Shown here one piece after another: positions 1 to 64,000 of a stretch of DNA of 64,000 nucleotides. Below the pieces are notes generated by a model. The model made no database searches, was not told the origin of the DNA, and was given only the letters and a program-made list of their open reading frames with translations. Position 1 is the stretch's first letter. Each line of letters starts with the position of its first letter. Origin of the DNA: Chiloscyllium plagiosum. Its lineage: Eukaryota. The position numbers and the translations under genes are program-made. The stretch covers positions 6,137,520-6,201,519 of the forward strand of contig NC_057753.1 in NCBI RefSeq assembly GCF_004010195.1, read 5' to 3'.

Positions 1-1239
1 CTCCCAGTCTTCGGATTAAACCATGCATGTTTTCGCTACTCTAGATAATTCCATTCTCCTCACTGTTCCCCATAGTTCTCCAACTTGTTCCTGTTTAAGT
101 AGTTATCTGCTTCTCTTTTTGTTGGGAACTTATGTCCCTCTGTATCTTTCGCTGGCCTTGGTTTGTTTTGGCTACCTCACGTAGCTCTGGAACAATGCAG
201 TGGTGTGCAGCAGGCTGCCGTTCATTTCCCCGTGTATCCCATGTGGTGCACTGTTTTGGACGGGGGTTTCAGTGGCTTTGATTCAAGTCTTTGAAACTTG
301 GTCTGTGCCTGTCCACTGAGCACCTGTGCCCATGTTTTGCTGATCATAAGTTCAGCAACAGGAGAAAGTATGGTTCAAAAAAACAAGCATTTGACTTGTC
401 AATGAGATTTTGATCGACTCTGGGTTTTTGAAAAACTTAGAGGTGCTGGGTTTGCTAGAAGTGGTGCTGCGAACTGCTTCAGACATCTAGGGAGATCTGA
501 GGATTTGGAATTCCAACTCTGGATGGTGAATGGGCCCTGTAGTTAGAGCATCTGTGTCTTTAATACATACAACAAACAACGCAGAGGCTGCAGAGATGAG
601 AAAACACCAAGTGAGTATGTGTGGGAATGGAGTTCTGTCATATCCACCCTGGGTTTTCGAAGAACAGCTTTGTAAACTACTCTAAATCCAGCAGCAGAGT
701 GCGAAGTGACCCTGAGGCAAAAAAAAAACGTTAATCCCAGAGCAATTGCACCTACTTCAGTACAACCATCAACTTCACACCAGGGTTAGGATGATGCTGC
801 CAATGGCTATTGGACTTAATTTGGTTGAGATTCTTTTATCTGGAACTTATCAGTCAGCAATGGATCACATATCTATCTTCCCCCAGTATGTTGACTTTGC
901 TGTATGCAATTGATAGCAGAAGATATACCAAGTGGATGAGGTTAATGCAATATATTTTGCCTTAGTAGGTACATCATGTTGGTGAATGGCCTCTTTATGC
1001 CTAAGCAGTCATCCATTCCCATTTTCTGGCCTCCACATAGAAAGACAGGATGGCTTCTTGGATAAACGCTGCACACTTGATGCGTAGCTCTAAATATAAT
1101 TCCCCTCACCGGTCTCCATGCCAACTAACTGCATCAGTATATCCTGTGTGCACTCAGAGCAATGGAACCATTGGGAACATCAGGGAGATGGAGCAACAGG
1201 TCTGATATCTGGACTGATTAGAGTGAACCCTCCAGTATA

Positions 1240-1541
1240 CACTGTACCAACCAGGGACCAGGATTTGATTCCTGTCTCATGCGACTGTCTGTGTGGAGTT
1301 TGCACATTCTCCCTGTGTCTCTGTGGGTTTCCTCCCACAGTACAACGATTCACAAGTTAGGTGAATTAGGCATGCTAAATTGCCCTTAGTCTTCAGGGAT
1401 AAATAGCTTAGGTGCATTAGTCAGGGGAAATGTAGAGTAGTAGAGGAATGGGTCCGGGTGGGATACTCTTCAGAGTGTCGATGTGGACTTGTTAGACCAA
1501 ATGACCTATTTCCACACCGGAAGGATTCTATGATTCTATGA
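1240..1541 (+). mobile_element. HE1-type V-SINE, 5'-degraded
   Basis: V-domain gtggagtttgcacattctccctgtgtct, then ggtgaatt.gcatgctaaattgccc, and a gattctat tail. Confidence 0.85.
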
Positions 1542-2075
1542 TGTAGTCCGTCTGACAAATTGTTGTCCATTGACTAACCTGTCTATATCCATTTACAGAC
1601 TGTCCACTACCTCTAGAGAATTCCACTCCCTGCATATGTAAGTGTCACCACCAAATTTAGTTACAATGCACCTGTTCCATTCATCCAAATTATTGATATA
1701 GATTGCAAATATTTGAGGATCCAACTGTGTGATTCCATTGGCTATGTTCTGTCAAATTGGTAAATGCTGATTTATCTCTAATGTTTGCTTATGTTTGATA
1801 ACCAGTCCTCCCTCTATTTCTGTGTCGCACATCTGAAGGGCTGAATGTTTCATTGAAACTATGAGATCAAGGTGAATAATCAGCATTTCAGCCCCTCAAG
1901 CCTCTGTGATATTTAATATGATCATGGTTGATCTCACCGTGACCTCAGTTCCACTTTGCTCCCCACTCACCACAACACTTCATTTACTCAATAATCCAAG
2001 CATAATTGGATGATGGATGGAGTATATTTGAGACTGTGGTGCTGGTGATGATGCAAATATTGATGTTTGGGGTAT

Positions 2076-2406
2076 TAGAATTAGAATCCCTATTGTGTGG
2101 AAACAAGCCCTTCGGCCCAACAAGTTCACACTGACCCTCTGAACAGTTATCCACCCGGACACATTCCCCTACCCCATATCTACCATTGACTAATAACCTA
2201 CATTTTGGACAAATTAGCATGGCCAATTCACCCTGACCTGAACATTTTTGGACTGTGGGAGAATGCCTAAGCACCCGGGGAAAACCCACGCAGACACAGG
2301 GAGAATGTGCACACTTCACACAGACAGTCGGCCGAGGCTGGAATTGAACCTGGGCCTCTGGCACTGTGAGACAACAGTGCTAAACACAGAGAAACCGTGC
2401 CACCCC
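2076..2406 (-). mobile_element. HE1-type V-SINE
   Basis: Reverse complement of tRNA-like head, V-domain and gggccgaagggc..gtttccacac 3' end. Confidence 0.9.
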
Positions 2407-2782
2407 TAAGATTCCACAGATTCACAACGCTTTGAGTCAAGATACCTTTCCCCACCCCGTCATAAATCCACTTCACCTTATCCTAAAATGATGATTATTG
2501 TTCTAGGTTGCCTTACATGTGGAAATATCCACACCACGTGTACATTGTTAATCACCTTTAGCATTTCACGTACGTCAGTGAGATCTCCTCTCATTCATCT
2601 GAATTCCAGAGAGTTTAGATCTGAACTGCTCAATCTGTCCTCATCACTGGAATCAATTTAGTGAAGAACTTCTGAATTGCTTCCAAATGCAACTACATCT
2701 CTTCATATGTTAGTACACAATAAACATACACAGTGCTCCATTAATATCTTGCACATTTGTATCAACCCTCCTTTCTCTTATG

Positions 2783-3220
2783 ATTTGGAGGTGCCTGGGT
2801 TGGATTCGGCTGTAACAAAGTTAAAAATCATACAACACCACGATATAGCCCAACAGCTTTATTTGGAAGCACTATCTTCCAAAGCACTGCTCCTTCAGCA
2901 GGTGGTTGTAGACTATAAGATCGTAAGACACAGAAGTTATTGCAAAAGTTTACACTGTGATGCAACTGAAATTATACATTGAAAAAGACATGGATTTTTT
3001 CAGTCTCTCATATGTTAGAATGACCATGTTGCTTTCAGTTCTTCCATATGAAAACTCACGTAACTTTTTTTAAAATTACATTTTCAAGTGAACTTTAACA
3101 GCTGGTGCCATGTCAGCTCAGATAATATATTGAAGGTGTGAGTTTAACATTTGTCTGTCTGTGCCCCGATGTTCAGACCGATATTAATTCTAAATAAAAG
3201 TTACAGAATATTACATGGAT
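2783..3220 (-). mobile_element. Penelope-like element terminal fragment
   Basis: Terminal-repeat-type sequence containing a decayed hammerhead core on the minus strand (CTGCTGAAGGAGCAGTGCTTTGGAAGATA, ~2873-2901). Confidence 0.55.
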
Positions 3221-3699
3221 TCATGCTCCATTTTTAGATATATATATATAGTTCAGACACTGGCATGTTCACTTGTACTCCTCACCGAACCATAGATCGG
3301 CTTGATGGCAAATAGTGACTGAGGCATTATCCCGGACAAAAAGTTTCAGATTGAGGTTGAATATAATTCTGCATTCGCTGCTAATATGGTCTGCAGCAAC
3401 AAACGAATGCCCAGTTTTGAGTTGCAATGTCTGCCATTCTGCTGCATGCCCACCAGTTCACAACGAGACCTATTCACTCATTACGCCGTTTTCAGTGAGC
3501 CACTCCAGTTTCTGATGAGGTAACGCTTCGATTTTAATATTCTCATTCTTCTGAGGGTCTCTCCATGGTGTCACACCTCGAATTTCTCACATTCTTCAAA
3601 AAGCTTTCACAACTTTAAAACATTCATCTGAATCTTTTCCATTCCAGTATTTACTATGTTTAAAGTGAATGTAGCTCTGTAATGTGTGGCGCTCCATCC

Positions 3700-4095
3700 T
3701 AGACAGGGAGTTTGAGCAACTTTGATACGCATCTTTGAAACTTGTTGAAAAACAGTAACTGCTGGTCTAGCAACATTCCACTTCTCTGGCAGCTCATTCT
3801 GTATACAGACATCTGTGTCAAAAACATTCCCCTTAGGTCTCTTTTAAACCTTTCACCTCTCAACTTAAAGCTTTGCCATCCAGTTCTGGAATAATCCACA
3901 CCAGAGGAAATATCTTGTCTATTTATTCTATCTATGCCCCTCATGATTTTATAAACTTCTATGATGTCACACCTCAACCTCTGGTGCTGCAGGGAACCTA
4001 GCCCAGACTATTCAGCTCTAATCTTCCAATCCTGTCAACGGCCTTGTGAATATTTTCTGAACTCTTTCACGTTTCACAGCATCATTCCTATAGCA
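3700..4095 (-). mobile_element. CR1-type LINE ORF2 3' fragment
   Basis: Peptide LRCDIIEVYKIMRGIDR..FKLRGERFKRDLRGMFLTQ, typical of the CR1 ORF2 C-terminus. Confidence 0.85.
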
Positions 4096-4149
4096 AATTC
4101 AGATGCAGTCTGCTGCTAAGAAAAGTAAGCGGTCATGCACACTGGCGCT

Positions 4150-4810
4150 GAGAATATTGGAGAATTAGGCATGTTATCATTTAATGGAGAGACTCAAGAA
4201 AGTGCATCATGGTGTTCCTTTGTCTAAAAAAGCAATGAGCGTGCTAGTGCAGCAAGTAACTAGGTTGACATATTCTTTGGCATCGACCAGTGTTGGGCCA
4301 AAGGGCTTGTCTCTGTGCTGTGCTACAACTCTATTAGGTTGATTCCTGGGATGAAAATGTTGAATTATTGAATGTGTATAAAATGGTTAGACGTTTAGTC
4401 ATTAGAATTGAAATGAATGAGTGGTGACATTAGGGGAAAATACAAGATGAGAGGGTTTGACAAGATAGATGTTAAGAAACTGTTTCCACTCCTGGCTGGA
4501 GTCATTCATACAGAACAAGAGACATTGATTTAGAACTGAGATGCAAAGAAATTTCTTCTGTCAGAAGGTAGCGAATGTTGGGCATTCTCTACCCCAGGGA
4601 GCTGTGGAGGCTAATTCACTGAAAGTATTTCCAGATGAGCTGAAAGGATGTTTGACATATATGTGAATTGTAAAATGCAAGGAATTGTAATACAATTAGA
4701 AATGAGCCCTGCAGCAGATCAGTCGTGCTGTTACTGAATGACGGGGCAGGCTTGAAGTGCCAAATAGCATACTACTGTTCCTATAGTTTATGTTCTAATG
4801 TTCTGTTATT
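4150..4810 (+). mobile_element. Old CR1-type LINE 3' fragment
   Basis: Degenerate FRTEMQRNFFCQKVANVGHSLPQGAVEA segment and a gttctaatgttct tail. Confidence 0.6.
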
Positions 4811-5124
4811 GGAAAGAAACTGGTTATTTTCTTGTAAATCAGATGACTTAATTGAACTGTACCAGATGATTTAGTTGAACTGACCCTCGGAGAGATATGG
4901 GGCCTGTATTCGAAGTGAGTCTGGTTCTGAAGCATTACCAACATTGGCAGCAGAAGTTGCAGAGACATGAATCCTGTTAAAAAGGGATGAGAAGGTTCTT
5001 CCTGACCTAACTTGGATTTCCAAGTACATTTTCTGAACTACACTGAACCATCAAAGTGGCCTCGATCTACTCCCATGTAGTAGGTTTGAAGCACTGAAAG
5101 AAACATCCAAACATGGGAAATGGT

Positions 5125-6980
5125 AAACTAATAGAGAAAGTGAAGTCACATGTATGCAGCGTGTTCTAGCTAGTTGGATAAAGAACTGGTTGAGCAACAG
5201 GAGACAGAGAGTAATAGTTGAAGGGAGTTTCTCGAAATGGAGAAAGGTGAACAGTGGTGTTCCACAGGGATCAGTGCTGAGGCCACTGTTGTTTGTAATA
5301 TACATACATGATCTGGAAGAAGGCATGATTAGTATGACCAGTAAGTTTGCAGATGACACGAAGATTGTTTGAGTAGCAGAACGCATAAGGGACTGTGAAA
5401 GAGTACAGGAGAACATAGATAGACTCGATATTTGGGCAGAGATGTGGCAGGTGGAGTTCAGTCCAGACAAATGTGAGGTGATGCATTTCTGGAAGTCTAA
5501 TTCCAGTGCGAATTATACAGTGAATGTAAGTGCCTTGGGAAAAGTTGATCAGCAGAGAGGTCTGGAAGTGTAGGTCCATTACACCCCGAAGGTTGCTGCA
5601 CAGGTGGATAGAGTGGTCAAGAAGGCATATAGTATGCTTGCCTTCATCGGATGGGGTATTGAGTATAAGGAAGGCAGATTACTATCTAAATGGAGTCAAG
5701 TTAGGTTAAAGATGTTCTTGTACATCAGTGAATAAAAGCAAGCTTGCAGGTACAGCAGGCAGTGAAGAAAGCTAACGGCGTGCTGGCCTTCATCACAAGA
5801 GGAATTGACTTTAGGAACAAAGAGGTCTTTCCGCAACTGTACAGGGCTCTGATGATAAAGCACCTGAAGTATTGTGTGCAGTTTTGAACTCCAAATGTGA
5901 GGAAGGACATTCTTGCTATTGCGGGAATGCAGTGTATGTTCACGAGGTCAATTCCCGGAAAGGCAGTTCTATCATATGTTGAAAGATTGAAATGACTGGG
6001 CTTGCACGCACTTGAGTTTAGAAGGATGAGAGGGGATCTGATTGAGATGTATAAAATTATTGAAGGATTAGACCCTCTGGAGGCAGGAAGCATGTTTCCG
6101 CAGATTGGTGAGTCCAGAATCAGATCACACAGTTTAAAGTAAGAGCTAAGCCATTTAGAACATAGTTGAGGAGAAACTTCTTCATCCAGAGAGTAGTGGA
6201 TGCCCCAGAAGGCAGTGGAGGCCGAGTCTCTGGATACTTTCAAGAAAGAGATGGATGAGATCTTAGAGATAGTGGAATCAAGGGTTATGTGGATAAGGCA
6301 GGAACAGGTTACTGATTGCAGATGATCAGCCATGATCATAATGAATGGTGGTGCTGGCTCTAAGGGCCGAATGGCCTACTCCTGCATCTATTGTCTATTG
6401 TATATTCTGTATAAGAGCTGGCAGGTCATGATAAAATTGCACGCAATGTTTGTTCGTTCGTTTAGAATACTGTTTACAGTTCTGGTCACCACATTACTAA
6501 AAGGATGTGGACACTTTGGAGAGGGTGATTGCTGTGAAGAGAGGTTGAATAGGTTAGGTTTGTTTTCATTAGAAAAAAGGAGATTGAGAGAGGACCTGAT
6601 TGAAGTCTGCAAAATCATAAAGAGTATAGACAGGTAGACAGAGATAAGATTTTTCACAGGGTGAAGGATTCAAGAGGTCACGCTTTAAAGGTGAGAGGTG
6701 GAAAGTATGGGGGGGATACACGCGGCAAGTACTTTACTCAGAGGGTGGTGGGTGTCGTGAACGCGTTGCCAGCAGCGGGAGTAGAGGCAGGCACGGCAAA
6801 TTCATTTAAGATGCAACTGAACAGATGCATGAGAAGGTGGGGAGCAAAGGAATACAGATACTTAGGACTTGGGTGACAGGTTTAGATAGTAGATTTGGAT
6901 CAGCTCAGGCTTGGGAGGTGGGGTAGGGTGAATGGCCTGTTCCTCGGCTGACAGTTTTATTTGTTCTTTGCCTTTGTTTA
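5125..6980 (+). mobile_element. CR1-type LINE RT-to-3' fragment, interrupted by a second CR1 at 5670-6408
   Basis: WIKNWLSNRRQRV, SGVPQGSVL and SKFADDTK motifs. The sequence resumes at 6409 with YKSWQVM and runs to the 3' tail. Confidence 0.9.
5670..6408 (+). mobile_element. 5'-truncated CR1-type LINE nested in another CR1
   Basis: Independent ORF2 C-terminus and gggccgaatggcctactcctgc tail, flanked by a 7-bp TSD gtataag (5663-5669 and 6409-6415). Confidence 0.88.
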
Positions 6981-7002
6981 TAAACGTAAAGAATCACCAA
7001 TG

Positions 7003-7400
7003 ATGTAAATTCAGAACTAAAATAGAAATTGCTGGAAAGGTCTAGCCGGATTGGCAGCATCTGCAGAGATGTATCAACATTAACATAACGGGTACAGTGA
7101 CTCCTCAGAATTTATTGCAGGTAAGAAAATGTTTTTTCTTCGTACAACAGATGGGTGGAGGAGGGGATAAAGAGTACATGATGCATGGAAATAGATCCCA
7201 AAGAGAGAGTAGAGGAATTGGACAGACGAAGGAGATGATAGCAATCAGCGTGGAAAAATCAATGTCCACTAATTGAGAGAATTAGTGGCTAAAGATAGAT
7301 TTCATGGCATATCGCACCATGTACTAACAAGGCCTAATGTCTGGGGATTGGGGTAACATCCTGGGCAGCTTGCCTCAGGCACTAAAATCAGAATTACTAA
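7003..7400 (-). mobile_element. Degenerate Penelope-like terminal fragment
   Basis: gaaattgctggaaa..ggcagcatctg resembles the termini at 14221-14345 and 45483-45537. Confidence 0.5.
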
Positions 7401-7920
7401 TTGCAAGTGGATATTGATAACAATGTGATAACTTACAGTTTTGAATGGCCTGTGTAAAGTATGCTTATGATTACATTGAAGTATAAATCTGATGTAATAA
7501 ATTGTATGAAGTGTCTTTCCTCTTAGGAAATGGCTGACAAGAGCATGCAAGTTAGATAACCAGGATTAAAAATAACAGTGGCTGAGTGTCATCTGATCGA
7601 TGATAGGAAAACGGGGTTGAATGACTGAAAGTTCCTATGATATGGATCTCAGGACACCATCAGATCCGCCACGATCTTATTTAATGGAGGAACTGGTTTG
7701 AAGGGCTGAAAGACTTTATGATGGACTTAATATGCGATTTGAAAAGAAAACCTCTGATCATTCTACTTATGTGTTACATACTGGTGGACTGACATTTTCT
7801 GGAATCTGGGAATGGTTTGGAACATACTCTGTAGCATTCTATAAATGGCATTGTCATAAAAATTCCAGAAACAGCCTTGTCCAGAACATTCTATAACCGT
7901 GTGGGCTTTTGCATAGGTGA

Positions 7921-7950
7921 GACAGAGAGAGAGAGAGAGAGCGAGAGAGG
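7921..7950. repeat. (GA)n microsatellite
   Basis: Direct reading of the sequence. Confidence 0.9.
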
Positions 7951-8404
7951 AAATGTGCTGGATGCAGTAGTGAGAGAGGTAAGGCGTGAGCTTTGTTCGG
8001 AGGTAGATTTGTAAGAGATATGCAATGGGTGTGAGGAAGCAGAGAGAAATTGGTGGCACTTGTCCTAGGAGAATCGGGAAGGATAGTAACACTCGTCCTG
8101 TGTTGCTAGACATTTCTTCAGTACCACAGATACTGCCCTGGGCTGGTAGTGAGGTCAGAACATGCTTGGTGCATCTGATAGTGTGATCTCCTTTAGGGAA
8201 GGGAATGGTCCTCTTCTGTACTACTGCCTCCACAAGGATCTCTGTTCCCCTGTGGCCAAATAGATCAAAATTCCCTTGATTAGCTATGCTCGGGGGAAAA
8301 TATGCAAGGCAGCTCTGAACTCAGAGCTCAACCTTGTGCACACTGGTCTTCTAAAGACGGCACCAGTGCCAGGGATCAAGGATTCTCCAGCCCATAATGA
8401 ATGG

Positions 8405-8505
8405 CAGGTTCCTGATGAAGAGCTTATGTCCGAAATTTCGATTCTCCTGCTCCTTGAATGCTGTCCGACCTGCTGTGCTTTTCCAGCACCACACTCCCGA
8501 CTCTG
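8405..8505 (+). mobile_element. Penelope-like terminal repeat with degenerate hammerhead motif
   Basis: CTGATGAagagcttatgtccGAAAtttcgattctcctgctcc..gacctgctgtgcttttccagcaccacactc, homologous to 15489-15579. Confidence 0.75.
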
Positions 8506-9169
8506 AATGAGAGAATGGGGCTGGAATTTAATGAAAGGAATGCCATGTGGTTAGGTAAGTAGTTAAAAATTGAGTCCGATAGAACAGCCACCAGATCACT
8601 GGCTCGGCCTTGTGCTGATGATCCATCTGTGAAACGCAATAATAATGACATTGATGCAAACCAGTCTAATGAGTCAAAGAGTCTGCTGACCTCACTCCTA
8701 TTTGCAAGGCTGCAGAACAAATGCTCATCTCATACACTCTATTGTCTGAGTACACACTGATATCCAATTCATCCATCAATCTGAGAAAATACTGGTCAAT
8801 GCTGCAAGATGATATCGTAATATTTACACTTCATCGTTCTTAAACCTGTAAACACATTCTTCCATGATATTGTCTTTCAAACTCCCCTTATCTGCCTACG
8901 TTGCAAACTCCTCACATTTGTTGGTAATTAAACTTTTTTTTTTCCCCCTGGAATCTCTCTCTGGCATAGATGTGCAGATCCACAGCATCCCTTGCCATCG
9001 CACAATTGAGGTATGGAGCTGCAAATGGATGTGATCAACACATCCTGTAACTTCCAGCGTGGGTTGCAAGTTCTCTCATACTGGGTAGCGATTTAACGCA
9101 GTATTATCGAGCAACACACTAGAATATGCACACATATCTACATAATGGGAGGACAATTACTCCAAATGT

Positions 9170-9720
9170 ATTGATCAATACAATGGTGTGGCTTCCATAG
9201 CTCCCCATGCTGGGCAGATATTTAGCCTGGGTTTACAGATAAATGCTCTTGTGCGGCCTGCAGGGCTCCCCATCCTGCACCAATATCTCGTCCGAGATTA
9301 CAAATCAATGCACTGATGTGGTCTGCACAAACCCCGTGCTGAGAAGACTTCAAAAGATCAATGCATTGGTGTGGTCTGAACAGCTTCCAGTGATAGATGG
9401 ATATTTAATCTGGGTTTACAGATCAATGTAACCGTGGTCTGCACAGCTCCACATATGTAATCTGGCTAATAAATCAATGCACTGCTGTGGTCTGCGCAAC
9501 TCCACATGCTGGGGATACCTTGTCTGTGTTTATTTATCAATACATGAGCGTGGTTTGCACAGCTCCCCCGATAGACAGACATAAAACCCCGGTTTATCGA
9601 CCAATGTACTGAAGTGGTTTACAGTCATCCATACTAGACGTATGGTCAGTTATATTCAGCAGTTGCTGGCCTGGTCTGCGCAGTGCTCCATGCTGAACAG
9701 ATATCTCATCTGGGTTTATG
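9170..9720. repeat. Degenerate minisatellite, about 9 units of 51-65 bp
   Basis: Core ATCAATGCACTGNTGTGGTCTGCACAGCTCC recurs near 9174, 9239, 9304, 9357, 9422, 9473, 9536, 9600 and 9659. Confidence 0.85.
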
Positions 9721-9749
9721 TTGGACGGGGTTCTTCTGTGAGTTGGCAT

Positions 9750-10080
9750 GGGTGGCATAATGACTAGCACTACTGCCTCAGAGCACCAGGGACCCGGGTT
9801 AGATTCCTGCCTCGGTTGACTGTGTGTGTGAAGCCTGCACGTCTCTGTGTGGCTTTCCTCTGGATTCTCCAGTTTCTTACCACAGTCAAAAGATGCGTAG
9901 TTTAGGTGGATTGACAATGATAATATTCCCACAGTGTCCAAGGATGTGCTGGCTAGGTGGGTAAGCCATGTGAAACGGGGGTTACGGGGATGGGGGTAGG
10001 TCAGGATGGCATGGTATTTGAGGGTTGGTGTGGATTCAATCGACTGACTGGCCTGCTTCAACACTTTAGGGATTCTTTGT
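9750..10080 (+). mobile_element. Diverged HE1-type V-SINE
   Basis: Head gggtggcat..tagcactactgcctcagagcaccagggacccgggtt followed by a V-domain remnant. Confidence 0.8.
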
Positions 10081-10640
10081 GTAAGTTGGATTAAGAATGT
10101 GAAGCTGCTCTGGCAATGCCTTATTCTTGTGATCAAACCTTCCATTCGCTTACTACATTAATGTTAGAGTGCATCATGTTCACAAGTACACATTTTCTTG
10201 GCAGGAACCAAAGCCTCTTCAGTTAGATGCAGTCAGCCATTCACATTGCCTATCAGTCTATATGTAGAAATAAATATATAGAAATTAAAATAATGCAGCA
10301 GTAATAAAGGATGACTTGATCTGGACGTTTTCCTTCTCCGTATTAGGAATTATAAAAAGTGATGAATGTCTATCCTTAAGTGATTGAGTGCATGAAAATG
10401 TTCTAGAAATCACGTGTTCTTCTGGATGTGTGTCTGTCTGTTTGGAGATGGAACGTTTCATCTCTTTTACATTGCATTTTTTAAAAAAGTAATTCAGAAT
10501 GTACCATTCATTTCAGCTCTAATTTCATCAGTAAATATTTGGATGCAGTGACGCATTTGATCATCTCCAGAGATCTGCAATCAAATTGGTAACTTTACTT
10601 CCACACTGACATATATTTTCTTTGTTTGCCTTCCTCACAG

Positions 10641-11548
10641 TTAACATAGTAACGATCTTCGTCCTGCTTTATAAAGATTGTGGATTATCTCCATGTGTCA
10701 GTTGTTACCTGGTGGCCATGGCAGTGGCGGATCTACTAGTCATTTTCCTCGACCTGATATTGAGACACATTCCCATTGTTTATCAAGAATCATTTACTTT
10801 CTGCTATTCAATCCCTGTATGCAATGTCCACGCTGTCATGCTCTATGCAGCCACAGATTGTTCTGTCTGGTTCACCGTCACTTTCACCTTTGATCGGTTT
10901 GTGGCCATTTGTTGCCAGAAGCTGAAAAGGAAATACTGCAGTGAAAATTCGGCGGCTGTTGTTCTGGGAACAGTGACTGTGCTGAGCTGTTTAAAGAACA
11001 TTTTCTGGTATTTTATGCACACAGGTCAGTACTTGATGGGCAATGTCCCTTGGTTTTGTGATGTAACAGATGATGTTTATGAGTCTGGTGTCTGGGTCAC
11101 AATTCAGTTCGTCCATCACATTCTAACACCAGCTCTCCCATTTGTCCTGATTCTGCTGCTCAATGTTTTCACTGTGAGGTACATCTTAGTAACCAGTAAA
11201 GCCCGCAGAAGAATCCAGGCTCACACCAACAGGGACTTTCAGTGTGGCACAGAAATGGAAAATCGAAAAAAATCTATAATTTTACTGTTTGTGGTGTCAG
11301 TCAATTTCATCCTATTATGGTCAATGTTAATGGTGTTTTCTATATGGAGGTGGGCGCGGTATTTGGGGTGTAAATCAATCTATCTGCCTTGGTTTGTGCA
11401 GGAATTGGGCTTCATGTTGCAGCTCCTCAGTTGTTGCACAAATACCGCCATTTATGCCGTGACCCAGACGAAGTTCAGACAACAACTGAAGAATGTGCTG
11501 AAATATCCCTTTACCCAAATTCATCAATCAATCAAATTCATCCATTAA
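10641..11548 (+). CDS. Terminal coding exon (end of TM1 to C-terminus) of a GPR139/GPR142-like rhodopsin-class GPCR; first coding exon not found in the window
   Basis: Open frame with hydrophobic segments and class-A motifs: (V)NIVTI (TM1), LVAMAVADLL (TM2), C..FTFDRFVAIC (TM3), PFVLILLLN (TM5), NFILLWS (TM6), SCCTNTAIY..TKFRQQL (TM7/helix 8). It is preceded by a pyrimidine tract and acceptor tttgtttgccttcctcacag (AG at 10639-10640), giving a phase-1 junction G|TT AAC. Confidence 0.92.
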
Positions 11549-11713
11549 TCTATACATTCAAGATGTATTCAGTTCAATTCTATTTTCAGCAATGAAGCTA
11601 TGTTAACAGACAGGGAGTAGTCCTCAACCTTACCCCATTGTTTACGGGGCACTTTCCAATGTTTCTTCAGCAACCAGTTATTCCACTTCCTGCATCAACA
11701 ACATTAATTTGTA

Positions 11714-11725
11714 AATAAAAATAAA
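11714..11725 (+). promoter_or_regulatory. Tandem polyadenylation signals of the GPCR gene
   Basis: AATAAA twice (11714-11719 and 11720-11725), ~170 nt after the TAA stop. Confidence 0.65.
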
Positions 11726-11919
11726 TGTCCATTAAAAAGCGTCAAGTAGCAGAGCTTTCTTTTTGGTTGTTGAGCAATGCTGAGCTAGAGAGAGACAGAA
11801 TAAGCCTGAACTGCTGATCCTCAGGGGAGTGGACGGTCAGGCATTGATCTCAGGAGTTGGGAGTAAGTCACTCTGTGCTTGCTTTCACTTCTGGTGACAC
11901 AATCTTCAAGCTTTCCCTT

Positions 11920-13830
11920 CACATCTATTGTTTAAATGGTGAAAAAATACAGCATGCTGCCCTTGTGCATGAATTGCAAAATGTTGGTTTGCAGGTGCAG
12001 CAGGTCTTTAAGAAGGCAAATGGAATATTGTCCTTTGTCGCTAGACAGATGAAGTTAAAACTTAGGGAGGTTGTGCTGCAGCAGTATGGGGTGCTGGTGA
12101 GGCCATCCTAAGAGTACATTGAACAGTGTTTGTCTCTTTACTTGGGAAAGGATGCACTGACACTGGAGGGGATGTAGAGCAGATTCACTAGATTGATGCT
12201 GGAATTGTGAAGTTTGTTCAAAGTTTGTGAGAAGAGTTATAGCTCGGGTGCTCGTTGTTGTGCTTCTGTTTGCCGACCTGAGAATTTGTGTTGCATACGT
12301 TCCGTCCTCTGTCTAGGTGACGTCCTCAGTGCTTGGGAGCCTCCTGTGAAGCGCTTCTGTGATGTTTCCTCTGGCATTTATAATGGTTTGTCTCTGCGCT
12401 TCCGGTTGTCAGTTCCAGCTGTCCACTGCAGTGGCCGGTATATTGGGTCCAGGTCGATGTGTTTTTTGATAGAATCTTTGGATGAGTGCCATGCTTTCTA
12501 GGAATTCCCTGGCTGTTCTCTGTTTGACTTGTCCTATAATAGTAGTGTTGTCCCAGTCGAACTCACGTTGCTTGTCATCTGCGTGTGTGGCTGCTAAGAA
12601 TAGTTGGTCGTGTCGTTTCGTGGCCAGTTGGTGTTCATGGATACAGATCGTTAGATGTCTTCCTGTTCGTCCTATGTAGTGTTTTGTGCAGTCCTTGCAT
12701 GGGATTTTGTACACTACGTTGGTTTTGCTCATGCTGGGTAACGGGTCCTTTGTCCTGGTGAGTTGTTGTCTGAGAGTAGCTATTGGTTTGTGTGCTATTA
12801 TGAGTCCTAGTGGTCTTAGTAGTCTGGCTGTCAGTTCAGAAATGTTCTTGATGCATGGTAACGTGGCTAGTCCTTTGGGTTGTGGCCTGTCCTCATTCCG
12901 TTGTCTCTCCATTAGACATCTGTTGATGAAATTGCGGGGGTATCCGAATACATTGTAGTGGTGTTGTTCTTCCTCTTTTTGCAGTTCTGGTGTGCTGCAG
13001 TGTGTTGTGGCCCTTTTGAACAGTGTCTTGATGCAACTTCTTTTGTGTGTGTTGGGGTGGTTGCTTTCGTATTTCAGGACTTTGCCTGTGTGTGTGGCTT
13101 TCCTGTATACCTTTGTAGTGAATTCTCCGTTAGGTGTTCTCTGTACCCTCACGTCTAGGAATGGGAGTTGGTTGTCCTTTTCTTCCTCTCTCGTGAATCG
13201 GATTCCTGTGAGTGTGGCGTTGATGATCCAGTGGGTGTTTTCTATTTCTGTATGTTTAATGATTACAAAGGTGTCATCTACATATCTGAACCAGAGTTTG
13301 GGTTGAATTTGCGGTAAGACTGTTTGTTCTAATCTTTGCATTACAGCTCCTGCTATGAAGTTTGTCTAACGAGGAGGGATTGAATATGCTGGGACTACAC
13401 TAATCGGAATTTTTAAAAAAATTATGTGGGGGGAATCTTATTGAAACATGCACAGTAATGAAGAGAAAAAAGATAGAAGCAGGGAGGTCGTTTCCACTGG
13501 CAGGTTAAACTAGAATTGGGGGCAGAACCTCAAAATAAAGGAGAGTAGGCTGAGAACTGAATTCAGGAGTAACGTTTTCAAACACAGACTTACGAATGCA
13601 TAGAATTCCCTGCCCAGTGAAGTAGGTGAGGCCACTTCGTTGAATCTTTTAAAGGCAAAGATAAATTTTTGAACAGCAAAGGAATTCAAGGTAATGGTGA
13701 GCAGGCAGGGAAGTGGAGCTGAGTCCACGGAAAAGATCATCGATGATCTCATTAAATGGCTGAGCAGGCTCAATGGACCAGATGACCTCCTGCTGCTTCA
13801 ACTTATGTCCTTACGTCATGTTCTTATCTG
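11920..13830 (+). mobile_element. CR1-type LINE 3' fragment split by a Penelope-like insertion
   Basis: LQVQQVFKKANGILSFVAR before the insertion; CR1 C-terminus and tail after 13356. Confidence 0.8.
12218..13355 (-). mobile_element. 5'-truncated Penelope-like element (RT C-terminal part plus GIY-YIG endonuclease)
   Basis: ORF 12409-13341 has WFRYVDDTF, LPFLDV, VYRKATHT and NVVYKIPCKDCTKHYIGRT..EH. It is flanked by a 10-bp TSD tgaagtttgt (12208-12217 and 13356-13365). Confidence 0.93.
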
Positions 13831-14216
13831 TCTTCCATCCATTGACCGACCCGCACCCAAACCTTCCCTCTTTCTTTCTCTTCTCCACTGATTTTATCAC
13901 TCTTTCAGTGTCCCTCTCACTCTCATTCTCCTTCAAAGATCTTCCCTCCTGCAAACTTTATCTCTCGAGCATTCCCTCTGACCCACAATTCCCTCACGTT
14001 TTTCAAACCTCTCTCCCTCTCACTGTCACTCTGGCTGACGTGAAGAAGCATTAAATGGCTGACCGACTGACTGACTGAGTCCTTCTGAACCAATTATACT
14101 GGCTTTGTAGATTAAAACACATGTCAAATTCAAATACTATCATCTTTCCGCCTCCTGCAGATGCTTTTGGTGAGACGTGAACCAATGTAACTTAATGCTC
14201 GACTGAGGAGGGAGAT

Positions 14217-15580
14217 AGGAGAAAGTGAGGACTGCAAATGCTGGAGATCAGAGCTGAAAACTGTGTTGCTGGAAAAGCGCAGCAGGTCAAGCAGCATCCA
14301 AAGATCAAGAGAATCGACGTTTCAGGCATGTGCCCTTCTTCAGGAATGAGGAAAATGTGCCAAGCAGGCTAAGATGATGAGGTTGGGGTTGGAGCGGAGG
14401 GACTGGAGGGCTTCACGTTGCGAGGGTGAGAGGTTGGAGTGGGTGAGAGGGGTGGACAGGTTGAGGTGGTTAGTGTCGCGGCGTCAGTAGGCTATGAAGA
14501 GATCTCTTCGACTGACTGAACTGGTCCTCACTCTGAACAACTGCTCTTTCCAATCGTCCCACTTCCTCCAAGCCAAAGGGGTAGCCATGGGCACCCGCAT
14601 GGGCCCCAGCTATGCCTTTCTCTTCGTAGGATATGTGTTACAGTCCATCTTCCGTAGCTACAATGGCAACACCCCCCACCTTTTCCTCCACTACATCGAT
14701 GACTGTATCGGCGTTACCTCGTGCTCCCACGAGGAGGTTGAACAGTTCATCCACTTTACGAACATCTTCCACCCCGAACTCAAATTTACCTGTACCGTCT
14801 CAGACTCCTCCCTCCCCTTCCTAGACCTCTCCATTTCTATCTCGGGCGACCGACTCGACACGGACATTTATAAACTGACCGACTCCCACAGCTACCTAGA
14901 CTACACCTCCTTCCACCCTGGCCCCTGGAAAAACACTATCCCATATTCCCAATTCCTTCGCCTCTGCCGCATCTGCTCCCAGGAGGACCAGTTCCAATAC
15001 CAAACAACCCAGGTGGCCTCCTTCTTCAAAGACCGCAATTTCCCCTGAGACGTGGTTGACGATGCTCTCTACCGCATCTCCTCACTTCCCGCTCTTCTGC
15101 CCTTGAACTCCGCCCCTCCAATCGCCACCAGGACAGAAACCCACTGGTCCTCACCTACTACCCCACCAACCTCCGTATACATCGTATCATCCGTCGTCAT
15201 TTCCGCCACCTCCAAACGGACCCCACCACCAAGGATATATTTCCCTATTTGCAGAACGTTTCAGAGAACACCTCTGGGACACCCGCACCAACCAACCCAA
15301 CCACCCGTGGCTGAACATTTTAGACTCAGCACCACCTTCTTGACCTGCAATCTTCTTCCTGTCCTCTCCGCCCCCACCCCCTCTCCGGCCTATCACCTTT
15401 ACCTTAACCTCGTTCTACCTATCGCATTTCCAACGCCCCTTCCCCAAGACCCTCCCCCCTACCTTTTATCTTAGCCTGCTTGTCATTGCTGAAGAAGGGC
15501 TCATGCCCAAAACGTCGATTGTCCTGATCTTTGGATGCTGCCTGACCTGCTGTGCTTTTCCAACAACACATTTTTCAGCC
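14217..15580 (+). mobile_element. Penelope-like element of a second family, with an inverted terminal repeat at its 5' end
   Basis: ORF 14494-15048 has GVAMGTRMGPSYA, FLHYIDDCIG, LPFLDL and IPYSQFLRL. 14252-14343 is the reverse complement of 15489-15579. TSD gaggagggagat / gaggggggagat (14205-14216 and 15581-15592). Confidence 0.9.
14316..14343 (-). ncRNA. Minimal type-I hammerhead ribozyme motif in a Penelope-like terminal repeat
   Basis: Minus strand reads CUGAAGA-A-GGGC-acau-GCCU-GAAA-CGUC. Both catalytic boxes, helix II (one G-U pair) and a GUC cleavage triplet are present. Confidence 0.7.
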
Positions 15581-15782
15581 GAGGGGGGAGATTATAAACG
15601 AAATGGTACAAGGCGAAACTGAGTGAAAGGAGAAAGACAAAATGTTATCATGTATTGTATCAGCACAGGAGAGAAGCAAACTGACAAATTATTTTTTCTT
15701 TCATCCATTCCCTCACAGTCACACTCACTCCTTCACATATACAGGTACTCCCTCACAAATATATACCTAAGACCCATATACG

Positions 15783-16053
15783 GGGAGGCGATAGCCTAGT
15801 GATGTTTTCCCTGGACAGTTCATCCAGAGACCCAGGTAATGATTCAAGGATCCGGGTTCGAATCCACCATCGCAAAAATGTGGAATTTGAATACAGTAAA
15901 TATCTGGAATTAAGAATCTAATAACTACTATAATTCCATTGCGAATTCTCAGGAAAAAAAAACATCTGGTTCACTGAACGCCTACATCTGACACAAAAAA
16001 GTGGTTGACTGCAACTGCCCTCTGCGGCAATTAGAGATGGGCAATAAATGCTG
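15783..16053 (+). mobile_element. Second tRNA-derived SINE family
   Basis: A-box-like tagcctagtg, B-box ggttcgaatcc, body atctggttcact..gtggttgact and a gggcaataaatgctg end. Related pieces occur at ~26750-26990 and ~28935-29025. Confidence 0.75.
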
Positions 16054-16689
16054 TGTTTGTACGTGTGCGTGTCTGAATGTGTGAGAGCATGGCAGAGTGT
16101 TTGTGCGTGCTAACATGTATCCGCGTGAGTGTCTTTTGTGCCAGATTCAGTGTGTAAGAGAGATTTCATGTAAAAGAGAATGAATGCAACTTTGTGTTCG
16201 TCTGTGTGAGTCGAGAAGGAACTTCAAAGGGCTATTAATATCTTCAACGAAAGAAAATATCTGACCTAGAAAGATTCGCAGTAAGAGTTCCTCATGTTCC
16301 CAATACAATCTCCTAGCAATAACTGGCAATGTATCTTTTATCCTCCTCAATGTTTGCTCTACAATCATGTTTACTTTCTAATATAATCAACAATCACTGG
16401 ACAACAAAGTTCAAACATTTCTATCATTTCAAACCCAAGCATTCTGGTTTTTTTCTTCCCTGTTCTTCCTACAGACATGAATCATATTTTGCCACAAAAT
16501 ATTTCCTCTGCCAATGCTTGAAATTCACCAGACAAGATACAGGCAGCAAAGTGGATGACATGATGAGATGTAACAAACTCTGTTACATTCAGTATCCTCA
16601 TATTGCAATGTGCGAGTTTCCAGTCAGAAAGCTGGACTCCCACAGGGAGAAATCCTCATTGGTTTGGAGGTAAGGACGGCGTATACAGT

Positions 16690-17475
16690 GGGACCTTGAT
16701 CAGATGGAGAATTCAGCCAGGGATTGACAAATGCTATTCAATGCAAATAAATGTGAGGTGTTGCACTTTGGAAAGTCAAAACAATGTAGGACGTGTACAG
16801 GAAGTGGTCAGGTCTTGAGGAATGTTATGGAACAGTAGGACCTAGGAGCACAAGTACAGTTCTTGGAAAGTGGCGTCACAGGTAGATAGGGTGGTGAAGA
16901 AGGCATTTAGCATTCTGGCCTTCCTTGGGTGATGCATTGAATACAGGAGTTGGGATGTTGATGGTAGTTTTGGTCACCCTGTTGTAGAAAAGACATAGGT
17001 AAACTGGAAAAAGTGAAAAGAAGAATATTGCCAAAACTAGTGGCCCTGAGTTACAGACGAGATTTGCCAGGATGGGACTTTATTCATTAGAAGGAAGAGG
17101 AATGAGGGGTGAACATATCGAGTTGCACAAAATCATGACAGGTATCGATAGGATCAATGTAGATCGTCTTTTTCCCAGGGGTCGGGAATTGAAAACTGAA
17201 GGGCATCGCTTGAAGGTGAGAGGGGAGAGACTTAAGAAGACCCTAAAGGGCAACTTCTTCACTCAGAGTAATGCGTATATGGAATGGGCTGCCACAGAAA
17301 GTGGATGAGGCAGGTACAAAAAGAATAGATAAGAAGCATTTACATAAGAACATGGATGAGAAGGGTTTAGAGGAACACGCAACTAGCTGACCGGGCACCA
17401 TGGTCAGCATGAACCCGTTTGAGCCCAAGGGCCTGTTTCCATGCTGTATTACTCGACAGCTCTATGACTCGATGG
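16690..17475 (+). mobile_element. CR1-type LINE 3' fragment
   Basis: GLYSLEGRGMRGEHIELHKIMTGIDR..KGNFFTQ and tail gggcctgtttccatgctgta..ctctatgactc. Confidence 0.88.
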
Positions 17476-18479
17476 TGAGGAACACTCATTTTAATATGTC
17501 AATGAGATCGTTTGTAAGTCTTTGCTGCGCCTTGAGATTTCTCTACGTTAATTTCCATTGCTTCCTTACTAAGGGAACCTGTTCATATCTGGTTAAAGAC
17601 TCTTCAGTCATTCCCACTGCTTCCTCTCCTACCCAACATAATCTTGTCAATAAGCCTGGAGATATTACATTTTTCCCTTCGTCTAATTTATTGACATTGG
17701 TTGTAAATATTTGTAGATTTAGCAGTGACCCTTCCAGCACAACACAAGTACCAGCTCATCAAACAAGAAATGAGCCTGTCTACTCTCCACCAGCCAATCC
17801 TATACACTGCAGCAAACACTGTTACATTGATTGCGTTGTCTGACCTAAGTTAAACTTTTGTAATGTACTCTCAGAATGAGAGTGATGAGAGAGGGAGACA
17901 TAGAAGTGACAGATAATGTGAGAGGGAGACAGAGAAAGGGAGAAACAGAACAAAAAAGAAAGACAAGTGCAATAAGTGTGACAGATATATGTATAGTTCT
18001 CAAAAGATGATTTAAAAGAAAATCAGAGACAGATCTCTCGTTATCGGACAATGTGATGATGTAATTTCAAACCAGTGGGCAAGGGGTTTTCGATGTGAAA
18101 AATATAGAGGGGATTTCTTACCTTGTACCTAACGCCGTGCAATACCTGCCTTGAAACTGTTTGGTGAGGATGGTGGGGTAACAGATTTATTCTGCACTGC
18201 ACCCCGATTGTTCCTGCGCTTGGTGTGTACAGAGGATAGTACACTGACAATATTTCTCTTTGTTTCGGCTCTGGTATCACCGTGCAATGAATTTCTGGAG
18301 GGGGATTGGGCATCTTATTGAAAAGCATCCAATTCTAACAAGGCTGGACGGACTACAGCGTATATGCAGGGAAGATGTTTCGCCTGGTGAGGGAGCCTCG
18401 AACAAAACCTCACAATCTCAGGATTTGGGAGAGGCCGTTTCGAATTGAGATGAAGGGAACTTTTTTTTTCCCATTTTGA

Positions 18480-21400
18480 GCTGCGGTGGAAGCGGTGAGA
18501 GTGTGTGCCAGGGGGCTGCTGGGAAGGTAAATTTCCCTCTAAAATGACTTACCTGGAGATGCATGGGCCTCCATCTTCAGCACCAACAGGAGTTAGTGAG
18601 AGAGCGAGGAACTGAGCGGGAGTGGTTGAGTTGCGCTCTGGGAATGTGAGTGAACGGATATGTTTGGACAGTGACTGAATCTGAACACTACACGTGCAGT
18701 GTCTCTCATCCACCCTCCTCCTCTAATCATTTAAAATATTGTTTCTTTTTTTATCGTGTGACTAGTGATTTATTTTCTTTGTTTTCAATACCCGAATGTT
18801 TGATATTATAGTTGGAGAAAGTTAAGCCTAAGATTTAAAAATGACAAGAGATCTCCGACCCGGGTTATGTCCCTCTTGTTCTAATGTGGGAAGTCAGGGA
18901 CGTGGTTGATGTCCCTGGCTCCTTCACGTGTAGAAAGTGTGTTCAACTGCAGCACTTGTTAGGCTGCATGAAGGCTCTGGAACTGCAGATGGCCTCACTT
19001 TGGAACATCTGCAATGCTGAGGAGTTCATGCCTACACGCTTAGCAAATTGCTCACACCACAGATTAGGAAGGCTGAGGGAGAAAGGGAATGGGTGACCAA
19101 AAGGCAGAGAAAGAGCAGCGAGGCAGTACAGGTGTCTCCTGCAGTCACCTCTCTCCAAAAGAGGTACCTGTATATACTTTCGATACTTTTTGGGCTAACG
19201 GCACATCAGGGGAAGACCGCAGTAGTCAGCTTCATGGCACTATGGCTGGTTCTGTTGCAGAGGAGAGCGAGCAAGGTCTATAGTAATCGGGGATCCCATT
19301 GTAAGGTGAGTAGATAGGCAGTTTTGTGGTCGAAAACGAGACTCCAGAAAGGTATGTTGCTGCCCAGGTGAGCAGGTCAGGGATATCTCAGGTAGGCTGC
19401 AGAACGTTCTGAAGGGGGAGCATGAACAGCGAGTTGTCGCACAGCATATAGGCAAGACTATATAGGTAAAAAATGGGATGAGGTCCTTTCAGCATAATTT
19501 AGGGATGAGGACCTCAGAGTTGTAATCACAAGTTTGCTACCAGTGCCACGTTCCAGTGAGAGTAGAAGTGAAAGAATAGGGAATATGAATGCGTGGCTTG
19601 AGAGATGGTGCAGGAGGAAATGGTATAGATTTTTGGGACATTGCGAACGGATCTGGGAGAGGTGAGGTTATTACAAATTGGACGGTCTACAGCTTGGCTG
19701 GATTGGAACAAATGTCCGTGGAGGTGCTTCTGCTAATGGTGTTTGGGAGGGTTTACCTAATATGCCGGGGGCATGGACCCCAAATGAGGAGGCCAGCGAA
19801 CAGTAAGGAGGTATTAACTAAACTCTGTAAGGAAATAGATAATGATGTCAGCATGAAGAGACATGTGGTCTAAGTCAGGTCAACTTAGAGCTCGAATTAG
19901 TTCGTGGGAATGTGATTGTACTGCTATTACTAAGACTTAGTTGAGGAAAGAGCATGCTTGGAAAATAATTATCTCAGGATGTATATGTTCCAGGTGGGAT
20001 AGAGAACGAAGTAAAAGGGGTGGAGGAGTTGCATTACTGTTCGGGGAGAATATCACAGCTGTGCTGAAGGAGGGAATTATATGGGACTGGAGCTGTGAGG
20101 CAATATGGGCAGAATTCAGAAAAAGGAAGGGTGTAGTAGCAATGCTGGGGCTGTACTCTCGGCCTCCCAACAGCGCGCGTGAGATAGAGGTACAAGTATG
20201 TAAACAGATTATTAAAAGATGTCAGAGCAACAGGGTGGTGGTAGGAGATCTTAATTTTCCCAATATTTACTGGAATTCACTTAGTGTTACAGGTCTAAAT
20301 GAAGCAGAATTTGCAAGAAACATCCTGGAGTGCTTTCTAGAGCAGTATGAAAATAGCCCAACTCGGAAAGGGGCCAGAGTGCATCTGATGTGGGCGAATG
20401 AGCCCGGCCAGGTGTTTTAAGTTTCAGTAGGGGATTACTTTGGGAAGAGTGATTACAATTCCGTAAGTTTTAGAATACTCGTGGACAAAGATGAAAGTGG
20501 TCCTGAAGGAATAGTGCTAAATTGTGGGTGGCACGGTGGCACAGTGGTTAGCACTGCTGCCTCACAGCGCCAGAGACCCGGGTTCAATTCCCGCCTCAGG
20601 CGACTGACTGTGTGGAGTTTGCACGTTCTCCCCCTGTCTGCGTGGGTTTCCTCCGGGTGCTCCGGTTTCCTCCCACAGTCCAAAGATGTGCAGGTCAGGT
20701 GAATTGGCCATGCTAAATTGCCCGTAGTGTTAGGTATCGAGGTAAATGTAGGTGTGGACTTGTTGGGCCGAAGGGCCTGTTTCTACACTGTAATGTAATC
20801 TAATCTAATCTAAATTGAAGGAAGGCCAACCGAACCAAAATTGGACAGGAGTTGTGGAATGTGGATTGGGAGCAGCTGTGTGAAGTAAAATCCACATTTG
20901 ATGTGTGGGAGGCTTTGAAGAAGGTTTGATTAGAGTGCAGAACCAATATGCCCCAGTGAAAATGATGGATAGAAATGAGAAGATTAGGGAAACATAGATG
21001 ACATGTGAAATTATGAGACCAGCTAAGAGGAAAAAAAAACATGCAGAACGTCTAGTGACTGAAGACAGACGAAGCTTTGGAAGAATGTCATGAATACAGG
21101 ACCAATCTGAAACGAGGATTTTAAAGGTTTCGAAGGGGTCATGAAATATCATTAGCAAACAGGGTTAAGTATAATCACATAATTTTATTCACATCAGAAG
21201 CAAGAGGGTAACGGGTTGGCCCACTCAAGGACAGAGGAGAAGTCAGAGAAAATGTGCCAAATTCTTAACGAATACATTGCATCTGTATTCACCAAAGAGA
21301 GCGTCAGGACGGCTGTTGAGGCTAGGGATAGATGTTTTATTACTGTAGATCAAGTCGACATAAGAAGGGAGGAAGTGGGTATCCAAAAGGCATTAAGGTC

Positions 21401-22732
21401 CGGATGAGATCAATCTCAGGTTATTAAGGGAAGCGAGAGAGGAAATAGTTAGGCCCTTAACAGATATCTTTGCAGCATCCCTGATAATGGGTGAGGTCCA
21501 GGAGGACTGGAGAATTGCTAATATTGTCCTCTTGTTGAAGAAGGGTAACGGGAACAATCCAGGTTATTATCGAGCAGTGAGCCTGACGTCAGTGGTAGCA
21601 AAGCTGCTGGAGATGATGCTTAGGGATAGGATCTCAAACCATTTGGAAGAAAATGGGCTTATCAGTCATAGACAACACGGTTTTATGCAGGGAAGGTCAT
21701 GTCTTACCAAACTAATAGAATTACTTGAGGAAGTGACAACGTTGATTGATGAGGAAAGAGCTGTAGGGATCATTCACATGGACTTCAGTAAGGTGTTTGA
21801 TAAGGTTCTCTATTGTAACTGCAGGAGAAAGTGAAGTCGCATGTGTTCCAGTGTGTACTAGTTAGATGGATGAAGAACTGGCTGGGCAACAGGAGACAGA
21901 AATTTGTATTGGAAGGGATATTCTCAAAATTGAAATCTCGAATCAGTGGTATCAACAGGAACTTGTGCTGGGACCACTGCGGTTTGTGATAGACGAACAA
22001 GCGAACTATATAGTAAACGTAAAAGTCCAGGGAAAGCTGATGGAGTTAAGGATCTGGGTTTTCAGGTCCATTTTAACCTAAAGTTGACAACGCAGCTCGA
22101 TAAAGTTGTCAAGAAGCCAAACGGCATGCTTTCCTTCATTGGGCGTGGCATTGAGTACAAGCGATGGAATGTCATGTTATAGCTGCTTACGAATGTGGTT
22201 CAGCCACATTTGGAATACAGCATATATTTCTGGTCGCTACATGACCAAAAGGATATGGATATTGTGGCGAGAGTGCAGAGGAAGTTCACCAGGAAGAGAG
22301 GTTGAGTAGATCAGGATTATTTTCATTAGAAAGGCAGAGGTTGAGTGAGGACATGATTGAGGTCTACAAAATTATGAGAAGTTTAGACAGGGTGGATAGC
22401 AAGAAGGTTTTTCCCAATATGGAGGACTCAATTACTAGGTGTTACGAGTTCTAGGTGAGAGGGGGAAACTTTAAGGGAAATATACGTGGCAAGTTATTTT
22501 TACTGAGGGTGGTAGGTGTCTGGAACACGTTGCCAGTGGAAGTCGTGAAGGCAGGCACGATAGCATCATTTAAGGTGTATCTAAATAGGTACATGAATGG
22601 GCAGGCAGCAGAGGGACGGAGGCCCTTGGAAAATAGGTGAAAGGTTTTGACAGAGATTTTTGGTTCGGCACAGCCTTGGAGGGCCGAAGGGTCTGTTCCC
22701 GTGTTGTAATTTTCTTTGTTCGTTGTTCTTTT
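18480..22732 (+). mobile_element. Near full-length, decayed CR1-type LINE
   Basis: 5' UTR; ORF1 with zinc finger (LCPSC..MWEV..FTCRKC) and SGNH/GDSL-esterase-like IVIGDPIVR..VCCCPG; ORF2 with endonuclease (RGGGVALL, YSRPPN, VVGDLNFP) and RT (EDWRIANIV, QHGFMQGRSCLTKL, MDFSKVFDKV); 3' tail gggccgaagggtctgttcc. Contains many stops and deletions. Confidence 0.92.
20525..20809 (+). mobile_element. Young HE1 V-SINE inserted in CR1 ORF2
   Basis: Intact A box (tggcacagtgg), B box (ggttcaattcc), V-domain and (tctaa)n tail; 8-bp TSD ctaaattg (20517-20524 and 20810-20817). Confidence 0.95.
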
Positions 22733-23173
22733 TCAACCTGCAGATGAGAATGGTGTGGAGGTCAAGCCATTCAATATATTCAGGATAGAGATTGACAATT
22801 GTTTCAGAGATGAAAGATATTATAGGGTATGGAGAGAAAGTGGTAACATGACGTCAAGATAGCAGGGCTGAATGGTCTATTCCTGCTCCTTATTTCTATG
22901 TTTCTGTCACTGTGGTGCCCTCCTGAAAATCTCATCCTGAAAAATATCAGAGCTTGTTTTGGAGAAATTGACTTTTCATTGCAGAACTGTTTACAGCGTC
23001 GGTTGAGGATGAACGTGCTCCACATGATGACAAATCATTGGCAACAATGTTTGACACTTCATGGATCTTCCTGATTGTTAGTGGACCCAGGACGTTCACG
23101 TTCTGTTTAACTTATGTAAAGAGGAAACACTGAACAAATTGGGTTGGACATGTATAAAACACTTTTGAAATAA

Positions 23174-23475
23174 TAGATTAGATTACATTACAGTGTGGAA
23201 ACAGGCCCTTCGGCCCAACAGGTCCACACCGACCCGCATAAGCGCAACCCACCCATACCCCTACATTTACCCCTTACCGGCAATTTAGCATGGCCAATTC
23301 ACCTGCCCTGCACATCTTTGGGCTGTGGGAGGAAACCGGAGCACCCAACGGAAACCCACGCAGACACGGGGAGAATGTGCAAACTCCACACAGTCAGTCA
23401 CCCGAGGCGGGAATTGAAACCGGGTCTCCGGCGCTGTGAGGCTGCATTGCTAACCACTGTGCCACCGTGCCGCCC
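23174..23475 (-). mobile_element. Young HE1 V-SINE
   Basis: Close reverse-complement match to 20525-20809. Confidence 0.95.
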
Positions 23476-23729
23476 ACCATTAATAATTTAATGGTATCCC
23501 AAAGATTTTTTTTAACAGGTAATCAAGCTGAATTCAAGTGTATTTAGCGGTGTTAAGGGAATGGGTAATTAATTTCAGGGACAGACTTACAGACAGCGAT
23601 ACAGAGCCAGAGACACAGATAGAGGACAATACTCTCCTGGACACGTTTCGGAGGTGGTGTTGAGACACAGATAAGGTAATGCAGCAGCAGGTGGAGGGCA
23701 ATCATTCTCTGATCTTGTAGAAGGTTTGT

Positions 23730-24035
23730 TCTTTATCTAATTCTGTACTGTCCCTGTTCTGGGTATATTTAATGAAGACAAGGTTGAGAGACCTTTGCTC
23801 TTTATCTGACCCCGTGCTGTCCCTGTCGAGGGAGTTTTCAAATGGACAGTGTACAAAGTGCTTTACTCTGTATGGAATCTCATGCTGTTCCTGTCCTGCA
23901 AGAGTTTGATGGGGACAGTGCAGAGATGGCTTTGCTCTTAATCTTTTCTCCTTCTGTCCCTGTCCAGGGAGTGATTGGTAGACAACAATGCCGAGGGAGC
24001 TTTACGCTGTATCAAACTCCACACTGTGCCATTAC
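23730..24035. repeat. Degenerate ~67-bp tandem repeat, 4-5 units
   Basis: Recurrent ctttgctctttatct..gctgtccctgtc..ggagt.tt.atggggacagtg.agag. A weaker relative lies at ~18105-18250. Confidence 0.75.
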
Positions 24036-24329
24036 TGCGTGACCTCTATCTACCGTCTTGTTCATTCTCCTCCTCGCCACCTGCTACAGAACCAGTCTAG
24101 CAGTGATGGTCTTTGGATTCCGACCTGCTGACTCAATAGTGCTCTGCTAAGCTGTTCTTGATTGTGGGTAGTGAAATTCTCCATCCAGTGTTCACTCTCC
24201 ACCTTTGAACGCTCAGTGCTTCTTCAAAATATTGGCAATTGTGGGGGAACAGTGATCCATTCAGCTGAGAGTGGAGAATCAGCAGGAAGTTTGACCTGAC
24301 ACCATGATGTTTCTTTAAAACAAGACCAA

Positions 24330-25240
24330 AGAACAAAGAAGATAACAGCACAGGAACAGGCCCTTCAGCCCTCCAAAACTGCACTGATCCAGGTCCTCTA
24401 TCTAAACCTGACTCCTATTTCCAAAAGACCTGCATCCCTCTGCTCCCTGTCCATTCATGTATCCGTCTAGAAACATCTTAAATCACACTGTCGAGCCCAG
24501 CTCTGCCAGCTACGCTGCCAAAGCATTCCAGGCACCCACCATTCTCTGCGTAAAGAACTTGCTACTCATTCCTCCCTTAAGCTTTTCCCCTCTCACCTCG
24601 ACATGATTACCCTTCGTAATTGAATATCCCACTCTGAAAAAAAAGCTTCTTGCTCTCCACCCTTGCTCTATACCTCTCATGATTTTGTAGACCTCGATCA
24701 TATACCCTCTCTCAACCCCTGCCTTTCTCATTGAAATAATCCTCATCTACTCAAGCTACCTTCATAGCTAGCGCCCTCCATACCAGGCAACATCTTGGTG
24801 AACCTCTTCTGCACCTTCTCCAAAGCATCCACATCCTTTTGTTAATGTGACGACCAGAACTGCACGCAAAGTTCCAAATGTGGCGAAATCGAAGTCCTAT
24901 ACAAATCTAACATGATCTGCCAACTCTTACACTCAATACCAACCGATGAAGGAAAGCATGCCGTATGCTTGCTTGACACTTCTGTTGACGTGTTCGCCAA
25001 CTTCAGGGTACATTGGACCTGAACATTCAAATTTCTCTGGACATCAATTTTCCCAGGGCTTTTCCATTTAACGTATAGTTTATTCTTGAATTGGATCTTC
25101 CAAAATGTATCACCTCACATTTGCCCGGATTGAACTCCATCTGCCATTTCTCTGCCCAAATCTTCAACTTGTCTATATTCTGCTGCATTGTCTGACAGTC
25201 CCCTTCACTATCTAGTACTCCACCAATCTTATTGTCATAT
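24330..25240 (-). mobile_element. CR1-type LINE 3' fragment
   Basis: WAEKWQMEFNPGKCEVIHFG, PHLELCVQFWS, IEVYKIMRG and FFTQRMVGAWNAL. Confidence 0.9.
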
Positions 25241-25794
25241 TGTTGCTTGAATAGCCTGTAGAATAATTCTCTCAGTGTTGGCACTGGCCCAATAGAGGTT
25301 GGTAAGCATAACTTTGCAGTATCTACTGGGCTATTTCTGCGGTCGTCTACCAAGCAGGCCAAACAGCTTCTTCTGTGTTGCATATCACTGACTCTATGAC
25401 TCTTGTGATTAGACACTCCAAAGTATCGCTTCTTCAGATATTCCCAGTTCCTTGTCTATTTTACAAGTTTCTAGAACTTGTTCTGCACAAAATAAATGTG
25501 CAGTACTGTGTCTAAAGTGAACAGCTTTCGCTTTGCATCTTTCCTCTGTCGTTACCTCCAGTCGCTATCTATTTCTACATCAGTAACCTCCTCCAGCACC
25601 AACATACTTCCATATCTCTGTCACCTCCGCCAGATCTAACATCACTCTTTATTTCTGTGAATTCATCCAGACTTCACTCCTCCCTATTCCAGTAAACTGT
25701 GCTAGTCCCTTCAGCTAACCCTAACTTAGTAATCTCTTCCAGGATATACATCATTTCGCCGTCCATTGCCTTCCTCCATTCCCAACACTGACCA

Positions 25795-26296
25795 TATAGA
25801 AGACAAAGCATAGTACTATGTAGCGCAGGATCGGATCCTTTGGCCTACGATGTTGTGTTAAGCTTGACGCTACATTAAACCATTTGCTTAGACCTTCCGT
25901 TGTTCCATAGCCCTCCATTCCTTTCATATTGATATGCTTATCCAAAGGCCCTATCATATCTGCCTCCATTACCACCGCTAGCAGCGCGTTCTGGAATTCT
26001 ACCAATTTCTGTATAAAGATTTTATCCCTCACATCTCCTTTTGAACATGCTCCTCTCATTTTAAATGTATACCGCATAGTTTTAGACATTTAAACTCGGT
26101 AAAATATATTCTGACCATCAGCCTTACCTATGCATCTCATTATTTTTTGACTTCTATCCATTCTCGTCTGAACCTCTGCTGCTCGAGATTTCTTAGTCTC
26201 CCGTCATACCTTGTACCCTCTAATCAAGGCAGCATCTTCATAAACCTCTTCTTCACCCTCTCCAAAACCTTCATGTTCTTCCTGTAATGTGGCGAC
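25795..26296 (-). mobile_element. CR1-type LINE 3' fragment
   Basis: FKMRGACSKGDVRDKIFIQKLVEFQNAL followed by the tail. Confidence 0.8.
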
Positions 26297-27444
26297 ATCC
26301 TGTGACATCTATCAAACTTCACTCCTCCCTAAATGTGTAAACCTCTCCAGACCCTACACTCCTCTCTGTCTCTGTAACGTGTTTGAGCCTTGACAGCACT
26401 CCTTCCATCTGTAACATCCTCCACCCCCTGCACCTCTCCCAATCACTGTCGTCATCTACAGATCAGATTCCTTCCCTATGTGAGTAAATTGCTCCACCGT
26501 CTACGACCCTGCCTGTCTCTAAATAACTTCAATATTTATACCTTTCCATTCACTGTTTCATTCTTCAGCATCTACACTCCTCTCTATTTTTTAATCTACT
26601 ACAACATCTTCTCCTTTCGTGTCTCTCCAACCAGCTACAGCTCTCCCTCCATCCATAATCAGATCCAGCCTTCACACCCCCGCAAAATGATGAAGAGGCA
26701 ATAGCTTCATAACATTATCGATGACGTATTTATTCAAAGACTTAGGGAATGTTCTGTGGGCCAGATTTCAAATAGTGGAGTTTGAATTCAAATCTGGATT
26801 TAAGGGTCTGATGAACACGAATTGACTATCAAGAAAAGTCCATCTGGTTCAATAAGGAAGAAAACTATCATCCTTAGCTGGTCTGCCCTACACGTGACTG
26901 CAGACCAGAGCAATGCGGTTGACTTAAAATTAGGGATGCACAATAAATGTTTCCCAAGCCCTTGCTTACTCTGTGAATGTATGAAAAACAATCTCTGGAA
27001 CATACTCTAGCAAGTGCACCTCCTTATCAGTATATCCTTTCACAGCAACTACACCCCCCCCCCCACTGATTTCCATCCCATCCTCCAGCCCCTATAACTC
27101 TTTCAATCTCTGTAATCTCCTCCAGCCCCAAACCCATCCTTAGTATGAGAGGGCGCAGTTTTACAGAAAGCGGCAAGCGATTCCGAGACAATTTGCAAAT
27201 AAAGCTTTTCACTCAAAGAGTGGTGAGAATCTGAAATGCACGTCTGGAGAGGTCAGGATTCTGACAAATTTTAAAACGTGGTGTTTGAGCACTTGAAACG
27301 TCATGTAATCGCATTCAAGGATCTGGGACAAGTGCAGGAAATTGGGATTAGCACACCTTTTGTGGTAGTTAGTGTTGGTGCAGACTCAATGAGCTGAAGA
27401 GGTATTCCTGCAACGTCTAACTCCACGACTTTATGACTGTTTTG

Positions 27445-30400
27445 TCTGTGATCTCCACCAGTTATTGCAGCCCTCCCGATTGCTTGTACCCTCCTCCAGA
27501 TTCTACACTGCTCCCTATCTCTGTCACCTCCACCAGAATCTACATCCTCCACCACATCTGTCTTCTCCTCTCGTATTTGCCCATCTCCCTCACGCTGTAA
27601 ACTCATCCAGAACTTACCTCCCTCCCTTTTTCCATAGCTGCACGGCTCGAGATGTCTCATCTTCCATCGCCTACTCTCCATTCCGTCTCTGTAACCAGCT
27701 CCAGCTCCTGCATCCTTCCCTGTCTGTGTAATTTGATCCAGTCCCTCAACATGCACCTAACGTGCACCCTAACTCTGTGTACTGTCTGTTGCGTGCAATC
27801 TTCCTTACCTTTATACACTCTTCCATAATCTACATCCTTCAATATCTATGTAATCCCTCAGAGCCCTCCTCTGTAAGCTCCTTCAGTTCTTCTGATGTGC
27901 TTAACTTTGGATCTGGGCAGAGACCAATGACAACGGAAAGTAATTGGCCAGCCCCGAGTCCATTCACATGGCCATCGCTGGAGAACCGAGGAATCAAGCG
28001 AAGTCCCTTTACTGATACAGTAAACTCCTTCAGCGTCTGCATTACTCCTATCTCTGTAATTTTCACCAGACCTTACAGTCCTCCCTATCGATGCAATTTC
28101 CTCCAAACTGCATACTCCCCACATCACTGTAAACTCTTCCAGCCCCATATTCCTCGATATCACTGCATTCTCTTCCAGCACCTAAACCACTCTATATCAC
28201 TGCAAAGTCTTTTAGCGCCTATATCTCGAACTATCTGTCTAACCTCTTCCAGTCCAGACAAACATCCATGTCCTTGAAACCTCCACCTTACAAACTTACA
28301 AACATTTCTATCGCTGTAAACTCATCTAGATCCGAAAACTCCTCCTATCACTGTAAACTGCTCTCTCATCTGCATCTTTCCCTGTCTCCTATAGCCTTCA
28401 CAAATCTATAACATCAACCAGCATTTGCACCTCTACACAAGTCTATGTGTGCAATCACCTCCATCCCTGTACCCCTCCAAATTTCAGTATCCTGCTCCTC
28501 ACTATGTCTGCCATCACCTTCAGCCCGTATCCTATCTTTATCAATCCAACAAACCCATCCAGTCTCACTTTGTAAACTTCTTGAACACATTAAACTCTAA
28601 CTTACATGTGTAACGTCGTCCATCCACTTAACTTCTTCCCGTTTCTGCAACAACCTCCAGCTCCTTAGCCACCACTAACACTGTTAACTCCTTCAGCCCC
28701 GTCACTCCATCCCTAGCTCTGTGACTTGCGCTAGCATGTTCAATCCAACAAACGTCTCACCTCTTTCAGTACCTGCACCTTTGCTGATAAATGTATATCC
28801 TCGAATGCATAAATTATACATAATATTGTCAATCGTTTCGAGCCCTTGCAAAATTCAATGTTGTTGTAACCTCTACCAGCACTGACATCCCTCCCTATCA
28901 CTGTAACCTACAGCATGCAGACTGAGGGTTTAAAGGGCAGCTCATTAGCACGTTCTCAAGGGCGATCAATGGTAGACAATAAATGCTGGCTAGTCAGCGA
29001 CATCGATGATCCTCGAATGAATTAAAGATAAACTCTAACATCTGCAATCCTCCTTGTCTGTAACCTGCTTTATCATATCCACCACTCTGAATCACTGTCT
29101 GATTCTCTAGGACCTACACCTACCCCAGCATTTCTAACCTCTGCCAGCTTCTTGCCACACACTACCACATACATTTCTGCAATACTCTCTGCCGGCGTCT
29201 CTGCAGATAGATTAGATTAGATTCCCTACAGTGTGGAAACAGGCCCTTCGGCCCAACAGGTCCACACCGACCGTCTGAAGAGCAACCCACCCAGACCCGT
29301 TCCCCTATATTTACCTCAGACGAATCCACCTAACACTCTGGGCAATTTAGCATGGCCAATTCACCTAACCTCAGGTCTTTGGATTATGGGAGGAAACCGG
29401 AGCACCTGGAGGAAACCCTCGCAGGCCCGGGCAGAATGTGCAAACTCCACACAGATAGTCACCCGAGGCGTGAATCGAACCCGGGTCCCTGGCACTGTGA
29501 ATGCAGCATTGTTAACCACTGAGCCATCGTGCTGCCCCAAATATAAGATATAAAAATATAAAGATATACTTAGGTATAATCATATAATTTGTACATTCAG
29601 CCAATCAAAAATGTGATTAATGTTTCATTCGACCATGGCTGATGCATTTCTCAAATCCATTCTCCTGTCTTCTACTCGTAATGTTTTCAAGACTGTACAT
29701 CTTCTGTAACTCTGAAATCTCCTCCGGCGCTAAGCACCCCACCCCCCATCTCTGTATAATGCTCCGAGTCTGTACTCTGTATGCCTTGTCTGAAATTCGT
29801 CAAGAACATACATCACTCATTATCTTTGTAAACTCCTTCAACCAACACACAAATACCTATCTCGATAACCTCCTTACGCCCCTGCACTTCTTGCTATCTC
29901 TGCCGCCATCTCATAGCCACTGCACCCTCCCTATATCTGTAAAATCATCCAGTATGTTTAAACGTCCCTATCACCATAGCATTCTCTGGCGCCTACTTCA
30001 ACCTCGACACTCCACCCTTTCTGTGTTAACTCTATGAGCCCCAACATACCACCATACCTCGATAATAACTTCCTGCAAAAGCACTCCTGCCTTTGCAATA
30101 TATTCCAGTCACCTACACCCCTCTTTACTTCTGTAAGAAACCCCAATCCCTACACTCCACAGTCTCTGTCATTGTGTCCAGGCTACGTTCTAGATTTTGA
30201 TTTTCTTATCACGTGAGCTCAAGTACAAGGGTATAGGAGCACACCGAAAAGTCCACAAAGGCTCCATTCAGAGTACCTGTTTTGATATAAACTTACCTAT
30301 GTACGAAAGTATAAAGCAGATAAACTTTACAAAAAGATAAAATGTTCAACCTTACAGTTCTTCTGATGTGCTTAACTTTGATCTGGGTCTGGGCTCTTCC

Positions 30401-31760
30401 ACCCTTCGGCAGAGACCAATGCCAACAGAAAGCAATTGGCCAGCCCTGAGTCCATTCACATGGCCATCGCTGGAGAATCGAGGAATCAAGCGAAGTCCCT
30501 TTACTGATACAGCGTCTGCATTACTCCTCTCTCTGTAATTTTCACCAGACCTTACAGTCCTCCCTATCGATGCAATCTCCTCCCAACTGTATAGTCCCCA
30601 TATCACTGTAAACTCCTCCAGCCTCTCCACCTTTCCTCATGTCTGAACCCTCCATCTGCTGTTCTATCCCATCTTATCGCTGCAATCCACTCCAGCATCT
30701 CCATCTCTCTATATCTCTGTACCCTTGCCCAGCCACTGCACGCCTCCCTATCTCTGTGATATCCACCAGCGTGTTAAACCCTCCCTTTCACTGTAACAGC
30801 CTTCAGCACGTACATTCCTCCATATCACTGCAGCCTACTACAACACCTATGCCCCTGCAGATATGTGTATCCTGCACGAGCACGTACACTCCTCCACAGG
30901 CGTGTGATCATATCCATAGCATATCTCATCCCTATCCCAGTAAACTGTTGTCGCATTTACAGCAGTCCCTATCAGTAACCAATTCCAAACTCAATCGCCC
31001 ACCAAATTTTCTAAACATTTCCAGTCCCAAAGCACTCCCTGCTTGCAGGGTACTTCAGGATCAATGCTACTCACAAATGTCTGTAAAATGCTGTTTCCCG
31101 TGCACAATTTACTAGCTCTGCAAGTACCTCCAGTCCGTGCACCCCTCCATAGCTCTGTAAACTCCTCCAGCATCAGCATCCCTTCTTATCTGTTCAACCG
31201 TCTCTACTGTCCATTGTACACCTGAACTTACTAACCACTTCCAGTCCTGAAATCATTCATTATCTCTGTAACCTCCTCGAGCACTAACACTATTCCTGTC
31301 TCATAACCTCCTCCAGTAACACTCCTCCTTTCCTTTGTAAACTCCTCAAATCGCTGCATCCCTCCCAACTTCTGTAAAGTCTTCCAGCTCCTATGACCTT
31401 CCGCATCTTTGTGAAGTCCACTAACCAAGACACCTCCCTATCGCTGTAAAGTGCACCATCTATTGTACTCTTCCCTAAATCTCCTGTATTCGAACCCTCT
31501 ATCTTTGTATCCTCCTCCAGCACCTGCACCTGCCAGCTCTTCAAGCCCCTAAAGCTTTCCTTGTGTTTGTAACATGCTTCAGCCCGAAGCAACTCCAAAT
31601 TACAGTATCTATTGCAGTCTTACCTATCATTACACCCTCTGTCAGTATCCTCGATATTTCATATTTCTGTAACCTGCTCCAGTCCCTACCTTCCTCTTTT
31701 TCTCTGTGACCTACTCCACTATTGATACTCCAACCTCTCTCTGTATCCTGCTCGATTCTC
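27445..31760. repeat. Large, highly degenerate C/T-rich tandem array with a ~35-37 bp unit, containing insertions; smaller patches at ~25540-25750, 26300-26690 and 27000-27140
   Basis: Recurring ctctgtaa(a/c)ctcctccagc..acactcctccctat and strong depletion of G on the + strand. Confidence 0.85.
29208..29538 (-). mobile_element. HE1 V-SINE
   Basis: (tagat)n tail, gtgtggaaacaggcccttcggcccaac, V-domain and head in reverse orientation. Confidence 0.92.
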
Positions 31761-34339
31761 ATAACCGTCAGTAGTCTGCAGTCTTCCACATTTGGATTTC
31801 TGGACTGCATTCATCGCTCCAGTTTTGCTGGCGATTTCTTCAGTTGCTCAATCTCTCTCTCTGTCTCTCCCCCTCCCCCAACCTCTGCTGTTCCTTTCTA
31901 ACTAGCTCACTGTCTCTTTAAGACATTATATAAAGCAGTCTTTGATATTTTTTGGACACGTGCCTATGCCCAACGGCTATCCTTGTCTCGCCCTCCTGGA
32001 ACCCATGTTGGGGTATTTCACTCTGGCAACAGCGATAGAACCGAATTACTGTTTTAATACTCCCCTGTCCTGCAACAGAGCATTGCATTTCCAAACATTC
32101 CTTTCTGTATGTGCCTGTCAAATATGTTTATATTTAACCTTCTAGAAATATTTCATGTTAGAATTCCTTTTCACCTTTTTTCCTTTCTCTGCACTCTACC
32201 TATTCTCACTTGTCTTGGTTTCCCTTCCTGTCCATGTGCAGATTGTCTTCTTTGTTTACCGTAGTTTTTTTTTGCTTGGCAAAGCGTTGGATAAAGCGCC
32301 AGGTTTTGTTTCTACCACCTTAATTCACTCAGACTTTAGCCTTTTATTCTCCAATATGAGTGTATTCGTAAATCTTTGGAGGAAGTCCTTGTGTGGCTTT
32401 TCTAAGAATCAGTGAAAGATACCATGGGCACATGGGCTAAATGGTCTCGATTGGTGGTGTCTCAATTCGTCACTTGGAGGAAGCATCATAAAGGGCAAGC
32501 AACATATGGTGAGTGAGGAATCACAGCCAACTTGAAATGAGAAAATTGATAAATCCTTCCCTGAGAGGATGGTGCTCGTTGCAGAATATGAAATTAGTGA
32601 TGATTCTGGTCTCCAGCATCTGCAGTCCTCACTTTTGCCAAAATGCTATACTGTCTACTGGACACAAGGAAAGCTGGATGGTCCTGATAAACCTTTCAGT
32701 TCGTGCATACAGACTCGGGATTAACTCTGAGATTTGTCTGGTCGATCTCAGAATATTTATCGAAGTCAGTAGCTAACTCAAACGTCTATGTGTTACTTCA
32801 GATCCACAATAAGGTGTTTGTCAAATGGCCCAGGACCAGGGCAGTTTATCACCTCCACCTCGAGAACAGTTGGGGATAGATTATAAATGTAGATCGTTCC
32901 AGCAACATTTAGACCCCAAAATTGTTCCTTACTTTTTCTGAACAGCACATAAATCAGAAAACACCCAGAAGTTTTGTCCTAATTCAGTCTAGAATTTTGT
33001 TCAGATTTCATTGAAGTGATGAGATTTTAAAGATAATCTACGGACGACGGAATAGTTTTCACTCTGCTGTGTTCACCCTGTCCCTCACAACTCTACGACC
33101 TTCTTCACAAGATTTAGATGAATCCCCAACTCCATCTTAGAAAATGTGATACCCTGGGAGAGGCGAAAAATTGATCTAGAAAACCCAGGATATGGAGAAC
33201 ATAAACTCAGGGAAGTCCCTTTCCAACGCTTTGCGGTGATAGAAATGTGTCCAAGTGATCACCCTGGCCCTGGATGAGTAAGTGTTTCCGAAGACAATTG
33301 CTTTACTTCTATTCTGCCGGCATCATTTGAACACATTATCAAGGAGACTTGTCTCCAACTATGTGCAGTCAAGCTCTGTGCTAGCAGTTACTTTTCAAGA
33401 CAAATGCTTTTCCACTTCTGTACTGCTGAGACCATTTGAACACAATGCTCTGGATTTTGATGCCTGCCGTTCAGCTCTGCACTTGCAGTCACTTCCCAAA
33501 ACAATTGCCTTGCTCATTCCGTTTCGTTAAAACTACCTGAATACCTTTCTTGAGAACCTGGTCTCCCAACTGTCACCAGTCCAGCTTTATACGAGCAGCA
33601 ACGAGTTTGAAACCATCATGCAATGATGGTTTGAAACTCGTTAATGGTCACTGGTTCCCACTTCTAGTTTTCTTCTGCCCCACGTTGAATGAAAAAAATA
33701 TCCTAATCATTTCTGTGAATTGAAACAATTGATACAGTTGAATTTGCAGGGACTTGAGTGCTCATTCCTTCAGTTGGGTGAGTGCTCTCATTGGATTGGA
33801 ATGGAAACTTAGAGTCAGAAATGATTTGAATTGTACATCAGCGTTGAAATATATTGAAAAGTCAAATGGGGTGAGATATGGGAGGGGGCGGATTTGGGCG
33901 AGTGGGTAGATAGGAATGAATTGCATCATTGTGTTGGAGAAAGTCTCTTAAACCATGGCCTCGCTTTTAAGACAGTTATTCCATGTCCAGTCTCTGGAAG
34001 GTTCTCCACATTTAATGCCCCATCTTCCCTGGCTGCTTGTGAAATGGCAAATCGTAGTATAGCTCAGCTTGAATTTTTGTGATACTCAGGTAACACAGAA
34101 TGAGGAACCAAAAGCCAATCACTCCCACACAATCCCCAATGAACACCCTTGTTTGGTCTGAGGGAGTGGAAAAAGCTTGTCACTTGAGGAATCAAAATAA
34201 GCTTACAACAGAGCAGTTTGTCCGGGCTCATATTCCAAGGCCCTGATCATCTTTCAATCATTCTCCAACACACTGCTGTTGCCGAAACAATTTAGAATGA
34301 GGATAACGGGGCTGGTGGGAGCACGTTAGACACGTAAGT

Positions 34340-34800
34340 ACCAGTGACAAATATTTGATGGGATTTACTACTGTCACATGTGCTGAGATACAGAAGAAAG
34401 TGTCGTTGGCATGCGAAACAGGTATACCAAACCGTACAAAATGCATCCGGGTAACAGAACAGAGTGCACAACACAGAATGCAGTGTTACGGCTGCAGAGA
34501 AGGAGCAGAGAAACGTCAGCATTGAAATTTGAGAGATCCTTTCAATAACGGTGGGGAAGGAGTTGTTCCTGTATCTGGTAGTCTATGTAATCAAACTTCA
34601 TTATCTTCCACTTGATGAAAGTGATTGACAGTATAACCGGGATGGAATGGGCCTTTGAGCATGTTGGCCGCTTTTTTAAAGCAGCCAGAAAAATAAATGG
34701 AGTCAATGGATGGAATGTCGTTTTGACTGATGGACTGCGTTGTGTTCATGTTTATTTGTAGTATCTTTCGTTCTTGGGCAGAGCAGTTGTCATAACACAA
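34340..34800 (-). mobile_element. Rex1/Babar-like LINE 3' fragment
   Basis: YDNCSAQERKILQ..IPSIDSIY..CFKKAANMLKGPFHPG; similar to 62090-62560. Confidence 0.7.
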
Positions 34801-37489
34801 CGTGACAGTTGACATAATAAACGTGAGCATTCCCCATGAGTGCTATTGCTTAACCCTAAGCTGATGGACTTCCTGAAGTGATCACCCACGCATAAAGGCG
34901 AACTACAGAGCACTTAATGTGGCAGCAAGGGTATCACTCCTTACGTCTTCTAAGTATCAATGGGAAGCAGCGTGACACCTTGACAGAGAGACCCGGGACA
35001 GGGTGGCCTTCGTGATTGTCGACATCACAATTAGCATTATCGTCTGTTTGAAAACACATCATCTTATCCTGCAACCTAGTCTAATATTGTTTTAATGTCC
35101 GATCATACCATTCACACTCCAGAGCTGTGCAAATATCAAGTGAAGACAACAATGTTCACTGGCCTGGAAGGCCCATTCATATCGTCCTTACTCAATCCAT
35201 ATCACAAAGCATCTGCTCCATAACAGCTGGAAATCACTGTCTCCAAAGATCACCACTAGATGCTGTAAGAAAGGCGAGATAGAGCCGTGGAACCATTTTT
35301 GGTGGATAGATCATTATCAACCAGGTTTTTGTGGAGAAAGTTCAGAAACAGTCAACCATTCTGGTGAGCTATCCCTCACTGTTATTTCTATGCAATAAGA
35401 TCACCATGGCTGACACAATGGATACTGACAGATGGTTACCCCGAGAATCAAACAAAACCACATTGTGAAAAATGTCGAGATTGAAGCTGTTAAGTATAGA
35501 GAAGAACCTCTCCACCTCTAGTCCCTTGCCACGTGCATTCAGTGTCATCTATTTGCAGACGGCAATATGGGAAATGGCCCACCTCCGAGCTCCGTGGTGC
35601 CTAAGAAACGCAGAAACATTACTTCGGGACATAAAGCGGTGTCTCGAATGTGAACTGTTGTGAAATCTCTTCATTTTGGGCTTTCAATTAGAAGGTCAGT
35701 CTTGCTCATAAGGAGGCAATTCCATTCTGATTACAGCGAGAGAGAGGCTGCTGGATAGATGTGGATTAGACGCAGGGAGTGATTGACGATGGGATGTGAT
35801 TGATGATGGATACGATTGGAGTCGTGAAGCGATTGGAAATGATAGTGATTCGAAACGGGAAGCGATTGGAGATAGGGTGTCAGTGGTGATGATGTGTCGA
35901 TAAGTGGGTTTAGCGGTGGCGGAAGGCATAAGTTATCTGAGAAAGGACGCTCTGTCTACACTTTGATTGCCAATTCAGGAAGGCCTGAGCGTCTGCTCCA
36001 GCATCTCCATCAATTAATTACTGAATAATCACAGCACCGAGGAAAATCTGCAGTACTTGAAGAAACTTAAAGCTGTGTGGCAAAACGAAATGGTAGGATG
36101 ACGTCCACTCAATGATAGAAACTACTCCTACATTGAGGGCACTCACAGGGCTCTCAGCTGGTGAGCACAAGAATCATGGATACTGTGCACAAAGCTGTAA
36201 ATTGAGGACAGTTGTCCACCAGTGGGTCGACGCTTTTGGAGTGCACGAATTTAGGTATGAACTCAACCCTCCAAAGGAATAGACACCTGGGACCCCATGT
36301 TTCACGGTCTGCTAAATACTTCTAAAAAACCGAAAAGAAAGCAGATTGTGACTAATTCATGTTCCCCAGAGGGTTTCTGAAGGCAGTGGAGTTTCAGAAA
36401 GCTTTCTCAGGTTGGAACTGTCGGGAAACCAGAGAATTATGAAACACTGGGAATACAGATGAGGGTGACTGTTTCATTTTTCGAGTTCATGAATGCGAAG
36501 ACTGATGGAGAGAAAAACCCCGACAAATGATCTTCTGCCATTCAGGCAAAACATGACACTCAGTCACACTTACCCTCTATGGGTTTGATGGTCCTCGGTA
36601 ACTAGGTGCCTCTTATGAATTCGGATGAAATGGCTGAAGATGATTCCATGGTCGTGATCAGGCAGAAACATATCAAGGAAACTTTTACAGAAATTTGTGA
36701 CGGCTCTAACCGAAGTGGAAATTCCCCTCAACATAGATGAGCTTGAGTGGTCTCGTGTCCACCGAGAGTGGTGACACCAAATATTCTAGTACCATCTGGA
36801 GACAAATACCTCGGGAACGGGTTTGTGTTACCACAGGACTCAATGAATGCCTCTGGTGAAGGACCATCAATACTAGCTGATACGTTTGTGGAGACGAGCT
36901 TGATCCTGCCACCAGTCGGCTCAGACAACTCTGAGACAGCTCTTTCCAGGGGAAGACGCTTCCTCAAATTTTGAGATGTCTCAGAACAAGATGGTAACGG
37001 GATTTCACCCGATAATGTAGAGTGCGATGGCAGAAAAGTTTAGCGATTGGCTTTCTTAACCAAACAAAACCTCGAGACTTTTCTCTTCCATTCCAAGGTG
37101 AGGCTCCAGCCGATATTGGTGAGGGCTGTCGCTATGGACTGTGTCCTGGCCAGTGCCATTGTAGTGAATCCTCAAAAATGTCAAGCGAAGTTTGAAGTTG
37201 GAGCAGAGTTTGTGTTTAAGGCTGTGACTGTGCATGAGGGTTGGTTGTGAAGGTCTGGTCTTTGCACTATGTTCAGTGTCAGGTGAAAGTGATCAATCAA
37301 AACAGTTGCCAATAATTGTCATTATGGAGCTGGTAGTAAAAATCAATCGAATGGCAAAAGAAGAAAAATAGGCCAAAGGAAGATTTATCACCATCTCTTG
37401 TGTCAAGTTGGATAATTGGCATGTTTGATAATGATTATTGAATAAACACAACGAATTAAAAGTTGTGGAGTAGGCACTGACCGATGGAT

Positions 37490-39826
37490 AGTTCAAGTTA
37501 TAAATTGGGGCAAGGCGAATTTTGATGGAAAAGAATGTATTAGAATATATGAAGGTGCATTAATGTCTCGGTCGTGATCAGATACATCGAATACAAGAGG
37601 CCAGAGAAGAAATTAAGGGGGAGCAGGCTCCAAATTCTGAACCATCGTTGGCTACAGTTGAGGTCCTGGAAGACTAGAGGGTAGTGAATGTTGTGCCATT
37701 ATTCAAGAAGAGCTGCAAACAAAAGCTTGGGAAATTTGGACCAGTGAACTAAACATCTGTGGCAGGTCAGACACTTGAGAAGATTCTGAGAGATAAGATA
37801 TATATGCATTTGGAAAGATAGAGTTTCATTCGGAATTGTTAGCATGGCTTTGTATGTAGGAGATCATGCTTGCCAAATCTTTGAGAGTTTTTTTTGATGA
37901 AGTGACCAGGAAGTTTGACGAGCACAGGTCGCTGGATGTAATCTATATGTATTTCAATAACGCCTTTGGTAAGGTTCCACATGGTAGGCTCTTCTGGAAG
38001 GGTAGATTGCATGGAATCCAAGAGGAGCAAGCAAATTGTATCCACAGCTGGCTTGATGCGAGAAAGCAGAGAGTAAAGTGGAAGCATGCTTGTCGGACTG
38101 GAGGCCTGTGAGTGCCTCAGGGGTCGGTGCTGGGTTCATTGCTGTTTGTTATCTTGATCAATGATTCAGATGAGAATGTACAAAACCTTATTACTAAGTT
38201 TGGAGATGGCACACAAAACGCAATATCGTCATTATGGAGGCAAGTTATCAGAAATTGCAGCATGATCTTAATCAGCCGTGGAACTGGACCGATAAATGGC
38301 AAATGGAGCTTAATATAGATAATTGTAAGGTCTTTCGTTTTGGAAAGTTGCATCAAGTTTGAGTTTCATGGTGAATGGCTGGCGCTTAGGGAGTGTCGTG
38401 AAACAGATGGACCTTGGAGGTCAGGTGCACATTTCTCTGAAAGTGGAGTCAGAGGCAGACAGGGCAGTGAAAAAGGCTTTTAGCACACTTGCCTTCATCA
38501 GTCAGGACAGAAAGTATAGAAGTTTGGAAGTTATGTTACTGTTCTACAGGATATTGGTGCGTTTGCACTTGGAGTATTGTGTTCAGTTTTGACCACCTTG
38601 CTGTAGGAAAGATGTAACTATACTGGGAATAGTGCGCAACAAATTTACAAGGACGTTGCCAGAATCCAACAGCCTAATTTGTAGGGAGAGATTGGGCAAG
38701 CTAGTACTCCTTTTGTCGAGTGTAAGAGACTGAGGGGGGATCTTGTAGGAATATGCAATGTTATGAAGATGTAGGGTGTACCGTACTTTTAAGAGAGTTA
38801 AAAACTAGCATTGACAGCACAAAGTGTTCTCAATAAGATATAATGTAAACAAGTGATCCAGCCACTGCGGTAGCTTGGATAGTTAGTTGCCTGGAGACAA
38901 AAAAAAACAGATTTGAATTAAGCCAATCAATTTAAATATACTCCCAAACTCCAATCCAGTTTGGATTTAGTATATTGATAATCTTAAAAGACAATGACAC
39001 AATCTGATGCTTGGGGGGGGGGGGGGGGGTCTAAGATCGGGGAAAGTTGAACAGTTGAGAGGAGAACTGCCCAGCTACCAGCATGTAAAAAGACTGCCTG
39101 AAAATGGCGCTCTTAAAAGTACCGTTATCGATCAGTAACCTGTGAGGCAGAATCCCTAACAAGAAAATAAGGCACATGAAGATCTAAATATATCCAAAAG
39201 CAGCTGGTTTTGAGATAAGGAGTTTTGTTTCGTAAGTTTTAATGGGGTAGTTTCATCAGCCTCGTATTGTGGAAGGGGAGTGTAAACGAATATTTAGCTT
39301 TGTTGATAGTTGTTAGTTAATCATTTTCTGTTATACTTTAAGAAATGTAGTTGTTAATTTTTACCTTAACTATTTCTTGGCCTGTCAAATTTTCACAGAT
39401 TATTGCACGGGATAAATCTTCTCTGTATTGCTTGTTTTAAATTAAGCAGGAGGGTTTACCCTCTAACAGTAATATCATGACGGTCATGGATAAAGTGAAT
39501 GTCTTTTACCCAGGACGGGAGGTGGGTGGAGGAAGGGATTAGACAGCATTCGTCTCAGGTTACAGGGAAAAGAGTAAAAGGCAACATGAGGAGCAACTTT
39601 TTCACGAAGAGGGAATGCTCATATGGAATGTGCTGCCAGTTAAGGGTTTGAGAGGGGTACATTAACAACATTTAAAAGACATTTGAGCGAACACAAAAAT
39701 AGGAAAGTTTTATAAGGATATGGAAAAATGCAGGGAAGTGGGTTTGGCTTTGATCGACATTTTGGTCATCATGGACCAATTTAGGCCAAATGGCCTGACA
39801 CCGTGCTGCAGGACTCTATGACTCTA
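37490..39826 (+). mobile_element. CR1-type LINE RT-to-3' fragment interrupted by a solo LTR
   Basis: FGKVPHGRL, VPQGSVLGSLLFVILIND and HLEYCVQF. It resumes after 39468 and ends ctctatgactctat. Confidence 0.9.
38759..39468. mobile_element. Solo LTR (710 bp)
   Basis: Termini TGTTA...TAACA and a 4-bp TSD gcaa/gtaa (38755-38758 and 39469-39472). It splits the CR1 'YKIM' motif region. Confidence 0.8.
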
Positions 39827-41343
39827 TATTCTAAGGTTCAGTTTCAAGCAGGTAATGAACGTGTAACAATCCTGGTCCTGGAATTCTGTTTCCTCGAAGA
39901 ATTGACACTTCTTGCCAAAGAAAGATTTCCAAATGTGAGTTAAACTTCCGCTGGAGCTGAGTTGACAAATTAAATGTTTGTGTTGCAGAAATCCACAATT
40001 GAAAGCCATTAAAAGCACGAAAGCATTGACCTGAGGTGGCTACCCTTTAGCTACTATCTAGGGACAACAATGTTAGGTTTGTTGGACGAGATTTAAAGGG
40101 TTGATATTAATATGTGGGTGAAAGGTCCAAGAAGTCAAATGCTTTATGTCAATCTTCGGAATAGTCCTCAGATCAAATTAAACTTTAAACTTGACATAAA
40201 ATCTATTTACTAGCTGTTGATTCTACTTTTAGAATGTATTATTTAACTTGACTATTAGCAATGTACGGATTGGTTATATCAAATGGAAGGGTGTGATACT
40301 TGTGATTGAAGTCTCCAAGTCATGTTAACAGTCAGACCTGTATATTTTGCCAGGTTAAGTATGATCTGCACTTCTTACTAATAAATCTCTGGAGCACTAA
40401 TGCCACAAACCCTCATGCTGCGCAAGAGAAAAAATATATAGACTAACCTTTCAATTAGCTCAATGTTTTATCTGATCACTTTGCTGAAAGACTTTTCATA
40501 GCTTTGTGATACCTTTCTAAAGTGAACTGATTTGATCTTCTCTCTGTTCACATTCTCTCCCAGACAGATCAGCCAGAGAAACAGTCAAAGCAGTGAACAT
40601 GTCTTCCTATGTTTGATGGTATAACCTCGTACCTCAAACAAAGCTAGTTTGCAAATTAATTGTGATATTGTATTCCTCTGTGATGTACAGGAGGAGGGCC
40701 ACCTTTGTCCTTGGAGGCCAGACTTTGATCAATCCTGTTGAAGTGACTTCATTGCAAACAAGCAGAGAGATACAAATCTCTCACGCTCTTCCATCAGCAC
40801 AGGATATTTAAGTTCGTATATTTAAGAGATATAAACACAGCTTCTTCCCCGCTGTAGTTCGATTTCTGAATAGACCTGTTGAATTTTAAATTTAATGTTG
40901 ATCGCACTCTCTGTTCACCATTCAATAGTAGTGCAGGATTGAAGGACGGAATGACCTACAAATGCACCGATTTTCTATTGGAGCTGAGAAGACTTTAGCG
41001 TGTGACTGGAATTCTCTCCGCAGGAGTGAAATACCAGAAGCTGCTGTCCTTCACGCATTCTTGCCTGGTGGGCATATTAGTTGTTTTGCAAACTAAGCAG
41101 GTTATGGACAACTCTGTTTGAACGGATATGCTGACTTAAATCGATTAAAATGCGAATTTCCAAATCTGTATTAAATCATCGACCTCGGATAATTACATGC
41201 TTCAGCGGTGCCGGGCGAACTGTCCCAAACGTCAAACAAGCACATACAAAATATGGCATGTTAAATCAGTCTGTAATAATAGGTGTGAAGCCTTGTAATG
41301 TCTAATCAAAAATTCAATATATATTCACGTATGTAAAGCACGC

Positions 41344-41372
41344 GTGTGTGCATCGTGTGTGTGTGTGTGTGT
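41344..41372. repeat. (TG)n microsatellite
   Basis: Direct reading of the sequence. Confidence 0.9.
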
Positions 41373-43781
41373 TGCAGTTAATGCAGTTACACAGGATTGA
41401 ACATGATTAAGACAGTGCGAGATGGACAACATTCTAAGCAGACCAAACCCGACATTACAAAAAGGATATTAACATCTTCGGTGAGTAGTAAAACAGAGGG
41501 GAATTACATTCAATTTAGACAAGTTGAAGTGGAAATTAGTGAAAATAATGACTTAAACGTAAAAATAGGTCCTACAAGTTTGGAATGTTTTCAGCAAAGG
41601 GTACTTGATCCTATATCAACCTTAATTTTTCACTTACGCTGATCTGATTCATTTTCCTATCTACCACAGTCGAATGCATGGTGATATTTGGAAAATAAGG
41701 TGGCATTGTAGTACACAGGAACACCATTCCATTTCAGTTTGTCCCTATACAACACCTTGACTTAGAACTTTAGAATCTGTGTTATCAATAACACACGGCA
41801 TTTGAAATGAACCAAAGCCTGTCAAAACTCCTTTTTTTGTAACGGCAGTGCAATTATTCAAAAAGACAGAGCAACATAAACTTCTAAAGGATAATGAGAG
41901 ACTGCCAAAAGTATCCTTCTTGTCAGTGATGCTGACATCCTATACAATAATGCATAATGGAATAAAATGTGCTTATGGCAAGCAATGAGCTGAAGTGCAG
42001 TTGGTCTTGGGTGCTATTTAGACTTGTATATAAGCACAATTAATACATGCACGTAACAAGGATCATGACATGACTTGTGCATGGAGCGAGCTTCTGTGTT
42101 TAAAGTTTCCATTTCTATATCAAGTTTTGCTTTATCCTTGTACAGGATTTGCAGATCACTAACAGGGCCAGAATGCTTTGCTGATGTGTTCGCCAGTCCA
42201 CTTCGGATGGCAGGTGTGCATTCATTATATGTAGGTGAGATCAGAGAAGGACGATTTCCTTCACTCTAGTGTGGTAACAACAATCAACAAGAGTTACCTT
42301 TTTTTCCATGCGACTAACATTTGATCCAAGATTTTGCAATTAACTGGAAATTCATCTGTCACGGTGAAGTTGGAATCTATTTCATCAGTCTATTAATCTG
42401 TGCACTTTGGGACATGCCCTTGAAAAATAAAACAGAAAATGCTTTACATCTACACTTCTGCATGGAAACAGGTGCAGTATGAGTAGGCAGTCTCGCTGCC
42501 TGCAAAGCATAAAGCCCTGTCCTATGAGCCCGTTAATAATCTTACAATGGTTGTCAGTGTAATCCTTCACACAGTAGGGAATTTATAATACATTTTGCGC
42601 AATTGCTTAGAAAACTTGCAAATCACTATCCAGCATTACATATAATTGTCAAATTGGACATTGTGTAAAGTTTATGATCTTGTCCATTGCTCATTGAAAT
42701 GACGTGTTCGGATAGACACACGTACACAACCTGCCTTGTTCAATACTAAAACAAATTTTGTAAGCTAACTGGTTTATTCTCCATCATAAAGTTTCGCTAA
42801 TCAAAGACCACTTGCCAAAAAATCTAGCAAATTCTTCTCATCCAAAATAAATGTTTTTATTTACTTTGTTGTTTGGTGTGAATGATCCTAAGGAACTTGA
42901 GGTATAAGATTTAAACAAAACGTGTCCTTTCTCAATAATACTTCATTTAATATATCTACTGACAGCATCTCAAAGAGTGAGGATCATTGTCAACGACAGA
43001 GGTATTTGGTCATTAAGTTTCTCAAGTTTTAATACGCTCTGGTACGATTTCAGGCATGGGAAAATGCGTGAGGTCTGGGGATTTAATTTTTTTGTTTGCC
43101 ATGCTCTACCATTTTGACTTCAGGCTTGAAAGCAATAACCTGGGAGGCTTTGGGAGACCCCGACTGGAAAATACAAAAATTATTATTAATGCCAGAAAAT
43201 GTGAGTTTGTGTTCACATTGAGGAAAGCACTGAATCCTTAAATTGTTCCTGCTTTGTATCACAGTGTATTATAATAACCGGACAATTCAAAGTTCTGTTG
43301 TAACACTGCAAAGCTGTACTTTAATTAAGTGGTCAGTAACAACACTAATAATTTAAAATAGGCTTGAAGCTAAAGCTTTTAATCATGTAAGCATAAAAAT
43401 TGCAGTCCAAACAAACCAACTGCTTGATTAGATTATGGTAGCATTGAGATGGAATCAGTAATGTGAACGGTCCCAAATAGTTAACTGATTGAATTCAAAT
43501 CAGAGTATTCGACTCTGGAGGGTCAGGCATTGTTATATGGATTCCACATGGATGGCCATCTCCATTGCCCTTTCCTCATGTAAAAATATGTAATGTGCGA
43601 ACATGCCCATTCTGCCTGTGCATGTAAATAAATGTAACTTCTCCAATGTAATTATAGAGCAAACAAATCTTCATTTTTTTTTCTGTCCCTGAAGATTCCC
43701 TCTGATTCTGGTTTGCTTGGATACACTTAGCGTGTGCTACAATATCAAAGCAAAATAGAAAGCATCTGAACCCATTTATTC

Positions 43782-43925
43782 ACAGAATCCATGCAGTCTG
43801 GAATTCAACATTCGAGTCCACACCGACCCTCTGAGCAGTACCACCCAGACTCATTCCCATACCCTGTCCCTGTAATACTGCCTTGTCATGACCAATTCAT
43901 ATAGCTTGCATATCTCTGGACATTA
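43782..43925 (-). mobile_element. Partial HE1-type SINE 3' end
   Basis: gtccacaccgaccctctgagcag..ccacccagac..ccaattca. Confidence 0.65.
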
Positions 43926-45482
43926 CAGACATTTTCTATATAATCTATTCTGATATACTAAACTGAGCCTTCCTTGTTGTATACAGTGTTTATTTTCTCC
44001 TCAATTTGTTTCAGAACTCTTTTGCAATTACCTCTGTTCGACAGGCGATATTCAGTTGAGGAAGTTGCATGAGATCAGACCGAATCTGAGCAGAGAATTG
44101 TATTTCAGATATGTTGTGGCAAATGTCTGTGGCTTTTGTGTTTTGAACCAATAGAATTTCTTGTCCAGAATTAGGTCACGAACAATAAACGACAGGACCC
44201 TCAGATTTACATTGACAATTATTTTGGACCAACCTGTTCAGACATTTTATAACAAACATGGAGGGACTGTTCAGTCCAAACCTTCTGAGCTAGAGGCAGG
44301 GGCAACACAACTGGACAATCCAAACCCTCACATTTCCAATAATAAGCATCATGCTTCTCATTAACCAGATGTACTGTGTCTATCCCCTTTACCATCTGTG
44401 TTCCAGGTTGAAATCCTTCTGACAATTTGTCTGTACCCAGATCGCAATGAGTGGAAGTTGTCTACCACTGAGAGGACAGAGAGCTGCTTCTTCAGGATAT
44501 TCCAGTGAAAACACAAGCTCTGAGAAAAACAGTGCGGAGCTCATTTTCTGTTGCGTTGAAACACTAACAATGACACTTAGCCTCCGGGGCCACACTGCTG
44601 CTTCTGCAAGATATCTGGGTCACATTGTTTCCCAATGTGACAATGTACAGATCTAAATGAGTTAATGTGGGCTCACCTTTGGCTGAAGTATGACGATGAT
44701 AATTAATCTCGTATTCCTGCGTTGTAAGGTGATTTAGTCAGGTTTTCTGCTATCCATTTATATACAACGACCATGCTGATAAGTGACCCTGCCTGAGCTG
44801 AAGTCAAACAATAAAATGAAAAAATCGTGGCTATTTAGCCAATAACTCCATGCCAGAATAGAAGAGCACCAGACTCCTCAGATACTGAAGACATCTACTT
44901 TCAAAGCAATACATCTGGTGAATTATCATGGTTATGTTCATAAGTGCTAATTGCATTCCTCAGAATCTATTTGTTGGAGTTCTGCATTCAACGTTCGTTC
45001 TACTGTCAGTTTCATTTACTATCTGTTCCACACCAGTGAGTAAGCGTTCCACTTGTGAGGGCTGAGTAGTTGATACTTGTGGCTAGATATATTTAATGTC
45101 CTTCAGATGGGAGCAGTCGTCGTTTTAAACCACATAGTCATAATTTTAAATGACTCCCAGTATCATGTCTATTGAAGCATGAAGCAACACTTTGCACCTT
45201 ATAATTCCCATTTAATTAACTCAGTCGTATAAATGTCTCTTTTGTAATTTAAAACTGAGATACCGGTCAATAGTTTTGTGAAAGAAAATCCCACTATAAC
45301 ACACATGACGAGATGTCATCTCTATCCTGATGTTACTATTCTTCTAAATTTTTATCTTGGAGAGTAAGCTTACAATGAGACATTCCAATCTTTATAAAGC
45401 TGTAAATAACAGAGTACATCTGATACAAAAGGGTTTTGAACAATCTTCCACAGGCATTTAAATCAGTCAAGAACGACAAAGG

Positions 45483-45630
45483 CGAAAGCAGATGCTGGAG
45501 ATTAGAGTTGAGAGTGTGGTGCTGGAAAAGCACAGCATGAATCTGATCAAGGGTTTTTGCTCGAAACGTCGATTATCCTGCGCATTGGATGCTGCCTGAT
45601 CTGCTGTGCATTTCCAGCACCACACTCTCA
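45483..45630. mobile_element. Miniature fold-back Penelope-like insertion
   Basis: 29-bp inverted arms 45509-45537 and 45602-45630 (1 mismatch) around a hammerhead-like core; 14-bp TSD aagaacgacaaagg / aagaatgataaagg. Confidence 0.85.
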
Positions 45631-45869
45631 AAGAATGATAAAGGACCATTTATCCCAAACAATGGAATTTTACACAAGAAGGCTGGATGCATCGTTGGAG
45701 TATGAAATGTGCACATTGTAAACGTCTTTACCAAGGAGGCAGCTCTTGTTAAAACATTATAAGAAAGGAGTATAGAGATTGTGTGAGCTACAAATTATTA
45801 GCAGGATGTACAGACTAGGTAATTTAACTATAATTATATTCGTATGGGAGCCGGACCTGATGACATATA

Positions 45870-46762
45870 CCTTAGGATGCTGGGATTAAGTAAGTTTCTA
45901 ACTTTGTGGAGGCACTAATCAATAACCTTCTGTGTGAGGTGACGCTGCTTCACCACCAGAAAAACAAATGGAAATGCCGTTGTGCACAAAAGTTATAGGG
46001 GAGTTTTGTGCATAGAAATCGTGTCTCAGTGGTTGGATTCAGTTTTTTGAAGACGTGACAATGAAGGCAGAGCCGTAGATGTTGTCTATATGAACTTCAG
46101 TAAGGCATTCAAGGAGGTTGTACATAATAGTCTAGTTTGCAATGTTAGATCACATAGAATCTGGGAGGGGAGTGGGGGTAGATTGATAGTGAATTGATCC
46201 AACATTGTCTTGAAGCTAGGAGGTAGAATGTGGTGATAGAGGGCTGTTTTTCAGACTGGAGGACGGTGATCAATGGTGTGCCACAAGGATTGGTGCAGTG
46301 TTCACTGTTTTTTGTCATTTAAATAAATGATTTTAATGAGAAAATAGGAGGAATAGTGAGTAAGTTTGAAGATAACACCAAAATTGGTGGTGCAGTGGAT
46401 ACTGAAGAAAGTTATCCCAAAGTACGCCAGGACGTTGATGAGATGGGCTGAGAATTAACAGATGGAGCTCAATTTAAATAAATGCGAAGTATCGCATTTT
46501 AGTAATGCAAATCAGGCCAGGAATTATACAGTATTTGTTAGGACCCTCGGGAGTGTTGTCGAACAAAGAGACTTGGTGTGCAAATGCATAGTTCCTTAAA
46601 AGTGAAGTCGCAGATGGACAGGCTGATGAATAAGCTATTCCATATAATTCCCGTCATTGGTCTGCGCAGGAGTACATGAGTACAGGCAACTTCATGGGAT
46701 ATTAGATCGACCACTTTTTGAATGCTGCGTTCACACAAAAGTCAACTAAAAAAAACCATTGA
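45870..46762 (+). mobile_element. Degenerate CR1-type LINE RT fragment running into a gap
   Basis: DVVYMNFSKAF, NGVPQGLV and SKFEDNTKIGG remnants. Confidence 0.8.
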
Positions 46763-47262
46763 NNNNNNNNNNNNNNNNNNNNNNNNNNNNNNNNNNNNNN
46801 NNNNNNNNNNNNNNNNNNNNNNNNNNNNNNNNNNNNNNNNNNNNNNNNNNNNNNNNNNNNNNNNNNNNNNNNNNNNNNNNNNNNNNNNNNNNNNNNNNNN
46901 NNNNNNNNNNNNNNNNNNNNNNNNNNNNNNNNNNNNNNNNNNNNNNNNNNNNNNNNNNNNNNNNNNNNNNNNNNNNNNNNNNNNNNNNNNNNNNNNNNNN
47001 NNNNNNNNNNNNNNNNNNNNNNNNNNNNNNNNNNNNNNNNNNNNNNNNNNNNNNNNNNNNNNNNNNNNNNNNNNNNNNNNNNNNNNNNNNNNNNNNNNNN
47101 NNNNNNNNNNNNNNNNNNNNNNNNNNNNNNNNNNNNNNNNNNNNNNNNNNNNNNNNNNNNNNNNNNNNNNNNNNNNNNNNNNNNNNNNNNNNNNNNNNNN
47201 NNNNNNNNNNNNNNNNNNNNNNNNNNNNNNNNNNNNNNNNNNNNNNNNNNNNNNNNNNNNNN
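46763..47262. other. Assembly gap (500 N)
   Basis: Run of N. Confidence 1.
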
Positions 47263-48269
47263 CATTTTTGAACTGAATTTTAATAATCTCTAAAGATTCT
47301 GATGGCGTTTCCAGCAAATTTAAGTGCTGGGTTGTTGCTGTAACTGTCTCTCCGTTCAGCACAGAAGGATACAGATCCAACCCCAGCTTATCTGCTATGT
47401 CCAGCAAACTTGCATTTCTCAGCTTTTGTAAAAACCCTAACGTCACTTATTCCACCCTCAGACAACGCTTGTTGAGTGAAAGAGCCATTGCGATCCCAAG
47501 CACTGATTCAACCGACATAGTTCAACAACCAGAAACAAACTGACATATGCCATTCGCTGCCTTCGAGATCAATTCGTCTCATGCGAATTTGGAGCTATAG
47601 AATAAATCTCGCAAAACCCTCCCAGTCAGTTATAAATCAGCCCAGTCTCCTACAAAACATTTCAAGAATGTGGCCAAGACCATAATGTTGCTAGTTTTAA
47701 GCAGGTGTAACGCGGGTGTTTCAGGAGTGATATGACTTGTTAATCCGGTCAGTTAAAAATAAAAAATATATACTTGCAAGTTCACCAAATGAAACACAAT
47801 CAAAAGAGAACAGATTACAAAATAATTTAGATTACCTGAGCACCCAACATTTTACCCTGACCAAATATTCGGTTTCCCAGTACTTGCAACAATCCCCACA
47901 AACATCCCTTAGCACAAAACCTAAAATCAAACACTCGGTTTTACAGGAGAGAAGTCAGAGGGAGTGACGGGTCGCATGGACCTGCTTCTTTGGATTAAGC
48001 AACATCAAATTTGCCTGATTGCTTTCATTGAATTGCCAGACTGCCAAAAATGCAACTAAACCAGAGAATAGCTACGCTGGGAGAACTGGCCCCATCTCTT
48101 TCATTGCTCAAGTGTTTTCTTCTTTCAAAAACACGGGAAAGCCTTTTGCTAGAGGCAGTATCAAATTGGGTCCAAACAATCCACATCCAGATTTTTCAGA
48201 ACATGTGTATTTTACATCCTCCTCGAAAAAAGAACAGCATAACTTTAAGAAAGGAACAACATTATCACA
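47263..48269 (-). mobile_element. LTR (~47628-48269) plus leader and gag N-terminus of a Gypsy-type element
   Basis: MALS..VTLGFLQKLRNASLLDIADKLGLDL resembles the gag start at ~52460 (LTKLIELGDKLEMEL). LTR-like termini agtta...tcaca with a degenerate PBS-like stretch next to them. Confidence 0.65.
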
Positions 48270-49293
48270 ATGGCATGACTTTAAATTGAGACAGTCCATC
48301 CGCCATTTGGAATTTCAAAACTGCCCTCGCTCTTTTGGATAAAAGTACCTGCAAATATCATTTGTGTCGGTCCAACTTCAATGTATAGGATGTTTGTCCC
48401 ACCTTTTCAACAAAGTCTTCTAAACATGGAGACGTATATGAATCAGACTTTGCATATGCATACTTTGCAATAGTACACTGTGCGATAGTACACACATAAC
48501 CGTTGGGCACTGTCTTGCTTTGGCTCTATTCGCTATGGGCGAGCACCAGTCATTGCAACACAATTCGATTAATTTGTCTTGGAGCATGTCTTCAATCTCT
48601 TTTTGAAGCTGAGCTTATTTAGATGATTAGGTCTGCAAGAATGCTGGTTCATGGTAATATTATTTCCTTTCTGTACATAATGCATACTTAAATAATTACT
48701 CCTCGCCTACGACCACATATCTCCCCATGCTATAGCAATAACTCTTTCAGATCATTTTAATTTTCCTCCGGAAGGTAACTCAATCCTTTATTCTGATTTA
48801 TGACAAAGTCCCCATTGTTCAATTTAATTTGAGGAAATTCCAATTCTAAGTCCCTTTACCTTGATTCATCATTCTTTGTTGTAACTAATAGCACATACTC
48901 CGTTTGCTTTCCTTACCTAACATTTACCTTTTAAGCATTTTGACATGACACACTCTGTAAGATTTCTTTCTGTCTAGTTTTCTTATCAAATAGTTCAGCT
49001 CATTCAATCTCTTTCCGACTTGATAAGTTTCACTAAACCTTGATTTAAAATGTTCGCTCATCACTGGACGTAACACTAATACTTCACCTTCGTCAGCAAA
49101 ATCGCGAATTTTTTATTTCTTTTTTTTCATCTTTTGTCGTATTATGTGATATTTTAAACGTTGTCCCGTCAACTTCCCGTCAAATGTGATGCACAGTCTA
49201 CATATGTAATCATTGAGTACTGACACACTAATTTCTTCTTAATTAATTTCAGTTGTTCTCACAAATCATGTTAGAAAGCTAATGGCATTTTTT

Positions 49294-49604
49294 TAGATTA
49301 GATTATTTACAGAGTGGAAACAGGCCCTTCGGCCCAACAAGCCCACACCGACTCTCCGAAAACCAAACCACCCAGACATATCCCCCACATTTACCCCTTC
49401 ACCTAACACTAGGCGCAACTTAGCATGGCCAATTCACCTAACCTGCGCATTTTTGGGACTGTGGGAGGAAACCGGAGCACCTGAAGGAAACCCACGCAAA
49501 CACGGGGAGAATGTGCAAACTCCACACAAGCAGTTGCCTGAGGCGGGAATTGACCTCAGGTCTCTGTTGCTGTGAGGCAGCAATGCTCCCACTGTGCCAC
49601 CGTG
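49294..49604 (-). mobile_element. HE1 V-SINE inside the Gypsy integrase region
   Basis: Full head, V-domain and tail in reverse orientation. Confidence 0.93.
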
Positions 49605-50563
49605 ACACCTAGTAGACGTTTTTAAATTATTTATCTGCAATAGCAAAAGATACAAGCGGAATTCCTACATTTCAATGGTCTGGATAACCTTGAAATTATG
49701 CCCTCAACGTGGTGTTTCGTGTGTGACCACACGTTTCTTGCATGCCCTGCATTTCTATGTGGTTTACAGGATGAATGATACAATGTGAATTGTATTATTC
49801 ACCAGCTGTCCATAACTGTCTTAAATAAATTTGGAGTAATAATTGACCCTTGAGCTGACTGGATTTCTGTGAGTAATCCCTATATTATGGAAAAATTGAT
49901 TAGCATTTCCACAATCCTTTTAACTGTGATTAGCCCAGTAGTATGACATCTGGCCATCAAATGCATCAATCCATTATTGTTAACAAATATTGATTCCCAC
50001 TCTTTATTTTAACGTTCATTTATCTGTGATTTGCGTAGTGGTATGACATCAAGATATAAAATGATCAATCCATTCTTGTTAACAAATATTGACTCTCACC
50101 TTTTTTTGTTTTAACGTAGGGATGTTACATGATCAGTTAAGATTCTTGTAAAAGATTCCTCAAATGCAGGAATGGTTATTAAAGGAGCAGATATTAAGTT
50201 TGCCTGCGGTTTTCCCATTAGCTGACATCTGTAAAACGACTGGCAAAATTCAGCTTCATTCTTGTGCAGTCCAGGTCAATAAATTTGTTTTTTGTATTTT
50301 AACTTGAGTTTTTCTTACAACCATGTGATGTCCATTTTTGAGTTTATGCGCTATACGCATCTCGTCCTTTCAATAACCGACTGTAACATGGCTTGATGAA
50401 CTGCTACCCATTTCACATCTGCCTGAATATGTCGTGGCCATCATTTTTAACCTAGCAACATCCAGAGATATACTCATACTCTCCTTTATTCAACGCTTTT
50501 TGATACAATTGCTTCAGTTTCTCCTCATTGTGTTGTTCCTCAGTTAATTTCCCTGAAGTAAAG

Positions 50564-50967
50564 NNNNNNNNNNNNNNNNNNNNNNNNNNNNNNNNNNNNN
50601 NNNNNNNNNNNNNNNNNNNNNNNNNNNNNNNNNNNNNNNNNNNNNNNNNNNNNNNNNNNNNNNNNNNNNNNNNNNNNNNNNNNNNNNNNNNNNNNNNNNN
50701 NNNNNNNNNNNNNNNNNNNNNNNNNNNNNNNNNNNNNNNNNNNNNNNNNNNNNNNNNNNNNNNNNNNNNNNNNNNNNNNNNNNNNNNNNNNNNNNNNNNN
50801 NNNNNNNNNNNNNNNNNNNNNNNNNNNNNNNNNNNNNNNNNNNNNNNNNNNNNNNNNNNNNNNNNNNNNNNNNNNNNNNNNNNNNNNNNNNNNNNNNNNN
50901 NNNNNNNNNNNNNNNNNNNNNNNNNNNNNNNNNNNNNNNNNNNNNNNNNNNNNNNNNNNNNNNNNNN
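50564..50967. other. Assembly gap (404 N)
   Basis: Run of N. Confidence 1.
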
Positions 50968-52499
50968 TGCTGCAGCTTTGTAGCCTCCACTGTGCTTTCC
51001 AAAAAAAACTCCAACAAAATTCACTGGCTGTTCCTTTTTCCGACATCCTGCTTCCCATTGATTTTTTTAAACCCACCAACACTGCGATTTCATGTGGCCT
51101 ATTTTATTGCAGAAATAATACAAGAAATTTTAAATTCTTATTCTCCTTCCGGGGTTTCCTTTCTACTTTGTGATCAATTATCCACATTATCTTCACTGAG
51201 ACCCACTTTTTGCTATCACATGAAGATTTCTCTTTTCCCCAATTTCTATCCATCACGGATGCAAATTGATGTTAGAAGCCAACCTTTGATTCATGACCAA
51301 ATCATCATCGCCAATCATTTCAGCCGTTAATCTTGCCGTTTTAACTTTGTGCTCTTCCACATGATTTCTCACTACTTCCGGAATTGAATTGTTTAATTCT
51401 TCCAAAATAATCGCCTCTCTGAGAGAGTCATACTTTTGCTCTTTTGAATGCGCTTATCCACCTATCAAACTAAATTGTTTGATCAATTCAATCTGAATAG
51501 AAATTGACCGCTCTCAGTCCTTAGATTGCTGAACCATTGTCTGTACCTCCTCTAATAGTGATGGAAGTACCTCACGAGCTCTACCCACCAGGCATGTCTG
51601 AATCCACAAACACACATGATCATTTGACACTTTATTTGTTTCATTGTCTTCTCAAATGAGATGAAAGCGTTTTCTAAACGTTCTCATCAACCTTGGACAA
51701 TCTTTGAATGTGTTGAAGCCGATCACCACCGGGCGTTTTGCTCTGATGCTTTCCTCTACCCACCAGGCATGTCTGAATCCACAAACACACATGATCATTT
51801 GACACTTTATTTGTTTCATTGTCTTCTCAAATGAGATGAAAGCGTTTTCTAAACGTTCTCATCAACCTTGGACAATCTTTGAATGTGTTGAAACCGATCA
51901 CCACCGGGCGTTTTGCTCTGATGCTTTCCCTCACAAAGCCTCACTTCTATCTTCACCTCCATCCTTTTAAGCCGACCTTCCTCTCTGAGTACCAATTTAT
52001 GGAGTTCAAACTCTTTCTTTCTCCCTTTCGTTCTTCTTTCTCATTTTATTTTATTCCTTCTACCTCATTTTCTTTTTGTTCTGCTCAAACGATTCTATGC
52101 TTCTCTTTTTGTTCTGCTAGGGCCTTCCGTTCTTTTTGTTTTATCCTCCACTTTTAATTGTGATGCAAATTGTTTATTTTATATTACTATTGCCTTTCCT
52201 TTTGCGTCTAACTCAAGCTGCGTCATTTTCAATTGGATTTTTGACATTTCCAAAAATCCAATGGTGTTTCCAGAAAATTCAAATACCCAGCAATAACTTT
52301 CCTTTTCTCACAGCTGAAGGCAACTCCATCTCCAACTTATCTCCCAATTCTATCAGTTTTGTAAGAGTTTCTGACTGCTTGCAAAAACAAACGAATCCCA
52401 AACAAATCCTGAACTGGGGCGACTGACCACTTCCCCGCCATTGATTAGAGTAGCCATTTTCAGGCATATGAGCATCTCTGCCTTTGCGACACTTCTTGT

Positions 52500-55400
52500 A
52501 AAAAGACAAGGACAGAATAACCTTGTTAATAGGGGAGCAACGTCACAATTTGCATTATTTGTATGGAGAGATGCACCAAATGCATCCCTCAAATTCACTT
52601 CGCTTGAATTAGTTGTTGGGCGTGAGATGAAAAATGTCACTGAAATGAATGAAGGAGAAATTGGTAACTCACGTATTTGGATTTTGATTCGTGTTGTTTG
52701 GAAAGATTAAATAAAGCAGGAGTTGGCTTGGCAACATTTAAAAAAATGACAGGATGGGATGAAACAAAAAAAAGAAGTAAAAATTCGCAGTTGTGCTAAT
52801 GGAAATAAAGTGTTGGTAAGAATTCCACCAATACGTCAATCTTTAAAAACAAGGTTTACTTGCACTCTTTATTTCGAAAGCTGGTTAGAATAATAGTGGG
52901 TCGAAAATAATGTCTCGTTCCCTTCAGGAGAGGAAGTGCTCTTCTGAGCTTAAGGTGCAGCAAACTTTGGCAGCATAGGGAGCAGATGGGCGAGAGGCTT
53001 TTCCAAAATGGATGCATGTAACAATTTGCTATAAATGGATGCATGAGTTTTGGTTGTTGTTTTGACAACAGTTGGAATCAGTCCAATTGATTTAAGTCAA
53101 ACTCTCAGACCTTCAAAGACATTCGTATGTAAACTCTGATGGTGCAGGAACTGACTGAAAACCGTCCTCTGATACGAACTTCAGCTGTTATCCAGGATGT
53201 ATAAAAAAGAGTGTTTTTGAAAATCAGAGAAGAACAACTGCGACCGAAAGAAAACCAACAGCCCTGAACAGTTCTGAAAGAATTTTCAGATAGCACTCTC
53301 CATTTAACATACCTAGGAGTTTCATACAAAGATTCTAGAAATTTGAAAAGAAAATCCAAGCAGGAACAGGAGAATCAGATGAACTGAAAGAAGCCGCAGA
53401 TTTGGAAAATGGAAAAGAAGACAGAATAAGGGACTCATTAGACTTTGAGAGTCTGCCTTAATTTAACGTTTGTAAATTGCTTTATCTGAGAAGCATTTTA
53501 ATCGACTAAGGATGAGATAGTAATTGGTTAATAGAAAAGGGTTGGCTAACAATTCTTTTTAGAGTTAGGATTATGTTCTTTAAACAGTGGAAAGAAGGAG
53601 TTTTCTTTCAATCTCTAGCATCTTTAACAGATTAGAAGATAAGGCGGGCTTCTCCACACGTGTTAATCAGTGGACTGGGGGTTCGAACTCGGAACGAGAT
53701 GAGAGGAGTTGAATTATTTAATAAGAACATCAGATAGACAGAAAACGCACAGATGTGTCATGTGAATATGCTCATAAATTGTTTTGCCAAGTAAGGAAAG
53801 TGAAAGGTGAATATAATGTTTGTTGCAAAATGGAAGAACCATATTTGGATAATTCTAAATTGGACAGTTCTCAAATTGAATTGGGCAATGAGGAAGTTCT
53901 CAAAATTAAGAAATTACTGACTCATCTTCCAAAGGAAAAGCGAAACGACCTGAACGAGTGTTTGCAATCAGATGGACAGATATATAGGAATAAGCGTGTA
54001 ATAAATAATCTAATTATTCATGATGTTGATATGCGAAATATAGTTCCACTTAAGCAACATTCTTATGAATTCAACCTTCAACATTTGACACAGGTTCGAA
54101 AAGAGATTGAATGAGTACTCAAAACCCCAACAATCGAACTGTGTTACAACACCCGGAGCTCACCCTTAACAACAATGCGAAAAAAATTAACATCCAATGA
54201 TTAGATATGGACTATTGCGGATTCAGTCTATCTCTAAGTCTATTTTAGATTCTGAGAGGCAGTGTCCTACAGTATGGAGACAGATCCATTGGCATAAAGA
54301 GGTCCATGCCAAACAAAAGGTCCTCCAACGCTTAGTCAATTTTCCTGCGCTTGCCCAGTATTCTTCTGAACATTCCTAACCATGTATATGTCCAAATGTC
54401 GTATTAATGTCATTAATGTTTCCACCTCAAACATTTTTGCTGGCAGCTAATTCCATATACGCGCTACCGTCTGTGTAAAAATGTCTTTTTTTTTCCTTTT
54501 CCCTCTAACCATAAACTGATGTCCTCTCGTCATTGATTCTCCAATCTTGGAGAAGACAAAGACTGTGTGCATTCAACCTCGCCAGACCTCTGATGATGAT
54601 ATAGACGTCAAAAAGGTTTCCTCCTCTCACTCCTTTTGCTCGAAAAATGAAGGCATAGCTTTATCCAACTTCTTCCTATAAGTCAGATATTCTGCACTCA
54701 TTCCAGTTTAAGAACATTTCCTCCTTTAGCAATTACTGCAAGTGTGGTCTCACCACCATCCTGTAGAATTGAAACATGACTTCGCAATATCTGCACGCGA
54801 TGCCCTGACTGATGAAGGCTAGTTTTCCAAAGCCTCCTTCATTGCCATGTCTACCTGTGACTCCACTTTCAGAGAACTCCGCACCTGAAGTCCAGGGTCC
54901 ATCTGCTACCATACATTCCGTATGTCCTTACCATTCAACACGAAATTCCTACCTAAATTTGACTTTCCAAAATGCAAGACCTCCTATTTATCTATACGAA
55001 ACTGCATTTGTCATTTCTTGGTCCACTTCCCCAGTTGATCAAGGCCCTGCTTAAATTACTGGCGAACTTACACACTGTTCACGATACCATCTATTTTGGT
55101 GCCAGCTGCAACCTTACTGATCATGCTTCGGATATTCTCATCGAAATCATTGAAGTAGATAACAAGCAGCAATGTGCCCAGCACCGACCCGTGAGACACC
55201 CCACCAATGGAAAGCCTCCAGTCTGACAAACATTCTTCATTATTACGCACTGCTTCCTACTAATAAACCAATTGTATATACAATTTGCCAACACCCTCGG
55301 ATGCCATGCAATCTTAGCTTCCGGAGCAGCATAACATGTGGAACCTTAGCAAAGGCCTTACTTAAATTCATATAGACTACATTTACTGTCCTTCCTTCAT

Positions 55401-56440
55401 CAAGCTTCCTTGTCACTTCATCGAAGAACTCTGACGAGTTTTTAAGGCATTATTACAGATATGAAAGACTGTATTGACAAGTTGGGACAAGTAAGTTATA
55501 TTTCTGATTGGGCTTACTCTGAGGATACTGGCAGAATGCTTTGTTTAAAAGAGAGAAAACAAATTGGCTTATTATTACACCAATGGACGACACCATTTGA
55601 ATGTATTGCCATTCAACATGAAAAATGAAACAGCTCAATTTCACTTATTATGAATTATAAATTTCTGTAGTGTATATCAATGACGTGGTGACTTTCAGTC
55701 AGACATGGAAGGAATACTTGCTACATCTTTGTAATTTTTGATTGACATCGGGACGGAGGCTTTGTGGCCAACTTGCGTCGAGAAAACTAATAAAAGCCCA
55801 AGCCACATTCAGGAGCCAAATCACCGGACCTGAACAGATGGTCTCAAAGGATGTGAAAACAGAGACTATGAAGCAGACAGCAGCACTACAATTCTTGGAA
55901 TTGGGTCATCTTATCGAAATTTCTACTTAACATTATCTCTGTGGTTTGTCCACTAACTGACTTATTTAAGAAGAACAGAAAATTTCAATGGACAATAGTC
56001 TGCCATTTGACAACCTGGAAGCTGTGTTATTCTTTAGCCCAGTGTTAGCCACTATTCATTATACTAGTCTATTCGAAGTGGCTTTCAATATGTGTGATGT
56101 GGGTGTCTGTACTGCACTCTTCTACGAATACAACAAGAAGGTAGAAAGACTCAATGGCTAATTTTTCAGAAAATTGGATACTCAAGAACAGAAGTATTCC
56201 AAGAGTGGGAAGGAAACCTTAAGATTTGTGATGGCGTTATGATATTTTAACGTTCATATCGAGAGTATTGCGTCTGAGACTATTGTATATACTGAATATA
56301 ACGCATTAAAGTAGTTTTTGGTGATGTTTAACGAAAACAAATTCAACGCTGCTTAAGGGAATGTATTGTTGAATGCATTCAATTTGAAAGTTACACAGGT
56401 GGCAAGTTGAAAAAATGTGATTGTTGACTTGTCGTCGCGA
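52500..56440 (+). mobile_element. Second decayed Gmr1-like Gypsy fragment (integrase C-terminus, linker, RT, RNase H) with nested insertions
   Basis: LFVWRDAPNASLKFTSLELVVGRE (integrase end); LIIHDVD..PLKQHSY..VRKEIE (pre-RT); VVYINDVVTFSQTWKEYL (RT, YIDD-like); FFRKLDTQEQKYS..KETL..TIVYTEYNAL (RNase H). A probable LTR insertion lies at ~52900-53690. Confidence 0.75.
54255..55450 (-). mobile_element. CR1-type LINE RT-to-3' fragment inserted in the Gypsy RT
   Basis: GGVSHGSVLGTLLLVIYFNDFD..ISKVAAGTKIDG. Confidence 0.85.
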
Positions 56441-56461
56441 CTTTTATGAAGAACTTTGATG

Positions 56462-56770
56462 AAAGTGGCACACTGGTTGGCACTATAGTCTCAATTCCAG
56501 CTTTGGGAAACAGCCTATCTGGAGTTTGCACATTCTCCTTGTGTCGACCATGGTTTTCTCCCGGTGAACTGATTTCCTCCCACACCTCAAAGATATTCAG
56601 GTGAAGTAGATCGAAAGTGTTAACTTGACCTATATTGCGCAGATTAGGTGGGGTGGCATTAGGGAATGCAAGTTTACAGGAAATAAGTGGGTCTGAATCA
56701 GATACTCTTCAGAATGTTGGTGCAGACTCGATGGGCTGAATGACCTGCCTCTACACTGTTGCGATTCTAT
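56462..56770 (+). mobile_element. Diverged HE1-type V-SINE
   Basis: ggagtttgcacattctccttgtgtc..tttcctcccacac and a gggctgaatgacctgcctctacactg end. Confidence 0.8.
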
Positions 56771-57442
56771 TATGTCAGTTGAAGACACCATCTGCCCTTA
56801 AGCTGTGGCATCGATTAGATTTTGCCAGACTTCATTCTCTTGTGTCATCACGAATTTGAGTTGCAGCAGTTAGAGATATTGGAACTACTTGTCTTGTGAA
56901 ATTAATCAAACTATTTATCTGTTGTATAGTACAATAGATAATGGCAAAGAAAAAAAATCTTCAACCATTCAACTGAACATTTAATTTTAAAGAAGGCAGC
57001 CACATTCCAATGTGTAGCAGAACAGCGATGAGGTCGACACTCTCTAATTTTGATCTAGTTGCTGAGTTGACATACTTGAGTGGGAAAGAAATACTAAAAT
57101 GACAGACGAGACGAACGGTCTTGAGTGAGGAGATAATTGTTGAAGGAATGTGTATTGGATTTTCCTTTTATTGATACTTGATCAATATGAGTAGAATTGT
57201 TTATTTACTGAAAATTTCAAATTCAATCTCGGATGTGAATATATGTTATCACAATACTGTCTGCACCCAATGTCGTAATCTGTTTGCTCATTTTATTTTT
57301 GGAGAACAGAATCGAACGATGTTGTTAAATCATCATTCCCGTGGAGATTTCACAGGGCATATATTAGAGGCTGTTAGCAAGCATAGTTTACAACAGAGTG
57401 AGATTGCTTGCAGCGTGAAGTGTTAGCTAATTAGTACGAATA

Positions 57443-57509
57443 ATGATAGATACATTTTTCAATATTGATAAAATATACTATACAGTCCTTGCCATCATTG
57501 GTGTTCCTG
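57443..57509 (+). CDS. First coding exon of a second GPR139-like GPCR paralogue (MIDTFFNIDKIYYTVLAIIGVP + G)
   Basis: ATG, 22 codons plus 1 nt, then a consensus donor G|GTAAGT at 57510. The peptide YYxxLAIIGVP is the start of TM1, and its phase-1 end fits the TT AAC (V-N) start of exons like 10641. Confidence 0.85.
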
Positions 57510-60500
57510 GTAAGTGTTAACTATTGATGTTGTTTAAAAGTGTGTATCACACCGCAGCAGGTTGCCTGGCAGACACAGGCTCTCTGAAGTGTAAAATGAT
57601 TTCACTTGTCAAAACTTATGTGATTTTGGATCAGCTGTCAGAAGGAAGCGTTCATCAAAGTTCGTGTATGCTCTCACTGGATGTAGGTTATTGACCAGAG
57701 AGCCATTCTGGAATTTACTGATAAGTGGAAGTCTATGTAGAGTTTAATGGTACGGCTTAAGCTGGAGTGTAGGCCATTATAAACGTGGTGATATTCTGAA
57801 CTAAGCGACCATGTCAGCATGGTTTCATACTTGGTGGAGAAAGTTTACATACAATTATCTCAATAGCTATCCTGATTACTGAAGTAATCCTGATATATTG
57901 ATAGGAGAACCGGAACAGAAAAACAAATCTTAGTTTCCCATTAAAGGATCTGAAGTTGCCAGAAATTCGATGGTAAAGCTATCCCCGCGTTAGAGAGAAA
58001 GAACTAGCGATGGTTTAACGACAGCTGTAAGCCAGATACATTGTGTCAGACCTGTATCAATTTGGCCTGATGGTAGCATTCTGGTATTGACAAAGCCCAC
58101 TCGTGTTCTTATTACGTAGCAGCAATGTGAGACAACTAGTTTCATTACTTATTAAAATATTTTGAGATACCTTACAATTATAGTCAAATTTTGGACTGAT
58201 TGAACACGTTTGCGGGTCAAGAATAATTGTCTGAAATCTCACTGACATGTGATGACACATCGTATGATCATACAGGATGTTTTCGATGTACCATAACTCA
58301 GCATCACATTTGTTGAGTGGACATATGTCTCGAGCCTTAATTATAAGCTTGATGATAAGGTCAATCGTATACTGCATGACACAACTGCGTTGAAAGCTAC
58401 ATAAAATTACATTGGGAGTTTTAAGTATCCTAAAATGATTGAGCATTTGTGAAAATTTATTTTTAAAGATGCAACTATTCCATAGAAGCAAATGTGGTGA
58501 TCAATCCAAAGAGATGTTCTGCTGATCATTTATCTGACATATGAATTCTATGGCCTGTTCTTGACTATCCATGTTAGCTTATATCCTCACTTGTTCAGGT
58601 GAAGCAACGACTAAAATTATCTAGAATGTGTGAAGATTTACACTCCTAAACAGCTTACCTTTGAAAGTTCTTGAAGTAAGGCGCTCTTGTATGCACTGCT
58701 TGTGAATTATGTGCACTATTATGGACATGCTTTATTCCGAAGGGTAGAATACAAAAATACAACGTTTCCAAAACCAGAAAATTATTGACAGTTATTCTTT
58801 GTGTATTCACTTACACCAACATCTTTACCAATCAGTCCAGTTTAAAATTTTAACAATGCGTTATTTCACAGTCATTACTGACTGCTGAGTTCTCCATGAC
58901 AATGTCTCCACTATCAGTGTCGACTTGTAACACATCAGCCCTTTATTTCCATACATTCTACACGCTGTTTCTTTTTGAATTGATATTTCTTACGAAGTAT
59001 TCTGATGAGTGAAATGCGAAAAGTTTCTGAAAAGCATCTGCTTGCTTTCTCTTGGCAATGACTACGGAATGAGTGTCATTATACGCAAGAAAATCTAAGA
59101 CAAATTCATACATTTAGAAAGCTGCTACGCATTAATTCTTGCAAATGGATAGAGTTTCTGTCGCATTGATTATTACCTCAAGTTAACAGTGAGAATTTAT
59201 TGGTCAGGAGTTTTAACTTCTATTATGGCCATTATGCAGGGCGAATGTACGGCTGTGTATACTTCATTGCAGAATTCTGTGACTGGATTTTTAATTAAAT
59301 AGCAGCTTGTAACAATGTTTCACGGTTTTTTTTTGAATGGATGTTCCCGATCTCACTCTGTCCTCAGCAGTGTGAAGTATGCCCCAGGGACATAAAAACA
59401 CATATCACGAAAATTGTGTACAATAAATATAAGTATATAGAAAGCTGAAAATTAATTATTTGTAACACAAAAATCTGTATGAACATAGCAAATGATTAAA
59501 TTAGCAAAATTTCGCTAATGGCATCAATTCTTCTCAATTTTTAAACGAACATTAATTTATTCGAATCTGTTCAGTTATTTTATGGCATTCTTTATCTGAC
59601 TGAGTTTACTACAAAATCGGAGCTGCCTACAATTTGGAAATGAATACAATTTCTTGGCCCCGGTGGGTTCACTGAAAACTTTTTTTAAAAGACGCTGAGT
59701 TATCACTAAACCTTGCAGAAAAGCAATTTGCACGTTCCAGCAATCATTCGATAAATCATTTTGAAATTGCTACCACGTTTTATTGTCATTGTTCCTTTTA
59801 ATATGCAGAAAGGTCCATGCCAATTCTGCCACACGCCCCATTTGCTCTGGCGTCTGTGGTTCGAGTAAGGCTTGCTAAGAATGTAGAATTTTTTTACAAA
59901 TAATTGACACAACCACAGGATTTTGCAACAATCTTACTTAGCTAGTCTTCAATTTCTAATAACTTTTCTCATGCATGCATACATTTGAACACGTTTAGGC
60001 ATGCTTTTGAAGCACATGCTGCATATGTATTATTCATTTTGTAGTTCTAGCCTTTCATTTTTAATATCTGCTTCACTTAATTATTTTCCTATCAGTCATG
60101 TTATTTAACGAGTGAACAATCATTTCAACTTGTATTGCCTTCTGTGTTAAATAAAGTTCTCTGTATTTTAGTCATTAACTGATGTTCTGTTTTTTTTACA
60201 AATGAGCAGATTATCTTTCCTGATGTTTCCTGTCGATTTTCTGTTTGTGGTGACAATGCTGCCAATTCATTTTTTTCATTTTTGTTTGATAGGTAAATTG
60301 AAAAGGATCGCAAAAGTGCTCATGTCTTTATATTTCCTGTTTATCTGCTGTGTTCTGCCCCATACTCCTAACCACAAATCTACTTTTTGTCAGAATCTGA
60401 GTCCCAATACATTGCATTTTTGTTGCCCTGACCCTACTAAGATCGCCAGCTGTTCACAAATATCTTAACCAATACAAAGTGTTGGATTTTCTTTCACATT

Positions 60501-61389
60501 GCTTAACATGATGTATGACCATTCGCATTATATTTCCGATGTTGTTGCTTTAACTTCAGCCTCATGATTAGAACTATCATCACATCATCTTCTAAAACAT
60601 CGGCCACATCCAGGTCGAATCTGCACCAATCATGTATTCTTCTCTGCTGTCCAACTGCTTCATTGGCATTGGCATTGATGCCCATTCTTCAGTCACGATA
60701 AGCATCTGCAACACCCGTGCAAACTGTAAGACCTATCCTCAAAACGTACTCCATCTATTTTCCACGAGGTAAAATATGTCTCCTAATTGAAAAGGTATTT
60801 CCATGCATTTACTATTGGTTAGGAACTACAATCTGTCCTTATAAAAAAATACTCGGAGGTATGGGAAACGACAATGATCAGATTGGATGAACACTTTGCT
60901 GAATCACTCAGTTCAGATTGCAAGATTGACTTTGAGTGCCCCTCAATTGTCACATTATTTCTGCACAATTTAAACATTTTTCTCATTGTCTCCTAACCCT
61001 TCCAATAAAGAGTCATTATGATGATGATAATGTTATGATTTGTAAAAATGACCATCTCTTAACTGATTATAAACTTCAGTTTATAACGAGGACTTTAATG
61101 TTCCTGAACAGTCAGCTAATCGAAAATGGCGACACTGGAGTGACTTTGGATTGTGGACTGGTCCTTTTGATCCGTGACTCAGTGTTGCACCGGTTTCAGG
61201 TTTGCCCACACCTCGAATTCATCCCTGTTCCAACCTACTTTAACGGTTAAGAGAAGTATTCATCTCCTTTTCATTTCTGCTCATTCCTTTGTGGTATTCT
61301 GCTCTAGAGCGTTCCATTTCGATCAGATTTCGTGGACACAGAAAAGAAATGTCTCTTATCTTTCAGCTAATTCCAAGTAAGGAAGTAGA

Positions 61390-62055
61390 AATAGAGCCAT
61401 AGTGCTTTCCAACATGGAAATATGTCTTTCGGTTAAATTTGTTCATGCCGACCAGATACCCTAAATTAATCTCGTCCCATTTTCGGGGTGTGTGAGTGGT
61501 CAGTGGTTATACTGGATGTTTTCCCGAAGTTTTTGGTCCATACGCCTCTAAACCATTTCTATTCATGTAACCATCAGATGCCTTTTAAATGTTGTAATTG
61601 CACAAGCCTCCACTACTTCTTCTGGCAGCTCATTCTATACAAGCACCACCTTCTGCGTGCACCGCCACTTAGATTCTTTTTAGGTTTTACCACTCTCGCA
61701 TTACAACTATGCTCTCTAGTTTTGGACTCCCACAGTATGGGAAAAAGAACTTAGCTATTCATGTCATCTATGCCCCTCATGATTTTATAATCCTCTATGG
61801 TGTCACCCCTCAGCCTAAAACACTCCAAGGAAAATCGGCGCCGTCTATTCAGCCTCACCCGAGAGTTGAAACCCGCCAACCCTGGCAACATTATTGTAAA
61901 TGTTTTCTGAACCCTTTAAGTTTCAAAACATCCTCCCTATCGCAGGGCGACCAGAACTTAATGAACAATATAAAAGTGTTTTAACCCATGTTTTGTACAA
62001 CTGCAACATGCACTTTCAATTACTGTACTCAATCCACTGGCCAATAAAGGTAAGC
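61390..62055 (-). mobile_element. CR1-type LINE 3' fragment
   Basis: ctatgcccctcatgattttataa (reverse of YKIMRGID); homologous to 3700-4095. Confidence 0.85.
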
Positions 62056-62089
62056 ATACAAATTAGGTATGGTTTGGTGTGATTAAATT

Positions 62090-62990
62090 AATTACTCTTA
62101 AATATACTGAAATACAGTGAGATACAATGTGTGCTATTCTGGCTGATCATTCCATGTGTAGATATATTAGGTTAATAGAGTAAAAGAGAGAATATCTTGT
62201 TACAGCTAAAGAAAAGCTGTAGAGAGAGGTCAACTTTCATCTTTGAAAGTACGTTCAAAAGTCTGATACAGTGTAGAAGAAGCTGCATTTGAATCCGTGC
62301 GTATTTGTTTTCTAACTTTTGTAACTTCTTCCCGAAAGAAGAGGATTGAAGCAGATATAAGGGGTGTGTGAGTGGTCAGTGGTTATACTGGATGTTTTCC
62401 CGAAGCAGCCGTAAGTTTCAACTGAATCTGTGGTTAGAAGACTGATTTACATTATAGAATGAGCTGTGCTCAAAACTCGTTGTAATTTTCACGATTTTGC
62501 AAACAACAGTTGCCATACTAAGCTGTGATGCAGCTAGATAGAATGCTTTTTGTGGTGCGTCTATACAAACAAGGTAAGACTTATTGAGCACATGTTAATA
62601 TTCTTTTGGCTTCTGAGGAAATAGATGCATCTGTGTGTCTGATTTTCTTAATCGTAAAATCGACGTGAATGGACCAGAACAGATTGTTGTTGAACGTTAC
62701 TCATTGGAATCCCTGGACCATCTCGATATCAGCATCAATATTTCAGAAAGGGATGCGTCCTGGAGACGATTATTAGCTCCTTCATTGAAGGAGAGTTTGC
62801 TGTCCTCACACCATGTCACTAAGGAGTCTATCTCTTCCATTAACTCAATCTCAACATTGTTTGAGAGCCGACTTACGAAAATGGTGTTGTCAGCAAAATT
62901 GTAAGTAAAGTTAGAGTGCCAGTTGGCCACACAATTTTGAATGTATGTAGAACTGTACTAAGAGGATGATCATTGGGCGCCGGTGTTGAG
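62090..62990 (-). mobile_element. Rex1/Babar-like LINE RT-to-3' fragment
   Basis: YNFADNTIFVSRLSNNVEIELMEEIDSLVTWCEDSKLSFN. Confidence 0.75.
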
Positions 62991-63496
62991 GAGTGTCTGA
63001 TGCACAGGCAATTTAGAATTTCCAAATTCGGGCTTTCAGCTGAAGATCTCATCCAATCCCAGGGAGATTGTGCTGTCTCGAAGGGTTTTTGAACACATGA
63101 TGATTTATTTAACATGAGGCATTGCAGATCCGAGAATTTGGATCGGATATAGAGACAGAACAAATTCAGCTTAGTGTCCAAACTTGTGGGGAAGGAAATT
63201 CTGCGAGGATCCTAATGGGTAAGTTTCTGATTCTGGTCTGAATCGTTTCCTTTGATGTCTAAATCATAAACGGTACCAAACTGGCGAAGGCTCTGGTCCA
63301 TGGTTCTTAAGCATGCCATTGGCACATTGAGAGGTCATGCTGCACAGCCTGACAATGTTGATGTATGATTGAAATTTTAAGTGAGTTTGCAGAAAATCCT
63401 CACTCTATGTAATCTTTACAAATTTTTAAAGTGGAGCTATTGGCTGCTTTATTTTGTTCATCACCATGTTCTACTTTATTCATTTTCCTTATATTC

Positions 63497-63682
63497 ATAG
63501 AATCGCTACAGTGTTGAAACAAGTCCACACCGACCCTCCGAAGAGCAACCTACCTAGACCCATACAACTTCCCTATAATTCTACATGTTCATGAACCATT
63601 ATACATAACGTACACATCCCTGAACACTATAGGGAATTGTATATGGCCGGTTCATCTAAGCTGCACACTTTTGGGATTATGT
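63497..63682 (-). mobile_element. Partial HE1-type SINE
   Basis: ctacagtgttgaaacaagtccacaccgaccctccgaagagcaacc. Confidence 0.75.
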
Positions 63683-63744
63683 TGTAAGGAGATGTAAACA
63701 AAACAAAAAAGATAAAGAGCACTGTAGTTGTGATTGCAGAAATA

Positions 63745-64000
63745 GGATATAGAACATAGAACAGTACAGGTCCTTCAACCCAAGATGTTGTGCCGAGCCT
63801 TTAACAAAATCTAATATGATCCCATCCTACACATCACTCACATTGCTGTCATCAATATAGTTGTCTACACATCACTCAAATTGCTGTCATCAACATAGTT
63901 GTCCTGCAGTGGTTTAAATGTTCCTAAAGACATTGAGTCTACTACCACCGATGGCAGAGCATTCAACGCACCCACGGCCCTCTGAATAAAGAATCTACAT
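63745..64000 (-). mobile_element. CR1-type LINE 3' end, continuing past the window
   Basis: atagaacatagaacagtacag tail; reverse FFIQRAVGALNALP. Confidence 0.7.

What the first reader, a model, noticed from the sequence alone, without database searches (positions are those of the whole stretch)
10641..57509. Tandem cluster of GPR139-like GPCR genes: candidate lineage-expanded amino-acid or chemosensory receptor family
Seen: an intact TM1-TM7 exon and, ~46 kb downstream on the same strand, the first exon of another gene with a compatible phase-1 split in TM1, so at least two paralogues lie head-to-tail. Established: mammalian GPR139 and GPR142 are single-copy receptors activated by aromatic amino acids (L-Trp, L-Phe), and cartilaginous fishes have very few OR-type olfactory receptor genes. 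Inference: a clustered, divergent, two-exon family in repeat-rich DNA has the genomic organisation of a chemoreceptor repertoire and may be an uncharacterised sensory receptor system in sharks. Function cannot be read from this sequence.
Basis: partly seen in the sequence, partly recalled or inferred. Interest (0 to 1): 0.75.

Follow-up and report, generated by a model that had tools for sequence, protein, structure and literature searches.

The report
Huge shark orphan receptor family
Two pieces of receptor genes in this shark DNA belong to a very large family of cell-surface receptors in sharks, rays and chimaeras whose outward-facing loops change fast while the inside stays fixed, as expected of a set of chemical sensors, though where they are used and what they detect is untested.

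Summary
Observation confirmed. 10641-11548 is an intact class A GPCR exon (mid-TM1 to stop). 57443-57509 is a first exon from another subfamily with a matching phase-1 donor. Neither gene is whole in the window, and two assembly gaps lie between them.

The family is large: 2087 of 2774 candidates matched at E<=1e-10, and the 120 listed are all shark proteins, 58 from the horn shark. It is not GPR139 itself (25 bits to the human protein). It groups as one chondrichthyan branch (90/92, unstarred) beside low-copy bony-vertebrate relatives.

Among close paralogues, extracellular loops differ three times more than intracellular loops (60 of 62 pairs); the related amphibian gene shows the reverse (0 of 11). 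The GPR139 amino-acid anchors R244 and N271 are absent in 123 of 123 close relatives, which argues against Trp/Phe sensing in the GPR139 manner.

Best reading: a diversified sensor repertoire, probably for peptides and probably chemosensory (0.45). Tissue expression is untested; immune and skin-nerve roles remain open. Nine literature searches found no description. This scan noted the same family earlier in a ray genome (e1-7813824).

The parts
10601..10640 (+). 3' end of the intron of gene A: polypyrimidine tract and AG acceptor (10639-10640)
   Evidence: Sequence. Relatives begin the matching exon at the same residue.
10641..11548 (+). Coding exon 2 of gene A: second half of TM1 through TM7, helix 8 and stop; 301 codons after the split codon. 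Has D2.50, C3.25 plus ECL2 cysteine, DRF, P5.50, W6.48, N7.49, Y7.53; lacks P6.50 and P7.50 like its family
   Evidence: 65-83% identical to 120 shark proteins
11714..11736 (+). Candidate polyadenylation signals of gene A (AATAAA 11714, AATAAA 11720, ATTAAA 11731), implying a short 3' UTR
   Evidence: Motif scan; use not shown
57443..57509 (+). Coding exon 1 of gene B: short N-terminus and first half of TM1 (22 codons plus one base), another subfamily than gene A
   Evidence: Profile score 33.6 against next best 8.0; best matches are first exons of Hypanus and Stegostoma proteins whose second exons are 41-48% identical to exon A
57510..57515 (+). GTAAGT splice donor of gene B, phase 1
   Evidence: Sequence
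11737..57442 (.). Spacer of interspersed repeats and decayed retroelement frames, with two assembly gaps (46763-47262, 50564-50967); no further family exon found

Best explanation
The two exons come from two members of a large family of two-exon class A GPCRs in cartilaginous fishes, distantly related to GPR139/GPR142 (shown). The family spread by repeated local duplication and was already diversifying before chimaeras split from sharks (inferred from trees). Its members keep the membrane core and the intracellular face, so they probably feed one signalling route (inferred). They diversify the ligand side in two tiers: the deep pocket differs between subfamilies and the extracellular loops differ between recent paralogues (shown at protein level). 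The likeliest working is a many-inputs, one-output sensor repertoire: gene A's subfamily would hold an aromatic or greasy anchor group in a conserved deep pocket (Y3.33, H5.42, W6.48, L/F6.51, F7.39) while the variable loops read the rest of a larger ligand, probably a peptide (inferred). The likeliest site is chemosensory cells of nose, mouth, skin or gut (inferred, untested).
For: Size: 2087 of 2774 candidates at E<=1e-10, clusters at 90% identity; 120 of 120 listed are sharks, 58 Heterodontus and 28 Rhincodon. Clustering: 16 of the 28 Rhincodon rows share one contig length. Depth of divergence: 111 clusters at 50% identity with E<=1e-30; 21 of 21 looked up are chondrichthyan, one a chimaera. 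Loop bias: in 62 disjoint close pairs (14% divergence) 32% of extracellular-loop sites differ, against 11% intracellular and 10% non-pocket TM; ECL>ICL in 60 of 62. In 11 pairs of the one-per-species amphibian relative (13% divergence) the figures are 10%, 26% and 13%; ECL>ICL in 0 of 11. Pocket entropy across 78 distant members 2.58 against 1.49 for other TM sites and 2.05 for outer non-pocket sites (p=5e-8, 0.003). Core under constraint: 20 of 31 common paralogue differences are synonymous against 22% expected. The GPR139/142 lineage shares its origin with FMRFamide, MIP and proctolin peptide receptors (PMC8514136, passages). Catshark has only 34 V2R genes and 4-9 of each other olfactory family (PMC10116579, passages).
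Against: No expression in a sensory organ was shown. In one single-cell RNA sample of unrecorded tissue 94 reads of 12.96 million records (about 2% of the run) fitted at >=85%, none at >=99%, and a second run of the same sample gave 0; the listed loose ends at the 5' side carry intron sequence, and no spliced junction was among the rows shown. Fast loops can also reflect relaxed constraint, gene conversion or escape from pathogens; dN/dS by site was not computed. Within gene A's subfamily the pocket is no more variable than other TM sites (0.60 against 0.56), unlike an odorant-receptor pattern as I recall it. All catshark olfactory neurons examined express Go and TRPC2, which the authors read as a V2R system (PMC10116579). 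No GPCR was among the top 50 genes of a catshark brain-plus-nose library (PMC11979771; a weak test). Sequences are related, so the p-values overstate independence. The pocket position list is recalled, not from a call.
Confidence: 0.45

Rival explanations
1. Immune or barrier surveillance receptors, working like formyl-peptide receptors: leukocytes or epithelia detect varied microbial peptides with a shared anchor group.
For: Conserved deep pocket with hypervariable loops among recent paralogues suits a race with microbes. Species-specific bursts in the tree. The FPR comparison is recalled.
Against: No sequence link to FPR or chemokine receptors beyond the shared fold: GPR139 is the best solved relative of the family profile (83.5 bits, next 66.1). 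No immune expression seen; the one readable supplement of a nurse-shark spleen paper (4,750 characters) had no hit, which tests little.
Confidence: 0.2
2. Somatosensory chemoreceptors, working like rodent MRGPRs: sparse expression in trigeminal and dorsal-root neurons or mast-like cells, detecting peptides and irritants at the skin.
For: Clustered family with nearly the whole coding region in one exon and a peptide-receptor ancestry. The MRGPR comparison is recalled. Tan et al. report that MAS1 and related receptors are lacking in cartilaginous fishes (PMC8455134, passage), so that role may be open.
Against: No ganglion expression data; not MRGPR by sequence (no such hit among 48 solved relatives listed at E<=1e-12).
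Confidence: 0.12
3. Near-neutral amplification in repeat-rich DNA, or germ-line expression with little ligand function; loop variation is relaxed constraint.
For: Repeat-rich setting; many annotated members are partial or short; gene A departs from 5 positions that are >=85% conserved, two of them (C54, G202) shared with 0 of 197 relatives; few RNA reads.
Against: Open frames, conserved core (D2.50 in 200 of 201, N7.49 and Y7.53 in 198 of 201), excess of synonymous differences (20 of 31), and persistence across sharks, rays and a chimaera.
Confidence: 0.12
4. Free amino-acid receptors that bind Trp or Phe as GPR139 does.
For: GPR139 is the closest solved relative. H5.42 and W6.48 are kept and 3.33 is aromatic in gene A's subfamily (H 119, W 123, Y or F 119 of 123).
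Against: N271A strongly cuts Trp and Phe responses and R244 is modelled as the polar anchor (PMC5430874, passages). These positions are F and L in gene A; N in 0 of 123 and R/K in 0 of 123 close relatives, N in 5 and R in 5 of 78 distant ones. The amphibian relative keeps F3.33, K6.51 and N7.39 in 22 of 22.
Confidence: 0.08
5. The two exons are halves of one gene misplaced by assembly, or the ordinary shark GPR139/GPR142.
For: Splice phases match, each partner exon is missing from the window, and two N gaps lie between them.
Against: First-exon length and sequence belong to another subfamily. Only 25 bits to human GPR139, less than the low-copy coelacanth and salamander relatives score (70 and 53 bits). 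Thousands of paralogous proteins are on record.
Confidence: 0.03

Closest known systems
GPR139 (human; PDB 7vug, 9m42) and GPR142
   Same: Best solved relative by sequence for the window protein (25 bits) and the family profile (83.5 bits, E=1.2e-22). Shares W6.48, H5.42 in gene A's subfamily, and the lack of P7.50. An intron inside TM1 in GPR139 is recalled, not checked.
   Different: Very distant in sequence. Family has C3.25 and an ECL2 cysteine (194 and 193 of 201) where the printed GPR139 alignment shows no cysteine at 3.25. Lacks P6.50, R6.51 and N7.39. Many copies. In the fold search GPR139 ranked only 18th among near-equal class A hits.
Low-copy GPR139-like genes of bony vertebrates (amphibian and sturgeon clade 'B', P0244; coelacanth, teleost and amphibian clade 'A', P0240); probably among the subtypes that Rinne et al. 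named GPR210A/B (PMC6504862, passage), mapping not tested
   Same: Closest non-chondrichthyan matches (30-32% identity). Clade B is sister to the family in both trees (SH-aLRT 92; 88/79).
   Different: One cluster per species in 20 of 20 amphibian rows, with a nearly invariant pocket and conserved outer loops. The sister link is weak: a tree joining A and B is not rejected (AU p=0.28).
Vertebrate chemoreceptor families OR, TAAR, V1R/ORA, V2R/OlfC
   Same: Clustered multigene family with lineage-specific bursts and a variable ligand side.
   Different: Separate origin; no olfactory-receptor Pfam family among 5 families matched by 50 members (7tm_1 in 50, Srx weakly in 4). Sensory expression not shown.
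FPR and MRGPR expansions of rodents; nematode srw chemoreceptors
   Same: Peptide-type class A receptors multiplied into a sensor set. srw arose from peptide or SOG-type rhodopsin receptors (PMC3963977, abstract). FPR and MRGPR features are recalled.
   Different: Not homologous at family level; different lineage.

Membership tests
Class A (rhodopsin-like) GPCR | 7tm_1 domain and seven-helix fold | tested here: met
   Pfam 67.4 bits over cut-off 30.5; model pLDDT 88; Foldseek top 50 are class A receptors, TM-score 0.57-0.74
Class A (rhodopsin-like) GPCR | Activation motifs D2.50, D/ERY, CWxP, NPxxY and TM3-ECL2 disulfide cysteines | tested here: inconclusive
   D2.50, D-R, W6.48, N7.49, Y7.53 and both cysteines are kept; P6.50 and P7.50 are replaced. 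Signalling is not shown.
GPR139/GPR142 lineage in the broad sense | GPR139 is the best-scoring characterised relative | tested here: met
   against solved structures only; GPR142 did not appear among the hits
GPR139 (orthologue) | High sequence conservation and one copy | tested here: not met
   25 bits to human GPR139; many paralogues per species
GPR139 (orthologue) | Trp/Phe site residues F3.33, H5.42 (5x43), W6.48, R6.51, N7.39 (7x38) | tested here: not met
   Gene A has Y, H, W, L, F; R/K and N absent in 123 of 123 close relatives
GPR139 or GPR142 (orthologue) | Nests with vertebrate GPR139 or GPR142 in a tree; shared synteny | not testable with these tools
   No canonical GPR139/GPR142 sequence was returned; no genome is held
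Chemoreceptor repertoire (works like OR/TAAR/V1R/V2R) | Large clustered family with lineage-specific turnover | tested here: met
   the copy number in this genome was not counted
Chemoreceptor repertoire (works like OR/TAAR/V1R/V2R) | Ligand side diversified, transducer side conserved | tested here: met
   with the amphibian gene as control; the pocket varies between subfamilies but not within gene A's subfamily
Chemoreceptor repertoire (works like OR/TAAR/V1R/V2R) | Sparse expression in chemosensory neurons | not testable with these tools
   Tissue of the laid runs is unrecorded; the catshark expression supplement was unreadable
Chemoreceptor repertoire (works like OR/TAAR/V1R/V2R) | Activation by external chemicals | not testable with these tools
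   Needs an assay
OR, TAAR, V1R or V2R (membership) | Sequence match to those families | tested here: not met
   Only 7tm_1 and weak Srx among GPCR families in 50 members

The most novel reading that the evidence does not exclude
Cartilaginous fishes have their own chemoreceptor family, with hundreds of genes per genome, independently derived from the GPR139/GPR142 peptide-receptor lineage and expressed sparsely in olfactory, taste or skin sensory cells. It would explain keen smell in animals with only about 35 V2R genes and a handful of ORs.
Probability: 0.35. Interest if true: 0.92.

Novelty: new variant of a known kind. Interest (0 to 1): 0.72.

Why it matters
Shark genome papers describe a paucity of GPCRs and very small olfactory repertoires in cartilaginous fishes (PMC8455134, PMC11979771, PMC10116579; passages seen). 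A large family filed in databases under the single label 'probable GPR139' sits outside the four families those studies searched. If sensory, it is a separate origin of a vertebrate chemoreceptor family; if immune or somatosensory, it is an undescribed receptor system in the oldest jawed-vertebrate lineage. Public RNA data can decide between these at once. The conserved one-per-species amphibian relative gives a clean comparison and a route to the ancestral ligand.

Tried and rejected
Own-genome paralogue count: no genome is held. RNA holders: no RNA holder listed for the stretch; no evidence either way. Getting canonical GPR139/GPR142 for the tree: searches returned none, so both trees lack them. 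Further family exons or relics in the window: none by tblastn with 120 proteins or family HMM in six frames (next best E=0.49). Fold search does not separate GPR139 from other class A receptors. Summed contig depth in run X11 (up to 563,000 in the exon against 24-30 in the unique 3' flank; 3086 contigs) fits several hundred or more copies even after allowing a 31-fold overlap of words, but the tool says it is no copy number and the run type is unrecorded, so it is not counted as evidence. Literature searches for a description of the family; none of the listed titles and abstracts describes it. Tan et al. supplements (24 files) held one GPR142 orthogroup label only. A search of earlier scan notes by sequence found nothing. 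No complex prediction was run, as no partner is known.
Full report
What is in the window. Bases 10641-11548 (+) form one coding exon. It follows a pyrimidine tract and an AG at 10639-10640, starts with two spare bases, and runs 301 codons to a stop. It matches Pfam 7tm_1 at E=1.8e-18 and folds as seven helices plus helix 8 with mean pLDDT 88. It covers the second half of TM1 to the end of the protein. Candidate polyadenylation signals lie 166-183 bases after the stop. At 57443-57509 (+) lie an ATG, 22 codons and one base, followed by GTAAGT. A profile built from 118 first-exon tails of relatives gives this stretch 33.6 bits; the next best of 46,040 windows scores 8.0.

Two genes, both incomplete here. 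Among relatives with a scorable first exon, those at least 75% identical to exon A have first exons of 44 residues or more (18 of 18). First exons of 26 residues or fewer occur only among relatives under 60% identical (25 of 45). Exon B's best matches are Hypanus and Stegostoma proteins 41-48% identical to exon A. So A and B are different subfamilies. No first exon for A was found upstream, no second exon for B downstream, and no relic in between. Exon B may be a lone relic. Two N gaps separate them, so the 45.9-kb spacing depends on scaffolding. The rest of the window is interspersed repeats and decayed retroelement frames.

The family. A word-seeded search found 2087 proteins at E<=1e-10 among 2774 candidates, clustered at 90% identity. 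Only the best 120 were listed; my count of their names gives 58 Heterodontus, 28 Rhincodon, 11 Stegostoma, 10 Heptranchias, 6 Chiloscyllium, 6 Scyliorhinus and 1 Mustelus, at 65-83% identity. They are labelled 'probable GPR139', 'GPR142' or 'capa receptor-like'. Sixteen of the 28 Rhincodon rows share one contig length, and 10 of the 58 Heterodontus rows another, which points to clusters. The other 1967 hits were not seen. A full HMMER search of 50%-identity representatives gave 111 clusters at E<=1e-30. I looked up 21 of these and all are chondrichthyan: sharks, a sawshark, rays, a skate and a chimaera. The copy number in this genome could not be counted. The window gene groups with whale, zebra and bamboo sharks (100/99), so the source is probably a carpet shark (inference).

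Relation to GPR139. Human GPR139 is the best solved relative, but distantly: 25 bits for gene A and 83.5 bits for a 50-member profile, against 66.1 for the next receptor. The nearest non-chondrichthyan proteins are two low-copy bony-vertebrate groups, also labelled 'probable GPR139'. Group A has coelacanth, teleost and amphibian members; group B has amphibian and sturgeon members, with one cluster per species in 20 of 20 amphibian rows. Rinne et al. noted three such fish subtypes near GPR139/142 (PMC6504862, passage); I could not map mine onto theirs. In a 39-protein tree the 25 chondrichthyan rows form one branch (90/92, unstarred) with the chimaera protein nested inside, and group B is its sister (88/79). 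A tree joining A and B is not rejected (AU p=0.28), the outgroup branches are long, and canonical GPR139 and GPR142 are missing (a quick 109-row tree agrees).

Ligand pocket. Mutagenesis of GPR139 names F109, H187, W241 and N271 as important, with R244 modelled as the polar anchor (PMC5430874, passages). I placed these by counting from helix anchors in the printed alignments. Gene A has Y, H, W, F and L there. Among 123 close relatives none has N at 7.39 or R/K at 6.51; among 78 distant ones 5 have N and 5 have R. The amphibian group B keeps F3.33, K6.51 and N7.39 in 22 of 22. The family also has the TM3 and ECL2 cysteines and has lost P6.50. Sensing of free Trp or Phe in the GPR139 manner is therefore unlikely for gene A's subfamily.

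Pattern of variation. In 62 disjoint pairs of close family proteins (3-25% divergent, mean 14%), 32% of extracellular-loop sites differ, against 11% of intracellular-loop, 12% of pocket and 10% of other TM sites; the outer loops exceed the inner in 60 of 62 pairs. In 11 pairs of the amphibian gene at 13% divergence the values are 10%, 26%, 2% and 13%, and 0 of 11. Across 78 distant members the pocket is the most variable TM class (entropy 2.58 against 1.49; 2.05 for outer non-pocket sites). Within gene A's subfamily it is not (0.60 against 0.56). These sets hold the 201 near-full-length family proteins among those fetched at that point. Many of the distant ones are unnamed and assumed chondrichthyan, some are near-duplicates, some pairs may be orthologues or alleles, and the pocket list and helix limits are recalled or chosen by me. 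Of the 40 differences shown (74 more were not shown), I dropped 2 intronic and 7 single-contig rows; 20 of the other 31 are synonymous against 22% expected. That sample is biased to alignable parts. In the same call DNA-level depth dips at ECL1, ECL2 and ECL3 but also at ICL3, where gene A itself is unusual.

Expression. No RNA holder was listed. In one single-cell RNA run of unrecorded tissue, 94 reads of 12.96 million records fitted at 85% or more and none at 99%; a second run of the same sample gave none. Reads at the 5' end of the exon carry intron sequence and run mostly in one direction, while reads near the stop run only in the other. If the library is a 3'-end type, this fits priming at the T-rich tract plus a few true 3' ends of paralogues (inference; library chemistry is unknown). 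It says nothing on tissue.

How it most likely works. A constant inner face with a varied outer face suggests many receptors feeding one pathway. A conserved aromatic deep pocket under hypervariable loops suggests larger ligands with a shared anchor, such as peptides. This fits the common origin of GPR139/142 with FMRFamide, MIP and proctolin receptors (PMC8514136, passages) and the precedent of srw chemoreceptors arising from peptide-type receptors (PMC3963977, abstract). I put external chemosensing at 0.45, immune or barrier sensing at 0.20, somatosensory use at 0.12, near-neutral or germ-line amplification at 0.12, GPR139-like amino-acid sensing at 0.08 and artefact at 0.03. Against the first: catshark olfactory neurons were all Go and TRPC2 positive and were read as a V2R system (PMC10116579, passages), and no GPCR was in a top-50 brain-plus-nose list (PMC11979771, passages).

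What is known. The genes are in RefSeq under automatic names. Nine searches of the open-access library (listings and abstract starts seen) gave no description of the expansion. The whale shark paper speaks of a relative paucity of GPCRs in cartilaginous fishes (PMC8455134, one passage; 24 supplements searched). A zebra shark genome paper had no GPCR term in its main text (PMC10620051). A GPR139 review calls the gene highly conserved and its passages mention no shark expansion (PMC12208981). Subscription papers are not in the library. The catshark supplement and bioRxiv supplements were not seen and may hold expression data or a mention of the family. I confirmed ray and chimaera members, did not check its figure of about a thousand genes, and add the bony-vertebrate relatives, the lost anchors and the loop control.

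Verdict. Membership in GPR139 proper fails. The sequence evolves like a sensor repertoire, but organ and ligand are open. Novelty: new variant of a known kind. Interest 0.72.

Noticed in passing
P0244, P0276-P0295: A little-noticed GPR139-like gene, one cluster per species in 20 amphibian rows plus a sturgeon, with a nearly invariant pocket (2% of sites differ) that keeps F3.33, K6.51 and N7.39 and has N at 2.50 in 22 of 22. No amniote or teleost hit appeared among the 25 rows.
   Followed up: partly
P0240, P0253, P0266, P0300-P0304: A second GPR139-like group in coelacanth, teleosts, amphibians and a crocodile, with ERF instead of DRY and S or C at 6.48.
   Followed up: partly
window 11246-11248 and 10802-10804 (residues 202 and 54 of exon A): Gene A has G where 99% of the family has D at the start of the conserved ICL3/TM6 motif, and C at an ECL1 site that is 87% L; neither is shared with any of 197 relatives.
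   Followed up: no
window 10588-10640: Paralogous contigs and reads in three runs match the last 20 intron bases and then share one other upstream intron sequence, which suggests a large recently duplicated subfamily distinct from gene A.
   Followed up: no
window 12409-13365 (-) and 14491-15474 (+): Long retroelement-like frames; by eye Penelope-like (recalled motifs). Pfam gave only a weak RVT_1 match for the second (E=0.002) and none for the first.
   Followed up: partly
window 19941-22400 (+), also 5051-6640 and 24800-25455: Decayed LINE pieces: endonuclease match at 19941-20417 and RVT_1 at 21397-21831, with related copies elsewhere.
   Followed up: partly
window 46000-56000: AT-rich stretch around both N gaps with fragments that look by eye like a decayed LTR retrotransposon; no convincing Pfam match. 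A 175-base unit is duplicated head-to-tail at 51579-51928 with 99% identity, possibly an assembly artefact.
   Followed up: no
P0001, P0002 (Heptranchias): Two annotated proteins of 462 and 493 residues carry a second copy of the TM5-TM7 part (P0001 matches the exon twice); an internal duplication or a gene-model fusion.
   Followed up: no
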